In this document: positions 1 to 64,000 of the stretch, in pieces | Layout: each line of letters begins with the position of its first letter | Position numbering within the stretch: the stretch's first letter is position 1 | Notes under the pieces: model-generated | The model's input: only the letters and a program-made list of their open reading frames with translations | What the model was told of the DNA's origin: nothing | Database searches by the model: none | Program-made: the position numbers and the translations under genes | DNA from: a virus | Taxonomy: Duplodnaviria; Heunggongvirae; Uroviricota; Caudoviricetes | Length of the DNA stretch: 64,000 nucleotides | Direction: 5' to 3' (one strand) | IMG/VR virus record: IMGVR_UViG_3300017788_000010

Positions 1-1058
1 ATTATCTTACCAACAGTGCCGGAGGCTCCTACAGAGGGTACGGTAAAGGATCCGCTAACGAATATGGACAGGTCCGAAATCGTCTGGGACATTACTATCA
101 AACCAAACTCTGTCAGCCCGTGGATATGATCCGCTCTAGCTGATTGTTTAGATGTACCGGCCACAGCACTGGCGGGTTTGAAGTTGACACCCAGCTTGAT
201 CGCCTGGTCTTCAACTACAGCCGCTAACGAGCTGGCTAAGTTAACATGCAGAAGCGCGACCTTAGGTTCGGTTGTATTGCCTGAAGGTGCGTTGTCTCCA
301 GTGTAGACGACCTCAACAAACGACGACGTTGGTGTGGGCTGTATATCCTGAATAGCGCCAATTAGCGTCGTCAGCCCGCCTCTAGGTAATAGCCCTTCTG
401 TGCTCCCACCATCTACGCCGGGATTTACCGCGGCGTCGGGTATTCTATCGGTGCTTAGATGAGAGGCGGCGTGCGGCTGTGCCGGCTGAGCTGTTGCGGC
501 CGGTAGAGTGAATAAGTCAGCAGAGTTACCAGTGTAGACAAAACCACCTGTATTGAGGTTATATGTCAAAAAGCCAAGCTGTACAAAACCAACGTCGCCT
601 GCACCGAGAACCGGCTCTTCCGGTGGGTTGGTTATTACAGTACCGACAGTCACCTCCACTCTACCTATATCTTCAAAAGCCACAGGGGTGGTTAAATCTT
701 GTTGCACTGCTATAGAATCAGGATTAAGCGATAAAAAGTTACGCTCTTCCGGTATAGGCGCTTTTTTTAGAATGAAATAGATACCAAGAACCAGGTCTGT
801 GGTTGTTGACCGCGTCCACTGTGTTTCTGGAACATAGCTTACGGCCCCTTCTACAGCAAAGAACTGGTAGGGGACCGTAATAGTGATGATATTGTTATTC
901 GCTGAATAGACGGGCGGCGTCGCATTAAATAGAAGTCTCCCGCTCGACCCACCTACTGCCTGCAGTAATGAGAACAGCGCCTCCTCCGTATAGGTGTGAA
1001 GGTTGTTCATATCGCTGACCAGGGGCTTGACGCCTGCTACAAAGTGAACTTTTTTCAT
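1..1058 (-). CDS. Structural (tail-fibre-like) protein, 5' part only; gene runs off the window start
   Basis: Minus-strand ORF is open from the ATG at 1058 to position 1 (at least 352 codons, no stop). It was missing from the ORF track because it is unterminated. It is Ser/Thr/Gly/Val-rich like fibre proteins and sits directly downstream of the giant fibre gene. Confidence 0.5.
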   Translation of the reverse strand, partial: MKKVHFVAGVKPLVSDMNNLHTYTEEALFSLLQAVGGSSGRLLFNATPPVYSANNNIITITVPYQFFAVEGAVSYVPETQWTRSTTTDLVLGIYFILKKAPIPEERNFLSLNPDSIAVQQDLTTPVAFEDIGRVEVTVGTVITNPPEEPVLGAGDVGFVQLGFLTYNLNTGGFVYTGNSADLFTLPAATAQPAQPHAASHLSTDRIPDAAVNPGVDGGSTEGLLPRGGLTTLIGAIQDIQPTPTSSFVEVVYTGDNAPSGNTTEPKVALLHVNLASSLAAVVEDQAIKLGVNFKPASAVAGTSKQSARADHIHGLTEFGLIVMSQTISDLSIFVSGSFTVPSVGASGTVGKI

Positions 1059-1082
1059 TTTATCTACTTAAGTATAGTCGAA

Positions 1083-4000
1083 TCAGAATAATTGTCCAGG
1101 CGGGCCGGGGAGCGGGGAGGTGAGTGCTCTAAACAAGTTGAAGGACATTTGCTGGCTTGCTGAGCCGGTTTGGGAGGGGGCGTGCCCGAAATAATCGCGG
1201 CCGCCAACGAAGTTATTGTCAAATCCGGAGACGTTTAGTGCCGGGGGGTCACTAGATTCCGAATTCGCAGTGGTTACGTTAGATATACGCACGACGGGTC
1301 TAGGGGCGTGCCGTATATCGTTACCCTCCATGTAAACAGTACGGGGGCCACCTATGAACACGCCTGTTCTAGTGCCCGCACCAGGATTGGCTCCGGTTAG
1401 GAATGAGGCGGCCTGCCGCAATCCGATAGGGGTTTGACCAGGGGTGACCCACGGCGCCCGGACTTGTTTACTTGGACTATCGCTAGCATTAACCAGCTCA
1501 ACAGTATTGGCTCCATACACATTTGTATACATGATGTTGTTTCTCATGTAAAAGTCACCAAGCTGGTGCGCGCCGGGATAGTTTGTTTGCGGTGCACCTA
1601 GACGAACAACACCACTCGGGTACAACGGGTCTCCTTGAGCCCACGGAGGGGTTATTTCTATGTAATCTGTTTTACCGGCGGTGGACCAGGTCGGATGTCC
1701 ATAGGCCCTGTTTCTATATGGGTGTAGCGGATTGTTTATATCCGTCGTACTTTCCGGCCACACAGTGCCGTCCCTGTAAGCAATACAGTTCTGGTCGTTT
1801 GCCCCGCCTAAAAGCATTTGTCTAGTAATCGTGAATATGTAGTAGGCAGGGTGGCCCGGAGAGAAATGCTGGTACAGGCCGGGCGAGATTATAGGAAGGC
1901 CGCGGGTGTATTGGTTCAGGTCTACCGGATTCAGTACAGGACCGGCCGCGTCGGTCATGTACGGGAAATACCAGCTCATATCCTGCTTATTACCGGTCGG
2001 TTTAAAGGCGGACCCACTGTACATAACTAAGAACGCTGTGCCACTAGAACCCCCGTTACCAAATACGTGACGCAGCTCGCTATTGAACCCATTCAGGTGA
2101 TAGTTGTTGTCCATGTAGGTGGTGCCACCGTGCTCAGTTATACCAACATGAACGTTACCGTCGTTGAGACCAGAATCGGCGAACTTGTTGCCTTTGATTA
2201 CGAGATCAGTTCCTATAGAAGAGTAGTTAAGGCGGTTGTTGCCTGTTATCCAGCCCGCTCTACCGGGGACGCTGTTATCATAAGGCTGCGGATAGTTATC
2301 CCATCTACGCCACGTGAATTGTAGGTTCAATCTACCCGCATAACGGAACGTGGAGTTCTCTACGTGAATTCCAAAGCAGTTATGTGTGTAGATGTTGTGT
2401 TCTTTTTGCATGTACGCCACTAGGCTAGACAGGAAGTAATAGCCTTCGTGCGTGTAAACCTGCTTACCCCATTTAGTACTATGTCCGTGATCTGGGTAAG
2501 TGATGTTCTTCACCGGTGACGGCCACCAGCGGCGTAAATCCAGCTCAAAGTTTAGATGGTTAGGGTCGCCGGGCCAACCCGGAGCAAAATACCGTCCGGC
2601 GTAGCTGGTAGGCCGCAAACTACCAGAAGAATTGAAAACACGCATACCTCCCTCAATAGTAAAGGCTTTGAGAGAAGAACGACCACGCGTTTCTGTGGTA
2701 AGCGGAAGCGTTAAGGCGGCCTGCGGAATACCTACAGCGGAGGCGGTAGGCGATAGATCCACAACAATTGACAGCGGTGCGCTGGCCTTGAAGTTATAGG
2801 CGCCCGGGCGTACGGTGGGCGACATTCCAGGTCTAATACGCACATTGATTGTTACGGATTGTCGTACTCCTGCAGGAAGAGGAGACAAGCACTTCAACAT
2901 GGGAGCGCCGTACACGGTAGCTGCAGCTGTAGTCGGTGTGAGGGGTGTAATGAACCCGTCAACCATATTTGTGGCAAAACCGCCCTTACCTATGCCGGCG
3001 AGATTAGGTGAGTACACCGTACCATCAGCATACGCCCAACGCCACTTACGTAGGTAATCGGGGCTGCTAATAGTCACCATAAACGAGTCGGTGATGCCGG
3101 TCACGCCATGGTTTGTTTGTGAGCTGATTCCTATTGCCGGTGTGCGGTAGTTTATCGAACCAGCTAAGCCGTGACCTGCCGGCGGTGTGGTGTCTTCTAA
3201 CAGCGAAACCAGAATCGGGATAGAGAACGGCACTGACCGCGAGACCGTGGTTAGATAAGGTATCACCGGGTTCCGCGCCATTACCTCCCAACGTGTGTCC
3301 GGTTGACTTACCCCACCAGTGGTCACGTTTACAAAGAAGTACTGCGGCAACGATCCCGGTACCTGAGACCCGTTTCTTGTAACTATGGCTTCAAACGCGT
3401 AGCGACCGGCCTTTCTAAAGCGCACATTCTGGTAAGACCACACACCCGCATAAATATCGCCCGACAATGGGCGGCTAGGCACCGTAGTGTTCGCTCTGTA
3501 GCTTAACCCTCTAGTGAGCTCGCCGAAAGGTAGAACACGTGTGGATGTCCAGAACGGAGAGGTCGATAGGATCTCAGGCGTGGCCCCTTGCGCCTGCTCG
3601 ACGTTAGCGAACACGTCGTTAGAACCAGAGTTCACCCCACCACCCCAAACACAAGAGGCTAGCGCCCCGCTGGCTATTACCGGACGTACAGTTACTCTAT
3701 AATCATTAACACCATTTCCAGTTGTGTAGATATCTGGATTCAGATATCTGAATATTGTGCCTGTAGGGTCGCTTAGGGGTGTGCGCGAGGACGGAGGGAT
3801 TCCTTGAATGACGCCCTTCAAAGACACAGGTTGATCCACAGCCGCGCTCACTAACAAGCTGTTAGCCACTGCGGGGCTCTGATTAACTGTATACCCCGGG
3901 AGCTCTGATGAGAAGCAAGCTAAGGCCTCCGATATCTGTATATTCATGCTATACAGAGGGCTATCACCAGCACCCAGTGCAGGGGTAGTTATAAGATTAC

Positions 4001-7000
4001 CTAGATGATTAAACTGCTGCTGAGCCGCAAGAGTTGTCGCGAGCATTGAGCGCGTATGGCGTCTAGGCGTAAGAGAGATGGTTCTATAGTCCCATCTTCC
4101 TAAGAATGCGCACTTGACCCACTTAATGTCTCTATAGAAATAGTCCGCAGTTCCGTTAGCATTATCGCCTACGCCCCAGTTCAGACCATCTCTACCGTCA
4201 CACATGACCTTCAAACCTAAGAAAGTCATGAAGCTTGGTCTGTCAATACCAGCGGATGTGACGGTAGCTGTTAGGGTTGTGCCGCTATCGGCCATAACCG
4301 CCGTCTGTACTTGCGGATTAGCTATTAAAACAGGCTCAAACTCGATAACGGAGCCCACGGGGCGCTTTTTAGCTCTTACGATATAAGGCTGCTGCCGAGA
4401 CACGCCTCTGTGCATACCTATCCTGTTAAGAGCCGATCCTATCTCATAGGCCCATCCTGCATACGCGCCCGCGGATACTTCAACAACCTCTGCCGCACCT
4501 AATCCATTAGTTACAGGTATGATTGGGTTAGGGATAGAGGCACTAGGGTAACTGTTTCTCATAGCGTCTCGTAGTGACGCGCTATATATACCAAACGGAG
4601 CGTTCGGGGTATTCCAAGGACCTAGCGTGGGTAAGCGGCGACGCCATCCGTTAGGCGATACCTCAATAGTCGGGGACAGGGTCTCTTCGTTGGGGTTATA
4701 GGCAGCCCCGATCACATTTATTGTAGCGACGGCTGCTTGGTACGGTGGAGTGGCTGAGCTAAAGTAATTAGTCAGATTAGCGTACAGCGTGCCAGCGTTA
4801 TTAGTATCTGCCGGTTGTAGTGAAAGCAACACTTCTCGCGGAGACAGGTACGTGAAGTTTCTGTTGGTACCTGCAATGGATATCGTCATTCCTCTAGGAG
4901 AATCCTGTAAGAAGCGATTCCCTTTTATCGAAACAACTACAGCGCCTACACCGGCACTTACAGAAGAAGGTGTAACCGAGGTTATTGAAGGAACATAGTT
5001 TAGAACGTTCACTACAGAAGACAGTCCTGTAGGCGACATAACGTAACCAACGCCACCGGCAGGAGAGTGCGTGGCTTTGAACACGTACTGACCGTAGCTA
5101 CTTACAGCCAGCGAAGCTGCCGGGAATACGGCCTGCCCGCTTGAGAACGACTGCCATAATGTCAGCGTTCCTGTGAACATAGCAGACTGCGGAGAGGTTA
5201 TTAACACAGCCGCGCCGGTGGCGGTTGTGGCTATCATATCCTCCCTAGTAAACGCATTCACAACCACCTGTTGCGGACCGGACACCCAGCCCCCGCCGAC
5301 TCTTATAGCTGTAGGAATCTGTGATGATGAGGCGGGATTTGTCGGGTCGCTTTGGAAAGACAGATACCACGGTGAGGTAGACGGCGGCGTAGCCAACGTG
5401 ATAGCCTGAACTCCGGAGTTACCTGTGCTGAAGGGCTGGCTAACAACTGTGTAGGCTACACGATTACCAGCAGCTGGGTAGTCACTGGGTGATAGCGTAA
5501 AAGTGACTTTATTGCTATTAACAAACGTAGTTGTGCGCGTGACCACATCTGACGCGTTCGGTATCGTATAGTACAACACAGCCGCGGTATTAGTGAAACC
5601 AGACCCGATAAGCGACACAACCTGTGTTCCTAGCGGGCTGTATGTGAAAGGCGAGGCGCGTTGAACAACGGGGGCGCTAACAAGAGTGCTGAACGTCCCG
5701 CTGGCCGGGGTTACTACAGGTTCACCTATAGCCGGTGAATATGAGGCCGTAAGTCTGTACTGACCGAAGCTGTTAACACTGAAGCTGCCTGTGAGTACGC
5801 TATTTGTAAACTTCAGCGGAGCTGTTGCTGTCAACGCTCCAACAAATGGCGGGTATAGCGGGTCATTAAGCGGGCTGAGTGTCAGCCGTAGATTACCGGC
5901 GGCGTACGTAGCGAGCGCTCCGCCGGCGCCAGTAACGGTAGAGGTGAAGGGCACCGTAGCGCCAGCATTGAACTGCCCAGAAGGGAAGCTTAGTGTAAGC
6001 GCCTTGGGAGACACAACAACAGGCGGAACAAATATGGGCGAAACGTTTATGAAAACAGAGTTGCTTACCTGATTAGCTGCTGTAGGCACTCTAACCTGAA
6101 CAGGGTAGGTTCCTTGTACCGCTATATCACCTACGTTTAAGAAGGCCTGTACATGTCCAGGGGAGACAAAGTTTGTCGGCTTAGCTGAGTTATTGAACAG
6201 TATAGAGCCGGCTGAGGTAAAGTTGCTACCAAAAACGTTTATTAAAGGCGCGGCTGTTGCGCTAGGAGCAAACCAAGAAGGGGACACCTGAGCCACGAAA
6301 GGGTCGGGGTCATACACTGTTAGGAACTGTGACAGCGGGGCGGGTCTTGCGGGGCCTAGTGTCACAGGAGAGTGTGTAGCATCTATTCTGTACGTACCTG
6401 CCGTCGCTATGACGGGCTGCACCGTGGCTATACCGGCAACAGGAGAAGCGCTAAAGGTACTGACGTACTGGTTTATTCCTGTGTAAACGTTTACCTTGAA
6501 AAGACCGTCAGCTGCTGTTGCAATAGCGTTCGACGGGCTCTGGAACGCGGTCACTGTTATGAATTCAGCCTGTCCTTTGTTCCAGAACAGCGGGACAGTC
6601 CCCAGCTGCAGGTAGTGCGGAGACAGGATTATAGGTGCGGGGTTGGTTACAAGGAATCCTACAAAATTAGACGTACCGCCGCCAGGGGTTGGGTTGGTCA
6701 CGGTTATGCGACGCAGACCAGGCGGAGGCACTAGCTGCAGAGCTAAGTTGATTCTGCCCGGAGACACATAAGTAACGTTTGCTGAGGGTACGGGTACGCT
6801 AGAAACGTTGACCGTGGACTCTGGGAGGAAGTCCTGTCCAAATATAGCAACGCTCTGTGTGCCGTAATTTATAGCAGCCGTAGTGGGTGACCGCCCTGTT
6901 ATGACGGGCGCCGGGTACGGGACTACGACATCGACAGTGTCTGTCAAAGTACCTGAACTGAACTCTATTGTCTTATTACCGTAGGTATTGAACGACAACC

Positions 7001-10000
7001 CAGAGAACACCGCTACACCCGATACAGGAGATCTAGTCAGCGTACCTTGCAGGCCTGTTCCGCTAGTGAGGGTCGCCGTGACTAGAGTAGACCACGCAGT
7101 ATCTACCGCATTTATGTTATTCAACGCCGTCACAGTAACGGTGAACGGTGAGTTGAGTGCTTGCCCGGTTATCGTAAACGGCTGCGCATCTATTCTCACC
7201 GCAGTAGACGGTGGGACAGAATTCTGATTGTTCAGATGGTTGTACAACTCAACAAACGCAGCAGATACATCGGCAAAGGTTCCGGCACATAGGTACCGGT
7301 CACGCATATGCACACCCTGTGCATATCCGCTACGAGCCTGATTGGCCTCTCTGCTGATGAACACGATATGCGGATTCGGTGATGTCTCGTATATGACATC
7401 TGTGGTGATTATGTGTGTCGGCTTGCTGGGGCCGTTGTGGTATAAACCGATAGCGCGAGAGTAGTCACTATTTGACAATATCACCCCACCCCTAAACGTG
7501 GTGGTTAAGTGATGCATACGACCGTCTTCTGGGGCGGATAGTGTTATTGGGGTGCCTACTAGCCGCCCGCCGTCGCCTACGTTGAAAGAATGCGCAACAG
7601 TGAACGGGCTCTGCACAGCGAAGCTATGCACCCACGCCGCGCTCTGATTAACCTGAGATATGTAAAAATCAAAGGTGTTGTTTAGTTCAACGATGTGCGG
7701 GTTGTTTAGTGCGTAGGTCTTGACACGCTTGCTAAGCCGGTCACCTGACGCTTCTAGCAGCGCCGAGTTAACCAGTCTAGGCGAAGCAAACGCCGTATAC
7801 ACAGACGTTGCCGCCTCGTAACTGTTGCTAGAAAAAGAGATCAGCCTGGACTTGGGAGACGCCTCGGGAGACAGAGAATCAAAACCCGTCTCACACAACG
7901 TATACGCTCCACCAGCATCCCACTTATTCTGGAACAGGTGTCCTTTTCTATCGGCGTAGAGGTAGTTGTAGGCTGAGAAAGTGACTGCGGAGATGGCTCC
8001 GTTATTCTTGGCCGACAATGTGATAGTAGGATCATCGCCTATCACTATGTCCGAGGTCATCGGCGATAGGGTCGTGGTGCCGTCAGGGGCTGTACTAGCT
8101 CCAGCAATGAATCCAATAAACTCACTCTGACTAGAAGCGCCTATGCTAGAGCCTATGCTGTTAGCAAAGTACGCCTTACGCACCCATCCTCCAGATGTAG
8201 CGTAAGCGTACGCCACGTTCGGATCATAGTAGACGCGGTCCCCTCTATTGACTGTAAAAAAAGAAGGCGGAACCTGTTCGCCGTCGGCGTCTGTAAGAGC
8301 AAATTCAGAATTAGCAGATACCTGTACACCATCGCTGATATGGTACCCGTCTCTAGATATATTGTAGAGATCTCCTGCTGAAGACAGTGGTGTGTTAACG
8401 AGTCCAGCAACTGTCCAGTCAGTGGCTGCGTCTCCGTCAAGTGTAGACGTCTTAACCAGATCACGTCCTTTACCAGAGTGATCAAACATAATAGAACCGA
8501 AGGCGTTCTCTAGATCATAGTGCAGAACCATCTCAGCTCTGTACTCAGCAAGCGGTCCTTGGCCTACACCAAGCGGCCCGCTCCAGATACCCGCGCCGCT
8601 ATTGTACCAGCCAGACACAACAGCAGGAGAGGCTGTGTATCCGACAAACACCGTCTCATCCAACACAGCTTCTATAGATCTAGAGGCGGTGGTTAGGTTG
8701 GTGTTTGATCCTATATAGAGCGTACCTGAAAAGCTGGCGCTATTCCCTAGAGAAACCGAGGACGCAACGCTATTGACATATAACGTGCTAGTGCCTGTAG
8801 CCACCACAGACGCAGCTAAGAAGGTGCTGGCGCCTCTAGTGAACGTGGTCGGGGCAAACTGAGGGACAGCTGCGGGGGATATGCGCACGCCGAATCTAAA
8901 TCCGTTCGGCGACAGAACCTGCAATAACGCTTGAGGCCCGCTCTGTGTGCGGAATATAATCGGGCTCATACCCGGCGACATACTGTGCGTCGTCGGTATT
9001 TTCAACCAGGTTCTGAATGAAAACGCGGGCGATAACGCCAGCGTACCTGTAAGCGCGCGGTTATTTGTTAGAGAAACCGAGCGACCGTTCGGTCTGTTAC
9101 CGAAAGAGTTATAAAGGCTATAGGTGTAGAACGGGCTTGTGTAGGTTGATTTAAGAACGAGGTTGGCTAGCCCGTGGTTTGTAGAATAGGTTGAAGCCCA
9201 CGCTGATCCCTTTAACAGCATGGTAGCGCGCTCAGTGGTTAGATAAAGCCTATTAGCTGCTGGTTGCGTATCCGGTCCGTATGCGTGCGCGTACGCCTCG
9301 GGGCCGGAAATAAAGCTGCCTGGATCATATAGCTGCGAAATGTTGTCTACTGCCCCAGAAAAGACGCCGCTTAGGTGGCTCTCACCAACCACAAGGGTAT
9401 CTACAACAGGGTTGCCAGCCACGCTCAACAAAGGAGACGAGGAGATTAGCTGTCCACTAAAAGTCTCCGCCAAACCCGCCGCGTTGTTAAATTCTGTATA
9501 CACCGCCGCCGCCGTCTCGGAGGGCTTTATTAGAGCTAGCAGCCGACGCAGGTCGTCTAACGCGGAAGCGCTCTTGACACTATTCCAATCAAGTTTAAGC
9601 GTGAATAGGTGATGCTTCAGTACAGAAGACAGGCGCGCAGCTAACCAGGTCAGATCTTCCGCACTTACAAGCGCCCGGCCCTCGGCAGGCAGGGTGTCTA
9701 GTCCTGTAAAGGCGTCGAGGCGTCGCGTGGCTCTTGACCATACGGTATAACGCCATATAAGCGGACGGAATACGCCGCCTCCGTACGCACCTGCACCAAA
9801 AGTCAGATCACCCCAACCTGTGATCTTTTCCGCTATAGTAAGGTCTTCTAGGAGCAACTGATGCGGCCCTAGCACCTTTGTCACGCGAATGAGCTGTGTA
9901 GGTTCAGCGTCTACAGTTCCGACAACGTCTAGTGGAACAAACTCGATCTTTATGAGATCGTCCGGACGAACCTCTGCGTCTATAAAATCTACTGAATAGT

Positions 10001-12341
10001 CGCTTAGTATGCCTGTAGCCGAATCGAACGAAGTCGGGCGGCTAATTACTTTGTGTGGCTTACCCGCATCAAAACGATCCGCTATACGGAAATCCGTGCT
10101 AAGTGATTCCGCAAATACAGGAAGCCATTTATTAACAGACAGCTCGCGATCGCCTACCTCTACAAGTGCATTAACCGCATGCAACCGAGGAAGTTGCTCT
10201 CCGTCGCGCACACGAATGGCGGCTCCAGGTATAAGAGGGACGGTAAATTCAGACGACTCTGTATCTGCCGGGCTGATAGAGACAGCTTCTTTATCATCCT
10301 CTTTGACCACGCCCAGCGATGTGCCGGATTCTTCTAGATAAGCAGAGCCCAGCATTATAGACCCTAGATTGACTATGTTGTCAACCAATGAGTTGGATCT
10401 CGATGCCGCGACTAAGGCAGCTACGCGGCGATAGCTTGAATCAGAAGAGTCGTCGTCTATACCAAACAAGGTGCCCCACACCTTGCTCAAGCTGCGCTCG
10501 TCTACCGAGACATTGAATAACCACGCCTTATCTAAGGCAACATCTGAGTATAGATAAGTTAACCCATTCTCATCGACAAGATCGAAATTCTGCCCTTTTG
10601 TCAGGGTGGTGTTTACAACGACTAGTCCATCCTGTATGGCGGCAATATCTACAATCTTGCCTCTATAGTCATAAGCAGAGTCCGCTCTTTCTGGGAGAAC
10701 GTGTTTAAACGGTCGTCCTATCTTCTCTGCGAATACACTTACGAAACTACCTGGCACAAAGAACTCATCGAACACCAAATTCTGGTCTGCGACTGCTGTG
10801 AAGGCCGCATTGTTGAACATACCTGAATCAATAAAAACATCAACAGTAACTTCCGAATCGCCCGTGATCTTCTCGTCCAGAAGAAGGGAACGCGTGGTCT
10901 GCACTCCCTCAGGTATTACAAACTCCTGCTGAATATGCGCATGTGCGGTGATATTGTCAGGAGCATGTGTTAGAAGCGCTGTCAGCTGTGTTCCGGCAGG
11001 GAGCTCTGAAAACGAGATTACGTTATTAACCCGAGTGTAGGTGGCTGTGTCTAGTAACAACCCGTCCGCGTACAACCGTACCCAGTGCCCGGCTGGCGGC
11101 GTATACGGAAGGGTTATGCTGGTCGCATTAGCTGTTAAGGTAACAACATACTTCTCGTGCGCGTGCTCTCTGGAAAGCGCGGCTTCTACACGTAGCCGAA
11201 CACCTGCAACGGGTCTACTACCTAAAACCAACCTATTTTCTAGTATCTGTACCTTAGTTGGGTCGATATTGAAGATAGAAACAAAGGCCGTAGCCGTGTC
11301 TATTGTTCTAGGTAAGGTCAGTCTATTAACTTGCGACCGCGCAGTTACCGTAAACGACCCTTTGTTATCGGTTACACGGAACACCCCTCCAACAGGAAAA
11401 CGCCCCTTATCCAGGCTTATGTCTGTGGCGCTTATGCGTAGAACAGAAGGCGCTAGAGTGAAATTAAAGACCTCATGCACTTCTACCACAGTCAAGGTCG
11501 TCGGAACGATAATCTGATCCTCAGCTATCGCAACAATATCCTGAACAGTGTCGTTCTCTAGAAGAACGCGTATCACCTGTCCAGGGACAAACCGCTTGTT
11601 CCCTATAGGAACTATTGAAGAGTACGTAGTGTTATACGTAGTCTTTACTCTACCCGATATCTCCGCGCTTTCTATGACAACAGAGGAGAGCTCAGGCACT
11701 GCCTCGGCTCCTCCAAGACTCGGGAAGGCTACTTCTGTAGCTAAGCCTGACAAGTCCTGGTAAAAAGGCACAACATCATCAAAACTATATATAGAGACAG
11801 TATCAAGCTCTTCTACCTCCGGCCAGTGCTGTAAAAGAGACTGCTGAGACTGGATATACTCTTTTAGCTTGTACTCTTCTATATAAAACGTCGTGCCACG
11901 GAGCGTGCGGTCATCGGATATAATAGGATCCGTACTCTTGACGTACAAGAAGCTCGGAACGAACCTGCCGTTAAGATACAGCTGCGGATGCGTTAAAAAC
12001 AGGTGCCCAACAACAACCACCTTGTAGTATAAGGGGTTCGTTTCACCCAAATACCGCTGCGGTACGGGAGAGAACGCCTGCTGCATGTAAAAGTGGCTGT
12101 GACCAGGAAAGGTCTTCTCCCACTTATCCAGCTCCTCGTAGACTACTGGGTAGGCTGTACTTACAGGAACAGAGGCAATAGATTTAGCATCATCTATATG
12201 AAATAGACGGCTATAGTCCGACTCCTGAAGCCGAAGCACGGCATCATATATAGATGTGATAACCGGTTTATCTTTGTAGTACTCTCTCCAAAAGGACGGA
12301 AGAGCACCAAAGATGGATGAGGAGTCGAACTTTTTTGACAT
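1083..12341 (-). CDS. Giant virion/tail-fibre-like protein (3752 aa) with S/T-rich repeat regions and a C-terminal right-handed beta-helix (pectate-lyase/depolymerase-like) region
   Basis: Single uninterrupted 11.3-kb ORF. Low-complexity T/S/V/G-rich Ig-like stretches and a C-terminal segment with beta-helix-like NxxG/asparagine-ladder character. All internal opposite-strand ORFs are short and compositionally odd. Confidence 0.85.
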   Translation of the reverse strand: MSKKFDSSSIFGALPSFWREYYKDKPVITSIYDAVLRLQESDYSRLFHIDDAKSIASVPVSTAYPVVYEELDKWEKTFPGHSHFYMQQAFSPVPQRYLGETNPLYYKVVVVGHLFLTHPQLYLNGRFVPSFLYVKSTDPIISDDRTLRGTTFYIEEYKLKEYIQSQQSLLQHWPEVEELDTVSIYSFDDVVPFYQDLSGLATEVAFPSLGGAEAVPELSSVVIESAEISGRVKTTYNTTYSSIVPIGNKRFVPGQVIRVLLENDTVQDIVAIAEDQIIVPTTLTVVEVHEVFNFTLAPSVLRISATDISLDKGRFPVGGVFRVTDNKGSFTVTARSQVNRLTLPRTIDTATAFVSIFNIDPTKVQILENRLVLGSRPVAGVRLRVEAALSREHAHEKYVVTLTANATSITLPYTPPAGHWVRLYADGLLLDTATYTRVNNVISFSELPAGTQLTALLTHAPDNITAHAHIQQEFVIPEGVQTTRSLLLDEKITGDSEVTVDVFIDSGMFNNAAFTAVADQNLVFDEFFVPGSFVSVFAEKIGRPFKHVLPERADSAYDYRGKIVDIAAIQDGLVVVNTTLTKGQNFDLVDENGLTYLYSDVALDKAWLFNVSVDERSLSKVWGTLFGIDDDSSDSSYRRVAALVAASRSNSLVDNIVNLGSIMLGSAYLEESGTSLGVVKEDDKEAVSISPADTESSEFTVPLIPGAAIRVRDGEQLPRLHAVNALVEVGDRELSVNKWLPVFAESLSTDFRIADRFDAGKPHKVISRPTSFDSATGILSDYSVDFIDAEVRPDDLIKIEFVPLDVVGTVDAEPTQLIRVTKVLGPHQLLLEDLTIAEKITGWGDLTFGAGAYGGGVFRPLIWRYTVWSRATRRLDAFTGLDTLPAEGRALVSAEDLTWLAARLSSVLKHHLFTLKLDWNSVKSASALDDLRRLLALIKPSETAAAVYTEFNNAAGLAETFSGQLISSSPLLSVAGNPVVDTLVVGESHLSGVFSGAVDNISQLYDPGSFISGPEAYAHAYGPDTQPAANRLYLTTERATMLLKGSAWASTYSTNHGLANLVLKSTYTSPFYTYSLYNSFGNRPNGRSVSLTNNRALTGTLALSPAFSFRTWLKIPTTHSMSPGMSPIIFRTQSGPQALLQVLSPNGFRFGVRISPAAVPQFAPTTFTRGASTFLAASVVATGTSTLYVNSVASSVSLGNSASFSGTLYIGSNTNLTTASRSIEAVLDETVFVGYTASPAVVSGWYNSGAGIWSGPLGVGQGPLAEYRAEMVLHYDLENAFGSIMFDHSGKGRDLVKTSTLDGDAATDWTVAGLVNTPLSSAGDLYNISRDGYHISDGVQVSANSEFALTDADGEQVPPSFFTVNRGDRVYYDPNVAYAYATSGGWVRKAYFANSIGSSIGASSQSEFIGFIAGASTAPDGTTTLSPMTSDIVIGDDPTITLSAKNNGAISAVTFSAYNYLYADRKGHLFQNKWDAGGAYTLCETGFDSLSPEASPKSRLISFSSNSYEAATSVYTAFASPRLVNSALLEASGDRLSKRVKTYALNNPHIVELNNTFDFYISQVNQSAAWVHSFAVQSPFTVAHSFNVGDGGRLVGTPITLSAPEDGRMHHLTTTFRGGVILSNSDYSRAIGLYHNGPSKPTHIITTDVIYETSPNPHIVFISREANQARSGYAQGVHMRDRYLCAGTFADVSAAFVELYNHLNNQNSVPPSTAVRIDAQPFTITGQALNSPFTVTVTALNNINAVDTAWSTLVTATLTSGTGLQGTLTRSPVSGVAVFSGLSFNTYGNKTIEFSSGTLTDTVDVVVPYPAPVITGRSPTTAAINYGTQSVAIFGQDFLPESTVNVSSVPVPSANVTYVSPGRINLALQLVPPPGLRRITVTNPTPGGGTSNFVGFLVTNPAPIILSPHYLQLGTVPLFWNKGQAEFITVTAFQSPSNAIATAADGLFKVNVYTGINQYVSTFSASPVAGIATVQPVIATAGTYRIDATHSPVTLGPARPAPLSQFLTVYDPDPFVAQVSPSWFAPSATAAPLINVFGSNFTSAGSILFNNSAKPTNFVSPGHVQAFLNVGDIAVQGTYPVQVRVPTAANQVSNSVFINVSPIFVPPVVVSPKALTLSFPSGQFNAGATVPFTSTVTGAGGALATYAAGNLRLTLSPLNDPLYPPFVGALTATAPLKFTNSVLTGSFSVNSFGQYRLTASYSPAIGEPVVTPASGTFSTLVSAPVVQRASPFTYSPLGTQVVSLIGSGFTNTAAVLYYTIPNASDVVTRTTTFVNSNKVTFTLSPSDYPAAGNRVAYTVVSQPFSTGNSGVQAITLATPPSTSPWYLSFQSDPTNPASSSQIPTAIRVGGGWVSGPQQVVVNAFTREDMIATTATGAAVLITSPQSAMFTGTLTLWQSFSSGQAVFPAASLAVSSYGQYVFKATHSPAGGVGYVMSPTGLSSVVNVLNYVPSITSVTPSSVSAGVGAVVVSIKGNRFLQDSPRGMTISIAGTNRNFTYLSPREVLLSLQPADTNNAGTLYANLTNYFSSATPPYQAAVATINVIGAAYNPNEETLSPTIEVSPNGWRRRLPTLGPWNTPNAPFGIYSASLRDAMRNSYPSASIPNPIIPVTNGLGAAEVVEVSAGAYAGWAYEIGSALNRIGMHRGVSRQQPYIVRAKKRPVGSVIEFEPVLIANPQVQTAVMADSGTTLTATVTSAGIDRPSFMTFLGLKVMCDGRDGLNWGVGDNANGTADYFYRDIKWVKCAFLGRWDYRTISLTPRRHTRSMLATTLAAQQQFNHLGNLITTPALGAGDSPLYSMNIQISEALACFSSELPGYTVNQSPAVANSLLVSAAVDQPVSLKGVIQGIPPSSRTPLSDPTGTIFRYLNPDIYTTGNGVNDYRVTVRPVIASGALASCVWGGGVNSGSNDVFANVEQAQGATPEILSTSPFWTSTRVLPFGELTRGLSYRANTTVPSRPLSGDIYAGVWSYQNVRFRKAGRYAFEAIVTRNGSQVPGSLPQYFFVNVTTGGVSQPDTRWEVMARNPVIPYLTTVSRSVPFSIPILVSLLEDTTPPAGHGLAGSINYRTPAIGISSQTNHGVTGITDSFMVTISSPDYLRKWRWAYADGTVYSPNLAGIGKGGFATNMVDGFITPLTPTTAAATVYGAPMLKCLSPLPAGVRQSVTINVRIRPGMSPTVRPGAYNFKASAPLSIVVDLSPTASAVGIPQAALTLPLTTETRGRSSLKAFTIEGGMRVFNSSGSLRPTSYAGRYFAPGWPGDPNHLNFELDLRRWWPSPVKNITYPDHGHSTKWGKQVYTHEGYYFLSSLVAYMQKEHNIYTHNCFGIHVENSTFRYAGRLNLQFTWRRWDNYPQPYDNSVPGRAGWITGNNRLNYSSIGTDLVIKGNKFADSGLNDGNVHVGITEHGGTTYMDNNYHLNGFNSELRHVFGNGGSSGTAFLVMYSGSAFKPTGNKQDMSWYFPYMTDAAGPVLNPVDLNQYTRGLPIISPGLYQHFSPGHPAYYIFTITRQMLLGGANDQNCIAYRDGTVWPESTTDINNPLHPYRNRAYGHPTWSTAGKTDYIEITPPWAQGDPLYPSGVVRLGAPQTNYPGAHQLGDFYMRNNIMYTNVYGANTVELVNASDSPSKQVRAPWVTPGQTPIGLRQAASFLTGANPGAGTRTGVFIGGPRTVYMEGNDIRHAPRPVVRISNVTTANSESSDPPALNVSGFDNNFVGGRDYFGHAPSQTGSASQQMSFNLFRALTSPLPGPPGQLF

Positions 12342-14299
12342 TACCGTTTAGTTAAAGATAGCACCGGGACTGGCTTGAACGTCTGTATCTGATTAAGTAT
12401 AACTCTGTCCTCGCTAACGGTAGTCGTAAAAGTGCCATCTTTGTTAGTAATTAGCGCCGATAGTCTTACAGGCATCGTAATATCTGTCACGCCGAAATAT
12501 CCTAGTAAAGTGATTAGCTCATTAACGGTCAGGGAAGCGCCGAAACCTTTCTTAGTTATGTAGCGAGAGATGATATCAGACATCTCCTGTGTCGTTCTGG
12601 CGCCTGCGTACGTCATCTCTACATCAATAAAGACAACGTCCGGCCCCAGCACTCTAGTGTCTTTAGTAACGTCTCTGTTTGTAGGACTATTGATAAATGA
12701 CTCAATCAAAGGTATATCAGAGTTAGTCGTATAGGTGACCTTTATACGCTCTCCTATAAACAAAGGGATGCGGGACCCGTCTATTTCTTCATAGCCCTCT
12801 ATGCGCAAAACATCCGACGTTGTAAGCGTAAACTGCCCTCTGGCCTCTTTTCTTATAAGGCTGTAGTGCACATCAGGTATCAGCACCCTTATCACCCGAT
12901 CACTATCAACAGCCAGCTGCTCAACCTTGGCTATAGCGATAATTGGTGCAGCAAAGCCTATTGAGTTCTCAAAAAGCTCGACGTTGTTAACTAGCAAAGA
13001 ACTTGTTAAAGGAACCTCTGCTACATCAGACGAAGCTACAGCAGGCAGCGCAGAGATGACAACAGCCTGGTCGGTGTCTGATATTGATTTAACATATATG
13101 TCTGTTTTACCGCCTATATGAAACGTGCTGGTATTTATATCACCAATGATGGTGTACTCGGCTCCATCTAGAGGACTAGTTACCTCGCCTGTTTGTGAAA
13201 GCGGGCGATCCAGCCTGAGGACCTTAACAGGAACACCACCTACACTGGTCGGGACTGTCTCGACTTTTGTAACTATGAAATGTGTTCCAAAATCAGGACT
13301 GTTCTCATCAAGAAACCGAACGCCGAACCCGGGCTGTACTGATACCTCACCGAATACCTTACCATCTAAAGACACCTTTAGTGCATTGAAGTCTTTATCA
13401 AGCAAGTCGTAGACAGCTCCGACATATCCGCCGGTTGGCGCAACTATCGCGTTACCAGCACTATCTTCCCACATTACCTTGCCAGTCATGTCTAGTGGTA
13501 AGTTGACTTTCTGTGCGAAAGACGCTTGGAACAATCTATCTGTAGAAAGAACGACTGTTGCGGTATCTCTTAGCATTAGCGGATCGCCGTAACCCTGTAT
13601 CACAACATCAGTTACCGTAGGAAAGGTTCGCAAAATAAGAGACGTAAGAGACGCTGATCTAGAAGTTCCTGTAGAGCTGAAGCTCTTTTTGATCCGGCCG
13701 TATAGCTCTCCGTTACTCTCAGCAAACGCGCCGCCTGAGTAATCAAACGGGTTAGTTGTTCTAGTTGCGCCTAACACATTAATGACGCGAGACACCTTAC
13801 CTGCCTTGGCTCTATAATCGGACCCGATAGCCGCCGCTATTGTAGGCACATCAATAAAGTACTCCCCTGTTTGTTGATCTAAGCTTGCGGATAGTGTCAG
13901 GCTGTCGGCCGTCACGTCCGATATAGGCAAATACTCACGTCCTTCGTCGTCAGCAAATCTAGCTGACGCGGATACGTTAACGTCCTGTATTTCGGAGAAA
14001 TAGATTCGCTGAACTCCTCTAGCGCGCTCTCCTTCTCGCTTAGATATTAGGAAGTTCGCGGCTAGCCTATCGAGCTCCTCTGGAAGCATTGTAGAGAAAT
14101 TACGTAGCGACTGGTTACGCTGAATAACCCGCATACGATCTCTGAACTGCTGTTGAATAAGCGCAATCGGCGTTATGACAAGATCATAAACCGCAGAGCC
14201 GGGCGCTGTGTTGAGCTTCGGGTACTGTTCCGCCAAATACTGTCTTATGAAAGTTTCGACAGGTAAGCTAAATCTATTAGGGTTTTCTACAACAGTCAT
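12341..14299 (-). CDS. Virion structural protein (baseplate-like), 652 aa
   Basis: Long ORF abutting the giant gene; its start and stop are tightly coupled with neighbours. Product has beta-rich structural character. Confidence 0.65.
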   Translation of the reverse strand: MTVVENPNRFSLPVETFIRQYLAEQYPKLNTAPGSAVYDLVITPIALIQQQFRDRMRVIQRNQSLRNFSTMLPEELDRLAANFLISKREGERARGVQRIYFSEIQDVNVSASARFADDEGREYLPISDVTADSLTLSASLDQQTGEYFIDVPTIAAAIGSDYRAKAGKVSRVINVLGATRTTNPFDYSGGAFAESNGELYGRIKKSFSSTGTSRSASLTSLILRTFPTVTDVVIQGYGDPLMLRDTATVVLSTDRLFQASFAQKVNLPLDMTGKVMWEDSAGNAIVAPTGGYVGAVYDLLDKDFNALKVSLDGKVFGEVSVQPGFGVRFLDENSPDFGTHFIVTKVETVPTSVGGVPVKVLRLDRPLSQTGEVTSPLDGAEYTIIGDINTSTFHIGGKTDIYVKSISDTDQAVVISALPAVASSDVAEVPLTSSLLVNNVELFENSIGFAAPIIAIAKVEQLAVDSDRVIRVLIPDVHYSLIRKEARGQFTLTTSDVLRIEGYEEIDGSRIPLFIGERIKVTYTTNSDIPLIESFINSPTNRDVTKDTRVLGPDVVFIDVEMTYAGARTTQEMSDIISRYITKKGFGASLTVNELITLLGYFGVTDITMPVRLSALITNKDGTFTTTVSEDRVILNQIQTFKPVPVLSLTKR

Positions 14300-14322
14300 A
14301 AAGACCTCAGTTTATTGAATAT

Positions 14323-14338
14323 TGTGGCATAAGATACT
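14323..14338 (+). promoter_or_regulatory. Conserved promoter-like motif TTGTGGCATAAGATAC (copy 1 of 6)
   Basis: Copy of a motif recurring six times in the window, always on the plus strand and immediately upstream of plus-strand ORFs. It has an extended -10-like TGTGnCATAAGAT core. Confidence 0.5.
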
Positions 14339-14340
14339 GA

Positions 14341-14801
14341 TGAAGCTCTTAACTTCTCTTACTATTAATAAGGTACTGCCTGGCCTGCAGATATACGAGG
14401 CGACGACTTTAGGTAACCACGCACTGTCGAGCAGATATCTATGGGGAACGCACGCGGCAGCCTCTAAATTACTCTGTCCTGTATTCACTATCCGCACCGA
14501 GGAGCGAGACGCTGAGCCGATATACATTGTTGGCGCGTTTGCGCGATATCTGTCGTATAGCGGCAACCTGGTAGAAAAATATGCGTCTGTTAGAGACGAT
14601 TTTATGGACGCTATTGATGAGGATATGTGCGTGCTTGTTAGAGACATACAAACAGTTTCACGTGAGTGGATGCACTATTCAGCCGACACTACAGTCAAAA
14701 GAGTGCTTGTAGATATACGGGGAGATTTAATAGACGGTGTACGAAACGGGAAAATCGATGTGTACGCTACTATCGACGATCTTCCTCCTGACTTTTATTA
14801 A
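14341..14801 (+). CDS. Hypothetical protein (153 aa)
   Basis: ATG lies 2 nt after the motif. The ORF track starts at an upstream TTG inside the motif. It converges on the next minus-strand gene. Confidence 0.5.
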
Positions 14802-15369
14802 ACGTTCTGTTACTTATGGCATCAATAGCCTTGCCTTGTAGATGACCCATAACAAAGGGAGCGGTTGCGGCGCCTACTGTTTTCCAGCTAGCCGGGCCTA
14901 TAAAACCTCTAACGGTGCTGGCCGCTCTGCGTCCAAAAGATCGGTTACCTGCCGGACCCAAGCCTTGTGTGGGTCCGGTAGGCGCACTCTTAGTTAGAGC
15001 TCCCGGGGTGCGTGAGGCTTTGGCAAGCCACATACGCAGGGCGCGAGGAGCGGGCACGAAAGCTTGTTTCTGCATGTCTTCCTCGTCCCAACGACGCATA
15101 TCGTTGCGCATATTTTTTGTCATGCGGTGTACCGCGTACGTCTGTCCTACGCCAAGCGCGACCGGTGCGGCAACAGCTGCCGCAGAATTCATCGTAAGAG
15201 GGACCGTTGCTCCTCTAGCAAAGCGCGCCGCGCCTCCAGCAAACCCGCGCTGCTTAGCTTTTTCAGTAAGCCATGCTCTAGCTCCACGAGTCACAGGAAA
15301 AACAGCTGTCTTATCAAGCCCGGCTGAGATAGCGCTCCCTGCAAGGGACGTTATGTTAGATTCCTTCAT
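14770..15369 (-). CDS. Ala/Gly-rich basic virion-associated protein
   Basis: Minus ORF 14770..15414. The internal Met 16 (MKESN...) is preferred as start, giving a 14-nt overlap with the upstream helicase gene. The overlapping plus-strand ORFs are GC-frame artefacts. Confidence 0.5.
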   Translation of the reverse strand: MKESNITSLAGSAISAGLDKTAVFPVTRGARAWLTEKAKQRGFAGGAARFARGATVPLTMNSAAAVAAPVALGVGQTYAVHRMTKNMRNDMRRWDEEDMQKQAFVPAPRALRMWLAKASRTPGALTKSAPTGPTQGLGPAGNRSFGRRAASTVRGFIGPASWKTVGAATAPFVMGHLQGKAIDAISNRTFNKSQEEDRR

Positions 15370-16810
15370 GTCGCTGTCCTTCTTCTTTGAAAACAGACAA
15401 AACATCATCAACAAGCTTTTGTTTATTACGAGCTAACGACATCATATACGCGTCAGCTCCTTGCTCATATTTCGGCGGCAGTAGGCCGAAAACACGGCTC
15501 TTAGGCTGGGGCTTAACTACATAATGCTCAACCTCTACGTGCCGCTGTCCTGCTGGTAAATGCGCGTGGCTTCTGTTACGAACAGCCCGGCCGACTACCT
15601 GCCGTATTCTAGCGCTATTCCAGTGCGGCTCCATGACTTGCACAGAGCGGGTGCCTTTGAGATCTAGTCCCTCAGCTCCCGCACCGCTGATCAACAGAAC
15701 CTTTATTTTTCCGTCATTATAGTCTTGCACAATCTGCTTACGTTGCTTATCCGATATGCCGCCGTGGAATACGGCGTGAGGAACGCCGGCGGCGCGTAGT
15801 TCTTCCGCTAGCGGCATCACGCCGGCCTGTAGGTAATTAGAATACACTAAAGCCTTATGCTCAGGATCCGCTAACTTATGCGTTAAGCTGGAGAACATAG
15901 CCCGAATCTTAGGGCTCCGTTCATTCGGCCTGCCCTGTATCTTCTGGTTATATGTTAGCGGATCATTCGACACCTGGCGAATACCGGACAAGAAGGCGTT
16001 AAGCTGCTGGCTTTCTTTTTTACTTGGCGGCAGATTAGCGCGTACTTTATAAGCCAAAGAGGGGTTGACGTTCAGAAGCCCCTCATATATACCAGTCTGA
16101 TCCGGCGACATCTGCACCTCTTTAACAGAGTGAGAGACTTCCGGAAACTCTCCTTTAGACTCCTGGTAATCCACTCTCCCTCTAACAAGAGAGGCTAGGC
16201 CCGACTTGTTACGAATAAACCGCTCCTCGCCTGGTTTCACGCCACGCAGCCTAGCAAAAAAACCAGGATTTATTTTACGTGTCCCAACGAACTGCTTATC
16301 AAACTCTACTGCGTTTCTAGGGATTGGCCTATCCTTCGCTATCGCCTGTAAAAGGGGCAGCGCCTCCGAGGGCTCGTTTCGAATAGGCGTGCCTGTTAAA
16401 AGCACCGCCTTTCCAGAAACCTGTTTAGCTAACCGACTTCTGGACGAGTCGGTTCGTCCTAGCCGATGGGCCTCATCAAAGATAACCACATCAGACGGGT
16501 CAAGTTTTTTAGAAGCCTGCTCATATGATTTTATATCGTACTTAGCTCTAGGCTTGTGGACATAGTTAGCTAGTTCTTTTCTATAATTCTCCCGCAAAGC
16601 CGCCGGAACAACTACGCTAGCCTTACCACCAAGAGATTCTGCTATAGCAATGCTAGAGAGCGTCTTACCCGATCCGAGGCCGTGATACAACAGAAGACCC
16701 GGTTCTTTGTTGATCTTTTTTCGTACACGCTCTTGGTGCTCAAGCAGTTTAACATCAGGCCGTATATCGGCATGCTTAAGTAACCCAGCCAGTATAGCGT
16801 TAGCTATCAT
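15356..16810 (-). CDS. Superfamily-2 (SNF2/Rad54-like) helicase
   Basis: Walker A motif GLGSGKT, DEAH-box motif IFDEAHRLG, TGTPIRN motif, and C-terminal helicase-C motifs (LISGAGAEGLDL ... VVGRAVR). Confidence 0.8.
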   Translation of the reverse strand: MIANAILAGLLKHADIRPDVKLLEHQERVRKKINKEPGLLLYHGLGSGKTLSSIAIAESLGGKASVVVPAALRENYRKELANYVHKPRAKYDIKSYEQASKKLDPSDVVIFDEAHRLGRTDSSRSRLAKQVSGKAVLLTGTPIRNEPSEALPLLQAIAKDRPIPRNAVEFDKQFVGTRKINPGFFARLRGVKPGEERFIRNKSGLASLVRGRVDYQESKGEFPEVSHSVKEVQMSPDQTGIYEGLLNVNPSLAYKVRANLPPSKKESQQLNAFLSGIRQVSNDPLTYNQKIQGRPNERSPKIRAMFSSLTHKLADPEHKALVYSNYLQAGVMPLAEELRAAGVPHAVFHGGISDKQRKQIVQDYNDGKIKVLLISGAGAEGLDLKGTRSVQVMEPHWNSARIRQVVGRAVRNRSHAHLPAGQRHVEVEHYVVKPQPKSRVFGLLPPKYEQGADAYMMSLARNKQKLVDDVLSVFKEEGQRHEGI

Positions 16811-17208
16811 AGAGGCACCGTGACTAGCACTTGCCTTCCAGCAGCGTTTACAAGCCGTAGCTCTATGTTAAAGGCCCCTGAATTAAGAGTAGCGTTAATG
16901 AGCTCCAAAGAGAACAGGCGCTCCTCTGACGACCTATCAGAGACTGACTGGTTCGCTATTATATGTGTCTGCGCCGTACGGATGGCTTCAGATACAACAG
17001 GAGCCAACTCCTGGGGGCTCTGTAGGGCGATATCTGTTATGTTTTTGACTAGACTACATCCTCGACCAGTGCGCTCATCAAAATCCGACAGAAGCTCTAT
17101 AAGAACTTCTTGGATCAAAGCAGACATACCGAAAGTGCGTTCGGGTGTGTCTCCCGATACAAAAGTTATTTCCCCGGCTGAGGCGACATTTACTACGTTA
17201 TAGTCCAT
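16807..17208 (-). CDS. Hypothetical protein (133 aa)
   Basis: Start/stop overlaps the helicase gene (ATGA-type coupling). Confidence 0.5.
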   Translation of the reverse strand: MDYNVVNVASAGEITFVSGDTPERTFGMSALIQEVLIELLSDFDERTGRGCSLVKNITDIALQSPQELAPVVSEAIRTAQTHIIANQSVSDRSSEERLFSLELINATLNSGAFNIELRLVNAAGRQVLVTVPL

Positions 17209-17276
17209 CGTATCAATTATAACGCCCGCCGAGGCATAGCCTAAGCGGGCGCGTCCTAGGTAGCGCTAGAACTGAA

Positions 17277-17852
17277 TCAGCCTTCGGCTTGCTCGCGCAT
17301 CGCTTTACGAGCCTTCATCTTCTTATACAGCTTATAGCCACCGTACGCGGCGCCAGCGCCTAGCGCAGCGGCACCAACACCATACGCAGCCTTCCTGCCT
17401 GTTGACATGGCACCAAAACGGTTACGGGCGTAACGCAGCCTCTCGCGAAGACCGGATAGCATTGAGCCCTTCGCAGCAGCAGCGGGGGCAGCTTGGGCAG
17501 CTTGGGCAAACCCCGCCGCGTTCGCCTTGCGCGCTGAGCGGTAGCTTAACGGCTTCTTCGTGAGCTCCGCGACATTACCTTTAGCGGCAGCGGACATAGC
17601 CTTTTTGTACCCGGCGCTGCCCTTTTTGAACTTCTTAATAGCCGCTAACATCTTAATGCGGTCAGCGGTCGTGGCGGCAGTTTTATCCATACCTTCGACT
17701 ACGCCCTCAAGAAATACATCCTCAAGGGCGGTTTTCTCCATACCGGCTACAACTCCGTTCATGAACGCATCTTCAACTTCATTAGCCATGTTTGTATCTC
17801 CTATAGGGTAAAAAGTAACTAGGCCTGCAATAATATAACTACCAAAAATCAA
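17277..17852 (-). CDS. Ala/Lys-rich protein (191 aa), possible internal virion or scaffold-like protein
   Basis: ORF coupled to the upstream 642-aa gene. Composition is low-complexity A/K/G-rich. Confidence 0.5.
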   Translation of the reverse strand: MIFGSYIIAGLVTFYPIGDTNMANEVEDAFMNGVVAGMEKTALEDVFLEGVVEGMDKTAATTADRIKMLAAIKKFKKGSAGYKKAMSAAAKGNVAELTKKPLSYRSARKANAAGFAQAAQAAPAAAAKGSMLSGLRERLRYARNRFGAMSTGRKAAYGVGAAALGAGAAYGGYKLYKKMKARKAMREQAEG

Positions 17853-19777
17853 TCCGCAAGAAGCACAGCCTCTACATAGTCGCCCTCTGATTGATAGAAG
17901 ATGTTATCAAACAGCTCTGCGGCGCGGACTTCTTCACGAGCGACATCATAGGCGGTCTTTGCTTGGATAACTTGATCCAAATCGCCCGACTCCTGTAAGC
18001 AGGTGGTCGCCACAGCGGCGTACTCCTGTAGCTGGTTATACAGGGTGGCGGTTAGCGAATCAAGGGCGAGGAACCCGCGCACATCCCCTCTAAGCAAGGA
18101 ATCAATGGCCGTATCGAAGCCTCTATCGGACGTAAGGGTGATGAACTGTTGGGCGAGCACTATCCCGGGGCCGGCCTCCTCCTCCAACTTACTTACAGCC
18201 TTAGCTAAGGGATTGCTTAGTAGGCCGGAGGCTAATCTTTCAAATCCAGGAGGCAGGTCGCCAAAGAACACCTCGGCAAACATAGCCCCATGAAAGTTCG
18301 GACGCTCGTCCATATATTGACACAACTTAGCAATGGCAGCGTCACCTGTGCCTACTACAACAGCCGGTGGCAGGTTAAAGGTCATCTTACGCTTAACTAG
18401 ATTAACGTACCTAGTCAAGAAAATATTGATTTCTTCTAAGGAAGTGGTCCCAGAATAACTAGTCATAACCATCTCTGGGGAAACGTCCACCCGGAAATTG
18501 AGCTTCTTCATATTAGTAAACAGCCTGTCCAAATATGAAGTGGACCGCAACAGCTCCTGTGCTATGACCAGTTCAACATACCACTGTTTCTCTTTTAGAA
18601 GATACTTGACGAGCTTTTTTTGAGGAAGGGTTATCTGCATATCGTCTATCATACGAAGCAGGCGGCACCGGACAGCAGAAAGGGTGGGTATATACAAGAA
18701 CCCCGCGCCCGAGCTTTCCGCTATAACGGTCGACTCAAACTCTGCAAAATAATCTGTTCGGCTGCGGTTATCCACGGCCAGCTTATTGAACACCGCTATG
18801 AGCTGCTCTAACTCATATAACAGCCCAGCTATTTTAAGGAACCGTCTAGTAGGCAATATATCTATAATGTCTTTAAAGCTGGTACTTCTGAGAAGCTCTG
18901 CCGCGGCCTTCATATCCGCTTTAGCTACCGCTATATCACCGCCCGGGGAGCCGCCGGTAGTTCTAAGCTGCTCAATAGTGCCGGCTAGGCGACTGTCGGC
19001 CGACTGAACTAAGGACAGGGCTGTGGTTATGATAGCCACGTGATCCGTTACGTAATCATTTTCGTTAAGGTTAGGTATCTCCTTATTGAGCTCCCGGATA
19101 ACGCGAATCATTTGCCTAATGGTGGCCATCTCATTCTTGAGGGTCACTTTAAGAGCGTTGCCAGCAATGTGACGCAATCCGTCACCGAAGCCCTTGTCAA
19201 GGCCCAAACCTATGGCAAAGGAATTGAATACCTGCGCTGCCTGCCTGCGTATCCTACCAAACTGATTGGGTATACCTGTTACACCTGTCCAGGTAGCCGA
19301 CAGTTGGGGAAGGGCAGATCCAGATAAAGGCCCGCATATGTTATTACCGGCCTTACGAGCGTTGTCAGTGAGCAACGCAGAAGTTTCTGGAGCAAAGATA
19401 TCCGCCACATTACCAAACGCGCCTATAGTTGCTGTAGAGGTAGCTACAACAGAGTTTGCGATGGTAGTAGGGTCTTTTATCAGCCCCTCAACTAAAGACT
19501 GCAGAGAATCCCCTGCCAGCAGAGTAGCGTCAAGCAAGGCCGCTCCACCGCTGCTGGAAACCCCTTCGACTAACGAATCAAGAAAGGAGGGGGGCTGTGC
19601 GGGGCCTAGCGTCACACTGTCTTTATCAGCTAGAGCGGCCTCTATCGCAGCTTTTTTAGAGGCCGACTCCGCTGAGCTAATTATGGACAAAATGTCCCGT
19701 ATACTCGTTACGCTAGGAGCACAGTTTCTTCCGAGTGTTTCGGTTCTGATTTCACTGCTTAGCGACAGTAGGGTCAT
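17849..19777 (-). CDS. Hypothetical virion-module protein (642 aa)
   Basis: Long ORF inside a co-directional minus-strand operon. Confidence 0.65.
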   Translation of the reverse strand: MTLLSLSSEIRTETLGRNCAPSVTSIRDILSIISSAESASKKAAIEAALADKDSVTLGPAQPPSFLDSLVEGVSSSGGAALLDATLLAGDSLQSLVEGLIKDPTTIANSVVATSTATIGAFGNVADIFAPETSALLTDNARKAGNNICGPLSGSALPQLSATWTGVTGIPNQFGRIRRQAAQVFNSFAIGLGLDKGFGDGLRHIAGNALKVTLKNEMATIRQMIRVIRELNKEIPNLNENDYVTDHVAIITTALSLVQSADSRLAGTIEQLRTTGGSPGGDIAVAKADMKAAAELLRSTSFKDIIDILPTRRFLKIAGLLYELEQLIAVFNKLAVDNRSRTDYFAEFESTVIAESSGAGFLYIPTLSAVRCRLLRMIDDMQITLPQKKLVKYLLKEKQWYVELVIAQELLRSTSYLDRLFTNMKKLNFRVDVSPEMVMTSYSGTTSLEEINIFLTRYVNLVKRKMTFNLPPAVVVGTGDAAIAKLCQYMDERPNFHGAMFAEVFFGDLPPGFERLASGLLSNPLAKAVSKLEEEAGPGIVLAQQFITLTSDRGFDTAIDSLLRGDVRGFLALDSLTATLYNQLQEYAAVATTCLQESGDLDQVIQAKTAYDVAREEVRAAELFDNIFYQSEGDYVEAVLLAD

Positions 19778-19967
19778 CTAAAGACCTCGATCGGCATAGA
19801 ACATCAGCAATTATATTAGCCCAGGTTCGTTTAGGACGCCTATTTTTCTCTTCGATAGCCTGTGCTATCTCAACAGTTGTCATAAACTTAGGGATAGATA
19901 TGTTGCTAGGAATAGATCGACGAACACCTGCTCGTCTAGAAAGATGGCGCGCTTTCCCTGCGCTCAT
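19752..19967 (-). CDS. Small hypothetical protein (71 aa)
   Basis: Minus-strand ATG at 19965-67 overlaps the stop of an unannotated small upstream ORF. Confidence 0.35.
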   Translation of the reverse strand: MSAGKARHLSRRAGVRRSIPSNISIPKFMTTVEIAQAIEEKNRRPKRTWANIIADVLCRSRSLDDPTVAKQ

Positions 19968-20244
19968 TTGGCAGCCTTCTTAGAATCGGTCTGCTCTTTA
20001 ATATATTTGGCCTCAAGAGCCTCTTCGAGGTTTGTGTCAAACTTGGCTTTCATATCAGGATACGGAAATAGGCGTATCTTTTTGGCGCCCGTTGTGAGCG
20101 CCTGCGCTACTTTCAGTATTTGATTCGAATTAGTACTCATCATCGAGAGCGTCTTCTATAATATCGTCATCGACGGTATCGCGAGAATCATAACCCTCGT
20201 CGTCGGTATCTTCTTCGGGAACTTCTTCGTCGTCTATTAGATCT

Positions 20245-20427
20245 TCATCCATTGTTCAAAACCTTTCTGATAAGTAGGGAGGCCCTTTTCTTCAAAACAA
20301 CCCCATGCGCATTAGTACCAGCGCTTCCAGGGGTGGATTTATGAGACTTACTAGACAGGCCAGCTGGATTATACCCAGCTTTTACACGACCTGTAGTTGT
20401 ATATGTTTTTACTATAGGCTGCTTCAT
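20245..20427 (-). CDS. Small basic protein (60 aa)
   Basis: Coupled to the neighbouring small minus-strand ORFs in a run of overlapping genes. Confidence 0.35.
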   Translation of the reverse strand: MKQPIVKTYTTTGRVKAGYNPAGLSSKSHKSTPGSAGTNAHGVVLKKRASLLIRKVLNNG

Positions 20428-20645
20428 ACTCTCGTCACATCATTAACTTTCTGGACCCTTGGCTTAGGTCCTGAATAAGGGGTATAAACAGAAGACACGC
20501 CTGTGTTTATACCAGAAATATCCTGCCCTCGATGAGACCTAGGTATGTGCTTAGCGTCCGGGTATGGCTCTATGTATTGCATACCCGTAACAACAGCCCG
20601 GGCTAATTTGCGCAGTGTTGTAAAAAAATAGTCAGTTTGTGGCAT
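20424..20645 (-). CDS. Small hypothetical protein (73 aa)
   Basis: First gene of the leftward small-gene run. Its ATG is the CAT inside promoter-motif copy 2 on the other strand. Confidence 0.4.
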   Translation of the reverse strand: MPQTDYFFTTLRKLARAVVTGMQYIEPYPDAKHIPRSHRGQDISGINTGVSSVYTPYSGPKPRVQKVNDVTRV

Positions 20646-20652
20646 AAGATAT
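20637..20652 (+). promoter_or_regulatory. Conserved promoter-like motif TTGTGGCATAAGATAT (copy 2)
   Basis: Exact 16-mer; 50 nt upstream of the plus-strand ATG at 20702. Confidence 0.5.
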
Positions 20653-20701
20653 TTGGTGCTGTCTTTCTTTTTGACCGCTCTACCTGAAAGGTCCCCAAAC
20701 C

Positions 20702-20959
20702 ATGCCAGGCGTACACAAGTATATACTCAAACGAGTCTATTCACTCATATCCCATACCATTCCCCACCTTGTCGACATAGCCTACAGTGTCGGCCAAACC
20801 CTACGAAATCGGACGTTGCCCATACCTACGAATAGGACACTGTCCATACCTACGAAATCGATCACTTTCAGTTTTTGTATTCCATCCGTAGCCCGGAACC
20901 GTTTTCCCATTACTTCTATAAGATCAGGGCGGGACGCCGCTCTGATGTACTTTTACTAG
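20702..20959 (+). CDS. Hypothetical protein (85 aa)
   Basis: ATG-initiated plus-strand ORF downstream of motif copy 2. It contains the short-repeat region. Confidence 0.35.
   Translation: MPGVHKYILKRVYSLISHTIPHLVDIAYSVGQTLRNRTLPIPTNRTLSIPTKSITFSFCIPSVARNRFPITSIRSGRDAALMYFY
20799..20865 (+). repeat. Short direct repeats: CCATACCTACGAA twice and CCTACGAAATCG twice
   Basis: Seen directly in the sequence between the convergent genes 20702..20959 (+) and 20956..21423 (-). Confidence 0.5.
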
Positions 20960-21423
20960 AAAATGTGTGGGACTCTTCTTTTAGCTAACTCAAGGTCATC
21001 TGTTAGCATATCCACAGAATCAAGCTGTCCTGGGAATAGTATTTCTATTGTTGCCCTGAACCGCCTCAGCGCGGGGTCGTCCAAGAAATCCCTGATGTCC
21101 TGCTCTATGACGTAGATTTCTCTTTTACTGTTAGGGGACATTTTTGATCTGAGACTCACAACCTTCAACCAACGAAGGTGTCTATCCAAATCCGCCTCAG
21201 CGCCAACGTAGAACAATCGAACAACGTTATGCTGTTCTATACTTTTCTTATCGGTTCTGAATACGGGGGTACTGACGTCATGATACCCGCCAAACCCGTC
21301 CTCAAACAGTATTCTGTACACTCTGGTGTGATCAAATGCCCGCGGCGGTGTGGCTGCGCCAGAGCTAGGTAGTATATAAGGGCTATGTATATAATGCAGT
21401 AGGTGTAGCTTACCCGGGTCCAT
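20956..21423 (-). CDS. Hypothetical protein (155 aa)
   Basis: ORF; overlaps the next minus-strand gene by 14 nt. Confidence 0.5.
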   Translation of the reverse strand: MDPGKLHLLHYIHSPYILPSSGAATPPRAFDHTRVYRILFEDGFGGYHDVSTPVFRTDKKSIEQHNVVRLFYVGAEADLDRHLRWLKVVSLRSKMSPNSKREIYVIEQDIRDFLDDPALRRFRATIEILFPGQLDSVDMLTDDLELAKRRVPHIF

Positions 21424-21709
21424 TTGATTCGCCCACTAGCTTTGACAGTGAGTCAGGAAGGCCTAGTATAACACCGACTTTGTTATCGGTAGTGCGCAGA
21501 TACCCTGAGCACATAACGCCCCGAAGGCGTCCGCGAATTTGGGGGTTGCTAATCTTGTCCGCAGCCGAGACCCACATTGTATCTACTGTAGTAAAAGGAG
21601 GTAGCGCGCCGTAATACTTATAATAGCTATTAACGCATTTATTCAGATTTCTGTGTGTCTTACGAAGACCATCTTTTAGAAGCTTACTAGAAACCATGTC
21701 GTCCTCCAT
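21410..21709 (-). CDS. Hypothetical protein (99 aa)
   Basis: ORF coupled to its neighbours. Confidence 0.45.
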   Translation of the reverse strand: MEDDMVSSKLLKDGLRKTHRNLNKCVNSYYKYYGALPPFTTVDTMWVSAADKISNPQIRGRLRGVMCSGYLRTTDNKVGVILGLPDSLSKLVGESNGPG

Positions 21710-21990
21710 TATGTAGAAAACGTGTCCGGTCCAAACTTAGTCAATAAACGCTCCTTAAGTAGACGTTCTGTCCGCTCTTCTGACATGAGCATTGTGATAA
21801 CAAACATATTAGCGGCGCCATTAGTTGTCGCTAGAGATATAGGGCCGTGAGGCCCGTCGTACTCGATAAAAACATTACCACTAGCCCCGTGATTGACTGT
21901 CACAGGAAAGCCAAGACAATCGTTTGTCACGGTTATTACAGAAGAGACGACTTTAACATCGCCTGTCATTACCAAAGAGCGCTTAGACAC
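21709..21990 (-). CDS. Hypothetical protein (93 aa)
   Basis: ORF coupled to its neighbours. Confidence 0.45.
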   Translation of the reverse strand: MSKRSLVMTGDVKVVSSVITVTNDCLGFPVTVNHGASGNVFIEYDGPHGPISLATTNGAANMFVITMLMSEERTERLLKERLLTKFGPDTFST

Positions 21991-22037
21991 CTAAGTATAC
22001 TCCTACAAAGTATCTGTTCTGATTCACCGTTATACCA

Positions 22038-22823
22038 TCACTTTGAATACTGAGCACTGAACTCCTCTAAAGAAAGCTTGAGCCACCCCGCTCTGTTTAT
22101 AGGCGTATCCGAAAACGGGGTCAAATTAAACACGGAGGTGCCTTTAGAAGCAGCCCACGCAGGAAACTTGGAATAGAAGTCGGCGTGGTGCTCCTGCCAG
22201 TCGCCACCACCCGTAGACTGCACAGATAAACCATCGCCGTAGAAATGCGTCTCGGTACCCCGTAAATGTTGCTGAACTGCAGAAAAATCTACCCCTAGCA
22301 TCCCCACAACACGCGCACCACCTAAAACAGCTAGCTGTAGGCAATAAGCAGTGGTGGTGCCTTGGCGTATTAGCGGGTCACTAAGGCGATCAGGCCATAT
22401 CCAAGAAGCGGGTCTAGCGGGCGGTCCTAGCAGAAAGTACCGCGCATTAGGAAGCTCATGTACCCAGCTCTTAATGTAGTTGTGCCATACAAAAATAGGG
22501 CCTTTAAAAGCTCTATAGAAAGGCTCTTCTGCAGCCAGAATAGGCGGATCAGTGAACAACAAAGCAGTAGGGGAGTACACCCTGCCTATTCTATTGACGC
22601 CTATGGTTGTGAAAGAATCAAGTAAAGCTAAATTGACTTTATTAAGCGCTGGAGAATTGCCTAATACGATAACCACCTTATCCTTAAAGTCTATATGAGG
22701 ATCCGTGGCAAAGTTCTTTAGCCCGTGCTTGTTTTGTATAATCGCCTCTCTGGCGTCCTGTATTCTCTGTATTCTGAGCATGTGTACCTCTATAGAGTTA
22801 TACTGTATTACCGGGAGAAACAT
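22038..22823 (-). CDS. DUF115 / Maf (motility-accessory-factor)-like putative glycosyltransferase
   Basis: Motif KVVIVLGNSPALN ... TIGVNRI is typical of the MAF_flag10/DUF115 family implicated in nonulosonic-acid transfer and glycosylation. Confidence 0.5.
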   Translation of the reverse strand: MFLPVIQYNSIEVHMLRIQRIQDAREAIIQNKHGLKNFATDPHIDFKDKVVIVLGNSPALNKVNLALLDSFTTIGVNRIGRVYSPTALLFTDPPILAAEEPFYRAFKGPIFVWHNYIKSWVHELPNARYFLLGPPARPASWIWPDRLSDPLIRQGTTTAYCLQLAVLGGARVVGMLGVDFSAVQQHLRGTETHFYGDGLSVQSTGGGDWQEHHADFYSKFPAWAASKGTSVFNLTPFSDTPINRAGWLKLSLEEFSAQYSK

Positions 22824-22847
22824 AGTACTTTCGTAAAATTAGTGCTT

Positions 22848-22863
22848 TTGTGTCATAAGATAT
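22848..22863 (+). promoter_or_regulatory. Conserved promoter-like motif TTGTGTCATAAGATAT (copy 3)
   Basis: Motif copy, 43 nt upstream of the ATG at 22906. Confidence 0.5.
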
Positions 22864-22905
22864 TTGAAGCACTGCTTCGTCAATTTTTCCCTCTCCCATA
22901 AAAAA

Positions 22906-23619
22906 ATGAAAAATACCAAAAGACTCGACAGAGAGATAATCGAGCACGAGCGCTGGAACAGCTCCGCTAAGTCCACCATTGACCGCAAGGGATGGCGCAA
23001 GGACCCTGAGAACGCCTCTGAGACGGGCAAACTGTGCGACTGGTTCGGGTGGAGCGGAAAGAAAAAAGAACGCCACGACAACCTGAACCCGCTGTACGGC
23101 TTCTTGAGAAAACACGTTGGGCAGCCCTACGACAAAGTGTACTCTGAGTTGTGCCAGCGATACGATCGCCGCAGGTTTGATGGATGGCGTCTGCATAACC
23201 GCCTGAGCATCACCGTGTACCCCTGGATGGAATTTCAGACGTTGTCTGGAAAGGGCTTCCTGCGCTACAGACTGAACTACACAGACATCTTTTATGTAGA
23301 CGCCGCGGGTATCTTGCGGTATACCGGCCAACGTCAGAGACCTTTCGGTAAGGCTGGTCGTAGGGACAAGGTGGCTGAAGAACTCGCCAAGGGTCGCTTT
23401 GAAAAGAACGGCAAGCTGTACCGAAAACTGGACGGCTGCTGGTTTGTCGTGACCCTGGACCCGACCGACCTGTTCGCTGTCTCCGAGGGTTTTGTGCCCG
23501 GTAACCCGGCAGCGAAGACCTTCTACAAATACCGTAAGGACAATCCCAGAATACAAACAAAGCGGCAGCTCGGGAAGAGAGAGCTGTCGGAGCTGGGTCT
23601 GGTTAACGATGCGGCATAG
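22906..23619 (+). CDS. Hypothetical basic protein (237 aa)
   Basis: Plus-strand ORF with a charged, protein-like composition, preceded by the motif and followed by tRNA-Ser. Preferred over the fully overlapping minus ORF 22798..23649, which is L/V/A/Q-rich and antisense-like. Confidence 0.5.
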   Translation: MKNTKRLDREIIEHERWNSSAKSTIDRKGWRKDPENASETGKLCDWFGWSGKKKERHDNLNPLYGFLRKHVGQPYDKVYSELCQRYDRRRFDGWRLHNRLSITVYPWMEFQTLSGKGFLRYRLNYTDIFYVDAAGILRYTGQRQRPFGKAGRRDKVAEELAKGRFEKNGKLYRKLDGCWFVVTLDPTDLFAVSEGFVPGNPAAKTFYKYRKDNPRIQTKRQLGKRELSELGLVNDAA

Positions 23620-23624
23620 TACAA

Positions 23625-23711
23625 GGAGGGGCCGGCATTGGTGCGCCAAACTGATTTGAAATCAGTGTACCTCTAAAGGGTAGGGGGGTTCGAATCCCTC
23701 CCCCTCCGCCA
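23625..23711 (+). tRNA. tRNA-Ser (anticodon UGA), type II with long variable arm, CCA encoded
   Basis: Acceptor GGAGGGG pairs with CCCCTCC. D-stem is 3 bp. Anticodon stem is ACTGA/TCAGT with loop TTTGAAA. Long variable hairpin TACC...GGTA. T-arm GGGGG-TTCGAAT-CCCTC. Confidence 0.85.
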
Positions 23712-23717
23712 ACACGC

Positions 23718-24227
23718 ATGAAAAGATGTAAACACGCTTACCGGCTTATTAGCTATTCTGGGATAAAGGGTTCGTTCGAATGCTCCCAGTGCGCTAAAAT
23801 CGTGTCGCGAGGCTTCACTAAAAAAGAGCGCGCTGCGGTTAAGAAGCGCTCCGTGGTTATGCAAAAGAGGGCCGAAGACACACATAAAGTGTATCACGCT
23901 TGGGCGCAACTCGTTGCACAACATAAAGGTAATCCGAGTAGTCTAATGGACGCCGCAGAGGACTTTCATAAACAGTACTCGGGTCAAACCTTCCTGATAA
24001 CCGTGGACGATAAAATGCATATGTCAAGCCAGATGCTTGTCATAACTCACGAGACAGAAGATAGCTTTATGGGTATTACGGTGACTACGTTGACGCAGGC
24101 AGACACACAGGTACACGAGTGTTTCCTGTACCCGCATTCAATAGACAACCTAGCTAACGCCTTAGCTACAATAAAGTGGCGCACATATAAAAGAAGCGGC
24201 GAACCGCCGCTTGATATAACGTACTAA
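23718..24227 (+). CDS. Hypothetical protein (169 aa)
   Basis: ORF starts 7 nt after tRNA-Ser. Its stop abuts the tRNA 5' fragment. Confidence 0.55.
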   Translation: MKRCKHAYRLISYSGIKGSFECSQCAKIVSRGFTKKERAAVKKRSVVMQKRAEDTHKVYHAWAQLVAQHKGNPSSLMDAAEDFHKQYSGQTFLITVDDKMHMSSQMLVITHETEDSFMGITVTTLTQADTQVHECFLYPHSIDNLANALATIKWRTYKRSGEPPLDITY

Positions 24228-24252
24228 GGGCGATTAACTCAGCGGCAGAGTG
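24228..24252 (+). other. tRNA 5' fragment (acceptor strand GGGCGAT + D-arm ACTCAGCGGCAGAGT); possible 5' half of a split or disrupted tRNA
   Basis: Canonical acceptor/D-arm architecture. GGGCGAT is exactly complementary to ATCGCCC of the 3' fragment at 25013-19. No anticodon arm follows. Confidence 0.4.
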
Positions 24253-24877
24253 CATCAATCCAGCCTGAGATTCTGGCTCGGGCGTCAGTATTGCACCACA
24301 ACACCATTGCTGTTCCATAAGGACAGCGATGTTCGGTGACTTGCTTTGAGGATATTGGCACACAAACGTGTGTTTTTCTTAGCGCTGTTGTTGGTAAGCC
24401 CAACTCCTGCTGCCAAAACTTTTCAGCGGCTTTAACATCTAGGCCTGGATGGATTTGTATTCTTAGTGTTATGCTCTCAACAGGTGCCTTGAGGTAGTTG
24501 AGGATGAAGCTAACAAAAAAAGCCAGCATCTTTGGGTCCGATGACCCCATTCCCACTTTATTCTTGTTCTTAACTCCCTCTCCCCAGTAGAGGGCAGCAA
24601 ATGCCCACAAACGCCTGTCGGTGGTGTTTGATGCTTCGACAAAACCAAGATCTTCTTGTCCTTTTCGACGCTTAAAGGCTTCTGTCTGATTTCGACGAGC
24701 CCGCTCACGTAATCTGGTTGTCGTTTTGTCGCTGAGAGAAAACGTTGGGTATGGTAGATCAGCTACCCAATGCGAAACGGATGATTTTGAAACACCCAAA
24801 TTACGTGATATTTCCGTTATGCTCTTCCCGTCAGATCTCATCTGACGTGCTGATTGTCTTTCCGCTTGTTTAGTCAT
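24239..24877 (-). CDS. HTH-containing LAGLIDADG-like putative homing endonuclease (212 aa)
   Basis: N-terminal HTH KSITEISRNLGVSKSSVSHWV. Motif AALYWGEG resembles a single LAGLIDADG box. Paralogous to the antisense ORF in the tRNA-Leu(UAG) intron, sharing the Y-x-GEG ... LK-x-P ... L-x-I pattern. Its stop overlaps the tRNA 5' fragment. Confidence 0.45.
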   Translation of the reverse strand: MTKQAERQSARQMRSDGKSITEISRNLGVSKSSVSHWVADLPYPTFSLSDKTTTRLRERARRNQTEAFKRRKGQEDLGFVEASNTTDRRLWAFAALYWGEGVKNKNKVGMGSSDPKMLAFFVSFILNYLKAPVESITLRIQIHPGLDVKAAEKFWQQELGLPTTALRKTHVCVPISSKQVTEHRCPYGTAMVLWCNTDARARISGWIDALCR

Positions 24878-24883
24878 GGTAAT

Positions 24884-24957
24884 AGGCGCTTAGTTAAACG
24901 GTATAATAACTGAGTTACATTCAGTGGTCCAGGGTTCGACTCCCTGAGTGCCTACCA
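24884..24957 (+). tRNA. tRNA-Val (anticodon UAC), CCA encoded
   Basis: Acceptor AGGCGCT pairs with AGTGCCT (one G-U). D-loop has GG. Anticodon stem ACTGA/TCAGT with loop GTTACAT. T-arm CAGGG-TTCGACT-CCCTG. Confidence 0.8.
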
Positions 24958-24990
24958 ATTATACCAAACACTTATGTTAATACAAATACC

Positions 24991-25023
24991 GGGTCAGGGG
25001 TTCGAATCCCTTATCGCCCACCA
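24991..25023 (+). pseudogene. tRNA 3' fragment (T-arm AGGGG-TTCGAAT-CCCTT, acceptor ATCGCCC, discriminator A, CCA) with no usable 5' half nearby
   Basis: Perfect T-loop and CCA end, but the preceding 33 nt cannot supply acceptor/D/anticodon arms. The complementary 5' acceptor strand lies 760 nt upstream at 24228. Confidence 0.4.
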
Positions 25024-25062
25024 ACACGAGGCCATGGCGAAATAGGTAGCCGCAGCAGACTT

Positions 25063-25814
25063 CACTCTTTGCATACAAAACACTGCGTATTACACTTTAG
25101 AAAAGAGGTAATGTGCAATGAAAAAACTTGTGTGCATAAAATGCGGTAAGTCCAGAGAGGTAGGTAGACGCGTGTGTGCGGCTTGTCATAAGGAAATAGC
25201 TAGAGAGCGTCAAAAACAACGTGCAGCTGTAGCCGGTCGGTATATGTACGACCTACTATGCGTGTGCTGCTTTTCCTCATTTAAGGGGTGGAGGAGCACA
25301 CAGCAGTGGTGCGGCGCGTGTTACGACAGCAGAGCGGTTCTAAGAAAGAACAAACTGAAAGCAACAAACCGATACGTGTTTACCCAGACTCCTGGGAGAA
25401 CACAGCACAAGGATGTTGCAGAACAGGCCCTAGGTAGGGCGCTTAACTCTAACGAAACGGTTCATCATATGGACCACGATCCGAAAAACAACCACATAAC
25501 TAATCTGGTTGTTTTGACAAGAAGTACGCATGGCAAGCTACATAAGTATCTAGACGACCAACGAGCCCTCCTAGAGAAATCTAGGATGGTGAATTCCGAG
25601 AATTGCTGGAACACCCTTATAGCTCCCATGACTACAGCGTGGTTGGAAACGACGGGCGCGAAAGTCAAAAAACTATGGGAGATTGGGCAATCAGCAGGCG
25701 AGCGCCGTACAGGCGAAGCTTCAGAGACTAGGCACGGAACACCTGACCATTAAGTTGCAGGTGATGATATAGTCCAGACTACAACGAGAGGCTAGCGAAA
25801 GCTAGAGTAGTAAG
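25063..25814 (+). mobile_element. Group I intron in tRNA-Leu(UAA), encoding an HNH homing endonuclease
   Basis: Conserved core elements: R-like TTCAGAGACTAGG (about 25714), S element GATATAGTCC (about 25777), a P9 hairpin with GAAA tetraloop, and terminal G (omega-G) at 25814. Insertion is after U34 as in the classic tRNA-Leu(UAA) introns. Confidence 0.7.
25118..25753 (+). CDS. HNH homing endonuclease (211 aa) with N-terminal CxxC...CxxC zinc finger, intron-encoded
   Basis: HNH motif ETVHHMDHDPKNNHITNLVVLTRSTHGKLH. Zinc-finger CIKCGK...CAACHK. The C-terminus overlaps the intron catalytic core (R element lies inside the coding region). Confidence 0.8.
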   Translation: MKKLVCIKCGKSREVGRRVCAACHKEIARERQKQRAAVAGRYMYDLLCVCCFSSFKGWRSTQQWCGACYDSRAVLRKNKLKATNRYVFTQTPGRTQHKDVAEQALGRALNSNETVHHMDHDPKNNHITNLVVLTRSTHGKLHKYLDDQRALLEKSRMVNSENCWNTLIAPMTTAWLETTGAKVKKLWEIGQSAGERRTGEASETRHGTPDH

Positions 25815-25872
25815 AAAATCTGCTACCGAAAGGTGTCCTGGGTTCGAGTCCCGGTGGCCTCACCACACTTCA

Positions 25873-26160
25873 ATGACAGACAGATTATTAAAACTAGTGG
25901 AATCTTTTGAATCTCAGCAATTCACTCGTATAGAGATATGGCCGCTCGCGCAGTACTTTGGAATCCAGTGTATGGAAAAAAGCTGTCCAAGCAAACAGGC
26001 GTGTATCCAGCACTATATGAATCATGCTACAGTAAATAAACCGCTACAAACACCAAATATAATGTGGGATACCAATAACTACGTCTACTGTTCACGAACC
26101 CTCAGCGGCAAAAACCACGGCCGCCTAACACTCACCTACGACGGACTAAGATGCATCTGA
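25873..26160 (+). CDS. Hypothetical protein (95 aa)
   Basis: ORF starts 8 nt after tRNA-Leu exon 2. Confidence 0.45.
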   Translation: MTDRLLKLVESFESQQFTRIEIWPLAQYFGIQCMEKSCPSKQACIQHYMNHATVNKPLQTPNIMWDTNNYVYCSRTLSGKNHGRLTLTYDGLRCI

Positions 26161-26708
26161 CAGTTACCTCAAAGCTCAACGACATCACTCCTATCACGGC
26201 GACGTTCTCGTCGACGCATATCCGCGACACCGACAAAAGCACCCTGCACCTGCACCGCGTCCCGAAACAAACAGGTGGCGCTACGGTCATCGGCGTATCT
26301 ATCGACGGGGGGATCAGTATGCACCACGCCAAGTGCGACCCGCGAGACGGGTTCAGCCGGAGGCTCGGTACGCTTATGTGCTTGGATCGCTTCGTCGACC
26401 AGACGCTGAGATCACAGAACCCGAGCAAGGCGTGGTCCATCGTGTCCTATCGCTGCGACGCCAACGGCTACTATCTGATCGTGGAATCGAGGCCGCGCCC
26501 GGAGTACCCCACAAACGGCTCTGTTCGAGAGAAGGAGGCCTTCCGGGTGCTGGAGACGCGCCGCGCTTGGGAGCGGGTCACCGCCCTCGCGTCCAGCTTC
26601 AAGTCTGGAAAGTGGGTCGAGTACACCACCATGCCTAAGGAGGACACGGACGATGTCGTCTACACGAAGAAAGCAAAGCGCGTCTACCAAAAGACCAACG
26701 CATCCTGA
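26151..26708 (+). CDS. Hypothetical protein in a GC-rich island (185 aa)
   Basis: Longest ORF in a roughly 65% GC patch. Shorter ORFs overlap it on both strands, as expected for a GC-rich sequence. The exact start is uncertain. Confidence 0.4.
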   Translation: MHLTVTSKLNDITPITATFSSTHIRDTDKSTLHLHRVPKQTGGATVIGVSIDGGISMHHAKCDPRDGFSRRLGTLMCLDRFVDQTLRSQNPSKAWSIVSYRCDANGYYLIVESRPRPEYPTNGSVREKEAFRVLETRRAWERVTALASSFKSGKWVEYTTMPKEDTDDVVYTKKAKRVYQKTNAS

Positions 26709-26914
26709 CTCCGGGCGTGTGCGAGCGGCCCTCGCACACCTAAAAGTGCACCCTTGGTACAAGGACGTGCGTTGGAGCGGGAAAGATTATGAGGTTACCG
26801 TGAAGGGCCCTCTTAATAGCTCGGCTGTTCCTGTATCCGTCCTAGGGTATAGGCTGGTCTACATAGTAATCTGAACAAGGTGCGGACGTGGCGAAATTGG
26901 CAGCCGCGCAAGAC

Positions 26915-27457
26915 TTACCTTAATGACCTTAGTATCTCATAAGCGTTTTCTACTAGCTCTCTACCCAAACGTCGGCCTCCAGCATGCACTCTAACAAGAG
27001 GTGTTTTACGTGCTGGTTCTATATACAGGCGGGCGTTTGGGTAGGTGCTGCAAAGTAGCGTCGCGGCCTCTTTGTCCGGAGAATAGAGAACAAGTCTAGG
27101 CGCTCTTTTGAGCTTATAGACATCTCTTAAAAGCCAGACAACGAGGTCGATCAAAGCAGTGTCTGTGTTGCAAAAACAAACGCACGTGGTCCTGTCTGTA
27201 TGCCACCCCTCGCATAAATAAGCGACGTGGGCGGCAACAGATTTGGGGCTATACAGCTCCTCTCTAGTAGGGGTCTCGTGCGACCGGCGGCAAAGATAGT
27301 TGTACTCAGAGGCTGGGCGTGTGTCAATACCGTAACGGCGCATGTAGCTCCGTACAGTTTTGTGATCACAACCAAGCTCCTTAGCAACTTGATAAACCGT
27401 CTTTTGGTTTGTGCAATACTCGGCAACTAATTGATCTTTTGAGATGCGAAGAGTCAT
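26915..27457 (-). CDS. HTH + LAGLIDADG-like protein (180 aa) encoded antisense within the tRNA-Leu(UAG) group I intron
   Basis: N-terminal HTH QKTVYQVAKELGCDHKTVRSYM. Motif YLCEGW and downstream LK-x-P...LVLY align with the 24239..24877 protein. The stop codon overlaps the last 2 nt of tRNA exon 1. Confidence 0.5.
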   Translation of the reverse strand: MTLRISKDQLVAEYCTNQKTVYQVAKELGCDHKTVRSYMRRYGIDTRPASEYNYLCRRSHETPTREELYSPKSVAAHVAYLCEGWHTDRTTCVCFCNTDTALIDLVVWLLRDVYKLKRAPRLVLYSPDKEAATLLCSTYPNARLYIEPARKTPLVRVHAGGRRLGRELVENAYEILRSLR

Positions 27458-27710
27458 TGAACCTGAGCGCTTAATCAGAAATGGTTAAGTAGAACGAAGC
27501 TGTATGCGGGAAACCCCTAAAGCCTGTGGTACTACGCGACTAACAAAAGTGTAGTAAAAATCCACAGGATGTCAAATGGGCAACCCGCAGGGAAGACGGT
27601 CGCCGTCCCCTCAGAGACTAAACGCTTCGCTCCTGACCGGCCGGTGGCTAGAAGGAGATGATATAGTCCAGACCACAACCGTAAGGCTTAGCGAAAGCTA
27701 GGGTGGTAAG
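26917..27710 (+). mobile_element. Group I intron in tRNA-Leu(UAG) with complete P/Q/R/S core; carries an antisense ORF
   Basis: P-like ATGCGGGAAA (about 27503), Q-like AACCCGCAGG (about 27582), R TCAGAGACTAAA (about 27620), S GATATAGTCC (about 27660), P9 GAAA tetraloop, and omega-G at 27710. The 3' roughly 130 nt are near-identical to the tRNA-Leu(UAA) intron. Confidence 0.7.
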
Positions 27711-27768
27711 AGGATCTTGTGTCGAAAGACGTGTGGGTTCGAGTCCCACCTTCCGCACCACCTACAAA

Positions 27769-28032
27769 ATGATCTACTCTCTTGTCTTCGGTAAATATAC
27801 TAGGCGCGTAGAGGCCCCTAAAGATTTTGATTTCACAGCGGCCTACGTGAAAGCATATATGCAAGACCCTATGCTCAGAGGAGACCCTTCTGGCGTAGGC
27901 AAGTTCGTCCTTTTTTTATTAGACACTTATCCAGAGGTAACAATACCTATAGAAGAAAGTAGAGTGGTTAATCTAGTACACGCGTTCAACGCAGCACAAG
28001 AGAAATACTTTAAAACACATGGACAAGGATAG
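27769..28032 (+). CDS. Hypothetical protein (87 aa)
   Basis: ATG lies 9 nt after tRNA-Leu(UAG) exon 2. The ORF track begins upstream, inside the tRNA. Confidence 0.5.
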   Translation: MIYSLVFGKYTRRVEAPKDFDFTAAYVKAYMQDPMLRGDPSGVGKFVLFLLDTYPEVTIPIEESRVVNLVHAFNAAQEKYFKTHGQG

Positions 28033-28396
28033 AAATTCAGAACTATCTATAAACGATTATCAGCGCATAGCAGCCACGTATGGGCGCTACCCTAAAATAG
28101 GGCGCGGAGACATAACCTACCCTGTACTTTTACTGTGCTCAGAGGCCGGCGAAGTTGCTGGCAAGCTGACAAAATTATGGAGAGATAAAGGCTATCCTGA
28201 CAAGATGAGCCTCACTGACTACTCAGACGATGAGAAGCTAGAGATAGTTAAAGAACTAGGCGACGCCCAATGGAGTCTAGTTATGGTAGCCTACGAAGCT
28301 GGTTTTGATGCAGAAGAGATCTTGAGAATAAATCTTGAAAAGCTCGAAGATAGAAGAAGACGGAACGCCCTCAGCGGATCCGGAGACAATAGATAG
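28019..28396 (+). CDS. mazG: MazG-like nucleoside triphosphate pyrophosphohydrolase
   Basis: All-alpha NTP-PPase signature: YQRIAATYGRYP ... LLLCSEAGEVAGKLTKLWRDKG ... EKLEIVKELGDAQWSLVMVA. Confidence 0.65.
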   Translation: MDKDRNSELSINDYQRIAATYGRYPKIGRGDITYPVLLLCSEAGEVAGKLTKLWRDKGYPDKMSLTDYSDDEKLEIVKELGDAQWSLVMVAYEAGFDAEEILRINLEKLEDRRRRNALSGSGDNR

Positions 28397-28631
28397 TTTC
28401 CTAGTCGTCGTACACAAAGACAGAAAACCCATAACTGTAGCTGTAGTACAAAAAGACACTATACTTTACATAGCCAGTCGAGGAGCTCAGGTAGAGGAAC
28501 TAGACGCCTTAAACACTAGGTATAGAATGCCTATAGAAAAGGCGGTTATTGGTTTCTTGATGCTCATGCTAACGCATGATTTGAGAAAACTCGATCCAGC
28601 AAAAACAGAGACTGTAGGAATAGTTTTTCCT

Positions 28632-28706
28632 CGGGCAGTGGACCAGTGGTGGGTCACGGCGTTTGGGTCGCCGTCTACGTAGGTTCGACTCCTATCTGCC
28701 CGACCA
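28632..28706 (+). tRNA. tRNA-Pro (anticodon UGG), CCA encoded
   Basis: Acceptor CGGGCAG/CTGCCCG. D-arm GACC-AGTGGTGG-GTC. Anticodon stem CGGCG/CGCCG with loop TTTGGGT. T-arm GTAGG-TTCGACT-CCTAT. Confidence 0.85.
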
Positions 28707-28708
28707 TT

Positions 28709-29152
28709 ATGCAAACATTTCTTCCTTTACCAGACTTTCGTGCGTCAGCGGAAGTTATGGACTACAAACGACTAGGTAAACAACGTGTAGAGGCCTTCCA
28801 GCTTCTTAACTCGCTAACACCTGGCTACAGTAAAAAAGGTTGGTTAAACCACCCCGCCCGTTTGATGTGGATAGGGTACACACCTGCTCTACGTAACTAC
28901 CTCGCGGTGTTTATTGACGAGTGGGTGTGTAGGGGATATCGAAACACCATGGTTATACCGCCATACGAAGAGAGCGCCACGCTACCGCATTGGTTCGGTA
29001 GCGAGGCGTTCCACGCCTCTCACAGAGCTAATCTGATAAGAAAAGACACGTTTTACAGAAAATGGGGCTGGACAGAGTCTCCCGATATGCCCTACATATG
29101 GCCTAGCCCACTTCCCGACAGCGTTGATCCTGTAACAGGCGCGCAGTTGTAA
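28709..29152 (+). CDS. Hypothetical protein (147 aa; begins MQTFLPLPDFRASAE)
   Basis: ATG lies 3 nt after tRNA-Pro. The ORF track's upstream extension overlaps the tRNA. No function could be recognised from the sequence. Confidence 0.5.
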   Translation: MQTFLPLPDFRASAEVMDYKRLGKQRVEAFQLLNSLTPGYSKKGWLNHPARLMWIGYTPALRNYLAVFIDEWVCRGYRNTMVIPPYEESATLPHWFGSEAFHASHRANLIRKDTFYRKWGWTESPDMPYIWPSPLPDSVDPVTGAQL

Positions 29153-29257
29153 TATGTTCAAAGACAAGACTCAGAAAAATCAGGCGCTAGTCATAACAGG
29201 TATTGTATCCCTGTGTAGCGCCTTGATTGTGTTTGCTTGGTTTGTTTTCGATTCGCT

Positions 29258-29500
29258 ATGCAAAAAGCAGTAGAGTACACGACGCGTTTTCTTTCAGACA
29301 TGCGCTTCTCAAGAGCTACCTGGGACTATACCCTGGTGTGCTATGCAGGAAATAGGCGCGTAACGAGGCATGAGCTAGAGCAGGATCTTCGGTGGCACTC
29401 CGCTAAATGCCGCTGGTACGAGCTGGAGCTGTTATTGGAATCCGAGCTCGGCTTGTTTGACCCCGACAATCCTAAAAAGATATCCAGGTATCGTAGTTGA
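29258..29500 (+). CDS. Hypothetical protein (80 aa from the in-frame ATG)
   Basis: ORF followed by a strong intrinsic terminator. Confidence 0.45.
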   Translation: MQKAVEYTTRFLSDMRFSRATWDYTLVCYAGNRRVTRHELEQDLRWHSAKCRWYELELLLESELGLFDPDNPKKISRYRS

Positions 29501-29505
29501 TAGAA

Positions 29506-29540
29506 GAACAGCCGGCTAACCCGGCTGTTCTTTTCTTTTA
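29506..29540 (+). terminator. Bidirectional rho-independent terminator
   Basis: Perfect 10-bp stem GAACAGCCGG-ctaa-CCGGCTGTTC followed by TTTTCTTTT. Lies between convergent genes. Confidence 0.7.
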
Positions 29541-29861
29541 CTCTTTGTGCTCTGATACAAAATGATGTCGATGAAGTAACCTTAGTTCCTGCAGTATCTC
29601 GCGCTGCGATGCTGCCAAGGTCACCGAGGTCTCTTTCTCCTCGGCCGTGTGCGCCCGCCACAGCTCTATACTCTCTGCGAAAGAATCGACCGCCTTTTCT
29701 AGACTCTTCTGTGTGGTGTCTATGCGCACCATCATCCATCTAACGATAACACCAACAAACGCAGCCAGGGCTATCACCGCCCCGGCTATCCAGCGGATAG
29801 CTTCTGTGAAATGCTCCACCGATAACTGGGACGGGTCAGTGAGTATGACTAGTAGATGCAT
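29538..29861 (-). CDS. Small membrane protein (one TM, 107 aa), possible holin-like or membrane-anchored protein
   Basis: Hydrophobic segment IAGAVIALAAFVGVIV with a charged C-terminal coiled region. Immediately downstream of the beta-helix protein gene. Confidence 0.4.
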   Translation of the reverse strand: MHLLVILTDPSQLSVEHFTEAIRWIAGAVIALAAFVGVIVRWMMVRIDTTQKSLEKAVDSFAESIELWRAHTAEEKETSVTLAASQREILQELRLLHRHHFVSEHKE

Positions 29862-31288
29862 TATTCGGCTTTCTGATACGCGTCAATAGCGGTATCGCTT
29901 AGGGTTAGTCCTCTATACATCATCTTGCGACCGCTCTGGAATCCGCTATATTGCGACAGCCGCCCTGGTCTTCCTGCTGTTATCTCTACGAGGCCATTAT
30001 CAATTGAGCCGCCAAACTTATTGAATAGATCAATAGCTGTCGGGCAGCCTTTAGCAACAAACTCGTCGATGATTAGATGCTCGATGCCAGATAGCATCAT
30101 GGCATTACGGCAACCTGTTGTGCCTGTTATATTGTTGTTGATCAGGCGAACAAACGTGTGTGAGAAGCCCCCGGGAGTCCGATGCGGTTTCTTGCCGCCG
30201 TCTGTCCACACAACTATACCGCCTTCATCTTTACCGGCGCTTAATTCGTTGTCCTCAATATAGACCGGCCCTAAATGGCCGGCTACTGTAATGACACCAC
30301 CACCGCCACTGCCGCCAGTAGCTGCGAACTTGTTTCTTTGGATAAATACAGCACCCAAACCAGTCGGACCACCTGCCCATAGAGCGTTAGGGTCGCCGCG
30401 GTTTACTAGCTGAACAGCTGTTCTACCTGTGGGGCCTAGCGAGATGCAATCGGTGATATAAGTATCACCAAGACCATCAGCACCGACGCTATCAAGATAT
30501 ATGTGGTGCTCACGAGCGGCGGCAAAACTACCGTTCCGTATATCGTATCTACCACGACCGTGCGCGCGGATATTCCAGTTGATGCCCGTGCCGCCGAAAG
30601 TTGTTGTCGATTCGCCAGTGAAGCGGCAATTATGGAACCCCAGGAGACCTTGCCAGGAGTGCGCCGCTACGCCGACACACGAGCTACCCGTAGCGGGATT
30701 GCGTATGGTTACATCCTTGAACAATATACGACCTACGCCGGTATTGCCAGCAAGAAATGCTGATGTACTAGATCTAACGTCCCCAGTAAACGAAAGGCCT
30801 TTAATAAGGGCCGGATTAGCGGGGTCGGCGCTGCGCGCAACTACGCCCGATATAGGGCGGCCTGACCACGCAACAACGAAGGCTTTATTTTTATCTCCAC
30901 CACCAAGATGCGCCCCGTTCAAAACGCCTTTTAGAATCAGCGAGCGGCAACGTTCGGACTCCGCCCACTTAAGCGCTTCAACCAATTCGTGTGTTATGGG
31001 TGCGTTATAGCGGCGATCTCTCGTTATTACTCTACCGTCAGGAAGAGTGAGCTTACCGGGCTCTACGATGATATGCTTATCAAAATCAGTTTGCCAGAAA
31101 TACCCGGTGTCGCCAGGAGAGGGGTCTTCTTCCTCAACAGAAACAACACTAGGTACATCGTCTAAAGAAGCTTGCAAGAGAGCGGAGGGATTAGGTGCCG
31201 CAGAAGCGCTGGCAATAGCAGGGCCAGTTACTACCCATGTAGAGGGGTCGACCCAAAGTGAATTACCGGTTGATGTGCTAGCGGCCAT
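29861..31288 (-). CDS. Right-handed beta-helix (pectate-lyase fold) tailspike/depolymerase-like protein (475 aa)
   Basis: Repetitive G/N/T-rich beta-helix-like segments (GDVRSSTSAFLAGNTGVGRILFKDVTIRN ..., GGSGGGGVITVAGHLGPVYIEDNELS). Confidence 0.65.
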   Translation of the reverse strand: MAASTSTGNSLWVDPSTWVVTGPAIASASAAPNPSALLQASLDDVPSVVSVEEEDPSPGDTGYFWQTDFDKHIIVEPGKLTLPDGRVITRDRRYNAPITHELVEALKWAESERCRSLILKGVLNGAHLGGGDKNKAFVVAWSGRPISGVVARSADPANPALIKGLSFTGDVRSSTSAFLAGNTGVGRILFKDVTIRNPATGSSCVGVAAHSWQGLLGFHNCRFTGESTTTFGGTGINWNIRAHGRGRYDIRNGSFAAAREHHIYLDSVGADGLGDTYITDCISLGPTGRTAVQLVNRGDPNALWAGGPTGLGAVFIQRNKFAATGGSGGGGVITVAGHLGPVYIEDNELSAGKDEGGIVVWTDGGKKPHRTPGGFSHTFVRLINNNITGTTGCRNAMMLSGIEHLIIDEFVAKGCPTAIDLFNKFGGSIDNGLVEITAGRPGRLSQYSGFQSGRKMMYRGLTLSDTAIDAYQKAE

Positions 31289-31289
31289 A

Positions 31290-31670
31290 TTATAATCCTG
31301 TTCTTACGATTAGACGTATATCGCCGCCAACGTTTTTAGTAGTCGTTCCTTCGGCGAACTGTTTCTTACTCACAGAAGTAATTGTAGGGCTGATCCAATT
31401 TAAATCAAAAATGTTGTCTTGAACAAAGATGGCCCAGTGAAGGGCCAGCAAGTCAGCGTCTTTCAATTTTTTTGATAGTATGGTACTTACAGCAGATAAA
31501 AGAAAAGCCGCCCTATCGTCTTTGTCTAGGGAGGCGTTTACGAAGATCTGCTTAGAAGAGAGGGCTAGTCGGTATTTTTCAGTTTCCGGTAAAGTCTTGG
31601 CCGTGACTGAATATGTCGTACCGAGTATCTTTAATGTTTTCGGCATTTTGATGCTTTGGTAAAGAATCAA
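31290..31670 (-). CDS. Hypothetical protein (126 aa)
   Basis: ORF separated by 1 nt from the downstream gene. Confidence 0.45.
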   Translation of the reverse strand: MILYQSIKMPKTLKILGTTYSVTAKTLPETEKYRLALSSKQIFVNASLDKDDRAAFLLSAVSTILSKKLKDADLLALHWAIFVQDNIFDLNWISPTITSVSKKQFAEGTTTKNVGGDIRLIVRTGL

Positions 31671-32218
31671 CTAATCGTAGCGGACTCAGACCAGGAATTA
31701 GATATCAGGCTGAGTGCGAACGCGGGAGCAAAATCACTGAGCCGCATGTTCACAACTGTTACGCCAAAATCCTTAAGGGCTCTGCTTGCTTCCATGGTAA
31801 GTATAGCGTCTATGTCTACGCGTTTCTCCTGAATCTCAGAAAAAGTATGTGTCACCACAACACTACGCACAACGGCTAGAGATATCTCCGCTATCGCCTC
31901 GGCCGCGTCTTCATTATTAACGAGATATTGCTCTATATCAGTGACCAGGTAGATAATGATTCCTCCACAAACAACCGTTCTCCCGTCTTTGGTGCAAAGA
32001 GTCTGAGGAGCTAAATGAGAAAGCTGCCTAACTACCGGAATAACAACTATTTCGGTAACCAAAGGCCACCACCAAACAAGTCCTGGAAGGAGATGCTTTG
32101 TCCTGTATCCGTGAACAAACGCGATACCCTCGTGTGTTTTACGAACTATCTTGAGCCTGGGAAAGAACTTCCCAAACCAATTGACCAGTTCGCTAAGCCA
32201 GGCAAAGGCGGCGTCCAT
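31667..32218 (-). CDS. SPFH/band-7 (stomatin/prohibitin-like) domain protein
   Basis: TKDGRTVVCGGIIIYLVTDIEQY ... AIAEISLAVVRSVV ... DFGVTVVNMRLSDF matches the SPFH core. Start chosen at Met 38 to avoid overlap with the divergent promoter motif. Confidence 0.55.
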   Translation of the reverse strand: MDAAFAWLSELVNWFGKFFPRLKIVRKTHEGIAFVHGYRTKHLLPGLVWWWPLVTEIVVIPVVRQLSHLAPQTLCTKDGRTVVCGGIIIYLVTDIEQYLVNNEDAAEAIAEISLAVVRSVVVTHTFSEIQEKRVDIDAILTMEASRALKDFGVTVVNMRLSDFAPAFALSLISNSWSESATIS

Positions 32219-32249
32219 ACAATAAGTATAGCAAAAAGATATGCAAAAA

Positions 32250-32263
32250 AAGGCATAAGATAT
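32250..32263 (+). promoter_or_regulatory. Conserved promoter-like motif AAGGCATAAGATAT (copy 6, lacks the TGTG part)
   Basis: Lies in the 105-bp divergent intergenic region, about 60 nt upstream of the ATG at 32324. Confidence 0.4.
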
Positions 32264-32323
32264 TTGATCCGACAGAGGTTGTCTCATATCGGACACACAC
32301 AGAGATATACGGAGATACTCAAA

Positions 32324-33223
32324 ATGCAATCGCTAGGTCGGCGAGTTGAAGCGGCGATCAAAAAGATCAAGGAAGAGGGAGGCTACATCGCCCTAATCGG
32401 GGGCATGCCACGCAACCTGCCTCCTTGGGTGTCGGAGAGCCGCTTGTTCAGGTTCATCAAAGACGGTGAGACCATCAGCGACACCTGCCGACTGTTGTTA
32501 GTTGGACGGCATATCCAACACAGTCATGAAAAGCGAAATAGGGCTCTCGCTCAAGGCAAAGACTTCCGCGGATTTGTTAAGACGGGTCAGCTGTCCAGCG
32601 TGCTGAAGGTCTTCAAGGACGAGCTGCTCCCCGACAGACGGTCCGTAGTCGTCGAAGCCCGGGTGACCGCCTCGGCGCCGGGTGAAGGGGTGGCCGAGCC
32701 TACGGCGGCCGAGGCGCCGAAGGTTGTCGCGCTGAAGCCCCCTGTTGGGGGTGACGGGGTAGCGCTGGCCAAGTTGTACGAGGAGCAAATCATCCAGAGG
32801 TACAGGGAGGGCCAAAGCGGAGCTCTTATTGGCCTGTGGCTCGTAACCAAAGCCCGAGAAGAGGGCTTTGAGCCGTCCGCAGACTACATGCGTCACCTGA
32901 CGCTGGCGGTTATCCGAAACTACAAGCAGCGGCGGAGCGACGGAGCCGAGCTGCTCGCCGAGTCCAACGAGCGCGCGACTGCGGAGACCGCAAAGATCCA
33001 GAAGAAGGTCGAGCAGCCGTCGACCACTGCGCAGCGCGTTGCTGCCGAGCTTGTGTCCGCAAACGAGTCGGTGGTGCTATCGGCTTCTGTGGCTGCGAAC
33101 CTGGAGGCGCTCGTTAACGGCCTCGGCGGAGTCGTGAATCTGGAAAAAGAGAACACTCGGCTCCGAGCGGAAAACGCGGCGCTCAAGGAGAAGCTCGAAA
33201 AGCTCAAGGCCGCCCTGAGCTAG
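32324..33223 (+). CDS. Hypothetical protein with C-terminal coiled coil (300 aa), mostly in a GC-rich island
   Basis: SD GGAGAT lies 8 nt upstream of the ATG. The C-terminal heptad-like segment is LEKENTRLRAENAALKEKLEKLKAAL. About 68% GC from 32.6 to 33.2 kb. Confidence 0.55.
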   Translation: MQSLGRRVEAAIKKIKEEGGYIALIGGMPRNLPPWVSESRLFRFIKDGETISDTCRLLLVGRHIQHSHEKRNRALAQGKDFRGFVKTGQLSSVLKVFKDELLPDRRSVVVEARVTASAPGEGVAEPTAAEAPKVVALKPPVGGDGVALAKLYEEQIIQRYREGQSGALIGLWLVTKAREEGFEPSADYMRHLTLAVIRNYKQRRSDGAELLAESNERATAETAKIQKKVEQPSTTAQRVAAELVSANESVVLSASVAANLEALVNGLGGVVNLEKENTRLRAENAALKEKLEKLKAALS

Positions 33224-33228
33224 CCACA

Positions 33229-33265
33229 AAACAATCCCCGGTTATTCCGAGGGTTGTTTTTTTAC
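33229..33265 (+). terminator. Bidirectional rho-independent terminator
   Basis: Hairpin AACAATCCCCGG-ttattc-CGAGGGTTGTT followed by TTTTTTT, between convergent genes. Confidence 0.65.
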
Positions 33266-34219
33266 CTGCTCCTGTATCCAAGCATACGTGGTGGCGAGGC
33301 CTTCTACTAGTGGTCGACTAGGGGCCCAATCTAAGCGCTTACGTATGAGCGCGTTATCACTATTGCGCCCAGCTACGCCCATGGGACCTGCTATGTGTTT
33401 TATCCTTACTTCTTTTTTAGCTATGTGCGCAATCATCCCAACTAGCTGGTTAATAGACACGCGCTCTTCAGATCCTATATTAACCACGTCTAGGCAATCA
33501 GATTGAGTTAGGCGTAAGATACCATCTAAGCACTCATCTATGTACAAAAATGATCGGGTTTGTTCACCTGTGCCCCACACCTCTATCTCACCACCTTCAG
33601 CAGGCAGTTCCGCTACTTTACGGCACAGAGCGGCGGGGGCTTTCTCTTTACCGCCCCGCCATGTACCTTCTGGTCCAAAGATGTTATGGAATCGGGCTAC
33701 ACGGACAGATAGGTCCCAGTTTCTTCTAGCGGCCAAATACATGCGCTCGCTAAACAGCTTCTCCCATCCATATTCAGAGTCTGGATTGGCGGGGTAGGCG
33801 GAAGACTCCTCACAGTTAGGATTATTAGGGTCGGTTTGATTCTCTGCTGGGTATATGCAAGCGGAGCTGGAGTAAAACACTCTAGCTCTACCAGACATGT
33901 ACTTAGCACAATGAAGATTTATGGAAGCAGAATTATGCATCACATTTGCGTCGTTCTCTCCGGTGAAGATGTATCCAGCCCCACCCATATCAGCAGCAAG
34001 TTGATACACATCTGACAGGTTTGGATAAGCGGAGACCAGGGTCTTCCACGAAGACTCGTTTCTGAGATCTAAGATATGGAAGTGATCAGCAGAAGTAAGC
34101 GCGTATTCCGGGTGCTTAAGATCTACACCAATTACAGCATGTCCTTGGCTCTTCAAACGCTTAACAAGGTGCGATCCAATAAAACCACCCGCTCCGCAAA
34201 CTAGTAAGGTACTAGTCAT
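33242..34219 (-). CDS. NAD-dependent sugar epimerase/dehydratase (extended SDR), 325 aa
   Basis: N-terminal GAGGFIGSHL Rossmann motif and catalytic Y-x3-K (YGWEK). Length and layout resemble GDP-fucose synthase or a UDP-sugar epimerase. Confidence 0.75.
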   Translation of the reverse strand: MTSTLLVCGAGGFIGSHLVKRLKSQGHAVIGVDLKHPEYALTSADHFHILDLRNESSWKTLVSAYPNLSDVYQLAADMGGAGYIFTGENDANVMHNSASINLHCAKYMSGRARVFYSSSACIYPAENQTDPNNPNCEESSAYPANPDSEYGWEKLFSERMYLAARRNWDLSVRVARFHNIFGPEGTWRGGKEKAPAALCRKVAELPAEGGEIEVWGTGEQTRSFLYIDECLDGILRLTQSDCLDVVNIGSEERVSINQLVGMIAHIAKKEVRIKHIAGPMGVAGRNSDNALIRKRLDWAPSRPLVEGLATTYAWIQEQVKKQPSE

Positions 34220-35033
34220 GACACAGCCTCCGAATGCCTTCTTGTATAGATACTGTAGGTTTCCAAAACTGTAAAAAATAAGGATTAGGGGCGTTCTTTA
34301 TACCCCTCTGTAGGTTGTCCTCATTTTTAGCACTACTAATAATGCACGGAATGTTGGCTTGAATCAGCTGCGCTACCTCAGCTACCGTAGTCCAGACATG
34401 ACTTGTAATATCTAAAAACTCGTCTTTGTTCAAGTTTTGATGATTGCTACACCAGAACGCAATAGCCTGTGCACAATCATCCACGTGAAGAAACTGCCTA
34501 GCCTCCGCTCCTGACGTACGCATCTTAATAACACCGTCGCGTTTAGCCATGCTAATAAAATCAGTGATGACGTGGCTCTTCGGAGAATCGGGGTCTTCAT
34601 AGCCGTAAGCGTTCCAAAACCGACAGGTCCATCCACCAAGAGACTGTGTATATCGTTCGCCTATAAGCTTCAGCGGGCCGTAGTTAGTATGCAACATATT
34701 AGCCATCTGGCTCGAAGCAAACAGGAACGGTTTTTTTGCTTTTTCTAAGGCACTAAACGTCAAGGACATTAACATCGAGTTTTCGTGTATATAAGAAAAC
34801 TGGCTGTCTCGTTCTGATAGATACTTACTTCCGCCAACCTCAAACGCTAGGAAAACCACCGCGTCGCACTCGGCGGTTGCTTGACACAGTCGGTCGTAAT
34901 TAGCGACCAAAGATAGATCTTCATCCGCCCCTCGAACTTTATCCCATTGTGCTACTACGTGCCCAAGGGATTCAAGGTGGGCGACTAAGGGTTTTCCTAT
35001 CTGACCACACGACCCGAGTACCAAAACCTTCAT
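34212..35033 (-). CDS. NAD(P)-binding sugar-nucleotide reductase/epimerase (RmlD-like), 273 aa
   Basis: N-terminal VLVLGSCGQIG Rossmann motif. Short-SDR length is typical of 4-keto-6-deoxy-sugar reductases. Confidence 0.6.
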   Translation of the reverse strand: MKVLVLGSCGQIGKPLVAHLESLGHVVAQWDKVRGADEDLSLVANYDRLCQATAECDAVVFLAFEVGGSKYLSERDSQFSYIHENSMLMSLTFSALEKAKKPFLFASSQMANMLHTNYGPLKLIGERYTQSLGGWTCRFWNAYGYEDPDSPKSHVITDFISMAKRDGVIKMRTSGAEARQFLHVDDCAQAIAFWCSNHQNLNKDEFLDITSHVWTTVAEVAQLIQANIPCIISSAKNEDNLQRGIKNAPNPYFLQFWKPTVSIQEGIRRLCHD

Positions 35034-35890
35034 TGTACACCTCCTAAGCGCTCAAAGCAGTTAACACGCATCCACTTATCAGGAGACGCGTATTCTCTAA
35101 ACCGCATAAAGTTGTCTTCTATGGCAGCCATTCTACTCATATAGTCTTCTGTAGAAAGTGACTGCAGGATAGTTACTAACTGATCAATTGTCGAAAAGAC
35201 TATCACACCTAATGGATTGAATATCTCCTGAATATTAGGGCAGCCCCAAAAAATAGGGACTGTTCCCGTTGCAAAACAATCGACAATCTTATCGGTAAAA
35301 TAATCTGTCACAGAACTGTTCTCTATAACTATGCTGTAGCAATAATCCTTGAACGGCATTAAGCGGCCTTCGTCTGTGTGCGGAAACGGGTTGTAGCCGC
35401 TTCCGTACAGCTCCGGGCACTTACCAACAGACCGTAAATACCGAATCACGTCGTGCCGCATCTGGTGTCCAGGGGCGTAGTTCTTATTAGAGGCCACCAT
35501 GGACAACATCTTGGATTTGTCGTAGATACGGCAGTTTGGTTCGGATATCCAGCACGCGCCGTAGCGCATCCTTTTGTACCTGTTGCCCCGCTTTAAAAGT
35601 ACTGGGTCGTGCGTGTATATTTCAGTAAACTGTGATTCAATAGCCGGTATTATGTTATAACCGTAGGGCTTAACTACTCGCGGCTCCATAAGCCAGGCAA
35701 CTTTGTGACGACTTTCGCACTCCAGCGCCTCTATATTACCAAGCTGCTCATCAGCGACAACAGTAACCCCGTCATACGAAGAGAGCGGCGGTCGTATGTA
35801 TTCTAGCTTGTGATCGGGCCACCACACATTCGCATAAGCATCTTTTTGTGGGATGGTTGTGCAGAACAGATTTACTTTAAACTTATCCAT
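35030..35890 (-). CDS. GT10-like alpha-1,3-fucosyltransferase family glycosyltransferase
   Basis: Segment FKDYCYSIVIENSSVTDYFTDKIVDCF matches the GT10 acceptor/donor motif (Y-x-F-x-L-x-FENS ... DY-x-TEK). Confidence 0.6.
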   Translation of the reverse strand: MDKFKVNLFCTTIPQKDAYANVWWPDHKLEYIRPPLSSYDGVTVVADEQLGNIEALECESRHKVAWLMEPRVVKPYGYNIIPAIESQFTEIYTHDPVLLKRGNRYKRMRYGACWISEPNCRIYDKSKMLSMVASNKNYAPGHQMRHDVIRYLRSVGKCPELYGSGYNPFPHTDEGRLMPFKDYCYSIVIENSSVTDYFTDKIVDCFATGTVPIFWGCPNIQEIFNPLGVIVFSTIDQLVTILQSLSTEDYMSRMAAIEDNFMRFREYASPDKWMRVNCFERLGGVQ

Positions 35891-36578
35891 AAAGATTCAT
35901 GTAGTCTTCTAAAACAATATCAACTTTAGGTCCGGTTCCGTACTTATTCAGGCCAGCGTAGTGAATAAAATCCGCCTTATAGCGTGCACGCTCCGGATCA
36001 GCCTTACCTAGGTGCATTCGATTGAACGCATACTCAAGATTACTAAAGGAAGCGCCTCGTTCTACGGACAGACAGTTTAGATATGTCTGATCTCCACAAA
36101 CCCACAAATTTCCTGAGTGGTGGCGCAGAGCATCCTTGTGATCTCTTAAGAACCCTGCGCTTATTGAAGACAGCACATACACACCTGTATTGAAATACCG
36201 CCTTCTCCCATTATGTTCTACAGGCCAAGGTATCTTTGGGTTGGTGCCATCAATCCATGGGTCCCTGTTCATATCAGCATAGTCTAGGTTCTCGTGCAGC
36301 GCGTAAAACCGTGTAGGATCCGAATGATGATGAAAGATGTTTCTAGCTGTAGGCGTAACAAGAATATCCAGATCAACCACAGCTACTTGACGGTACTTAT
36401 CTAAATGATCCAATACCTGTAGCCGCTCAAAATAGACGTTCTGCCAGTTGATTCTAGGTTGTGTCGCAACGATTAGATCAAGATCGTACTTTTGACAATA
36501 TTCCTCATACGTCCTCATAGAGGCCGCGTAAATAGGATTATCTCCCCCGATCTTTACCGTAAATAATGCGTTTCTCAT
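35883..36578 (-). CDS. GT8-like nucleotide-diphospho-sugar transferase
   Basis: D-x-D (VVDLDIL), FNTGVYVLS (GT8 FNxGVxxxN) and a C-terminal H-x-x-G...K motif. Confidence 0.55.
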   Translation of the reverse strand: MRNALFTVKIGGDNPIYAASMRTYEEYCQKYDLDLIVATQPRINWQNVYFERLQVLDHLDKYRQVAVVDLDILVTPTARNIFHHHSDPTRFYALHENLDYADMNRDPWIDGTNPKIPWPVEHNGRRRYFNTGVYVLSSISAGFLRDHKDALRHHSGNLWVCGDQTYLNCLSVERGASFSNLEYAFNRMHLGKADPERARYKADFIHYAGLNKYGTGPKVDIVLEDYMNLYG

Positions 36579-37351
36579 AAATCAATCACAGTAGAACTCG
36601 CTACTACCTTATCCCACTCACGAGGTGTTAGCATCTCGACGGTACTAGTAGTCACAGGATTAACCTGTCCTCTATGCTGATTGAGCTCTCTATGACTTAG
36701 ATGGAGTAGTTCGTTCTTACTTCTTGTGATACAAAACGAATTACTACGTAATCTTTCTGTAAACTCTGAATCCACGGCCCAGTTTTGATGCGCTAATAAA
36801 TAACCACCAACACGTAGATACTCGTCTTTCCTTATTAACAAAAAATCTCCTTGAGCGCCTGGGTGTGTTTGTCCACGAACCAGTTGCCTGTGTTCGTTAA
36901 CTAACGTGTCAAGAGGGAGTGCTACAGAAGAGTACGGGATCTCTGTCCTATTGGAAATCACTGCTTGCAGCATATCAGGCAATACGTTCTCACATGCCGT
37001 GTAGATGAGATCGTTATTACCAACCAAAACATGGGTAGTGCATACGTACTGTATCGCCAGGTGCTTGGCTACGTACTCATGAAAGTTGATCTTTCGGTGG
37101 CCTTGAATCTCTTTAGTAACCGCGTAAGGAACCGTTACGATTCTAACGTTAACAAAGCCATCAAAAAAAGAGCGCACAGGCTGTCTATCTTCAGCCGTTC
37201 CCCAATCAACTACAACAATAGGGCAATATCGGTAATGTTTACGGAAGCTGGTGGCGGTTAACAAGGTCTTTTTGATAGACTCGTTATCGATACCTAGCTC
37301 GCAAGCATAGGTATCGTTTCTAGTCGCCAGCACAAGGGTGACAGCAGACAT
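36575..37351 (-). CDS. Hypothetical protein (probable GT-A-fold transferase), 258 aa
   Basis: Embedded and translationally coupled within the glycan cluster. No definitive motif recognised. Confidence 0.4.
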   Translation of the reverse strand: MSAVTLVLATRNDTYACELGIDNESIKKTLLTATSFRKHYRYCPIVVVDWGTAEDRQPVRSFFDGFVNVRIVTVPYAVTKEIQGHRKINFHEYVAKHLAIQYVCTTHVLVGNNDLIYTACENVLPDMLQAVISNRTEIPYSSVALPLDTLVNEHRQLVRGQTHPGAQGDFLLIRKDEYLRVGGYLLAHQNWAVDSEFTERLRSNSFCITRSKNELLHLSHRELNQHRGQVNPVTTSTVEMLTPREWDKVVASSTVIDL

Positions 37352-37355
37352 TTCT

Positions 37356-37958
37356 TCAGACCTCAGAGACTTTCCTCAAAATGGTTAGTCCATTGTTCGT
37401 CGGGATCGTACAATACTCCCACTTAAACTTGGATTCTTTGAGGAATTCTTGCAGCCCGCCCCACGGTCCTTGTCCACCAAACTCATGGTCAGCCGGTAAC
37501 GTGGATGTGTTGTATTTAGGCATAGTATCTCCCCACATTAGATCATGCATGAGGATTAGCCCGTTAACGCTCAGCTTGTCTTCAAGAAGAAGCAGTTCTT
37601 TTTTAACGTGAGGTGTTGAGTGCCAATCATCAACAAACACTAGGTCATACTCTAGGTCATCAATAGATAGAAAGGCTATAGCCTCTTGCTGGATGAACGT
37701 CCAATACGGAGCGAGCTCTGTCGGAGGTCTGTATTGTGTGGGTTCAATATCTACAGAAAATACATGCCCTTCGGTTATAGCTGCAGCAAGCAAAAGAGGT
37801 TTGGTTGTGATTCCTCGGCGAACGCCTAGCTCTAGGATATTCTTCGCTCCAATTGATACACTAATGGACATAAGTGTAGCAAGATGGTGCGAGGTGTCGT
37901 CCATCCCCTGCTCGCTGACCTTAATAACATCTACGATATGTTCGGTTAAGATCTTCAT
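37356..37958 (-). CDS. Class I SAM-dependent methyltransferase
   Basis: Motif I ILELGVRRGITT plus acidic motif II/III (LVFVDD). Confidence 0.6.
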   Translation of the reverse strand: MKILTEHIVDVIKVSEQGMDDTSHHLATLMSISVSIGAKNILELGVRRGITTKPLLLAAAITEGHVFSVDIEPTQYRPPTELAPYWTFIQQEAIAFLSIDDLEYDLVFVDDWHSTPHVKKELLLLEDKLSVNGLILMHDLMWGDTMPKYNTSTLPADHEFGGQGPWGGLQEFLKESKFKWEYCTIPTNNGLTILRKVSEV

Positions 37959-38524
37959 CGAATAACCACCAATCTATCGTCGTTGCGCCCGTTAACCGCA
38001 GTAAGGTCAATCATCTCAGCTGTTCGGTTACTGGGCAGGTTTTGTTTAATCAACTTTAACCACCCCGCGGGGTCCGCGGGAGGTATGTCTTCAATTATCA
38101 TAATACCGTCCTTCTGCAATCGAGGGAGGAAGGCCTCTACCATAAAAACAATATCATATATGTGATGGCTTCCATCATCAACAATGATATCGAATAAGGT
38201 GTTATTGTTCTCAAAATAGCTAAGTACCTCTGGATCATGGATATTAGCTAAGATAAACTTGTATCTGTCAGACACGTACTTAGGTAGGCGCTTATCAACT
38301 ATATCAACACCGTAAAACGTGCCTGTAAAAAACTCTGTCCAGCTATGCAGGCTGCCTCCTCGGTCCACTCCTATCTCTAAAAGAGTTACCGGTGCTTTAG
38401 TGTATGAGGCCAATAAGCGATCATAGCTTTCGCCATAAACATGACCTAAAGCAAGGCCCTCAATATACCCGGAGTTTTTATCCGTGCCGTCGGCGTTCTT
38501 TTCAAAAATCTGTGATAACTTCAT
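37955..38524 (-). CDS. SAM-dependent methyltransferase (FkbM-like), probable sugar O-methyltransferase
   Basis: Motif I LLEIGVDRGGS and motif DIIVDDGSH. Confidence 0.6.
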   Translation of the reverse strand: MKLSQIFEKNADGTDKNSGYIEGLALGHVYGESYDRLLASYTKAPVTLLEIGVDRGGSLHSWTEFFTGTFYGVDIVDKRLPKYVSDRYKFILANIHDPEVLSYFENNNTLFDIIVDDGSHHIYDIVFMVEAFLPRLQKDGIMIIEDIPPADPAGWLKLIKQNLPSNRTAEMIDLTAVNGRNDDRLVVIR

Positions 38525-39306
38525 CCGGGAAACATCATTCCTTTCTGTAAAAAACGCTCGTAGTTAGTGCGTAAGTACGCAGGGTATTCTTCTTTGTGTA
38601 TATCGATCCGCTTTAGAACAAAATCGGGTCGATCAAATGGATCTCTAAAATTACGCATACGGGCGCGTATGGCTGTCAAGTCTGTAAAGCGCTCTAGATT
38701 ATACTCGCTATGAGCAAATGTCTTTATTTTAGTACTTATGGCCTCTGCTCCTCCTTGAAAGGAGAAGTGCCATCCCGCGTCTTTAAACGGAAGTAGTGAG
38801 TGCCGTTGTTGCCGATACCAATCGGGTCTTTGCATATCTTTTCGTCTAAAAACCGTGGTAGTAAGCTGCTGACGATGATTGCCTGGTTGCTCAACTGAGA
38901 CATCCAGATAATAGTAGCAGCAGCGATGACACAGTACTATGTCCTCATCAGCTTTGGCAACTTGTTTAAGTTTTAGCGGGTTGGGGATCTCATCCACGTC
39001 AGAGACCATAATTACAGCGTCGTCTGGTAGATTAACTAGTCCACGCTCACAGGCGTTACGCATATGTCTTTCAGCTAACCAAAAATCTGCGTTAATAGGC
39101 GCATCGTCTACCACAACGTGCGTAATACGATCTCGAAAGTCAGAAAACCTGTCCTGATTATTCTTGAATATGAGGTCTTTCGAAAGACCTGATTGCGTAG
39201 TCAGGCTCTCTACTAACACAAAACGATCTACGGTGTTTTTTAGAACGTTGAGCCGTATCTCTAAGATATCCAGCTCGTTAAAGAACTGAAAACAATCTAC
39301 TATCAT
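38521..39306 (-). CDS. GT17-like glycosyltransferase (beta-1,4-GlcNAc-transferase family)
   Basis: N-terminal DCFQFFNELDILEIRL is the hallmark start of Glyco_transf_17 family proteins. D-x-D at MVSDVDE. Confidence 0.5.
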   Translation of the reverse strand: MIVDCFQFFNELDILEIRLNVLKNTVDRFVLVESLTTQSGLSKDLIFKNNQDRFSDFRDRITHVVVDDAPINADFWLAERHMRNACERGLVNLPDDAVIMVSDVDEIPNPLKLKQVAKADEDIVLCHRCCYYYLDVSVEQPGNHRQQLTTTVFRRKDMQRPDWYRQQRHSLLPFKDAGWHFSFQGGAEAISTKIKTFAHSEYNLERFTDLTAIRARMRNFRDPFDRPDFVLKRIDIHKEEYPAYLRTNYERFLQKGMMFPG

Positions 39307-39929
39307 CTACCTTCTCCATTACTTCCGAATAATCTCGGTCTAATTAAGTATATCGGCTCTTCCAACCACCCTACCGTAAATCCTGCTTTTTTACAAAGAC
39401 ATATGTGCCAATAGTCTGTGTAATCTACAGCGGTAAAGAAGTGGCTGTCTACAAGATTATATGGTACATGAGCAAATACAGACGCTCTATATGTAGGAAT
39501 AACGACATTTGTGCGTATCAAGCCTTTACTAGCGGCGCCGGGACCGCAGCGAACAGTGCCGTCCGCTAATTGAGCCCCTGGTATCCATATATCTATATCA
39601 GGAAACCGGGCAAACCTGTTCAATAGAATGTCCGAGGCGCCCGCAATCAGCTCGTCATCGTCGTCTAGAAACGTTACAAACTCTGAATCAGCTAAAGCAA
39701 TGGCGGCGTTAGCGGCTATACAGCCGTAATGCCCGTACGATCTAGGTACGCGTAGTATATTTGCTTCTGTAGCACATACGGCTTCAAAAAGCGTTGTATT
39801 AGAAGAATCCACAGTAACGCCGTCCAGCACTACAGTAACCGGTAACTTGTTTTGCTTACACGACTCAATTGAAGATAAAAGAGTGGGCCTAAGCAGGCTT
39901 CTTATGATCACAGTTGTTTTAGAAGTCAT
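39303..39929 (-). CDS. GT2 family glycosyltransferase
   Basis: TVVIRSL ... FLDDDDEL (GT-A D-x-D). Confidence 0.55.
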   Translation of the reverse strand: MTSKTTVIIRSLLRPTLLSSIESCKQNKLPVTVVLDGVTVDSSNTTLFEAVCATEANILRVPRSYGHYGCIAANAAIALADSEFVTFLDDDDELIAGASDILLNRFARFPDIDIWIPGAQLADGTVRCGPGAASKGLIRTNVVIPTYRASVFAHVPYNLVDSHFFTAVDYTDYWHICLCKKAGFTVGWLEEPIYLIRPRLFGSNGEGR

Positions 39930-40623
39930 TCGGTTGAAGCTTTCTAGCGAGGTCCGCTCTTATGCGATCAAAATACACGTTTGTTTTGGGTTGGTCTCTA
40001 GCAGGTATCCATTCCTCGCCTTGGTACATAATCTTGGTTTGTGTGTTACAGGAGATGTCAAAAACATGCTGCCACATAACGTCACGCGCAATAACGATCT
40101 TCCAGCCAGCGACTACAGCACGTAGCTGCAGCTCAACCTCATCTGCAAGAGGAGAAGCTACAGGATCGTACATTCCGATCTCGTCCAGCATCTTTTTTCT
40201 AAACGCTATCAAGAAGCCTTGGACAGCTGTACCGTCCACGCATTTTTCAGAATAGCTAAGTGGCTTAAGCCGGCCCTCAGCAACGCCAACTATACCTACA
40301 CGAGGATCATTAAATTCCTCCAGGATCTTTTCATAAGTATCGTCTCCAACGCGACAATCGTCGTTAAGCGCCACCACGACATCGCCTGTACACAGCGACA
40401 TTCCGATATTAAAGGCTTTAGCGCATCCTACGTTCTGAGAACACCTGACCCATCTAGCCACCGGTGCGGATCTGACATAATCAGTAATACCGTCAGACAC
40501 GTTCCCGTAGTTGTTTATGACCACAACAAGTTCAGCGGGTATTGTAGATTCTTTTATATCACCGACAACGTTTTGGATGTTCCTTAGGCTTTTATAACCT
40601 ATCGTCGCAACAGACAGCTTCAT
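39919..40623 (-). CDS. GT2 family glycosyltransferase
   Basis: VVVINNYGN ... ALNDDCRV. Start set at Met 22, which gives an ATGA overlap with the upstream gene. Confidence 0.55.
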   Translation of the reverse strand: MKLSVATIGYKSLRNIQNVVGDIKESTIPAELVVVINNYGNVSDGITDYVRSAPVARWVRCSQNVGCAKAFNIGMSLCTGDVVVALNDDCRVGDDTYEKILEEFNDPRVGIVGVAEGRLKPLSYSEKCVDGTAVQGFLIAFRKKMLDEIGMYDPVASPLADEVELQLRAVVAGWKIVIARDVMWQHVFDISCNTQTKIMYQGEEWIPARDQPKTNVYFDRIRADLARKLQPNDF

Positions 40624-41591
40624 AGTAGTTTTCTGATTACCTCTATTGAATAATCTGCCAGGGCTACGGGGTCGAGGTTCTCGCACTCTAGGTTACACCT
40701 ATCAGACTGGCTGACGCCTCCGAACACCTCTGTGTAGTAAGATCGACACTTAAACCTACATGGTAGGTGTAGATGATCAGGATAAAACGCGGTCTGCAAT
40801 TTGAAAAACTCCGCCTTGTTTACCAATGTTCCAGTAAAAAGAATTACCGGCTTCTTCAAAAAGTTAAAGACGTTGTGAATGCCGCCATCAGACATTATTC
40901 CTAAATCCGAGGACCAGCAGTAATCAACTATATTCGACAAACCTTTAATAGGCGGGACGTATGTTCCGTCAATACCTAAGGGTTCCTCAGCTAAGTACTC
41001 AATGGTTACTAAATCACCTAACGCCGCGGTTATTCGCTCCGCTAGGATTTTCCAGGAGTCAAGCTTATATCGTAGACCTACGCCGTTACAGCCTGGATGA
41101 GGAGAAGGCCGTCCTGCTAGCTTAGTTGCGGGCACAAGAACTAGTTTGAACCTGTCTCCGGGCTGACGTGTTTTTACGGGACGTAGAAGAGGCGTAAAAT
41201 CAAAATCCGAGAAAACCTCCTCCTCTAGCCCTAATTGTAATAGGTAGTTTGTAGTCAATATGTTAGCTGTCGGATGATCAAACAGCTTTCTAGAGTACTG
41301 CTTCCAAAACTTGAACAATAGCGGATGCCACGCCGGATACACAGTCTTAGTATCGGAATACTGAGACTGTGTCGACAGCGCGGCTTGTTTGTAGTCGCTA
41401 AGCGGTGTACTAAGCTCGGCTGCTGTAGGAGCCCGGGATGGGTCTTTAAGAATGTCCCGAATATTCTGATCCGCCACAACGGTAACATCAGTGCCGTACA
41501 CCTTACGCAAGAGCGGCGGTATAAATGTAGTTACTACCGAGTCTCCGATATTATTCGGATATAGCCAGCTAGGCGCTACTAACTCAATCAT
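40620..41591 (-). CDS. Hypothetical glycan-cluster protein (323 aa)
   Basis: Coupled within the cluster. No confident motif. Confidence 0.4.
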   Translation of the reverse strand: MIELVAPSWLYPNNIGDSVVTTFIPPLLRKVYGTDVTVVADQNIRDILKDPSRAPTAAELSTPLSDYKQAALSTQSQYSDTKTVYPAWHPLLFKFWKQYSRKLFDHPTANILTTNYLLQLGLEEEVFSDFDFTPLLRPVKTRQPGDRFKLVLVPATKLAGRPSPHPGCNGVGLRYKLDSWKILAERITAALGDLVTIEYLAEEPLGIDGTYVPPIKGLSNIVDYCWSSDLGIMSDGGIHNVFNFLKKPVILFTGTLVNKAEFFKLQTAFYPDHLHLPCRFKCRSYYTEVFGGVSQSDRCNLECENLDPVALADYSIEVIRKLL

Positions 41592-42337
41592 AACACAACA
41601 GCGGTTCGTAGCGGCTTATTATAGCTATCCTGAGCACAACTAGCTTGCTCAAAATAACGCAGGCTTGCCTCATGCAACGGGTTTGTGCCGTTGTATACCA
41701 CTAAGTTTTTTTGTATAAACACTACCGAAGAGCTGCCAGCCATCTCAAAGATAGGTAAACATATAACAACGTCCGGTGCGGCAGTAAAATATTCACCATT
41801 GTCGTCTCTAAGATGCTTATCTTCTAGATGCTTAGTATAGCCTACACGAAACGTTCTAAGATGAGAAAACGGCCACCCATTTTTCTTCAAATCACGCCGT
41901 AGATTAGACCAATCAGGAACACGACAACAAGAAGGTATTCCTCTATCATCTACGTAGTTTCCGTAGGTTGCGCCCGCTCCTGTGTCTCGGTACACATAAT
42001 GTACTGTAGATACAGCGGCTTTTGTACTAAACCAATCATCCCCATCTAGTTGCGCAATAACATCATAGTCAGTGCCGAGTTCTCGGGCTTTAGCAAATCC
42101 ATCTAGTTGCGACTGTATAGGGCCTAGATTCTTTTCGTGTGTAATAACAATTTGTCTAGGCCCACTATATTTTTTGATCTCGTCGGCTGTCTTATCAGTA
42201 GACCCGTCATCGATTATGATGTGGTGAATTTCAAAATCGTCTGTTATCTGCTCATTAACAGATTGGATACATTTACCTATATAGGCTTCTGCATTATATG
42301 TACCTGACACAACAAAATACTTCTTAGGTGCCTGCAT
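41588..42337 (-). CDS. GT2 family glycosyltransferase
   Basis: YFVVSGTYNAEAYIGKCIQS ... HIIIDDGSTDKT ... LDGDDWF. Confidence 0.65.
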   Translation of the reverse strand: MQAPKKYFVVSGTYNAEAYIGKCIQSVNEQITDDFEIHHIIIDDGSTDKTADEIKKYSGPRQIVITHEKNLGPIQSQLDGFAKARELGTDYDVIAQLDGDDWFSTKAAVSTVHYVYRDTGAGATYGNYVDDRGIPSCCRVPDWSNLRRDLKKNGWPFSHLRTFRVGYTKHLEDKHLRDDNGEYFTAAPDVVICLPIFEMAGSSSVVFIQKNLVVYNGTNPLHEASLRYFEQASCAQDSYNKPLRTAVVL

Positions 42338-42908
42338 GTATTTTCTTTCTGTTAACTCTACTTGCTTGAGTATGCAGTATTACGGGGTTGGGTACTGTCG
42401 CTAATCCGCTTATCCACACATATTCTTCAGGTATATTCAACCAGTCGTAGGACCCGGCCTCGATTATTTTTTGTAGTGTTTTCTGATCCCATGTTCCCGG
42501 CTCGGTTTTGTTACGGGAATCCCACAAAGCTACCAAGTCTTTACATGTTTCTGTATTAGGTAAATAAAGCGTGCCTGACAAAAGCTCTACTCCTCTGAAA
42601 TAGTGAAAGGCTATATCACACTCAGGGAATCTATCAAACAATGTGGGATAGCTAAGTACGCGGGCGTCTGAATCTAGGTACACTACAGGGCCTGTAATCT
42701 CTTCTAGAGCTTTACACAACACCGCGCTCTTGAGCTGTGTATTTCTTTCCCAGGAACCAGTAGATACCACAGCATATTCCTTATGAATAAGCTTGTGCTT
42801 ATCTAATGTTTCAACTAGTTTTTTTGATTCTGCTTCATACGGAGTATTGATAGTGTAAAAAGATACGTAGGTCGGCTTAGTCGTCATACCCACCAAAATC
42901 TTCAACAC
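42324..42908 (-). CDS. Nucleotide-diphospho-sugar transferase-like protein (194 aa)
   Basis: VVYLDSDARV (D-x-D) in a GT-A-like context. First gene of the leftward cluster. Confidence 0.45.
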   Translation of the reverse strand: MLKILVGMTTKPTYVSFYTINTPYEAESKKLVETLDKHKLIHKEYAVVSTGSWERNTQLKSAVLCKALEEITGPVVYLDSDARVLSYPTLFDRFPECDIAFHYFRGVELLSGTLYLPNTETCKDLVALWDSRNKTEPGTWDQKTLQKIIEAGSYDWLNIPEEYVWISGLATVPNPVILHTQASRVNRKKIHAGT

Positions 42909-43094
42909 CTATTTTGTCTTTTGGGCGAAACGTTAGTACCCGTCCGGTCTTCAATACTATCTGAACGGACGTTTCACTTATTCTAGTTACCTCTAAAACA
43001 CGTACGGCCACACCATCCTCTCGGATAACGTCGCCTGCAAGAACATCCTCTGCTTGAATCAACTTCGCCATACAAACTACCTAAACTCCAAAAA

Positions 43095-43111
43095 AATGTG
43101 TCATAAGATAT
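43095..43111 (+). promoter_or_regulatory. Conserved promoter-like motif ATGTGTCATAAGATATC (copy 4)
   Basis: Motif copy in the divergent region between the glycan cluster and the plus-strand genes. Confidence 0.45.
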
Positions 43112-43394
43112 CTGATGATCCTGGATTATGTGATGTACGTATGCTCCGAGGCTGTCGTCTAATTCCTAGCTCTATGCACAAGCTGGGATCAGATATAAGC
43201 TTTGTTCTAGCAGCACTGTCCAGGGAATTCACTACGGCCCGCGCATCCGCCTTTTCTTTAGGCGTAGTCTCCGCCAATAGCGTGATCATGGCCGCCACAA
43301 GGCTGTCCCTGTGCGCATTAAGCGCAGCGATCACTTCCGTTAGCGCGGCGTACTTTTCACAATGCTCAGTAAAATGAGTTGTTCTGGTAGTCAT
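43101..43394 (-). CDS. Hypothetical helical protein (97 aa)
   Basis: More protein-like than the overlapping plus ORF 43054..43377. No clear SD. Confidence 0.3.
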   Translation of the reverse strand: MTTRTTHFTEHCEKYAALTEVIAALNAHRDSLVAAMITLLAETTPKEKADARAVVNSLDSAARTKLISDPSLCIELGIRRQPRSIRTSHNPGSSDIL

Positions 43395-43639
43395 TTGTAG
43401 GGTCTTTCTGCTACGTCTTACTGAAGTATAGTAGCGAGCGGCCTTGCTTTGTTTAAAAAACCCAAATTATTTGCTCATCGGTATTGAGAGATTTCAACCT
43501 ATAATATAGGCGCTTTATTGTGGCTTATATCGATAGGAAGAAATAACCTCCGTGCAAGTGCAGCGCTTGCCGAAACTGTAACCCGCCAGCATCCAAAAGA
43601 CCGGCATGTCTTTAAGGTATAAAAGACATCGCCTAAGCG

Positions 43640-44437
43640 ATGAGTAGCTTAACCCTTTCCATTCATAGCGACCTTCATCTTGAATTTGATGACGAGGCTG
43701 GACACGAGTTCGACCTTGACCTCACTGATGTAGACGTCCTTATCCTCGCAGGAGATATACACATGGGACGACAGGCCGTAACCTACTTAACAAAATGGGC
43801 GGCGCATGTACCCAACATTCTATATATAGCAGGAAACCACGAATACTATATGAATGACTTTGACAAACTTTTTCCAGATATAAAAACTATGGCGGCCGCT
43901 ATCCCCGGCGTGGTAGTTATGGAAAATGATGAGGTAATCATCAAAGGCACCAGGTTTCTCGGCTGCACTATGTGGACAGACATGCATCGCGGGTCGGTCA
44001 GAGCACTCCGCCTAGCAGAAGATCGCATGAATGATTACCATCTAGTACACCGTGGAAAAGCAAAGTTGCGAGGTAGGGACACCGTAAATCGCCACGACCA
44101 ATCAAAAGAGTGGCTAACCGGTAAACTAAAGCAGCCCTTCTCAGGCCCTACGGTGGTAATAACCCACCACCTACCCACACCGTTTGTAGTGGCTGAGGAA
44201 TTCAAACATGACTATTTGTCCGCGGCATACGCCTCTACTGATCTAGACCCGTTAATAACGGAATGTGATCTATGGGTCTTTGGTCATCAACACACAACTA
44301 CCTTGAAAACTGTTGACAGGGCAGATCAAGGTAAAACCATCCTCCTGTCAAATCCCCGCGGGTACTACCCGCAACGTCTCAACGAAAACTATGAGCAACG
44401 CCAACGCTTCCTCATCGAACCCCGGAAACAAGCCTAG
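43640..44437 (+). CDS. Calcineurin-like metallophosphoesterase
   Basis: Motifs DLH ... GD ... GNHE ... H-x-H (GHQH). Confidence 0.7.
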   Translation: MSSLTLSIHSDLHLEFDDEAGHEFDLDLTDVDVLILAGDIHMGRQAVTYLTKWAAHVPNILYIAGNHEYYMNDFDKLFPDIKTMAAAIPGVVVMENDEVIIKGTRFLGCTMWTDMHRGSVRALRLAEDRMNDYHLVHRGKAKLRGRDTVNRHDQSKEWLTGKLKQPFSGPTVVITHHLPTPFVVAEEFKHDYLSAAYASTDLDPLITECDLWVFGHQHTTTLKTVDRADQGKTILLSNPRGYYPQRLNENYEQRQRFLIEPRKQA

Positions 44438-44459
44438 CGGCGACAAAGAACTGAAACGG

Positions 44460-45215
44460 ATGCGTGTCGAACCGGGCGCGCGTATCCCTCGCTCGGTGAC
44501 CCTGAACATGGACACCGGCATGACGCTGCTGTCAGCGGAGGTGCGTGATCAGATTCTGCGGCTTCCTGACAATCTCTATGATGGCGAGGCGACGATGATC
44601 ATCTCTGGTGACATCGCCAGGGATGGGGTCTCCCCTACCCGCGCCATCGGCTTCGAACGTCGCTTCAACGGCTCGGCCCGCGTCGACTGGGCAGTCGACT
44701 GGGCATGGCGCGTTCCCTCCAAGTGGGTACACAACGAAAAGCGTCGCTCGCCGGACGCGTTCGTTGGCGCCCTGGTTTTCCTGGAAACCGACGGGGACAA
44801 GGACGCCAGCGAGATCGAACGCTGGACACACCTGGAGATCACCAGTGTGACGAGCCACGCCGTGGCGGCTCGTCGGTCGTTTGTGGTGCACGTCGGGCGG
44901 TTCATCTACGAGCCCCAAGAGCTCGCGGACTACTACCGGAAGGTGTACTCGCAGGTCTTGTTCGGCAGCAAGAGCGTCACGAGCAACCGGGTCAAGGGGC
45001 GCTACACCGCGCTTCTGAACACCTTCACCGCGGACAACGTCGCGCGGCTGTGCGAGGGGGTCGACTTCGTCAACTACGCTGCGGACGCCGAGCCCGGCGA
45101 ACCCGTGGCAGACGCCGGCGAAGGCGAGGGCGAACCAGAGCAGGTGGACGAGGTGGCTGTGGCCGCCGTCCAGCCGCGCGCGGCGCAAGGCTTCCGGGCC
45201 TCTAACCCCACGTAG
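44460..45215 (+). CDS. Hypothetical protein in a GC-rich island (251 aa from Met 50 of the track ORF)
   Basis: First ATG after the stop of the upstream gene. About 65% GC. Acidic Pro/Glu-rich C-terminus. Confidence 0.45.
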   Translation: MRVEPGARIPRSVTLNMDTGMTLLSAEVRDQILRLPDNLYDGEATMIISGDIARDGVSPTRAIGFERRFNGSARVDWAVDWAWRVPSKWVHNEKRRSPDAFVGALVFLETDGDKDASEIERWTHLEITSVTSHAVAARRSFVVHVGRFIYEPQELADYYRKVYSQVLFGSKSVTSNRVKGRYTALLNTFTADNVARLCEGVDFVNYAADAEPGEPVADAGEGEGEPEQVDEVAVAAVQPRAAQGFRASNPT

Positions 45216-45223
45216 CGACTACA

Positions 45224-45262
45224 AGCAGTATGTGGGGGAAACCCCACGTACTGCTTTTTTAC
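45224..45262 (+). terminator. Bidirectional rho-independent terminator
   Basis: Hairpin AGCAGTATGTGGGG-gaaa-CCCCACGTACTGCT followed by TTTTTT, between convergent genes. Confidence 0.7.
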
Positions 45263-45531
45263 TCCACCAGTATCTCTGTTCCAATTATTTTAATAGACTT
45301 AATACCACGGCCTGTGCCGGGCCATGTTATGGACTTCTCGTTATAAAGCTGGTCCTTATCCACGCTTATAAAAAGTCCCGTGTCTGTTAAACAAAGAATT
45401 CCGCCCGTTGTTCCTACTGTTCCAGGTAAAACAAACACCATGCCTGGTTTGGCTTCCAACAGCCACCTACTAGGCCACTCTCTTATCATTCGAACAGTAT
45501 CAAACATTAAGGGCGGTTTCAGGAACATCAT
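45259..45531 (-). CDS. Hypothetical protein (90 aa)
   Basis: ORF coupled to the metallophosphoesterase gene. Confidence 0.45.
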   Translation of the reverse strand: MMFLKPPLMFDTVRMIREWPSRWLLEAKPGMVFVLPGTVGTTGGILCLTDTGLFISVDKDQLYNEKSITWPGTGRGIKSIKIIGTEILVE

Positions 45532-46259
45532 GTTTTATAAACGTCGTTACCCATGATCTCATATAAAGACGGAACAATTATGCCGTTAGTGTATCTAGTT
45601 AAACTACTGAACCCGACCTGCCAGTCAGCGTAACTAGTCATCTCATATCCAGGGTCCAGAAGACTTAAAGTACCCGTCTCTACTCCGAATAGACGCTCAT
45701 TAGCAGCGGTTCTGCGATGAACTATAGCTAGCCGGTGAATATGTCCGACCACACAGCTGGCCATGTAGCGATCCATCCACTTAGTTACAGTTGTTCCGGC
45801 TTTGGAGCCCATGAGCCCGTCACCGTGAACTAGATAACAGTTTCCAAAAATAAACCCGGACGGGGCCAGGGTTATCTTGAACTTCTCTAGTTGCAGCGCT
45901 TCTCCTAAGCTAAAACGTTTAGAACCATCAAGTTCAGGAGCGTGGTCGCGGAGATACTTATTCCAGCGAATCTCGTGATTCCCTAGAACAAACATTATTC
46001 TGGCTTTTGGGGCGGCGTCGCGTACCTCAGAGAGGAATTCCGCAAACCCATCTAGTTCCTCATCTATTCCCTGGCGGCGCTTGGGATCACGCGAGTACCG
46101 CGAGATAGCGTAGAAATCAATAGCATCGCCGTTGATGTTAACAACCTGAGGCCGCTCGTGTTTAATATACTCCAGAGCTACTTTGGTAGCTGCTTTATTG
46201 TGATAAGGAACATGTATATCTGATATGGTAAAGAGACGGTCTTTAACCTTCTGCATCAC
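45528..46259 (-). CDS. Calcineurin-like metallophosphoesterase
   Basis: Motifs DIHVP ... NGDAID ... VLGNHE ... YLVHGD. Confidence 0.7.
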   Translation of the reverse strand: MMQKVKDRLFTISDIHVPYHNKAATKVALEYIKHERPQVVNINGDAIDFYAISRYSRDPKRRQGIDEELDGFAEFLSEVRDAAPKARIMFVLGNHEIRWNKYLRDHAPELDGSKRFSLGEALQLEKFKITLAPSGFIFGNCYLVHGDGLMGSKAGTTVTKWMDRYMASCVVGHIHRLAIVHRRTAANERLFGVETGTLSLLDPGYEMTSYADWQVGFSSLTRYTNGIIVPSLYEIMGNDVYKT

Positions 46260-46969
46260 AAATTCTCAGCAATCCTATCTGTTAGGCTTCGTCTTATTTT
46301 GTAGACCTGATCGGTCGATAGACCGGTCTTCTTAGACAGGTCTACTACTGAATGTATAATCGGTTTTCCGTGCGCACCTAGAGAATAATCGTAAATTTGT
46401 CTTTCAGTGGGCGAGAGAGATGAATACAGCAGCTCCGCCGTCTCGTGCATTCTAGATGTGAGCTGCGTGGCCTTACCCTGGTCCTCATAATCCATAGACG
46501 ACAGATCACGCTGCTTCAAGGCCTGCTCCATAGAGAAGACGTCGTTTCGGCTCCAGCCGAGCTCGTCCGATATCTCAGATACAGTAGGGGCCCTTCCGTA
46601 CTGAGCCTGTAGAAGAGACCGTACGCTCATAAAGTGCCGCATTCTGAGAAACTTGTTCTCAGGAACACGAGCTATGTTCTTATTGGAGTTTACGTATCTA
46701 TTCAGCCCTCTAAGCGTGTGTTCTAGATAAGTTCTGAAGGAGGCGCCGGATGCCGGCGAGTACTTCTCTAACGCCAGCAGAAACAGGTTGAACGCCTCGC
46801 CCTCTACAGCAGCTCCCGGTACCGGGGCTTTTCTGTAGTTATAAACCTTCACGTCTATAAGATCCTTATTCATACGAATTAGATCGTTTAGCGCTATCTT
46901 GTCTCCGGCCTGTGCTCTACGTACTAGGCCAGCTTCGGTGTTGTCAGCTATTTTTCTTAGAATGTTCAT
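46256..46969 (-). CDS. Sigma-70 family RNA polymerase sigma factor (phage-encoded)
   Basis: Region 2-like FRTYLEHTLRGLNRYV and region 4 HTH LSPTERQIYDY ... LSKKTGLSTDQVYKIRRSL. Confidence 0.75.
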   Translation of the reverse strand: MNILRKIADNTEAGLVRRAQAGDKIALNDLIRMNKDLIDVKVYNYRKAPVPGAAVEGEAFNLFLLALEKYSPASGASFRTYLEHTLRGLNRYVNSNKNIARVPENKFLRMRHFMSVRSLLQAQYGRAPTVSEISDELGWSRNDVFSMEQALKQRDLSSMDYEDQGKATQLTSRMHETAELLYSSLSPTERQIYDYSLGAHGKPIIHSVVDLSKKTGLSTDQVYKIRRSLTDRIAENL

Positions 46970-49437
46970 CGCCCATCATATCCTAGTTTAGTGTAGTGTT
47001 TTTGAGTGTAGCGCTCCACAACCGACTGTCGTTCCGAGGTTCGTAGGAACTTACCAAAGCTATCAGAGCGTACGCGCTCTATACCAACGTCGGGCACTTC
47101 CCCGGCAAGAGCGCCTTCATCGACTAACTTACTAAATATAGTGTCATCCCAGGCGCTTTTTGTGACAGGCCGCAAAACCGTATAGCCAGGGAACTCTTCT
47201 TTTAGCGCCTCGGCTGATAGAAACTGCTCTAATGTCGTGCCCTCTCTTTTCAAAAAAGAGTTCTCTGCCCACTCCCCTGGATTCATAATATTGTTTCTAC
47301 CAAGATCATCCCAGCTTAAGGTCTTTTTGCCCTGTCTCTCGCCATAAAAAGGAAAGACCTCGTTTATAACAAGAAGACCTTTTATGTAGCTGAGAAACAG
47401 CCGCAGTCTACGAAGCTCTGTAGCGTCCTCAAGCTCATCATCTATAGTCAAAAATACTGGAGAAATCTCTCTAGCATACTCAGAGGTATAAAAAGAGACA
47501 CACCCAAATAGAGTTTTGTACAAATTATCAAGAGAGCTGAGCTCTAGTAGCTCTTTGTTAAAGAACGCCGGCGGGACCGGTACGTCTAGCTCCACAGATA
47601 GGTCGTCAGCCACACCGTCACTTACCTGCCCAAGCTCTTCCGATAGTTTCTTTATCTCCCCACGCAAAGATATTACAATAGGGTCGTTTTCCGGATCTAC
47701 TGGAGTTACCGTACCGCCATCAAAAAAGCGGGGCGGAGTCTGAAGGTCTGGGTTATTACCTAACCGCGCAGCTAGCTCCTTTCGCTTAGTGAGTACTTCG
47801 GCATTCTTAGTAGATACGCCAGCTAGACGATCCTTAATCGTGTTTATAAACTTAGCATCTATCCTAGGCACCGGACGAAGCTTGTCTATAGAGACATTAG
47901 TAGTTTCAAGACCAGTAACCGCCACAGATGTGTTAACCGATACTATGTGGCATATGTACGAAACAGTCTTGTCAAAAATAATAGCTGGCCAACCCGGAAT
48001 GAGCCAACGATTACCAGACAAAGACAGGGTCCCCTGTGTACCAGAAAACTGAGACAGCTGAAACAGATAGTGCGCTAAAGCGGTTGTCTCTTTTTTATAG
48101 CTAGTGTTATTGAGCTCAGTCACTAGATCCTGTACAATAGGTCGTCTAGTAGTGTCTGCTCCAGGAGGAACGCGGCTAAGAGAATTAGCCAAAGCCCTAT
48201 TCTCTAAAGTAGAGGTGCCTATATAAGACAACATACCACGTTCTAATTCGTAAGGATTAAAGTAGCTTAGTAGGTTCTTACCTTCTGCTATGTATACCGA
48301 AGAAGGGTCGGCCTTTCTAACATCGACAGCTGGTATAAGAAGACCTACTAAATCCTGAGTAGTGGTCCCTGCTGGCTTATTAGCCAGAATAGAGGCTGGC
48401 GCCATAACAGACAGCATATCCAACCCACCAAAAACAGCGTAAGGATCCTTCAAAAAGTACCGCGTCGGTTCTACCAAGTAATCCCTAGACAAGCTGGCGG
48501 CTGCTACCTGATCAGGAAAAATGAAATTACACGGAGGGGGTAGCGCAAAGAAAGTATCGGGCTGTATACAGAGATCGTTGCGCGGAGACCGTCTAGGGAA
48601 CCCTTTCACACCAGGCTCGGTTACCAATATAGGGCTATCATAACGCCCGGGGGTTACTTTAGTAGGCGGTGTGTATGGAAAAGGAACGTGGACCGTTTTA
48701 TGGAAAACATAGCCCTGCAGCCGTTCTATAATATCAGACACACTGCTAGTTTCAGATATGTCATTAGCGAGATCGCCCATAATCTCTTTGTAAGACTCTA
48801 TCTGAATCAACTTTCCATAGAGATCGTCATCCACACCCACTATTTTATCTAATAGCCTTAGCCGCACACAGGTCTGTCTCAAAAGCGCATTGTGCGCTGC
48901 TAGGTAACCAATAGCGTTCTTTATCATCTCAGCCGCAGGCTGGTTATTCTTAACGAGCCTATCCTGCATAAGTGATAGGCGGAACAGGTTGTTACCCTGC
49001 CCTGCCAAGCTAAGCGCGCTGTCAGAAGCGAACACAGGCAGCAAGTTAGACCCACTCAAAACCGATCCGTAAAGCATGCTGCCTATCCCAATAGAAAAGG
49101 CTTTATAGTCACGGAACACCTGCATGATACCGGAGCCGGTTATAGAGATGTTTCTACCTGTCGGTTGCTTGGTATACTGATACCCGGAATACAGGCCTTC
49201 CCAGTACAGGCGATAGGTTCGTTCCTCTGGCGTATCTTTCTTTACATAGAAGTCACGGGCCCATATGTGGATGAGCGCGCCAGGGCGGAAAGACATTATC
49301 AGCGCGTCCGGCTCCAACAATATGTTGGCCTGGCTAATCTGTCCCTCAGAGAAAGACACGGATAGGCCTAGATGTGGTATCTCTACGCCATCTAAAAAAA
49401 CACGCCAATCAGAATACTTAAACTCTATCTTATCCAT
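46966..49437 (-). CDS. Large virion structural protein (823 aa)
   Basis: Long ORF at the head of the leftward structural operon, coupled to the sigma factor gene. Confidence 0.6.
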   Translation of the reverse strand: MDKIEFKYSDWRVFLDGVEIPHLGLSVSFSEGQISQANILLEPDALIMSFRPGALIHIWARDFYVKKDTPEERTYRLYWEGLYSGYQYTKQPTGRNISITGSGIMQVFRDYKAFSIGIGSMLYGSVLSGSNLLPVFASDSALSLAGQGNNLFRLSLMQDRLVKNNQPAAEMIKNAIGYLAAHNALLRQTCVRLRLLDKIVGVDDDLYGKLIQIESYKEIMGDLANDISETSSVSDIIERLQGYVFHKTVHVPFPYTPPTKVTPGRYDSPILVTEPGVKGFPRRSPRNDLCIQPDTFFALPPPCNFIFPDQVAAASLSRDYLVEPTRYFLKDPYAVFGGLDMLSVMAPASILANKPAGTTTQDLVGLLIPAVDVRKADPSSVYIAEGKNLLSYFNPYELERGMLSYIGTSTLENRALANSLSRVPPGADTTRRPIVQDLVTELNNTSYKKETTALAHYLFQLSQFSGTQGTLSLSGNRWLIPGWPAIIFDKTVSYICHIVSVNTSVAVTGLETTNVSIDKLRPVPRIDAKFINTIKDRLAGVSTKNAEVLTKRKELAARLGNNPDLQTPPRFFDGGTVTPVDPENDPIVISLRGEIKKLSEELGQVSDGVADDLSVELDVPVPPAFFNKELLELSSLDNLYKTLFGCVSFYTSEYAREISPVFLTIDDELEDATELRRLRLFLSYIKGLLVINEVFPFYGERQGKKTLSWDDLGRNNIMNPGEWAENSFLKREGTTLEQFLSAEALKEEFPGYTVLRPVTKSAWDDTIFSKLVDEGALAGEVPDVGIERVRSDSFGKFLRTSERQSVVERYTQKHYTKLGYDGR

Positions 49438-50077
49438 TAGCCGATTCAGCCAAAACTACGTAAAGAAGAAACGAAAGATCGTAAGTATGCGGTTCTAGAC
49501 TACTATGCGTGCGGTTATTCTGTAGCACTGCTCCATAAAGAACACGATCTGTGTAGGTAAGTTTGACTATCCTTCGAAGTCTGGCGCATTCAGACAGGCG
49601 GGCATGCGTGTCGTAGAAGATCTTCCAATTAGCCAGTCCTTTACCGTTCCAGCCGTTTATAGAATTGTTCAGTCTGGTATCTAGAAGCTTGGCGCTTACG
49701 TTAAAGAGCTGATGCTCTCTTCCAAAAAAATAAGCTTTGTTTAAGCCAGAGCTCGTAGTTATCAACTGAGACCGCTCTCTAGTGGACTCGATAATACTCT
49801 GTACTATGAACTCGTCATATTTAGCCACTGGAGTGGGTATGATAGCTCCAGAAGCGTCTAGATCATGCACAGTCATAACAGAGCGCTTGTCGTCAAACAG
49901 AGGTATGGCGGACTGTCCGTACGAGCCCTTTGTTTTATAGTAAAACGTTTGTGGTAAAAACAAAGCTCTGTTATCAGAGTCCGGCGTATCTACCGTATCC
50001 TGACCAGACAGCTGTCCTACTTTAGTAGTCAAGGACACGGTTCTAGGGGTGTTTAGGGCGGCGACTGTTCGTCTCAT
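49430..50077 (-). CDS. Hypothetical structural-module protein (215 aa)
   Basis: ORF coupled to its neighbours. Confidence 0.55.
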   Translation of the reverse strand: MRRTVAALNTPRTVSLTTKVGQLSGQDTVDTPDSDNRALFLPQTFYYKTKGSYGQSAIPLFDDKRSVMTVHDLDASGAIIPTPVAKYDEFIVQSIIESTRERSQLITTSSGLNKAYFFGREHQLFNVSAKLLDTRLNNSINGWNGKGLANWKIFYDTHARLSECARLRRIVKLTYTDRVLYGAVLQNNRTHSSLEPHTYDLSFLLYVVLAESANG

Positions 50078-50652
50078 ACTACTCTCTCATCATAGACAAA
50101 CATGGAAAAGGTGGCGGCTACGTCAACTAGCTCATTAGAAGACAATGGAACGTCTAAAGACAGCAAGACTCCTCGTACTAGTCTGTTTTTGTAAGACAGC
50201 TGAACATAGTACTCTTCCGTCTGTGGCGTAACCGCGGACGTACCTCGCCCATATGTTTGATACGCTTTTATCAGCTCACTTCTGGTATCGCCGTTTCCTT
50301 TATTCATCAAAAGCCTAACCTGGTATATGTAGACTTTCGGCTGTGTACCAAAAGACGAAAATACCACAGGGACACCAAAAGTGTATATCGGATCTGCTTT
50401 CTCTGACTCTGATTCGTTTACATCAGTCAATATCAGATCGCTCGTACTGAACACGGGCCTGGAGTATCCTCCTTTAGTATTAGTAACGTAGAAAGTGAGT
50501 GTGGCGAACGCGTCGTTGTATTCTCCAATGAATGAGGCGCCCCGACTATTGCCCAAATCTCCTACAATCCGTCTGGTAATCAGATCCTCTGAAGGCTGCG
50601 TTACCGATACGGGAGCTCTACGAATAAATAGGAGGTCTGTTGTTCGTCTCAT
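50074..50652 (-). CDS. Hypothetical structural-module protein (192 aa)
   Basis: ORF coupled to its neighbours. Confidence 0.55.
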   Translation of the reverse strand: MRRTTDLLFIRRAPVSVTQPSEDLITRRIVGDLGNSRGASFIGEYNDAFATLTFYVTNTKGGYSRPVFSTSDLILTDVNESESEKADPIYTFGVPVVFSSFGTQPKVYIYQVRLLMNKGNGDTRSELIKAYQTYGRGTSAVTPQTEEYYVQLSYKNRLVRGVLLSLDVPLSSNELVDVAATFSMFVYDERVV

Positions 50653-53132
50653 CTTCCGTTAAAGATATCAGTTAACTGACGTACGGCATCCGTACCTAAA
50701 CTAGCTATGGCGACATTAGATGCCGCAGTTGCCGTGTTGTTAGTAGCAGTTGTTCTCATTGTCTCTATAGCAGTAAAAAGAATACGTCTCTCGTCGGCAC
50801 TGAACTTCATAGAGCCTTGCAATCCCTTTTTGTTCTGCACAATGTTTCTGGCTTCTTCTGCACTGAAGCCCATATTGTCTCTAGAAGAAGCGGCCATTAT
50901 ATTCTTGATCAAATCATCTTCTGAAACAATACCCTCTTCTTTTAACGCCGCTAAATAACCACCAAAATTCTGATCTTTAAAAACAATATCAGGTAGACCG
51001 GCTGTTATGCTAGTGAACAAAGAAGCCCCACGCTTAGTGCTAATTCCTCCGCGCCGATCCTGCCACTCTCGATTACCCTCAGCTACGCTCGTATCAAACC
51101 AATTATCCCGAGACCTGGTGAGCTTCACCAGCTCCTCAGCCTCAACATACTTGGCGTAATTGTCTCGCTCCTCTGGTGTAAAAAACTGAGACAGCAGGTC
51201 TTTATTTCTCAATCCTAGGCGATCCGCTGCTTTGCCTAAAGCCACACCAACCCCGGATATTCTACCGGCCTCTCTATCCGAGGTGCCTAATACATCCGTA
51301 AAAACGGCCTGTTCTTTAAGCCTGAGCTGGTCATCTCCTCCAGCAATAAGGTATTCAGAGTTTGTAAAGTCGCCTGTGCCTGCGTTTATTAATGTGGTGT
51401 CGCTGTATCGTCTAAAAGAGTCGCGTATACCCCCTACTCCGGAAGCTAGCCCAAGACCAGACATACCTTCTTGGAGCAGTAAAGCAGTCTCCGCAGTCAG
51501 CCCGCTGAGTCCGACTAAGCCGCCGACGCCTGCTAAAGTCTGTTCTCTGCGTCTAACCATCTCAGCAGCTCGAACAAAATCCACACCCATTGCTTTAGAG
51601 AAGGCGCGTATTTTCATTGTTCTACGATCTCTGTCGTTAAAGCTGGCTCCAACAGTGTCGGAAATTCCCTGAGCATGCCTGTAGGCGACGGCCTCGGCTC
51701 GATCTTCCATAGTCATTCTAGTATTGGGATCCTCTAAGGCCTGTAGGTACGCGAAGGGTGTTCTTGAGTACGCAGCGCCTACATCGGATAAGGTATCGCC
51801 TAATCGGCCGCTCATCCAACCTGTTCCAGACACGGCGGCTACACCTAAGGAAGAGCCTAAAGGACCTCTAGAGAACTGTCGGCCAAGTTCCTGTCGTTGA
51901 GCCTGATAAGCAAGTGCCGCTTCGGTGGCGTTGGATCCACCAAATCGGAACAGCTCTGCCATACCAGCCTCGCCTTGAGACGTTAGGCGCTCTCTTATAG
52001 CATTGGCTAGCCCGTATTGTCTATTAGCGAAGGCCTGTCCTGTGCCGTAATCTCCAGAACGACCAACGGACCAGAGGCGCATAAGAACCTGAGCACGTTG
52101 ATCTGCTGATAGATTGTCGTTTACAAGAGAGGCCCCTGCGCTCATCCCAAGGGCGCCTATCTGCCGGTTGTTTAGGCCCATCCCCATGCCTTCGCGACGA
52201 AGACGGGTAGCCTCTTCTAGATTCACCTTAAGCGTATCAGATAGCCTATCTAATGAGGCTCTAACTTTTTCAAAAATTGCAGTGGCAGACTGTCCCTTAC
52301 TAGATACAAGACTCCTACGGCTGTCAGAATTCAGCGCCAGCTCATCCATAAAAGCCGTCTGCATGAACGCCTGATCATCAGAAGTCAGGCTATAACCTCT
52401 TATGAAATTAGCCGCCTCTATACCGGCCATTACTCGGTCGGTAGCGGTCTGTACGGTGGTGCTTCGTAGTTGCGCTCCTATGCCGTCAGATCTAATGTCG
52501 CCACCAAGCCCTAACGAGGTCGCAGACAACGTGGATGTCAGGTTACGCGCAAAGTCGCCACGCTGACCTATAAAGCGCATACCTAGGCGAGAGCTTAGAT
52601 AATCGGGCGTGATGCCAGAAACAAAGCCTCTGCCGAAGTCACCGAACCGTTGCTGCAATTCCTCTCTAGCTGTCTCGGCTACCTGTGAAACAGACGCGCC
52701 ATATTGACGGGCGTAGCCCGGCATGAAAAAGCCGCCAGACGCTTGGTTGATAAGCCTGGCTACGCCAGCATCCGCCAGCAAACCGCCAAAGTTCTGTGTA
52801 TAGGCCCCCGACGCGGTATAGCCTACGTTACGATTAAATATCCCGGCCGTTCCTGGAATAGCTCCAGGAAGTGAGGCGAACGTAGAGTAAGCCATCTGAC
52901 GTAACAGAGATTGCTGAGATATATTCTTGAGGCTGTTCTCTTGAATAGTTCTCAACATATCCTGCTGCATTCGCTGCATCTTAAGCTGCGAATCAACTAA
53001 AGCGGCCGCCTGCATCTCACGGACGCGTGCGGCCATATCAACAGATGAATTAGAAAGCTGGAACGCCTGAACAGCGTCTAGTCTTGTCTTTAGAACATCC
53101 GTGCTGAAAGTACTGCTATAGGGATCATTCAT
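50649..53132 (-). CDS. Large virion protein (827 aa), possible tape-measure or internal-body protein
   Basis: Long G/A/S/Q-rich ORF with predicted helical segments inside the structural operon. Confidence 0.55.
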   Translation of the reverse strand: MNDPYSSTFSTDVLKTRLDAVQAFQLSNSSVDMAARVREMQAAALVDSQLKMQRMQQDMLRTIQENSLKNISQQSLLRQMAYSTFASLPGAIPGTAGIFNRNVGYTASGAYTQNFGGLLADAGVARLINQASGGFFMPGYARQYGASVSQVAETAREELQQRFGDFGRGFVSGITPDYLSSRLGMRFIGQRGDFARNLTSTLSATSLGLGGDIRSDGIGAQLRSTTVQTATDRVMAGIEAANFIRGYSLTSDDQAFMQTAFMDELALNSDSRRSLVSSKGQSATAIFEKVRASLDRLSDTLKVNLEEATRLRREGMGMGLNNRQIGALGMSAGASLVNDNLSADQRAQVLMRLWSVGRSGDYGTGQAFANRQYGLANAIRERLTSQGEAGMAELFRFGGSNATEAALAYQAQRQELGRQFSRGPLGSSLGVAAVSGTGWMSGRLGDTLSDVGAAYSRTPFAYLQALEDPNTRMTMEDRAEAVAYRHAQGISDTVGASFNDRDRRTMKIRAFSKAMGVDFVRAAEMVRRREQTLAGVGGLVGLSGLTAETALLLQEGMSGLGLASGVGGIRDSFRRYSDTTLINAGTGDFTNSEYLIAGGDDQLRLKEQAVFTDVLGTSDREAGRISGVGVALGKAADRLGLRNKDLLSQFFTPEERDNYAKYVEAEELVKLTRSRDNWFDTSVAEGNREWQDRRGGISTKRGASLFTSITAGLPDIVFKDQNFGGYLAALKEEGIVSEDDLIKNIMAASSRDNMGFSAEEARNIVQNKKGLQGSMKFSADERRILFTAIETMRTTATNNTATAASNVAIASLGTDAVRQLTDIFNGR

Positions 53133-53140
53133 GATACTAC

Positions 53141-53464
53141 TTAAGTATCATCACCCGGCTCTCTTTCAAAAGTTGTTATCATCTCAGTTCCTTGTAGATC
53201 GTACACGGCGGCCTCTATAAACATATCCAGTATTCGAGGTTCCATAATTTGGATACCAAAATGAGCTATGCTCTCTACATAGCGCCGAATAGCGGCCTCT
53301 TTCTTATCTACAGAGGGCAACTTCCGTAGTGTCATTTCCTCTGTATGGCGGTTAGTTTGTTCTACAAAAGACACCGCATCCTGGGCCAGGGAACGTAACA
53401 GATGATAATTCGCCAGCTTCTCGGCGTATGAGATGGTCGGCTTACTTGAGGTACGTCTGAACAT
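53141..53464 (-). CDS. Hypothetical protein (107 aa)
   Basis: ORF in the structural operon. Confidence 0.5.
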   Translation of the reverse strand: MFRRTSSKPTISYAEKLANYHLLRSLAQDAVSFVEQTNRHTEEMTLRKLPSVDKKEAAIRRYVESIAHFGIQIMEPRILDMFIEAAVYDLQGTEMITTFEREPGDDT

Positions 53465-54026
53465 AGGTCAGTGCTTTCAGTGTGTTTGCGTGAATGGTCG
53501 GATCTAGATCGGCAACTATAAAGGGATCTGATTCAATCAGATGCTTAGTTAACGCGGCGTAGCTAGCCTTACTAGCTAGATCAACGCTAGCCGTTATATC
53601 GGCAACTACGGGCGGATTACTGATATCGTTTATGATCTGTTCAGATAACAAAAAAGCCCCGCGATCCTCCTGATAGGGAATAGATGTGGAGCTGGCTACG
53701 GTAAGATCTTCTGTATACTCAGTCTCTATGCCGGCAGAGTTTAGTATCTGCCTAAAAATCTCGTTAGATGAGGCGGCCAGCAGCTGCTCTAAAAAATCAT
53801 CCTCAGCCAGCGGTGAAAAGCCGCTATCTACCGCCTTTTTAACATAACTACCATAGGCAGCTAAAGCCTGCTCCTCAGATAAAGCCGGTTGTGTAGGTAA
53901 AAAGGCCGCTCTATCCACCCTAAGATCGCGTGTGCCTTGCTGTACTACAGCAACCGTCTCTTCTAATAGGCGAGTAGTAAAAGACACGTCTGTGACTAAA
54001 CTGTTGCTTTGTATATCATTTAGCAT
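53442..54026 (-). CDS. Hypothetical protein (194 aa)
   Basis: Start set at Met 10, which has SD GGAGAT 5 nt upstream. Confidence 0.5.
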   Translation of the reverse strand: MLNDIQSNSLVTDVSFTTRLLEETVAVVQQGTRDLRVDRAAFLPTQPALSEEQALAAYGSYVKKAVDSGFSPLAEDDFLEQLLAASSNEIFRQILNSAGIETEYTEDLTVASSTSIPYQEDRGAFLLSEQIINDISNPPVVADITASVDLASKASYAALTKHLIESDPFIVADLDPTIHANTLKALTYVQTYLK

Positions 54027-54249
54027 CTTTGATCTCCAGAACCAGTCTACCACCGCCGGTGACCATGTTATAGGACTTACTCTGCATATCCATGAGCGCC
54101 GCCACCTGTCTAGCCGTGGCGTCTCGTTTATTAGAAATATAATCCGTAAAGTACTCTATTCTTAGGCGATCGATCATTTCTTTGGCCTTCTCTCCGTCCT
54201 TGGCCAACAAGTACACTATGTTAGATTGCTCTACATAGCGCATAGTCAT
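54016..54249 (-). CDS. Hypothetical protein (77 aa)
   Basis: ORF in the structural operon. Confidence 0.4.
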   Translation of the reverse strand: MTMRYVEQSNIVYLLAKDGEKAKEMIDRLRIEYFTDYISNKRDATARQVAALMDMQSKSYNMVTGGGRLVLEIKDAK

Positions 54250-54356
54250 CTGGCGCCTATAGTACTCTACAAAATCAAGCTGCTCTAGCTCGTCGTAGTC
54301 ACGAATGTCTGCCCCGCTATTTATTAGGGCCTCTACCCTAAAAAAAGCTAGCGGGG

Positions 54357-54959
54357 TTAGGTAGGGTTTTTGAGGTTCTCTACTAGAGCCAAGTTCTTAG
54401 CCACATTAAGGTCATTAAACAACCCAAATAGGAACAAAAACAACGACTCATCTAGGTTCTCTACTATGTCAATAGCGGCCTTTACCTGCTCGTCTTGTTC
54501 CCAAGTACTTAACGTATCAGGAGTTAGTTTGACAGACGGGAACGACCGTGTATCTAGCTTCTCTATAGCAAGCGTAAGCACATACGTTCTATATCTGGGA
54601 TCGGCCGCACCCGTGCCGTCAACAGAGCCGGCTAACGGGGCTAAAGCCAAGCGTTCCCGTGTCTTCAAGCTACGCATAGTCACAGACATGTTTCCTATGC
54701 TAAAAACACAGGTAACCTTTCCTGTAAGCAGGTGGGTTTTGTCCTGTACTTGATCATATATCTTAGAAAACCGGGTTTTAAAATCAGAATAGCTGAGCTC
54801 GCCGTAGATAGTAGGTACTGTTTCAGGTAGTTGCTTATTTACAGCCTCTGATATACCAGCATTCTGCTGCTCACGCTCCTCTATTACAGAGGGTTGTCTA
54901 GGTGTGGCTGCTGAAGCGGCCTTAGTCAATACGTCCTTTGCGCTATTTAGCGGGGTCAT
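54357..54959 (-). CDS. Hypothetical virion protein (200 aa)
   Basis: Start set at Met 29, which has SD AGGAGAG 7 nt upstream. First gene after the divergent promoter region. Confidence 0.55.
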   Translation of the reverse strand: MTPLNSAKDVLTKAASAATPRQPSVIEEREQQNAGISEAVNKQLPETVPTIYGELSYSDFKTRFSKIYDQVQDKTHLLTGKVTCVFSIGNMSVTMRSLKTRERLALAPLAGSVDGTGAADPRYRTYVLTLAIEKLDTRSFPSVKLTPDTLSTWEQDEQVKAAIDIVENLDESLFLFLFGLFNDLNVAKNLALVENLKNPT

Positions 54960-55070
54960 TAATAGCTCTCCTATAGCTAGTGCCTTATAAGTGTAGCACC
55001 GGATAGGCCCTAAAAGGTAAAAAAACCATAAAAACACACCCATTAAATAGGGATCAAATACAGACCAAAA

Positions 55071-55140
55071 GGGGGTATTTTAGGCCAAAAAGGGCTATTT
55101 TAGGCCAAAAAAGGGCTATTTTACGCAAAAATAGGCCTAT
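55071..55140 (+). repeat. Three and a half tandem copies of a 21-nt unit GGGCTATTTTAGGCCAAAAAA
   Basis: Seen directly: gggggtattttaggccaaaaa / gggctattttaggccaaaaaa / gggctattttacgcaaaaata / ggcctattt. Immediately upstream of motif copy 5. Confidence 0.6.
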
Positions 55141-55156
55141 TTGTGGCATAAGCTAT
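55141..55156 (+). promoter_or_regulatory. Conserved promoter-like motif TTGTGGCATAAGCTAT (copy 5), candidate promoter of the RT/Ubl operon
   Basis: Motif copy, 58 nt upstream of the 55215 ORF and about 430 nt upstream of the reverse transcriptase. Confidence 0.45.
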
Positions 55157-55214
55157 ATGAAGCAAGGGTATGTCGCCCAAGCCTCAAAAACCCCCTAAAT
55201 AGGAAAATCTCCGA

Positions 55215-55493
55215 ATGGAAACCACCCTCATCACTGCCAGCTCGAAGACCCCGTGGACGCTCGTCGCCTTGGCCGCTGTGGGTGCCTTGACGGGTACCAC
55301 GGCGTGCGTCTTGGGATACCGCCAGGGCAAGAGACTCACACGAGCCGAGGAGCGGCTCGACACGCAAGGTCAGGCCATGGAAGAGGTCCGCGCCCTCACG
55401 AGCGCGGTGAACACGCTCGTGAACAACAAGCCGGGCCGGAGCGCCGCGAAGCGCAAGCCGAGCGCCAAAGCGCGCAAGTCGACCTCGGCCTGA
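55215..55493 (+). CDS. Small single-TM membrane protein with basic C-terminal tail (92 aa), GC-rich
   Basis: TM segment PWTLVALAAVGALTGTTACVLGY and basic tail KPGRSAAKRKPSAKARKSTSA. The segment is about 66% GC, so a non-coding structured RNA cannot be excluded. Confidence 0.4.
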   Translation: METTLITASSKTPWTLVALAAVGALTGTTACVLGYRQGKRLTRAEERLDTQGQAMEEVRALTSAVNTLVNNKPGRSAAKRKPSAKARKSTSA

Positions 55494-55501
55494 TGAAACG
55501 C

Positions 55502-55544
55502 AAAGACGCACGCCATAGTGGCGTGTGTCTTTGTTTTTGTTTTA
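55502..55544 (+). terminator. Rho-independent terminator or attenuator hairpin upstream of the RT gene
   Basis: CAAAGACGCACGCC-atagt-GGCGTGTGTCTTTG (14-bp stem, one G-U) followed by TTTTTGTTTT. Confidence 0.6.
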
Positions 55545-55582
55545 ATGCTACTTGACTTACTTCTGATATTAGGCCAGTAAAC

Positions 55583-56569
55583 ATGACACTAACACTGGAT
55601 ACTGAAGAGATAACTAGTGCGCACTATAAAACCATAGTTATCCCCAAAATCCGTCTTATCGACGGAGAAGAGCGTCGTGTAGGGCAGCGCATAATACACG
55701 AGCCGTGTGAGGAACTCAAGGCCCTGCAGAAAGAAATACTGCGGGAGATCGAGGAGTGCCGGTCTGCTTTTACAAGCAACGTGTCGCATGCTTTTACAAA
55801 AAATAGAAGCATAGTCACGATGGCTGCCCCACATGTAGGGAGCAGGTATCTAGTAAAAGTGGACATAAAGGACTACTTTCCTTCTATAGATAAACAAAAG
55901 GCGCGGGTAGCCTTATTAAACGCAGGCTACCCGACAGCCTTGATAAGAAAAATTCTGAAGTACTGCTTCCTTAATGATGTGCTTCCTCAGGGAGCGCCGA
56001 CCTCACCAGCCATAGCCAACGTAGTTGGTAGGATCATAGACAAGCGTATGCTCGGTCTAACCAAAAAATGGCGGTTACATGCCCGACCTGTTAGACGGGG
56101 AAGACGGAGTACAGCTGTCACAGATACATTAAAAAACATGAGCAGAATAGAGCCTATCGTATACACACGATACGCGGATGATCTAGTTTTTACATCAGAC
56201 TATCCCTTGCTACATCACATACGCTATCCAGTAACATACATATTGCAGCAATGCGGGTTTACGGCTCATCCAGACAAGGTTGTGACAGCGTCTTCGCCTA
56301 GACGGCTGGTCGTTTGTGGAGTGACCATAAACAGCAAGCTATCTAAGCCTAGGCCCTATAGACGACGGCTGCGTGCTATGGTCCATAGGATGTGGGTAGA
56401 GACTGTGACGGGGTCATCGAGATCCGGAACCATAATCGACGCCGTTACAAATGAGCCGGTAACAATAGAACAATTGTGGGGGCAGGTAGCCCATGTTTAT
56501 CAAATAAACCCGACTCAAGCCATCCCCTTAGAAATAAAACTCCGTGAGATAAAAGAAGCGCTCAAATGA
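55583..56569 (+). CDS. Retron-type reverse transcriptase (328 aa)
   Basis: RT motifs: SIVTMAAPHVGSRYLVKVDIKDYFPSI (motifs 1-2), LPQGAPTSPAIAN (motif B'), YTRYADDLVF (motif C, YADD), and the retron-like RLVVCGVTIN segment. Confidence 0.85.
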   Translation: MTLTLDTEEITSAHYKTIVIPKIRLIDGEERRVGQRIIHEPCEELKALQKEILREIEECRSAFTSNVSHAFTKNRSIVTMAAPHVGSRYLVKVDIKDYFPSIDKQKARVALLNAGYPTALIRKILKYCFLNDVLPQGAPTSPAIANVVGRIIDKRMLGLTKKWRLHARPVRRGRRSTAVTDTLKNMSRIEPIVYTRYADDLVFTSDYPLLHHIRYPVTYILQQCGFTAHPDKVVTASSPRRLVVCGVTINSKLSKPRPYRRRLRAMVHRMWVETVTGSSRSGTIIDAVTNEPVTIEQLWGQVAHVYQINPTQAIPLEIKLREIKEALK

Positions 56570-57345
56570 CAACACAGTTACCGACAGATGTCGCAAGCAG
56601 ACAAAAAAGGCTAGTCGTCATAGACGGCGACGCAACCCACGTATATAACCTACAAACTGAGAAAACAGTAAGCACGCTGGACTTTTTCTCTAAAATACAC
56701 ACAGAAAGCAGAGTAGTAAAGACCCCCATACTGCCGTTCGGCTGCATACGCTATGCTAGCACCAAGACAACACAGCAGTATGTTCTGTCTTTCCCGCCCA
56801 CTTTCATATCGGCTACATTCTTAGACGGTAAGGAAATCTACAACGTAGGCCTTCCGTTCTCAGTGATCATAATCAATGCCCGCAATCAATCAATTATTGA
56901 TAGCGTTGCGCTATATCTGTCTAAGGGGCCGATAGTATCGGAAGATACCGAAGTGTTTATGACTGCTTTACCTAATCAGTACGATAGTCAGTTGTGCTGC
57001 ATGGGTAATGGTTTCAACAGCATAGCTACAGGAAAAACACCTATCCTACAAAGGGTGAGCCAAGTATTCCCGTATATACAAAACAGCTCTTTCAACGAAG
57101 ATCTGCCGGTACCGACAGCGTACATACCTAAAGAAGTGCTTCCGGAAGCACTAGCAGCGCATCCCAAGGTAGACGAGCTGCCGGCCTACATAAAGGGCGT
57201 TGTGCGGAGGCCTCGCGACTTTGGTCCTAACAGAGTTGCGTTAGCGTGTAGAGCCGCATGGACAATCCTAAATCCCAGCCCCGACGCCGCTTTGAAGCTA
57301 GGCTATGTCTCGGCCGGTAAGCTAAGTAGGCTAATACAACAATGA
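56566..57345 (+). CDS. Hypothetical protein (259 aa), operon partner of the RT
   Basis: ATGA overlap with the RT stop. No recognised motif. Confidence 0.5.
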   Translation: MTTQLPTDVASRQKRLVVIDGDATHVYNLQTEKTVSTLDFFSKIHTESRVVKTPILPFGCIRYASTKTTQQYVLSFPPTFISATFLDGKEIYNVGLPFSVIIINARNQSIIDSVALYLSKGPIVSEDTEVFMTALPNQYDSQLCCMGNGFNSIATGKTPILQRVSQVFPYIQNSSFNEDLPVPTAYIPKEVLPEALAAHPKVDELPAYIKGVVRRPRDFGPNRVALACRAAWTILNPSPDAALKLGYVSAGKLSRLIQQ

Positions 57346-57701
57346 ATGCTGAAGTAGAGGCTAATCTAAACAGAATAAACACCCTACGAGATAAAGGCAG
57401 CAGTTTCGTAGCGGTTCCTGATCTAGTAAAGGAAGTGATTGGTGTGCTACAAACTGTATCAAATCCTCAATTCAAAGCGCACATAAGCACCTCACGTAAA
57501 GCCATACGAGAGGCTTTTCCACACATACTCAGACTATGTCCTACTATGGCCGCGTGTAAAGCCAGAGACGGCATTACTTTCCATGATCTACATTACCAGC
57601 TACAACACACCACCAATGAACGTGAGGAGATAAACAAAAGAATCTCCACCGCGATAAACCACTGTGACAACTACCCAAGCACCTCAACTACTATACGGTA
57701 A
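57342..57701 (+). CDS. Hypothetical protein (119 aa); weak candidate for a divergent E2-like component
   Basis: Coupled start/stop. Contains FPHILRLCP with a Cys, but no confident UBC signature. Confidence 0.45.
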   Translation: MNAEVEANLNRINTLRDKGSSFVAVPDLVKEVIGVLQTVSNPQFKAHISTSRKAIREAFPHILRLCPTMAACKARDGITFHDLHYQLQHTTNEREEINKRISTAINHCDNYPSTSTTIR

Positions 57702-59439
57702 GGACGGTAAGCTCTACGTCAAAAAGACCGTAGGGCCTACCGAAAACCCTCAATTCGTGACCATTCTACCGGCCAGAGAAGAAGATATACCGGAACCTAG
57801 AATAGCGGGCCCATCGCTGACGCTAGGGACAGGATTCACCAAAATATCTATGCGTACGATGCTATTCGTACACGCCTACTTTAAAGAAATCTATGATAGA
57901 TTCAAGGCCGAAGCTATCGTATTTTTCCACAAAGATCCGGGCAGCACAGAATACACAATCCTTGTTCCTGAATCATTCTCAGCGACTGCGGCTAGCTTAA
58001 CATACGAGCACGCACAGCCTAAATACTGCACCATCTGCCACGTATGCTCTACTAACGAAGACATAACCACATGCCCTAGATGTGGTACGGAAACGATGGC
58101 GCGCACGCACATCTACGGCACAGCACACAGCCATGGATCTATGAGCGCGTTCCACTCGGGAACGGACGATGAGCACGAAAAGGGACAAACCGGCTTCCAC
58201 ATAACCTTTGGTAACGTGGATAAGGGCATGTTCTCGTTGTGCCCCAGCTTTGTAACAGCATTGTTAGGGTACACCGTAAACGGTAAAGGTACGCGCCACT
58301 ACCCCGAGCTAGAGGAGCTAGTAGAGCTACCCTCCCCTTTAACACCGGCGGATCGTCAACTGATAGAAATATGGACGTCGACGATCCTGAACGAGGATAT
58401 AGCAAGAAAGCTATCAAAAGACTGCGTCGCAGTTATAGAAAAAAATACAAGCCGGGTGGTGTTTCATGGGGCGAATTCCTCCGTAGCCGAAAGGTGGGTC
58501 AGCTTCCAAGGATCGCGACGGGAGCTGGAAATATATCCTATTGCCAACCTGCTGAAAAGCAAACAAACGAGGAGCAACAGACCGTACAGGACTGGTGCGA
58601 ACACCACGCAAGCAGCAGAACAACGTCGTACAGCGGAACCTACGGGTATACCGGTTCGTACTACGGGTGGGGCTCGTACAAGAGTTACGGCTACGGGGAA
58701 GCTTCCGGTATTGATTGGAGTACCAGGTCAGAACCCCGGCGAGGTCGTGAAAAACCAGACGACGCTCCCGGTTGGTGGGGAGACAGCGACTGGCGAGCGT
58801 TCGACTAGCACCCTGCATCTACAAAGTGAACGCGTATGGGATATCGGAGAGTTCACAGTAACAGTAGATCACGACTATGACGGTACCGAGGTTAGTAGAG
58901 GGAAGAGCGACTACATCCCTTGGCCGAATATGTTGGATGATCAGCCTGCTGAATTCCGGTTCTTACAGGTGTGGGAAGTCATATTCATTGCGCAGCAGAT
59001 ATCCGCGCTTATTGGCGAAATAGTTCCTAAAAAGACCGGTGGTATCGACAGAGACGTCGACACCGCACTAAAGGATCTAGCAAACAAGCTGGACCTGTGT
59101 TTCGGTACAGGAACGGCCGCCGAGAGTATTGTATCGGAATATACCAACGGCGGTACGGATATAGAAGAGATCGTCCAAAATTCTATAAAATGTGTCATGA
59201 GAGAGATTGAAGGATCGGAGTACAATACCGAACATCCTTTATCAGTTCTCAAGTCTATTGGATCTTTGTTTTTAATAAACTTCCTAGTAGAGGATCTGCT
59301 ATTCTGGGCAGATAAACACAAGATCATAAACACCAGCATCATAGACGACATAGAAGAAGAGTGCAACAATGTTGGTAATGCTCTACTGAAGCAATACACA
59401 AAAGAGCTCGAAGACGCTGACGGAAACATACCCGAATGA
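57664..59439 (+). CDS. JAB/JAMM (MPN+) metalloprotease domain protein with inserted CxxC...CxxC zinc ribbon and large C-terminal extension (591 aa)
   Basis: JAMM motif HSHGSMSAFHSGTD (H-x-H-x7-S-x2-D) with an upstream Glu. Zinc ribbon CTICHVC...CPRC. Confidence 0.75.
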   Translation: MTTTQAPQLLYGKDGKLYVKKTVGPTENPQFVTILPAREEDIPEPRIAGPSLTLGTGFTKISMRTMLFVHAYFKEIYDRFKAEAIVFFHKDPGSTEYTILVPESFSATAASLTYEHAQPKYCTICHVCSTNEDITTCPRCGTETMARTHIYGTAHSHGSMSAFHSGTDDEHEKGQTGFHITFGNVDKGMFSLCPSFVTALLGYTVNGKGTRHYPELEELVELPSPLTPADRQLIEIWTSTILNEDIARKLSKDCVAVIEKNTSRVVFHGANSSVAERWVSFQGSRRELEIYPIANLLKSKQTRSNRPYRTGANTTQAAEQRRTAEPTGIPVRTTGGARTRVTATGKLPVLIGVPGQNPGEVVKNQTTLPVGGETATGERSTSTLHLQSERVWDIGEFTVTVDHDYDGTEVSRGKSDYIPWPNMLDDQPAEFRFLQVWEVIFIAQQISALIGEIVPKKTGGIDRDVDTALKDLANKLDLCFGTGTAAESIVSEYTNGGTDIEEIVQNSIKCVMREIEGSEYNTEHPLSVLKSIGSLFLINFLVEDLLFWADKHKIINTSIIDDIEEECNNVGNALLKQYTKELEDADGNIPE

Positions 59440-60191
59440 ACGGAGCTATAACGATTGTGGGCGCCGGCGGCACCGGCTATCATCTAGCGGAGCCGCTAGT
59501 AAGATTTGTTAACTACACAGCAGCTCTGAAGACACCGGATATCTTCATCATAGACGGTGATCGGATAGAGGAAAAGAATTATGAGCGGCAGCACGCTGCC
59601 GGATCTAGTGGAGGCATGAAAGCGGATGTTCTTGTAAACAGCCTATCTGAAAAGATAAACTACAAGGGTCGTCTCTCAGCTATCGCATCCTACGTATCTC
59701 CACAAACACAAAACAATTCTATGATAAAACAAGCACTGGGAAACGGCAGCACCGTTTTCGTGTGCGTTGACAATAATCCTTCAAGAATATTTATTGAGGA
59801 TCTACTGAATCAGCACAGTGACTTTACCCTGATATCAGGCGGCAACGATTTATCGTCTGGTCAGGTAAACATCCATATAAAAAGAAAAAACGCGTTGCTA
59901 ACCCCAGCGCCTTCAGAAATCAATCCAGAGATACTGGAGGACGACGAGGCGTTCCCTGATGAGGCTGCCTGCACAACTGCGGTTATTTCAGATCCGCAGC
60001 TGCTGTTTGCAAACTTATCGATAGCGACATCTATGCTAAATCTATGGTACAGCTCTGTGCTACAACACGAGCTACACAACCAACCTATTCCCACCGACGT
60101 TATTAACGAGGTGGTGATCAATGTTTTGACCGCGTCTGCTCATCAGTTCAAAAGAACAAGTCACAAAAAGAGAGTTAGTTCACATGTCTAA
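59436..60191 (+). CDS. E1-like ThiF/MoeB-family adenylyltransferase (251 aa)
   Basis: Rossmann IVGAGGTGYHL and the family signature IIDGDRIEEKNYERQ (D-x-D-x-V-x-x-S-N-L-x-R-Q-like), followed by VFVCVDNNPSR. Confidence 0.75.
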   Translation: MNGAITIVGAGGTGYHLAEPLVRFVNYTAALKTPDIFIIDGDRIEEKNYERQHAAGSSGGMKADVLVNSLSEKINYKGRLSAIASYVSPQTQNNSMIKQALGNGSTVFVCVDNNPSRIFIEDLLNQHSDFTLISGGNDLSSGQVNIHIKRKNALLTPAPSEINPEILEDDEAFPDEAACTTAVISDPQLLFANLSIATSMLNLWYSSVLQHELHNQPIPTDVINEVVINVLTASAHQFKRTSHKKRVSSHV

Positions 60192-60648
60192 TGTAAATCG
60201 TCCCATGTTCAGCCCGTCAAACGGCGCTCGCATCAAGTACCAGAACAGCCCCACGTACGATGCGGTGACTGGAGCGGCTATCTCGTATGGAGAAGACCGT
60301 TCCAACCCGCAGGCGTTCGATCAGGTAACGGGTCTTCCCGTAGGCACACAGGCCACCGTGAATATCACTGGGGCTGTGCCGGCTGCGGCTCCTGTTCAGG
60401 AGCCGGCGGCTGACGAAGGCGGCTTCGCGACTGTCACGAAGATAGCCGATTCGTCATACGAGACTCCTCCGGTGATCGAGGTTGCTGAGGGTCTCACTAT
60501 TCGCCAAATCCGTAACATACACGGTAACGAGCTCTCGTTGAGCCCGTCCATGATCGCTCTGGTAAACGGCGAGCAGGTCGGCGATAACGAGGCTGTAAAC
60601 GAAGGCGACAGCGTCGTGTTCAAGGAACCGGCCAAGCGGCGCGGTTGA
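60184..60648 (+). CDS. Ubiquitin-like (ThiS/MoaD beta-grasp-like) protein with disordered N-terminal region (154 aa)
   Basis: C-terminal 60 aa (VIEVAEGLTIRQIRN ... ALVNGEQVGDNEAVNEGDSVVFKEPAKRRG) fit the ThiS/MoaD pattern (VNGE ... DGDEV ... terminal G). It ends in a single Gly. Confidence 0.55.
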   Translation: MSNVNRPMFSPSNGARIKYQNSPTYDAVTGAAISYGEDRSNPQAFDQVTGLPVGTQATVNITGAVPAAAPVQEPAADEGGFATVTKIADSSYETPPVIEVAEGLTIRQIRNIHGNELSLSPSMIALVNGEQVGDNEAVNEGDSVVFKEPAKRRG

Positions 60649-60668
60649 TTCGATCTTAACCGATCAAA

Positions 60669-60741
60669 GGGCACTCATGTTCCACGGTGGCGAGGAGGCT
60701 TTGCAAGCCACCTGCGTTGGGTTCGATTCCCATAGTGTCCA
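60669..60741 (+). tRNA. Degenerate tRNA-Ala-like gene (anticodon UGC); possibly a pseudo-tRNA
   Basis: 73 nt with canonical numbering: acceptor GGGCACT/AGTGTCC (one G-U), G18G19, U33, anticodon TGC, A37, T-loop TTCGATT, 5-nt variable loop. Weak points are the D-stem (2 of 4 pairs), one A-A in the anticodon stem, and C8. No CCA encoded. Confidence 0.4.
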
Positions 60742-60867
60742 CTAAGTAAACTGGTAGTATTTCTTGGGGTAGCTCGGATCTGGGCTGCCTAGTATCAATA
60801 AACAAGAAATGAAGGCGGAGCGCCTTCTACCTATAAACAGATGGGTTCAGTTCCCATAATGTTCGCC

Positions 60868-60976
60868 ATAGTATTAATATTAATATACTACAGCCGGTGA
60901 CAGACCCCCTTCGGAAAGCTTCGCTATCCTCGGCGGCTGCCACCGGCTTCCGCATATTAATATTAATACTATATTA
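60868..60976. repeat. GC-rich hairpin element (about 68 nt) flanked by two copies of the AT palindrome (A)TATTAATATTAATA(CT)
   Basis: Flanks ATAGTATTAATATTAATATACTA and CATATTAATATTAATACTATATT. Core has inverted repeat AGCCGGTG ... CACCGGCT. Confidence 0.55.
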
Positions 60977-61144
60977 AGTTCCAGTTTACGCTCACCATAT
61001 AAACACTATGACCCAAGGATCAAAGAAAATCTGAAAAGATTTCGATGTCGCTGCGACATCATAAGAAATATCTACACACATGACAAAGGTAGATCTCCAG
61101 ACGGAGGTGTACACAAAGTCGGAATGTGTAGGGAATCACACCAG

Positions 61145-61532
61145 CTGAGAAAAATTAACTAATTAATATACAATTAATCGTATACGTTACATTTTCCCTG
61201 AAGAACAGAAAAATCGCGATTTGAAATAAATTTAGCTTAGTTTCAAGAAGAAGCGGTCGTCAATAACCTCCCCAGAAGAACTAACTTTGTAACTATTTCG
61301 ATGATGAAAAGGATCAACAGAGCTCACTCACGGCTAATAAAATAGCCTGAGCCTGCTGACCCGTTTTCCTCATACAAAAAGTTACAAAAGTTAGTTCTTC
61401 TGGTGTGTTTATTCACAACCGTTCTTCTTCAAACTCAAGCAATAAATTTAAACCAAATCAAAGAGTTTTCTGTTCTTCAGGGAAAATTGCACAATACGAT
61501 TAATTCTATATTAATTACTGTAATTTTCTCAG
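61145..61532. repeat. Large imperfect palindrome (about 390 bp; arms about 75-80% identical), candidate origin/packaging/cruciform element
   Basis: Left arm CTGAGAAAAATTAACTAATTAATATACAATTAATCGTATACGTTACATTTTCCCTGAAGAACAGAAAA ... and right arm ... TTTTCTGTTCTTCAGGGAAAATTGCACAATACGATTAATTCTATATTAATTACTGTAATTTTCTCAG are reverse complements. Inner segments (AAGAAGAAGCGGTCGTCAATAA ... / ... TTATTCACAACCGTTCTTCTT) also pair. Confidence 0.6.
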
Positions 61533-61628
61533 TCCGGTATGATTCCTTTAAAACTACACATTCCAACTTTGAATACACCTCCGCCAGGATCCCTAGGTTC
61601 GATCCTTACGTAAGAGGTAAAAAAAAAA

Positions 61629-62258
61629 ATGAAAGCCGCTCAAGTCGACCAGGTGCATCTGACTACTCCCAGAATATACGAGAGTAGCAGCGCAATGTCG
61701 CCTGATAGACGAGAACTCTATTTAAGTCATAAAAGTGGGGCGCGCACAGTATCAGAGCTAGACGAAGAAACCACCAAGTCAATTACCAAAGACGCTCGGT
61801 TTCCGCTAGACCTAGTATGTGTGCATCACGATATTGGGAAAATCGCATTTGCGTGCTATTCATCTAAGATGCTGAAAGTAGCAAAAATACAGCCAGCATC
61901 AGATAATACAGCAACCGCCATAAAAGCAATCAGACAACTAAGCACCATCACTACAGCCACAAGACTTCCTGAAGACATTCTTCAACGCCTCCCTCGTAAA
62001 ACAGGGATGCGCAAGGCGGATAATTACGATAGGATTCCGATATCGGACGAGGGCGCCGTCCTTGTATCCGAGGATTACTATCCGACTTTTTCGTCAAGTA
62101 AGAAAACGACTCAGAGTCTAAACACGGACAGATGGTATGTCTGGTTTTCGATAGTTGCGGATTTCAGTAACAATCGGACGACATTGGTGAAATGTGATTC
62201 CAAGGTATTCTTCTGTTTAACCAACGGATATACACTGTTGGGCGAACAGATAGTCTAA
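61629..62258 (+). CDS. Hypothetical protein (209 aa)
   Basis: Strong SD TAAGAGGT followed by an A10 run before the ATG. Confidence 0.65.
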   Translation: MKAAQVDQVHLTTPRIYESSSAMSPDRRELYLSHKSGARTVSELDEETTKSITKDARFPLDLVCVHHDIGKIAFACYSSKMLKVAKIQPASDNTATAIKAIRQLSTITTATRLPEDILQRLPRKTGMRKADNYDRIPISDEGAVLVSEDYYPTFSSSKKTTQSLNTDRWYVWFSIVADFSNNRTTLVKCDSKVFFCLTNGYTLLGEQIV

Positions 62259-62459
62259 AAATTCGACGTATGTGTGGGTGGAGAGATAATCTTCACCCAC
62301 ACTACTTTTTTTTTAAGTTGCGGTGAAAGCCTGGCTGTTACTAGCCGGCCTAAGCCCGTCATAATAGGTAGCGGCCGCAGGCGGCTACCATTGATCATGC
62401 CGAGCGAAGCGAGCGCTGATCAAAAATAAATCTTACTTTTCATTTGGTTAGTATCTAAT

Positions 62460-62620
62460 CAAAGTTATACTACACGCGTACGCACGCACGCACGCATTTT
62501 ATATAATATATATAGTATATAGGAACATTACTTCGTAATGTTCCCGTAAATCTCCTAACGTAGATTTACAATACACACTTTAGGTTTTTCTTTTCTTTTG
62601 TTTCTTTTCTTTTCTTTTTG
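62460..62620. repeat. Low-complexity intergenic region: (CGCA)4 microsatellite, (AT)-rich tract, perfect 10-bp hairpin GGAACATTAC-ttcg-GTAATGTTCC, and a (TTTTC)n polypyrimidine tract
   Basis: Seen directly in the sequence between 62258 and 62632. Confidence 0.6.
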
Positions 62621-62631
62621 ATCAAAACCTA

Positions 62632-63171
62632 ATGCGAGAAGAAGACCCGTTTAAGCATCTTTTTGAAGATGAAAGCTATAAGCGCGCTATGAAGAAAGCT
62701 ACTCCAGACAAGGAGTCGCTCGTTCATAACCAAAAAGCACAAGACCATAAGAAACTGCAAGAGCTTTCCGGCGGTACGTTGAACTTCAATGTCGCCACCA
62801 GCTCCCAGTGGTCAATGACTAAATGCGTGGATTACATCAACGCCCTTTGCATACAGAACGGCGTTCGTAATTGGAATACGACCGTGGCGTCTTCGAGAGC
62901 GACTCTGGAACTAAAGAAGCTCTTGGCGGCAATTATTCCCAAGTACTACGCTAGCAGAGTCGAAGCCATCAAAGCCATTCAATGGATTATCGAGAACTGG
63001 GTAAATTTTGAAAAGAGCTATCCCAGAGCCGCAGAAATTGGGTTCAGTATCCCGTACTGGGCCAAGGCCTGGGACAAGATAAAAAAATTCCAAGAATTAT
63101 CAACACAGGCCAATGAGAAAGAGTTATATTTAGACAGACCGCTATACGACTTGGACAACTTTCTTAAGTAA
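62632..63171 (+). CDS. Hypothetical protein (179 aa)
   Basis: ORF following the low-complexity region. Lys/Glu-rich. Confidence 0.55.
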   Translation: MREEDPFKHLFEDESYKRAMKKATPDKESLVHNQKAQDHKKLQELSGGTLNFNVATSSQWSMTKCVDYINALCIQNGVRNWNTTVASSRATLELKKLLAAIIPKYYASRVEAIKAIQWIIENWVNFEKSYPRAAEIGFSIPYWAKAWDKIKKFQELSTQANEKELYLDRPLYDLDNFLK

Positions 63172-63172
63172 T

Positions 63173-64000
63173 ATGCTTACTACGAGACTAAACGACGCGA
63201 CCTTTATCATCGGCTCCGCTACTTACACAGCGGGCCAGCCTATTCAACTAACAGCAGATGAGCAAACCAAGCTTTCACAGCTGGTCTCACTCGCTCCGGT
63301 ATTACGGGATCAAAAGCCCGTCCTTATGAATCTATGCCACTCAACAGAAGGGGCGTATAACAAAGAGCTCGCTGTAGAGTTTTTCAATTTTGAACAAACG
63401 TCGAGAGATTTCACTTATATCAGCTCTACGCTGATGCACAATATCTGCCAGCGCCTAGGCGGAATGCTGCCTTTGAGTATAAACACAGAGGCCGGGTCGG
63501 AAGGCGTGTTTGTTCGTCCTATCGGTAATCCGAACGAAAGTGTTGTTCTCACGACAGATATCGTTCGCAAGGCGTCGCGCTTCAGCTCTCTTATTGGGGA
63601 TGTTCGCAGCTTCATAGCTGCTCTTATAAAGCCGACAGCCATAGAAGAGGCCGCTGTATCTTCGCTCACTCTCAAGTCCGCCAACTGGCCGCTGATGGGC
63701 GCTCCGTACGTCAAGACAAAAACGGAGCTTCTAACGATGCCGTTCAATTCAGCCGACGAGTGGGATTCGTTCAAGTGGTCAGCTATAGAGAACAGCGCAT
63801 TTGATAGAACTATACTAGACGCTCTAGGCGCCTCTCTATCGCACGAAAATAGGCTAGGTGGAGTCATAAACGGCTCCGCTCCTTTCAGAAATATCACATT
63901 GCTAATAGGTGAGAAAGAGACGCTAGGTCTCAATCTATCTGAAGTTCCGGACGATATGCAGAGAACACAGCTGCTCAAACGCGAAGCTACCCGCGTAAAA
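63173..64000 (+). CDS. Hypothetical protein, N-terminal 276 aa; gene continues beyond the window end
   Basis: ATG at 63173 lies 2 nt after the upstream stop. The frame is open to position 64000, so it is absent from the ORF track (unterminated). The overlapping minus ORF 63415..63978 is judged antisense. Confidence 0.5.
   Translation, partial: MLTTRLNDATFIIGSATYTAGQPIQLTADEQTKLSQLVSLAPVLRDQKPVLMNLCHSTEGAYNKELAVEFFNFEQTSRDFTYISSTLMHNICQRLGGMLPLSINTEAGSEGVFVRPIGNPNESVVLTTDIVRKASRFSSLIGDVRSFIAALIKPTAIEEAAVSSLTLKSANWPLMGAPYVKTKTELLTMPFNSADEWDSFKWSAIENSAFDRTILDALGASLSHENRLGGVINGSAPFRNITLLIGEKETLGLNLSEVPDDMQRTQLLKREATRVK

Follow-up and report, generated by a model that had tools for sequence, protein, structure and literature searches.

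A repeated motif in a Caudoviricetes phage very probably forms the core of a lineage-specific class of promoters

A 16-nt motif recurs in the 64 kb of phage DNA analysed here (the window; the whole genome measures at least 144.7 kb), and its six copies, all on the plus strand, coincide with the six intergenic gaps that open plus-strand gene units. This arrangement raises the question of what the motif does, on which strand it acts and which polymerase reads it. Very probably, the motif forms the core of a class of promoters that belongs to the phage lineage and not to its host. Our best overall explanation, to which we assign a probability of about 0.72, is a lineage-specific promoter class read, we infer, by a phage-encoded sigma-70-family factor.

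The first-pass annotation had listed six plus-strand copies; number and strand were confirmed, while two positions moved by one nucleotide (14322 instead of 14323, 43096 instead of 43095) and the copy given at 32250 proved to be partial. The exact 16-mer is present in two copies, three others have one mismatch, and the partial copy (32248-32263) keeps only GGCATAAGATAT. The exact pattern TTGTGKCATAAGATAT was found twice (20637 and 22848) against a shuffle expectation of 0. Allowing up to three mismatches, five matches were detected, every one on the plus strand (14322, 20637, 22848, 43096 and 55141), against an expectation of 0.79, and none of 100 shuffles reached five. Both the core CATAAGAT and the string TGTGnCATAAG occur five times in the window, on the plus strand only, the core exclusively at motif sites. 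When the entire window was searched blind for repeats, the motif element ranked as the top direct-repeat family (D1, 42 nt, four copies). Using a scoring matrix built from sites of related metagenomic phages only, with the window and its 87% relative left out, the top window hits were at 22854, 55147, 20643, 32254 and 43102 (22.8-31.4 bits), compared with 13.8 bits for the next best window hit and 15.6 bits for the best of 20 shuffles. These hits are five of the six copies; the remaining one, at 14328, is a core without the upstream box.

All copies are intergenic, in a window with about 6% intergenic DNA. A plus-strand ORF had been said to begin 0-60 nt downstream of each copy, which holds, at 2-60 nt, for five of them: 2 nt from the motif end (ATG 14340), 49 nt (20702), 42 nt (22906), 60 nt (32324) and 58 nt (55215). 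At copy 43096, the downstream ORF is ambiguous, with only a 15-codon ORF at 43115 and the first solid gene from 43640.

Alignment of 20 sites revealed an A-rich, -35-like upstream box (C-34, A-32 to A-29, T-27), an extended -10 part (T-17 G-16 T-15 G-14 K-13), a -10 hexamer (C-12 A-11 T-10 A-9 A-8 G-7), and, after five further bases, the element T-1 G+1 A+2. From these sequences, the layout looks like that of a standard sigma-70-family promoter with an unusual -10 box, CATAAG, as sigma-70 geometry is matched by TG at -15/-14 and A-11, by the distance of about 17-18 bp to the upstream box and by a conserved T/G 6-7 nt past the hexamer. The extended -10 geometry suggested earlier is thus retained, but the comparative data identify the hexamer as CATAAG and not TAAGAT, since the relatives do not keep the T at motif position 14. 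Every selected site carries an invariant G at -7, and C occupies -12 in the window family; a core regular expression was used to pick the sites, however, which makes the invariance of core positions partly circular. Of the six promoters (P1-P6, Table 1), P1 has no upstream box, and TGTG is missing from P4. A half-site of the 21-bp repeats at P6 is similar to the -35-like box, which could therefore be an activator site instead of a sigma region 4 site.

Transcription most likely starts at the T-1 G+1 A+2 element. The TTG, CTG or ATG triplets 1-3 nt past the motif, initially taken as start codons, are mostly this conserved element, which is also present in the relatives and in Salmonella phage Arash; only 14340 keeps that interpretation. 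The predicted P1 start site coincides with the A of ATG 14340, which makes P1 a leaderless candidate. In the orthologous locus L123, the site retains ATGTGGCATAAGA and the called 155-aa gene begins at the equivalent ATG. Because the 87% relative conserves the N-terminus encoded from ATG 14340 onward, this 153-aa gene looks like the sole credible leaderless case. The features are listed in Table 1.

Table 1. Predicted promoters (P1-P6), hairpins and associated features of the window; scores are from the relatives' matrix, and orthologous sites are given as locus, position and strand.
Feature	Position	Strand	Description	Score (bits)	Downstream	Orthologous sites
Promoter P1	14305..14341	+	core TTGTGGCATAAGATAC 14322-14337, -10 hexamer CATAAG 14328-14333, no -35-like box		153-aa gene, 14340	L123 2377(-)
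Promoter P2	20620..20656	+	A-rich box GTAAAAAAAT, core TTGTGGCATAAGATAT 20637-20652, hexamer 20643-20648, predicted +1 near G 20655	27.6	85-aa ORF 20702-20959	L124 4448(-), L126 4365(-)
Terminator-like hairpin, end of P2 unit	20923..20946	+	10-bp stem			
Promoter P3	22831..22867	+	box GTAAAAT, core TTGTGTCATAAGATAT 22848-22863, hexamer 22854-22859, predicted +1 near G 22866	31.4 (top hit)	6.7-kb unit: ORF 22906-23619, tRNAs, intron-containing genes, MazG, DenV-like glycosylase	L126 1759(-)
Strong terminator-like hairpin closing P3 unit	29502..29534	+	14-bp stem, 7 GC pairs, T-rich tail			
Promoter P4, partial copy	32231..32267	+	box GCAAAAAG, AAAAGGCATAAGATAT 32248-32263, hexamer 32254-32259, no TTGT, predicted +1 near G 32266	22.9	GC-rich ORF 32324-33223	
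Promoter P5	43079..43115	+	core ATGTGTCATAAGATAT 43096-43111, hexamer 43102-43107, predicted +1 near G 43114	22.8	metallophosphoesterase gene 43640-44437, GC-rich ORF 44313-45215	L215 13406(-), L216 13123(-), upstream of P5's island in both
Strong terminator-like hairpin closing P5 unit	45223..45256	+	15-bp stem, T run			
Sigma-70-family factor, 237 aa	46256..46969	-	regions 2 and 3, probable region 4			
Tandem array	55065..55142	.	21 bp, 3.8 copies, unit CCAAAAAGGGCTATTTTAGG, imperfect palindrome			
Promoter P6	55124..55160	+	box GCAAAAAT, core TTGTGGCATAAGCTAT 55141-55156, hexamer 55147-55152, predicted +1 near G 55159	29.8	92-aa ORF 55215-55493	L215 1577(-), 1397(-); L216 817(-), 429(-)
Strong terminator or attenuator hairpin	55500..55534	+	16-bp stem, T run			
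Weak candidate internal promoter	59173..59209	+	GTGTCATGAG (59192-59201)-N5-TTGAAGG, CAAAAT upstream	9.7	ThiF-like gene, about 240 nt	

The P2, P3 and P5 units end at hairpin terminators and thus form promoter-gene-terminator cassettes, the hairpins of P3 and P5 lying directly 3' of ORFs 29237-29500 and 44313-45215, respectively. P6 precedes the RT/Ubl operon, as had been proposed, but a 16-bp hairpin separates the unit's first ORF from the RT gene (ATG at 55583), so that in the window phage P6 would drive this operon only by read-through. The idea that the downstream genes occupy GC-rich acquired islands applies in part: some units look like acquired cassettes, but only two of the six are GC-rich (0.61 for gene 32345-33223 and 0.63 for gene 44313-45215, against a window value of 0.485). 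In the 55-56% relatives, gene 14340-14801 is missing. The tandem array extends into the -35-like box of P6 and is possibly a regulator-binding array; similar GGCC(A/T)AAAAT repeats are found upstream of orthologous promoters in L215 and L216. The weak seventh candidate lies within a JAB-domain ORF and its score is within the shuffle range; its CATGAG variant occurs as a used form in relative L128. As a promoter, this candidate is unproven.

The motif recurs in a large, mostly uncultured phage group with its own sigma factor. Across the relatives compared (44-87% protein identity, GC 0.47-0.64), the core G(G/T)CATAAG is kept at orthologous positions with diverged flanks (L123, L124, L126, L128, L129, L131, L215 and L216), and the site at L131 4026(-) has a box identical to that of P6 at equal spacing. 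At least eight sites in the relatives are flanked on both sides by genes of the motif's strand and precede the downstream start by 39-81 nt (L124 1582 and 328; L128 4806, 4200 and 2931; L129 8811; L131 4032; L216 429); there, the motif can serve only the downstream same-strand gene.

The sigma-70-family factor annotated at 46256-46969 was corroborated. It matches PHROG 351 at 1e-12 and sigma-F (1l0o_C) at 1e-7, and its family profile matches SigA, sigma-F and RpoS at 5e-11, with some alignments covering profile positions 15-233. Sigma70_r3 was detected in 19 of 19 family members and r2 in 10, and a tblastn comparison with Arash gp10 (5e-12) indicates homology. The gene is conserved across the family, shares contigs and loci with the motif, and is found with a baseplate gene on the same contigs in the relatives. 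We infer that this factor reads the motif. Considering that the window covers 64 kb of the genome, the true reader could be a second sigma, like Arash gp196. Neither the window nor the loci fetched from relatives yielded an RNA polymerase subunit gene; a 642-aa protein at the position of Arash's beta'C is unrelated to beta'C.

A homologous element, TTCAAT-N18-(T)GGTATAAG-N5-TG, is present in Arash and 76 IMG/VR contigs. GGTATAAG-N5-TG occurs about 30 times in Arash, 20-40 nt ahead of SD and ATG, and every copy except one is on the strand that encodes the non-structural genes. Across the 76 IMG/VR loci, one strand carries GGTATAAG 126 times and the other 5 times; the string is the commonest of 560 composition-matched permutations (131 versus a median of 25), with the consensus TTCAAT-N18-TATAAG-N5-T(91%)G(64%). 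Like those of the window, these promoters have a -35 element (TTCAAT) sharing C-34, A-33 and A-32, T-15 G-14, YATAAG with G-7, N5 and T-1 G+1, but T instead of C at -12 and a fixed G-13. Arash-type phages have the same strand logic and a homologous sigma and SNF2 helicase; unlike the window and closer relatives, where none was seen, they encode a bacterial-type RNA polymerase (beta-beta'N fusion plus beta'C), its genes in Arash being verified by Pfam. Arash virions contain sigma gp10 together with RNA polymerase beta and beta', and promoter analysis is absent from the paper describing them (PMC10585845). The GGTATAAG promoters of Arash and its approximately 76 IMG/VR relatives are apparently unpublished.

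Taken as a mechanism, the motif would supply the extended -10 and the -10 hexamer of promoters that form a class specific to the phage lineage, and the promoters would drive rightward transcription of six units that interrupt long minus-strand operons, with leaders of 40-60 nt in most units and a leaderless 14340 gene. Early timing, part of the original proposal, and dependence on the phage sigma are presumed here. The reader would be a phage-encoded sigma-70-family factor, for which 46256-46969 is the simplest candidate, contacting T-15 G-14 through region 3, the YATAAG hexamer through region 2 and the upstream box through a putative region 4. The core enzyme may be that of the host or a phage bacterial-type RNA polymerase like that of Arash, encoded beyond the window.

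Ordinary extended -10 promoters for the host housekeeping sigma, marking host-dependent early or moron genes while the phage sigma serves others, are an unlikely alternative. The geometry is exactly that of TGnTATAAT promoters, Arash's TGGTATAAG agrees with eight of nine consensus positions, host-type promoters are typical of morons, and a phage RNA polymerase was not found in the window. Nevertheless, TATAAT, the sigma-70 consensus, places T at both -12 and -7, and host sigma-70 strongly prefers T at -7. The G at this position therefore argues against a host sigma, being invariant in about 150 sites from phages of Salmonella, probably Vibrio, and other hosts with GC of 0.47-0.64; in addition, C stands at -12 in the window family. 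A single core is kept across very different genomic GC, with the phage sigma co-varying. A sigma-70 consensus scan of the window called none of the six motif sites, and its calls were not enriched over shuffles, which sets the motif apart from the generic consensus and agrees with the original view of a phage-specific promoter class. A reading of the conserved block as the operator of a DNA-binding phage regulator, overlying weak promoters without itself being what the polymerase recognises, is rather improbable. Its length and strict conservation, the palindromic repeats ahead of P6 with a half-site resembling the A-rich box, and HTH genes in relatives would suit an operator, but the block is non-palindromic, agrees from -11 to -8 with the -10 consensus and at -15/-14 with its TG, and keeps a fixed sigma-70-like spacing to the upstream box and the T/G start-like element in about 120 sites from two families; no alternative -10 element is visible near it.

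Since all six window sites lie in divergent gaps, position alone cannot separate the strands within the window, and leftward ATGs at 14299, 22823 and 43071 are 23-25 nt from the motif, whose reverse complement contains TATCTT. A minus-strand role, with the motif as promoter or 5'-leader element of the leftward operons, is still very improbable: the co-directional sites in relatives are directed at the downstream same-strand gene, and in L124 and L126 the motif is found between two opposite-strand genes with only a small same-strand ORF downstream. Moreover, the distance to the minus-strand ATG varies (overlap at 20645, 98 nt at 55043), and only the plus orientation makes sense of the conserved upstream box and TGA element, so the earlier assignment of a promoter-like element acting on the plus strand is upheld. 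We give similarly little credence to the copies being remnants or target sites of a mobile element (a homing endonuclease site or MITE end) that brought in the plus-strand cassettes. The motif does flank cassettes, some GC-rich or missing from relatives, and the P3 unit contains HNH genes and group I introns; however, the copies are alike over about 42 nt only, with no second end or inverted repeat, and in relatives and Arash the motif precedes conserved core non-structural genes. As a promoter can itself promote cassette shuffling, mobility would supplement a promoter function and not replace it.

Extended -10 sigma-70 promoters have the form TGnTATAAT, with a 'TRTG' -16 region in Gram-positive promoters. 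The window motif shares with them TG at -15/-14, T/G at -17/-16, A-11 T-10 A-9 A-8, an element lying about 17-18 bp upstream and a pyrimidine/purine start 6-7 nt past the hexamer, and differs in C-12, the invariant G-7 and a CnAAAAnT box in place of TTGACA. Phage sigmas that redirect the host core include T4 gp55 at late promoters (TATAAATA), SPO1 gp28 and gp34, and phiEco32 gp36. Common to these systems and the window are a phage sigma gene and a strict non-host -10-type motif before one gene set, and Arash's TATAAGTA is one base apart from the T4 late motif. In contrast, the window sigma looks like a factor with the full set of regions 2-3-4, the window promoter has -35-like and extended -10 parts that T4 late promoters lack, and the sigma of the Arash homologue is packaged in the virion. 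A literature search found no description of the window promoter consensus. Virion-packaged RNA polymerases with early promoters are known from phiKZ, AR9 and N4 (PMC7598289, PMC7824862). A phage-specific motif read by injected transcription proteins, independently of host sigma, is possibly a shared function; packaging of a homologous sigma in virions is known from Arash. Unlike what is proposed for the window, these polymerases use no sigma-70-family factor, and their promoters lack -35/-10 geometry.

Moron or PeSL-type mobile regulatory cassettes of lambdoid and T4-type phages place a promoter and a terminator around accessory genes. The window units resemble them in having their own promoter each, strong terminators at P2, P3 and P5, and, in some cases, atypical GC or absence from relatives. 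Unlike morons, however, the window units carry a promoter of the phage's own class and not a host-type one, and in the relatives and Arash this promoter class also drives large non-structural gene blocks.

Exact copies of the 16-mer TTGTGKCATAAGATAT lie at 20637 and 22848, against a shuffle expectation of 0, and copies with one mismatch at 14322, 43096 and 55141. At up to three mismatches, five matches were found against 0.79 expected, all on the plus strand, and none of 100 shuffles reached five; the five occurrences of CATAAGAT are likewise all on the plus strand and at motif sites. Five of the six copies listed by the first-pass annotation were thus recovered, while the sixth (32248-32263, AAAAGGCATAAGATAT) is only partial, although in register with the others. 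In a blind direct-repeat search, the best-ranked family of the window was the same element (D1; four copies of 42 nt). All six copies are intergenic, in a window with about 6% intergenic DNA, and each lies in a gap with a minus-strand operon start on its left and a plus-strand unit start on its right. The motif is genuine, and it very probably forms the -10 and extended -10 core of a lineage-specific phage promoter class, belonging to the known kind of promoters recognised by sigma factors that phages encode, and the window holds six, possibly seven, copies, each heading a plus-strand unit (candidate promoters P1-P6 in the table). An exact-pattern scan of IMG/VR with a 15-mer gave only single, scattered chance matches, and no intergenic motif was present in the first 50 kb of Pseudanabaena phage PA-SR01, a relative in the helicase only, which served as negative control.

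To compare the window with its relatives, metagenomic loci around their baseplate and sigma genes (44-87% protein identity) were fetched. The core G(G/T)CAT(A/G)AG recurs intergenically in these loci, always on the strand equivalent to the plus strand of the window, and orthologous positions are kept while flanks diverge, within a family spanning GC 0.47-0.64. Using a matrix built from 12 relative sites, from which the window and its 87% relative were left out, the window sites scored 31.4 (22854), 29.8 (55147), 27.6 (20643), 22.9 (32254) and 22.8 bits (43102), against 13.8 bits for the next window match and 15.6 bits for the best of 20 shuffles; at 14328 only the core is present. Since the gaps in the window are divergent, the strand served is settled by the relatives, where at least eight sites separate two genes that run in the direction of the motif, each site 39-81 nt ahead of the next gene's start. 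These co-directional sites exclude a function on the minus strand. The copies might also be taken for remnants of a mobile element, but the similarity among them covers only about 42 nt.

Features of the window, its relatives and phage Arash discussed in the text (L-numbers are metagenomic loci of relatives)
Feature	Location	Strand	Remark
P1	14305-14341	+	
P2	20620-20656	+	predicted leader 47 nt
P3	22831-22867	+	predicted leader 40 nt
P4	32231-32267	+	predicted leader 58 nt
P5	43079-43115	+	predicted leader ambiguous
P6	55124-55160	+	predicted leader 56 nt
Motif ortholog, upstream of 153/155-aa gene	L123		
Motif ortholog, at small gene equivalent to 20702	L124, L126		
Motif ortholog, divergent junction equivalent to 22848	L126		
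Motif orthologs, ahead of metallophosphoesterase island	L215 13406; L216 13123		
Motif orthologs, ahead of RT unit	L215 1577, 1397; L216 817, 429		
Co-directional sites	L124 1582, 328; L128 4806, 4200, 2931; L129 8811; L131 4032; L216 429		
Gap with TTGACA-N17 and ATTGTAG	L128 9836-10000; L129 9913-10000; L130 and L131 9934-10000		
3752-aa protein	1083-12341		relatives' orthologs: weak TIG, Laminin_G_3 matches
Baseplate-J protein	12341-14299		
SNF2/RapA-like helicase	15356-16810	-	39% identity to Arash; best-conserved protein shared
642-aa conserved protein	17849-19777	-	two small ORFs upstream of helicase
Metallophosphoesterase genes	window		
tRNAs, two group I introns, HNH, MazG, DenV-like glycosylase, RT-JAB-ThiF-ThiS-like operon	window	+	
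Strongest plus-strand hairpins	20923-20946 (P2); 29502-29534 (P3); 45223-45256 (P5)	+	at plus-strand unit ends
GC-rich genes	32345-33223 (GC 0.61); 44313-45215 (GC 0.63)	+	window GC 0.485
NAD-dependent epimerase, in block beside structural genes	33242-43071	-	
16-bp hairpin	55500-55534	+	between 92-aa ORF and RT gene
RT operon	55583-60648		RT (RVT_1 3e-17), 259-aa unknown, 119-aa unknown, JAB-domain, ThiF/E1-like, weak ThiS-like C-terminus protein
gttgtaacctttgtaaccccacctcaagacccttaTATAAGAttaggtaccctttatatattacg copies	Arash 26739, 66486, 100242, 138589, 173363	-	

Twenty sites were aligned with CATAAG fixed at -12 to -7. The upstream box (C-34 13/20, A-32 13/20, A-31 17/20, A-30 16/20, A-29 15/20, T-27 11/20) is conserved but does not correspond to TTGACA; P1 has no such box and P5 a weak one. 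It is followed by an extended -10 (T-17 14/20, G-16 14/20, T-15 15/20, G-14 20/20, G or T at -13) with the TG dinucleotide at -15/-14, by the hexamer C A T A A G, by five variable bases and by a predicted start element (T-1 16/20, G+1 14/20, A+2 16/20). Within the hexamer, A-11, T-10 and A-8 are invariant and A-9 is found in 17 of 20, an invariance that is partly circular because the sites were collected with a core regular expression. Position -7 is G in 20/20 window-family sites and in 100/100 Arash-like sites, and -12 is C in the window family. Judged from sequence, and apart from C-12 and G-7, this geometry matches sigma-70-family promoters that have an extended -10. A generic sigma-70 scan called none of the six sites, and its hits did not exceed those in shuffles (17 versus 19.9; 28 versus 25.7). 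TAAGAT was rejected as the -10 hexamer in favour of CATAAG because its last T (motif position 14) varies in relatives. A sigma-54 reading (TGGCAC-N5-TTGC) was rejected by inspection, the GG being GT in half of the sites and the spacing wrong.

The TTG, CTG or ATG found 1-3 nt past the motif, which the first-pass annotation had read as start codons, turns out to be mostly the conserved T/G/A start-site element. The leaderless transcripts proposed on that basis are credible at P1, where ATG 14340 falls exactly on the predicted +1, 7 nt past the hexamer; P2, P3, P4 and P6 have predicted leaders of 40-58 nt. The 153-aa protein starting at 14340 aligns from residue 1 with its ortholog in L123, in which there is no in-frame upstream start, making this gene a credible leaderless case. 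Several predicted leaders carry 5'-proximal hairpins, statistically weak in the window (z -0.4 to -1.9) and stronger in L126 and L128 (z -3.3 and -3.4).

Terminator-like hairpins are enriched in the window relative to shuffles (28 versus 18.5; 43 versus 18.0). Some plus-strand units resemble moron-type cassettes, having their own promoter and terminators (P2, P3, P5), and the P1 gene is absent from L124 and L126; this description does not extend to all units, P3 and P6 heading long blocks. The two GC-rich genes, which gave no Pfam or PHROG match, are probably recent acquisitions behind P4 and P5. In L215, the RT gene starts 22 nt downstream of the small first gene, leaving little room for a hairpin like that preceding the RT gene of the window. 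The divergent gap before P6 contains 3.8 tandem copies of a 21-bp imperfect palindrome (CCAAAAAGGGCTATTTTAGG, 55065-55142) that overlap the -35-like box of P6, and similar repeats precede the orthologous promoters of L215 and L216; these copies may represent iterons, or operators bound by a dimeric regulator.

In a 51% relative (L128 2851-5505, minus strand), the promoter lies inside a cassette of about 210 nt, present as four repeats between genes and composed of a terminator-like hairpin (AGGCCAAGAGCCCTTCGAGGTTCTTGGCC), the promoter (TGGCATGAGTTGAAT), a 5' hairpin (TCCGGGAAC...CCCGGA), an A-run and a second hairpin with a Shine-Dalgarno sequence (SD). These cassettes resemble the mobile promoter-stem-loop cassettes of T4-type phages. 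The baseplate-side divergent gap of the 44-51% relatives has sigma-70-like TTGACA-N17 elements and a recurring ATTGTAG, pointing toward an operon with an HTH gene; these elements may be a separate, host-type promoter class.

As the annotation had stated, the phage encodes its own sigma-70 factor: gene 46256-46969 specifies a 237-aa protein, the candidate reader of the motif, with matches to PHROG 351 ('RNA polymerase sigma factor', 1e-12) and to the sigma-F chain 1l0o_C (1e-7 over regions 2-3). Built into a profile, the 19-member sigma family matches SigA, sigma-F, RpoS and RpoH (about 5e-11), and some of these alignments extend as far as profile position 233, in the C-terminal HTH. Sigma70_r3 was detected in 19/19 members and r2 in 10/19, while the Pfam region 4 model matched 0/19; on visual inspection, the C-terminal sequence (LSPTERQIYDYSLGAHGKP...DQVYKIRRSL) resembles the HTH of region 4. 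In sigma-70, a Gln and a Thr contact -12, and a tryptophan pair lies in the same region 2.3-2.4. In the HMM alignment to SigA, this segment reads FRTYLEHTLRG-LNRYV in place of FSTYATWWIRQAITRAI, so that neither the tryptophan pair nor the -12-contacting residues appear conserved, which, speculatively, would fit the altered hexamer. The motif is conserved upstream of genes, and co-oriented with them, in relatives that keep the sigma factor; motif and sigma gene occur together within loci L215 and L216 and share contigs, and the sigma and baseplate genes also share contigs in relatives (123,279 and 148,876 bp). Neither the baseplate nor the sigma protein gave a match when searched singly against IMG/VR.

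The nearest isolate is Salmonella phage Arash, whose sigma factor gp10 is homologous to that of the window (28% identity). About 30 copies of (T)GGTATAAG-N5-TGTA are present in Arash. With one exception, which precedes gp9 and the sigma gene gp10, they share the strand of its ~90-kb non-structural block and stand 20-40 nt ahead of an SD and ATG or a tRNA. Across 76 IMG/VR loci fetched with the Arash RNA polymerase (RNAP), GGTATAAG was the most frequent of 560 composition-matched permutations (131 versus a median of 25), with 126 copies opposite the strand of the RNAP gene and 5 on the same strand. One hundred distinct Arash-like sites show T-36 T C A A T-31, an 18-bp spacer, T-15 (75%) G G with G-14 at 100%, TATAAG, N5 and a start element with T-1 in 91% and G+1 in 64%. 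The window family and the Arash-like sites thus share C-34/A-33/A-32, the TG, ATAAG with G-7 and the T/G start element, and they differ at -12, which is T in the latter and C in the former. Vibrio phages D69, D148 and D181, further cultured members, carry the same RNAP as Arash. The Arash genome (OQ632216) also contains five minus-strand copies of another element (...gttgtaacctttgtaaccccacctcaagacccttaTATAAGAttaggtaccctttatatattacg...), identical over the at least 82 nt shown and spread round the genome; it differs from the GGTATAAG promoters and may be another promoter class or a mobile element. The literature searched contained no promoter analysis of the Arash-like and window phage group.

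Considering that the non-consensus G-7 is kept across Salmonella, probably Vibrio phages and phages of GC 0.47-0.64, a conserved phage protein would be a simpler reader of the motif than the housekeeping sigma of each host. Recognition by host sigma-70 is disfavoured by G-7, by C-12 and by this conservation across hosts. An operator for a regulator is also disfavoured, as the block is not palindromic and its geometry is fixed and of sigma type; the A-rich box does, however, resemble a half-site of the 21-bp array at P6, and an activator bound at about -30 is possible. It is possible that a second sigma factor, like Arash gp196, is the true reader in place of the conserved sigma factor.

Purified Arash virions were shown by mass spectrometry to contain gp10 and gp217 (the helicase) as well as gp206 and gp216, both RNAP subunits (PMC10585845), and the window encodes homologs of gp10 and gp217. 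In Pfam searches, gp206 is a fusion of beta with the N-terminal part of beta' (Rpb2_6 3e-56, Rpb1_1, Rpb1_2), and gp216 carries Rpb1_5. On metagenomic and IMG/VR contigs, beta subunits of ~1113-1153 aa, the size of bacterial beta, are about 55% identical to gp206. Bacterial-type RNAP was seen in a large, mostly uncultured set of phage contigs (IMG/VR loci L139-L214; proteins P0069-P0188), many of them 130-190 kb, with beta either fused to the N-terminal half of beta' (~1500-1600 aa) or unfused (~1113-1153 aa) and 45-95% identical to gp206.

Searches for RNAP genes in the 64-kb window and in the relatives' fetched loci (Pfam on large proteins, tblastn) were negative, a result that covers these regions of a larger genome with at least 80 kb outside the window. 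An identical sigma factor is encoded on a contig of 144,691 bp, so the window is less than half of this genome. Window-family contigs were not among the IMG/VR RNAP matches in a search with two peptide patterns. Transcription from the motif could use the host core enzyme, as with other phage sigma factors, or a phage core whose genes lie outside the window.

The Arash helicase is virion-associated (PMC10585845), and its gene adjoins that of the C-terminal part of beta' (beta'C). The 642-aa neighbour of the window helicase has 35 homologs in 1.8 billion representatives, and its AlphaFold model is all-helical (pLDDT 63). It was considered as the counterpart of Arash beta'C, against which stands an hhalign probability of 0.1 (3 and 31 sequences). 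It had no PDB sequence match and no Foldseek match at E <= 0.001.

The window is part of a large myovirus-like phage with no near DNA match among deposited phages; its metagenomic relatives are contigs of 120-190 kb, and a metagenome-contig scan with a 261-aa protein alignment gave no match. Of the searches for sequence continuing past the window, one yielded just a 5-kb contig, and no record of the giant protein was retrieved. Both group I introns (Rfam 25492-25795 and 27448-27691, in 25028-25866 and ~27380-27761) appear to sit inside tRNA genes. The acceptor 5' strand GAGGCCA (25028) pairs with TGGCCTCACCA ending near 25863, with the T-arm GGTTCGAGTCC just upstream, and the insert of ~760 nt in this tRNA contains the HNH ORF (25118-25753). 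Another T-arm with an acceptor end occupies 27734-27761, and a third tRNA 3' end, an orphan, occupies 24997-25020; ARAGORN missed all of these, and its intron option did not recover the split tRNAs. The minus-strand block at 33242-43071 is a phage-borne sugar-modification cluster, whose equivalents in L215 (14552-20711) and L216 (14177-20708) also encode glycosyltransferases (families 2, 11, 25), methyltransferases and UDP-glucose dehydrogenase.

Taken further, the YATAAG promoter may be the site of a self-contained, sigma-dependent transcription system brought in with the virion, a tentative reading to which we give a probability of roughly 0.3. Early transcription would then begin independently of the host sigma, through a packaged and injected bacterial-type sigma factor, which in Arash-like phages would be accompanied by a RapA-like helicase and a bacterial-type beta-beta' polymerase. 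The G at -7 would insulate phage promoters from the host holoenzyme, and the system would be common to a large, almost entirely uncultured clade with genomes of ~120-190 kb. The early timing proposed by the annotation would follow by analogy from Arash only, through the packaging of gp10 and the kinds of genes found after the motif in that phage. In phiKZ, AR9 and N4, the well-studied phages with a virion RNAP, no sigma-70-family factor is used.

These results provide a scannable promoter model (CnAAAAnT - N - TGTGKCATAAG - N5 - TGA) that can be used to define transcription units in uncultured phages of ~120-190 kb, in Arash and probably in Vibrio phages D69, D148 and D181. They link this promoter to a conserved phage sigma factor whose Arash homolog is inside the virion with a bacterial-type RNAP, and promoter and sigma together could be used as a module for orthogonal expression. 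Given that the Arash system is culturable, direct tests are possible. If the virion-delivered reading is true, injection of a sigma-dependent holoenzyme that uses a G-7 hexamer would give phages a new way of becoming independent of the host, and these phages would offer a natural experiment on how sigma region 2 reads -7 and -12.

Follow-up and report, generated by a model that had tools for sequence, protein, structure and literature searches.

What thirteen consecutive phage genes might build, and on which acceptor they would place it, is the question raised by a block on the minus strand (33242..42908) of an uncultured large phage. We analyzed this block within a window of 64,000 nucleotides, i.e., the whole stretch of DNA under study. 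The 13 ORFs run head to tail, and 11 of the 12 junctions overlap by 4 to 14 nt, mostly in the ATGA form, the remaining one being a 4-nt gap; the thirteen-gene, translationally coupled block described by the initial annotation was thus confirmed. Its products comprise nine glycosyltransferases (GT10, GT8-like, GT17, three GT2, one GT-A and one GT9/TibC-like by fold, and one weak candidate), two SAM methyltransferases, and two nucleotide-sugar SDRs, and the block is a single transcription unit for glycan synthesis. Its location in a phage also held, as the window encodes a baseplate J-like protein, a 3752-aa ORF, an SNF2 helicase, and tRNAs. The baseplate J-like gene, which ends at 14299 (~19 kb off), is the nearest structural gene, and the immediate neighbors of the operon are small non-structural genes. 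The following features border the block.

42877-43071, minus strand: small ORF of 64 aa, a gene on all public contigs
43101-43394, minus strand: small ORF of 97 aa, a gene on all public contigs
43395..43639, no strand: divergent intergenic region of 245 nt, with the operon on one side and a plus-strand Metallophos gene on the other
33236..33252, minus strand: terminator-like hairpin at the g1 stop codon, with a 6-bp stem (5 G-C pairs) followed by a T-rich tail

The two small ORFs, neither of which has a Pfam match, probably open the transcription unit; the stop codon of the 64-aa ORF overlaps an ATG of g13 at 42887 by 11 nt. Since the 245-nt region is the sole sizeable non-coding gap bordering the block, it likely contains the operon's promoter, and no match to a sigma-70 consensus or a T4 late promoter was detected in it. 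The hairpin is the probable 3' end of the operon, and past it a convergent plus-strand gene ends at 33223.

The last two genes of the operon encode the nucleotide-sugar SDRs.

33242..34219, minus strand: g1, predicted GDP-mannose 3,5-epimerase (GME/GM35E), 325 aa, last gene of the operon; Pfam Epimerase 1.9e-38
34212..35033, minus strand: g2, divergent extended SDR (nucleotide-sugar 4-oxidoreductase class), 273 aa; Pfam Epimerase 3.8e-18

Residues 6-323 of g1 matched Arabidopsis GME (2c59) with an E value of 6.7e-90 in a PDB search, and all eight GME fingerprint residues are kept (S119, C121, Y150, K154, N179, K193, R222, and R285). These retain the S/Y/K triad, the C/K acid/base pair, and the equivalents of R306, R243, and N203; the base is Lys, whereas that of GDP-fucose synthase is His. 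The identification of g1 as a GME is therefore well supported at the sequence level, and the same match and fingerprint rule out a fucose synthase or a dehydratase. Homologues in cyanophages and viral contigs share 55-62% identity with g1, and 37 cultured cyanophage records hold one at 55-58%. No 4,6-dehydratase is encoded in the cluster or the 64-kb window. Given that g1 appears to be a GME and that this dehydratase is lacking, the predicted donor is GDP-L-galactose or GDP-L-gulose rather than a deoxyhexose, which leaves the fucose-type pathway proposed earlier unsupported. Both are 6-hydroxy analogues of fucose that fucosyltransferases accept, and GDP-L-Gal serves alpha-1,3- and alpha-1,6-fucosyltransferases as a source of L-galactose (PMC8787198). 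Host GDP-L-fucose could equally well be the donor.

The second SDR, g2, carries the motifs GxxGxxG (residue 7) and YxxxK (residue 118), but the SSAC of GME is replaced by SSQM and the K193-bearing loop of GME is missing. Its family profile matched UXS, GalE-type enzymes, and GDP-fucose synthases, with none clearly ahead, and no substrate can be assigned. Orthologues occur in S-SSM7 (42% identity) and in the loci L006 and L008. Since three loci pair a g2 homologue with a GT10-like gene without a GME, the link to L-galactose is not obligatory.

Eight of the glycosyltransferases are as follows.

35030..35890, minus strand: g3, GT10-like (alpha-1,3-fucosyltransferase-type), 286 aa; Pfam Glyco_transf_10 4.8e-11, 43.1 bits (cut-off 23.9)
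35883..36578, minus strand: g4, GT8-like, 231 aa; Pfam Glyco_transf_8 E 0.0018, below cut-off; DLD at residue 69
36575..37351, minus strand: g5, GT-A fold glycosyltransferase, 258 aa; no Pfam family, fold from model; specific to this phage
38521..39306, minus strand: g8, GT17 family, 261 aa; Pfam Glyco_transf_17 3.7e-27, 95.8 bits (cut-off 26)
39303..39929, minus strand: g9, GT2-like, 208 aa; Pfam Glycos_transf_2 2.6e-5, 24.7 bits (cut-off 23.3); DDD at residue 89
39919..40623, minus strand: g10, GT2, 234 aa; Pfam Glycos_transf_2 2e-12, Glyco_tranf_2_3 1e-11
41588..42337, minus strand: g12, GT2, 249 aa; Pfam Glycos_transf_2 7.6e-20
42324..42908, minus strand: g13, possible GT-A-type nucleotide-diphospho-sugar transferase (weak), 194 aa; Nucleotid_trans E 8.3e-4, 19.8 bits (cut-off 22)

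The motifs quoted by the initial annotation are both present, IENSSVTDYFTDK in g3 (residue 190) and FNELDILEIRL in g8 (residue 9). In g3, which matched the C-terminal domain of H. pylori FucT (2nzw, 5zoi) at 1e-8, IENSSVTDYFTDK aligns with FENTQGYGYVTEK of the H. pylori enzyme, although g3 has an Asp (TDK) where characterized enzymes have a Glu (TEK). Homologues of g3 are found in S-SM2, S-SSM7, S-SCSM2R, S-T4, and huge phages, and those of g8 in Synechococcus phages and one 642-kb uncultured phage. No homologue of g9 was found in the related loci, making it specific to this phage; its best NCBIfam match is PglI, a lipid-linked oligosaccharide glucosyltransferase. The g10 start is most likely the ATG at 40623 rather than the GTG at 40686 of the mechanical ORF, the 234-aa start being used by all public gene calls and overlapping the stop codon of g11 as ATGA. 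For g13, which has a DSD motif at residue 79, no PDB or PHROG match and no homologue in the related loci were found; it may start at the ATG at 42887, giving 187 aa.

Two further genes could modify the glycan.

37356..37958, minus strand: g6, class I SAM-dependent methyltransferase, 200 aa; Pfam Methyltransf_24 6.5e-12; ILELG at residue 41
37955..38524, minus strand: g7, class I SAM-dependent methyltransferase, 189 aa; Methyltransf_24 7.2e-7, 30.5 bits (cut-off 26.3); LLEIG at residue 48

A weaker match links g6 to O-methyltransferases (Methyltransf_3, 1.9e-4). The families assigned by Pfam are those of glycosyltransferases and sugar-nucleotide enzymes, and with the folds of g5 and g11 they bear out that the block is self-contained, combining glycosyltransferases with nucleotide-sugar SDRs and methyltransferases. 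The earlier calls of GT10, GT17, GT2, two SDRs, and two methyltransferases all exceeded their cut-offs, whereas the GT8 call did not: the Glyco_transf_8 match of g4 (0.0018) and the Nucleotid_trans match of g13 (about 8e-4) fall below Pfam's thresholds. For the g4 orthologues of L006 and L008, PF01501 matches are available from precomputed annotation. Neither g5 nor g11 has a family at the sequence level, and their high-confidence models (pLDDT 90-91) point to GT-A and GT9-like GT-B folds, respectively.

40620..41591, minus strand: g11, predicted GT9-fold (TibC/heptosyltransferase-like) GT-B, 323 aa, with a C-terminal Cys4 motif

The top structural match of the g11 model is TibC, suggesting that g11 is a GT9-like GT-B glycosyltransferase of a phage-restricted family, for which no Pfam or PHROG model exists. 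Four conserved cysteines (278, 282, 299, and 303) directly precede its last helix and, judged by chain position, occupy the same region as the Fe-binding Cys339/342/358/370 of TibC, a motif that touches the protein substrate in TibC. Unlike TibC, g11 lacks an N-terminal beta-barrel. Its catalytic motifs are invariant in 36 homologues. Family members were found in 20 viral contigs and, among 185,579 bacterial species, in three short MAG contigs, so that the family appears essentially absent from bacterial genomes.

A collinear core of GT2, GT9-like, GT8, GT10, SDR, and epimerase genes (g12-g11-g4-g3(-g2-g1)) is shared by at least 25 loci from viruses or metagenomes at 28-62% identity, with flanks that share almost nothing with this window. 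Among the 25 loci holding a g11 homologue, 21 also hold a g4 homologue, and in 17 a g12 homologue lies directly upstream of that of g11; a GME, a second SDR, and a GT10-like gene occur together in at least seven viral loci. The synteny and the invariant g11 motifs imply functional constraint on the core. These observations bear on whether the system works at all, as the block could be mis-binned or chimeric bacterial DNA or decaying "stuffer" DNA from horizontal transfer, an idea proposed for cyanophage clusters (PMC3037559). The GC3 of the cluster is indeed lower than that of the other window genes (0.434 versus 0.476), and the flanks of the module differ between phages. However, the same DNA (99.99-100% identity) with the same phage-gene junctions was present in four independent assemblies from separate samples, and the block is no assembly artifact; all 13 ORFs are intact and tightly overlapping; catalytic residues are kept in g1, g3, and g11; and both the 25-locus synteny and the near confinement of the g11 family to viral contigs speak against bacterial debris. 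We thus strongly disfavor a non-working system, to which we assign almost no weight, and consider it highly probable that the operon is functional and synthesizes glycan from GDP-L-galactose or GDP-L-gulose.

In our proposed chain, a soluble cytoplasmic assembly line would produce a short, methyl-capped hetero-oligosaccharide containing an L-hexose. Following the well-supported epimerization by g1, the GT10-type g3 may transfer the L-sugar made via the adjacent g1, while g2, being of the 4-oxidoreductase type without the epimerization Cys/Lys pair, may supply or trim another nucleotide sugar. At the family level, g11, g4, g8, g9/g10/g12, g5, and possibly g13 are suited to build the rest of the glycan, and g6 and g7 would O-methylate sugar hydroxyls. 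The weakest link is the acceptor, which would most likely be proteins of the phage itself, glycosylated in the cytoplasm ahead of virion assembly or in its course. We rate the whole chain, from donor to phage-protein acceptor, just short of an even chance.

None of the 13 proteins contains a 19-mer with a hydrophobicity above 2.0 (Kyte-Doolittle), and no ORF of at least 200 aa with at least four TM-like segments was found in the 64-kb window or the 25 related loci (385 ORFs scanned). Beside the module, none of these loci encodes a phosphoglycosyl transferase to initiate the glycan, nor a flippase, polymerase, ligase, or any further polytopic membrane protein. Since no such protein accompanies the cluster and g11 resembles the protein-glycosylating TibC, including its Cys4 motif, a cytoplasmic acceptor is favored, and the evidence would lean modestly toward protein. 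A virion protein as acceptor remains a tentative reading that we place below even. Counter to it, g11 is without the TibC barrel, the structural genes are not adjacent to the operon, and peripheral soluble glycosyltransferases could use host undecaprenyl-linked intermediates together with host export. GT9, GT8, and GT2 are also classical LPS-core and O-antigen families, and the published reading of the homologous cyanophage clusters is host-surface modification.

According to that reading, which we consider rather unlikely here, the enzymes would act on host undecaprenyl-PP or lipid A-core intermediates and, using the host's initiating transferase, flippase, and ligase, would alter LPS, O-antigen, or exopolysaccharide during infection. 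Possible consequences include a superinfection block, no re-adsorption of progeny to lysing cells, or changed recognition by grazers. This is how cyanophage "LPS gene clusters" are normally understood, and the literature so reads those of P-SSM2, S-SSM7, S-SCSM1, and S-SCSM2R. The PglI match of g9, the tie of bacterial GME to LPS synthesis (PMC8787198), and the operon's location away from virion genes, amid non-structural ones, are consistent with this reading. In contrast, PGT, Wzx, Wzy, WaaL, and an ABC transporter are absent near the cluster in this window and the 25 related loci, and the near absence of the g11 family from bacteria would be surprising if the enzyme were adapted to an LPS intermediate of the host. 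The same core also occurs in phages whose flanks are unrelated and whose hosts probably differ; since the module moves between phages with its core unchanged, a phage-borne acceptor fits better than a host-specific lipid intermediate. Host envelope remodeling by such a cluster has no experimental support in any lytic phage.

The soluble nature of every enzyme and the lack of an encoded acceptor-defining component would also suit a free methylated oligosaccharide, glycolipid, or glycosylated small molecule, with protein, LPS, and DNA left undecorated. Such a product might be an osmolyte, a decoy receptor freed at lysis, or a cytoplasmic polymer resembling methyl-mannose or methyl-glucose polysaccharides, and O-methylated cytoplasmic polysaccharides do occur in bacteria. 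However, no primer-forming or lipid-handling enzyme was recognized, it is not obvious what a lytic phage would gain, and we know of no precedent in phages, making this outcome improbable.

Slightly less probable still is DNA hypermodification, in which the glycosyltransferases would place a multi-sugar methylated glycan on hydroxymethylated pyrimidines as protection from restriction or CRISPR nucleases. In phages, 5hmC or 5hmU can indeed receive anything from a single sugar to an oligosaccharide from GT-A and GT-B enzymes, in pathways that can include epimerases and secondary glycosyltransferases (bioRxiv 10.1101/2023.12.21.572611); the authors describing S-SCSM2R raised this possibility, and a relative of this phage lineage encodes ThyX. 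Known pathways of this type are encoded together with ThyS-type hydroxymethylases, 5mYOX/TET dioxygenases, or C5-methyltransferases (bioRxiv 10.1101/2023.12.21.572611), but none of these is encoded in the operon or the 64-kb window, nor do the L006 and L008 gene lists include such genes next to the cluster. Moreover, nine glycosyltransferases and two sugar methyltransferases far exceed any described DNA glycan, and the GT10, GT17, and GT9 folds have no link to DNA substrates in that study.

The initial annotation also associated a distant gene with the cluster.

22038..22823, minus strand: ORF called DUF115/Maf-like, outside the operon; PF01973 E 0.053 (cut-off 34.6 bits)

This call fared poorly. 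The ORF lies 11 kb from the cluster, a PDB profile search gave no match, and 17 of its 22 relatives match PF01973, all below cut-off (best E 1.9e-5); no glycan genes lie near its relatives in the two related large contigs examined.

Virion glycosylation in chloroviruses and some mycobacteriophages provides the model for our proposed acceptor. T4-like cyanophages have large "LPS" or cell-wall gene clusters, with descriptions dating back to 2005 (PMC1079782, PMC3037559, PMC9602691, PMC12801897), and these, with the 37 cyanophage records of the epimerase, contradict the statement that such toolkits are rarely reported in phages. The cultured cyanomyoviruses S-SSM7, S-SM2, P-SSM2, and S-SCSM2R carry such clusters, and S-SSM7 has a GME, a second SDR, and a GT10-like gene within four genes (SSSM7_253/255/256), followed by a methyltransferase. 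The operon is thus real but has precedents, being one variant of the "LPS gene clusters" of big aquatic phages, themselves unexplained, to which it adds a collinear core recurring in at least 25 loci with unrelated flanks and a putative GT9-like, phage-restricted family with a TibC-like Cys4 motif.

The thirteen consecutive minus-strand open reading frames (ORFs) that the initial annotation had placed at 33242-42908 lie exactly there, and its description of them as tightly packed also held, as 11 of the 12 junctions overlap by 4 to 14 nt, mostly as ATGA, and the remaining junction is a 4-nt gap. The genes are numbered here from the 3' end, such that g1 is the last gene of the operon and g13 the first. 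Public gene calls on identical contigs start g10 at ATG 40623 (234 aa) and do not use the upstream GTG; they also add two small genes of 64 and 97 aa on the same strand immediately upstream of the block, and the 64-aa ORF overlaps a second possible g13 start at 42887. Upstream, a divergent gap of 245 nt (43395-43639) delimits the unit; at the other end lie a terminator-like hairpin (33252-33236) and a convergent gene. Two assemblies from JGI, one from ENA, and one from SRA/Logan, all four independent, contain the same sequence at 99.99 to 100% nucleotide identity, with 144,691 bp being the longest contig that carries the operon sequence, and the operon region is no assembly chimera. GC3 is slightly lower in the cluster (0.434) than in the rest of the window (0.476). 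The T4-type late promoter TATAAATA was dropped as a clue to timing, since it occurs once in 64 kb relative to 3.1 expected occurrences; sigma-70-like sites were not enriched either.

Family assignments of the thirteen operon genes (33242-42908, minus strand)
g1, g2: NAD-dependent epimerase/dehydratase SDRs, Pfam match above threshold
g3: GT10, Pfam match above threshold
g4: GT8-like
g5: GT-A, from structure prediction
g6, g7: Methyltransf_24, Pfam match above threshold
g8: GT17, Pfam match above threshold
g9, g10, g12: GT2, Pfam match above threshold
g11: GT9-type GT-B, from structure prediction
g13: possible glycosyltransferase, from a weak Pfam match

Pfam assignments exceeded threshold for 9 of the 13 genes, the g8 match to PF04724 covering residues 2 to 211 (95.8 bits relative to a gathering cut-off of 26, E = 3.7e-27). 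The g4 product scored 18.3 bits against PF01501, under the cut-off of 24.3, and its orthologues in two related viral loci, L006 and L008 (38 to 39% identical), carry unmarked precomputed PF01501 hits. Sequence searches of PDB and PHROGs with g4, g5, g11, and g13 were empty. The g5 and g11 products matched no family at the sequence level and were resolved by structure prediction only. For g5, an exhaustive HMMER search recovered only relatives at ≤30% identity, and the model built on these, which has a GT-A fold, had a pLDDT of 89.9; g9, g10, and g12 exceed the gathering cut-off of PF00535. For g13, Pfam gave just a weak Nucleotid_trans match, and BLASTP found no relation to g4. Given these Pfam families, the g4 orthologue hits, and the g5 and g11 models, all 13 products are glycan enzymes, namely, nine glycosyltransferases (one of them, g13, weakly assigned), two methyltransferases, and two nucleotide-sugar SDRs, in agreement with the families that the initial annotation had named.

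The surroundings of the operon are those of a phage and include a baseplate J/gp6-like gene, a 3752-aa ORF, an SNF2 helicase, HNH and HTH genes, four tRNAs, and a DenV-like glycosylase. The following neighboring features were observed.

Features near the operon and elsewhere in the window
23625-28706 and 60669-60742, plus strand: four tRNA genes (Ser-TGA, Val-TAC, Pro-TGG, and Ala-TGC), interspersed with an HNH endonuclease gene (25118-25753) and HTH genes (24239-24877 and 26915-27457)
28646-29152, plus strand: DenV-like pyrimidine-dimer DNA glycosylase (Pyr_excise, 1.9e-18)
31667-32329, minus strand: Band_7/SPFH-domain protein (2.6e-15) just downstream of the operon, of a membrane-scaffold family unusual for a phage
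43640-44437, plus strand, and 45528-46259, minus strand: two calcineurin-like metallophosphoesterases on the upstream side of the operon
45223-45256: hairpin terminator with a 15-bp stem, between the two metallophosphoesterases
55583-57345, plus strand: reverse transcriptase (RVT_1, 2.7e-17; phrog_2825), followed by an overlapping 259-aa ORF without a family
57664-60191, plus strand: 591-aa Prok-JAB deubiquitinase-like protein, followed directly by a ThiF/E1-like protein (PF00899, 6.8e-10)

The tRNA, HNH, and HTH stretch looks like a variable region resembling the flanks of cyanophage sugar clusters, and the DenV-like glycosylase points to a sunlit aquatic habitat. The Prok-JAB and ThiF/E1-like proteins are a phage-encoded ubiquitin-like conjugation/deconjugation pair adjoining the reverse transcriptase. 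For the latter, a role in a diversity-generating retroelement was unsupported, as no template/variable direct repeat of ≥40 nt was found in the 44- to 64-kb region.

The initial annotation had proposed that the cluster makes a fucose-type deoxyhexose glycan. The g1 product aligned with Arabidopsis GDP-mannose 3,5-epimerase (GME) over residues 6 to 323 (E = 6.7e-90, 305 bits), and its next-best family was GDP-fucose synthase (1.9e-21). GM35E enzymes are set apart from GalE and GDP-fucose synthase by an S143/Y174/K178 triad, a C145/K217 acid-base pair in which Lys217 replaces the His of GMER, an acidifying R306 in place of Lys, R243, and N203 (PMC8787198). The equivalents of these residues in g1 (S119, Y150, K154, C121, K193, R285, R222, and N179) are all conserved in the alignment to the Arabidopsis enzyme, and, as judged by the similarity and this fingerprint, g1 is classed as a bona fide GDP-mannose 3,5-epimerase. 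Since GDP-mannose 4,6-dehydratase is absent from both the operon and the 64-kb window, the encoded route is predicted to turn GDP-D-mannose into GDP-L-galactose or GDP-L-gulose and to yield no 6-deoxyhexose, and the sugar chemistry of the initial proposal calls for correction.

The GT10-like product of g3 matched PF00852 over residues 124 to 249 (43.1 bits relative to a gathering cut-off of 23.9, E = 4.8e-11). The alpha-1,3-fucosyltransferase nucleotide-binding motif, sought as FxxxFENSxxxxYxTEK, is kept in g3 save for a Glu-to-Asp change (IENSSVTDYFTDK): when g3 YSIVIENSSVTDYFTDK was aligned to H. pylori FNLCFENTQGYGYVTEK, the Asn, Tyr, and Lys were retained. The sequence-level alignment was confined to the C-terminal domain; GT10 enzymes also have an N-terminal acceptor domain with a catalytic Glu (Glu95 in HpFucT). 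In vitro, GDP-L-Gal serves alpha-1,3- and alpha-1,6-fucosyltransferases as a donor of L-galactose, and in the Arabidopsis mur1 mutant L-Gal takes the place of L-Fuc (PMC8787198). Since fucosyltransferases accept GDP-L-Gal, the predicted route fits a GT10-type enzyme encoded two genes upstream of g1.

The second SDR, g2, is a shortened extended SDR with intact GxxGxxG and YxxxK motifs. Because it has SSQM in place of the SSAC of GME and is missing the loop that bears the Lys base, g2 is not a 3,5-epimerase. Its assignment as GDP-fucose-synthase-like on the basis of an "HVITDF" motif was rejected, since UDP-xylose synthases (UXS), GalE-type epimerases, and GDP-fucose synthases were matched by the family profile with about equal strength and the region of the motif is one that extended SDRs have in general. 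We left g2 as a putative 4-oxidoreductase-type enzyme; a host dehydratase feeding g2 could give rise to a deoxy sugar, though none is encoded here.

We then considered g11, for which 61 unannotated homologue clusters were found. The protein had no match in Pfam, including PF01075, even at E values up to 10, and no sequence-level match to TibC, while its family profile matched 3tov marginally (E = 0.027). The predicted model (pLDDT of 91.3) has a GT9-type GT-B fold, and two motifs, N14-x-G16-D17 in the N-lobe and D235-G236-G237-x-H239 in the C-lobe, align to the LGDV and NDSGPMH catalytic motifs of 3tov. Across 36 homologues, N14, G16, D17, D235, G236, and H239 do not vary, and G237 hardly does. 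The N-terminal G-D motif and the C-lobe D-G-G-x-H are shared with TibC/AAH (BAHT) and with the GT9 enzymes WaaC and WaaF. TibC binds Fe through Cys339/342/358/370, which make up an insert that precedes the C-terminal helix and touches the substrate, and this iron finger has been described as a TibC-only feature (PMC4358343). The g11 sequence likewise has four conserved cysteines (Cys278, 282, 299, and 303; three are invariant, and C278 is present in ≥90% of homologues) at what appears to be the equivalent place before the last helix, albeit with a spacing of CX3C-X16-CX3C rather than the CX2C-X15-C-X11-C of TibC. When BAHT features (Cys4 iron finger, N-terminal beta-barrel, and dodecamer) were sought, the four conserved cysteines were seen in the sequence, and the beta-barrel is absent because the catalytic domain begins at residue 1. 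The margin of TibC over LPS heptosyltransferases as a match for g11 was small, and the operon encodes no ADP-heptose pathway.

The g11 family also differs from BAHT and GT9 enzymes in being restricted to phages. It was present in 20 IMG/VR viral contigs in an alignment-based scan and in just three short contigs of metagenome-assembled genomes (MAGs) among 185,579 species genomes, and tblastn with the family gave no match in 50,697 phage records. This unannotated family marks the cassette, and phage protein glycosyltransferases may be sought in it as a concrete candidate.

A collinear core of operon homologues recurs around g11 homologues in 25 loci. Its strand and order are constant, with contig ends cutting some of the loci.

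Homologues of operon genes among the 25 loci
g4 (GT8): 21 of 25
g12 (GT2): 17 of 25
g3 (GT10): 15 of 25
g10: 13 of 25
g2: 10 of 25
g8: 10 of 25
g1 (true GME): 7 of 25

The genes g5, g9, and g13 are extras peculiar to this phage. At the nucleotide level, megablast of the whole block matched nothing in the 50,697 phage records. Scanning IMG/VR with only the GT10-like protein gave no hits. Cassette variants on contigs of 217 and 226 kb have extra methyltransferases, a radical-SAM enzyme, or a fused GT2/GT4. Two other loci have features of their own.

Features of two other loci
L008 (SRR20217193 contig, 217 kb), 12855-14589: radical-SAM and Methyltransf_23 genes that replace the two Methyltransf_24 genes; a Metallophos gene also lies near this cassette
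L005 (LR756502.1, 642-kb uncultured phage), 1456-15702: non-orthologous SDR, GT2, and GT17-like group of ~15 kb

The L008 variant suggests that sister cassettes tailor their sugars differently, for instance by C-methylation or deoxygenation, and, since L005 has its own group, sugar-gene groups recur in huge phages too. Beyond the cassette, almost nothing is common to the window and the related loci; conserved flanks were dropped as a clue to the acceptor because a single, unrelated small ORF is all that they share. The structural and replication genes of the window are distant relatives of those of Bacillus phage G, Salmonella phage Arash, and Pseudanabaena phage PA-SR01 (27 to 39% identity for the baseplate and helicase proteins), and the carrier phage does not belong to the Kyanoviridae. 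Judged from these comparisons, large aquatic phages exchange the cassette, and selection maintains it. Since 2005, proposals for what sugar-gene clusters do in big lytic aquatic phages have ranged from host-surface change to stuffer DNA; the collinear recurrence of an exchanged and selected cassette between unrelated flanks disfavors the latter.

Where the glycan goes was approached through membrane functions. None of the 13 proteins had TM-like segments, and none of the 385 ORFs of ≥200 aa scanned in the window and the 25 related loci had ≥4 of them. Pfam and the TM scan likewise revealed no phosphoglycosyl transferase, flippase, ABC transporter, polymerase, or ligase of the kind found in a Wzx/Wzy/ABC locus. 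Because the TM scan was empty, the cassette is not accompanied by a phosphoglycosyl transferase, flippase, polymerase, ligase, or permease, and the movement of the core among unrelated phages without a membrane export component argues for a cytoplasmic or phage-borne acceptor. The nine glycosyltransferases of the operon, cytoplasmic and without export functions, follow the pattern of chlorovirus capsid glycosylation and of mycobacteriophage virion glycosylation (Freeman et al. 2023, as summarized in PMC12619734). TibC, which the signature enzyme g11 resembles, glycosylates a beta-helical protein in the cytoplasm. Based on the lack of export machinery, the chlorovirus and mycobacteriophage pattern, and the resemblance of g11 to TibC together with its Cys motif, we tentatively rank glycosylation of phage proteins first among the possible fates, with confidence that falls short of even.

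Remodeling of the host envelope is a strong rival, if a doubtful one in its own right. GT9, GT8, and GT2 are LPS-type families, the preference of g11 for TibC over LPS heptosyltransferases is slight, g11 has no TibC beta-barrel and its Cys4 likeness is one of sequence, and the operon lies ~19 kb from the nearest structural gene. Soluble glycosyltransferases can, moreover, use host lipid-linked intermediates as substrates, and these points together keep this rival strong. A third destination, the phage DNA itself, is very improbable: known hypermodification pathways cluster with ThyS, 5mYOX/TET dioxygenase, or C5-MT genes, whereas a ThyS-type hydroxymethylase, 5mYOX/TET, and C5-cytosine methyltransferase are all absent from the operon and the 64-kb window.

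Three large ORFs of the window are listed next.

Large ORFs of the window
1083-12341, minus strand: 3752-aa ORF directly downstream of the baseplate J/gp6-like gene (12341-14299), with an IPT/TIG repeat near residue 2450 as its sole recognizable domain
46966-49437 and 50649-53132, minus strand: 823-aa and 827-aa ORFs in one overlapping minus-strand gene string

The 3752-aa ORF is probably a fibre or baseplate-attached protein and is a candidate glycan acceptor. The 823-aa and 827-aa ORFs, which had been called spikes, had no match in Pfam, PHROGs, or the 50,697 phage records; they may be spikes, polymerase subunits, or something else.

The initial annotation had also named a DUF115/Maf-like ORF (22038-22823, minus strand) alongside the cluster. 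This ORF scored 13.7 to 14 bits against PF01973 (DUF115/Maf/MptE-like; cut-off of 34.6, E = 0.05), 17 of its 22 relatives give sub-threshold PF01973 matches (best E value of 1.9e-5), and its family profile had no match in PDB. Two relatives whose context was examined lie on large contigs, one of them in a window-like neighborhood, with no glycan genes nearby, and in other phages the cassette has no homologue of the ORF within 10 kb. The ORF is possibly a remote relative of the MptE/Maf superfamily, but given the sub-threshold matches and the lack of glycan genes or cassettes around its homologues, we do not include it in the system.

These observations make specific predictions. The pairing of GME with a fucosyltransferase-type enzyme predicts an unusual product sugar, L-galactose or L-gulose, possibly O-methylated, which is testable in cultured cyanophages that have these genes; a candidate priming enzyme and a cytoplasmic acceptor are predicted as well. 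If virion glycosylation is true, it would revise the view of how abundant aquatic phages adsorb, are grazed, and are recognized by immune systems or lectins and would also provide enzymes for making L-galactosides, whereas a product that belongs to host LPS would be an ordinary addition to a known class. A specialist would be unsurprised by the finding itself.

Clusters of this kind have long been known. The cyanophage "LPS gene clusters", described in 2005 and 2010, make up the greater part of the extra genome size in P-SSM2 and S-SSM7 (PMC1079782, PMC3037559), and S-SCSM2R is reported to have 13 glycosyltransferases, including a GT10, and 22 cell-wall genes (PMC12801897). The T4-like cyanomyoviruses P-SSM2, S-SSM7, S-SM2, S-SCSM1, and S-SCSM2R, which are large lytic aquatic myoviruses, likewise carry big blocks of nucleotide-sugar epimerase, glycosyltransferase, and methyltransferase genes. 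We found GME homologues, 55 to 58% identical, in 37 cultured cyanophage records, and given these and the published clusters, the suggestion that such toolkits are rarely reported in phages was overstated. GT10-like genes are present in S-SM2, S-SSM7, S-SCSM2R, S-T4, and others and in uncultured phages of 480 to 735 kb. In S-SSM7 and S-SM2, the second SDR (42% identical) and the GT10-like protein (29 to 34%) are encoded close together and, with GME, are arranged similarly to their homologues here; the order in S-SSM7 is GME (253), a hypothetical gene, the g2 orthologue (255, 42%), GT10-like (256), a methyltransferase (257), and more glycosyltransferases. Since three genes have cyanomyovirus homologues in published "LPS" clusters, the kind is already known. 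The clusters differ, however, in that just 3 of the 13 genes are common, the core of g12, g11, and g4 was missing from those cluster regions of S-SSM7 and S-SM2 that were examined, and the present operon is compact, translationally coupled, and without the heptose, Kdo, UDP-glucose dehydrogenase, and dehydratase genes of the cyanophage clusters. What is new here, inside this long-known class, is a compact mobile cassette with a formerly unannotated, phage-specific GT9-fold enzyme.

The chlorovirus PBCV-1 likewise brings its own enzymes for GDP-sugars, a number of soluble glycosyltransferases, and an activity that O-methylates sugars, and its glycans, which contain fucose-type L-sugars and O-methylated sugars, are made in the cytoplasm independently of any ER/Golgi-type or lipid-carrier machinery of the host. 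In contrast to the phage considered here, PBCV-1 is a eukaryotic virus that makes GDP-fucose via GMD and GMER rather than GME, its acceptor is the major capsid protein, and its enzymes are mostly multidomain and non-homologous in detail to those of the operon. It is conceivable, if on balance rather unlikely, that a horizontally mobile phage-only cassette with a core of GT2, a TibC-like Cys4-finger GT9-fold enzyme, GT8, GT10, an SDR, and GDP-mannose 3,5-epimerase coats virion proteins such as beta-helical fibres or spikes with an O-methylated L-galactose glycan in large aquatic phages of unrelated lineages, which would make it the bacterial-virus counterpart of chlorovirus capsid glycosylation and would supply the long-missing function of the cyanophage clusters.

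A proven precedent for cytoplasmic glycosylation of virion proteins is found in mycobacteriophages, whose glycosyltransferases modify the C termini of capsid and tail-tube subunits (Freeman et al. 2023, as summarized in PMC12619734). The operons described there are small, typically of 2 to 4 genes, belong to siphoviruses of Actinobacteria, and are not known to be homologous to the present operon. For the sugar itself, the closest likeness is to the GME of plants and Methylacidiphilum combined with a promiscuous fucosyltransferase, a pairing demonstrated in vitro and in Arabidopsis mur1 (PMC8787198). In this phage, g1 keeps every GM35E fingerprint residue and the fucosyltransferase-family gene g3 lies two genes upstream; in plants, by contrast, the two genes are not in an operon and GME mainly feeds ascorbate, whereas here the putative pairing is genetic and viral.
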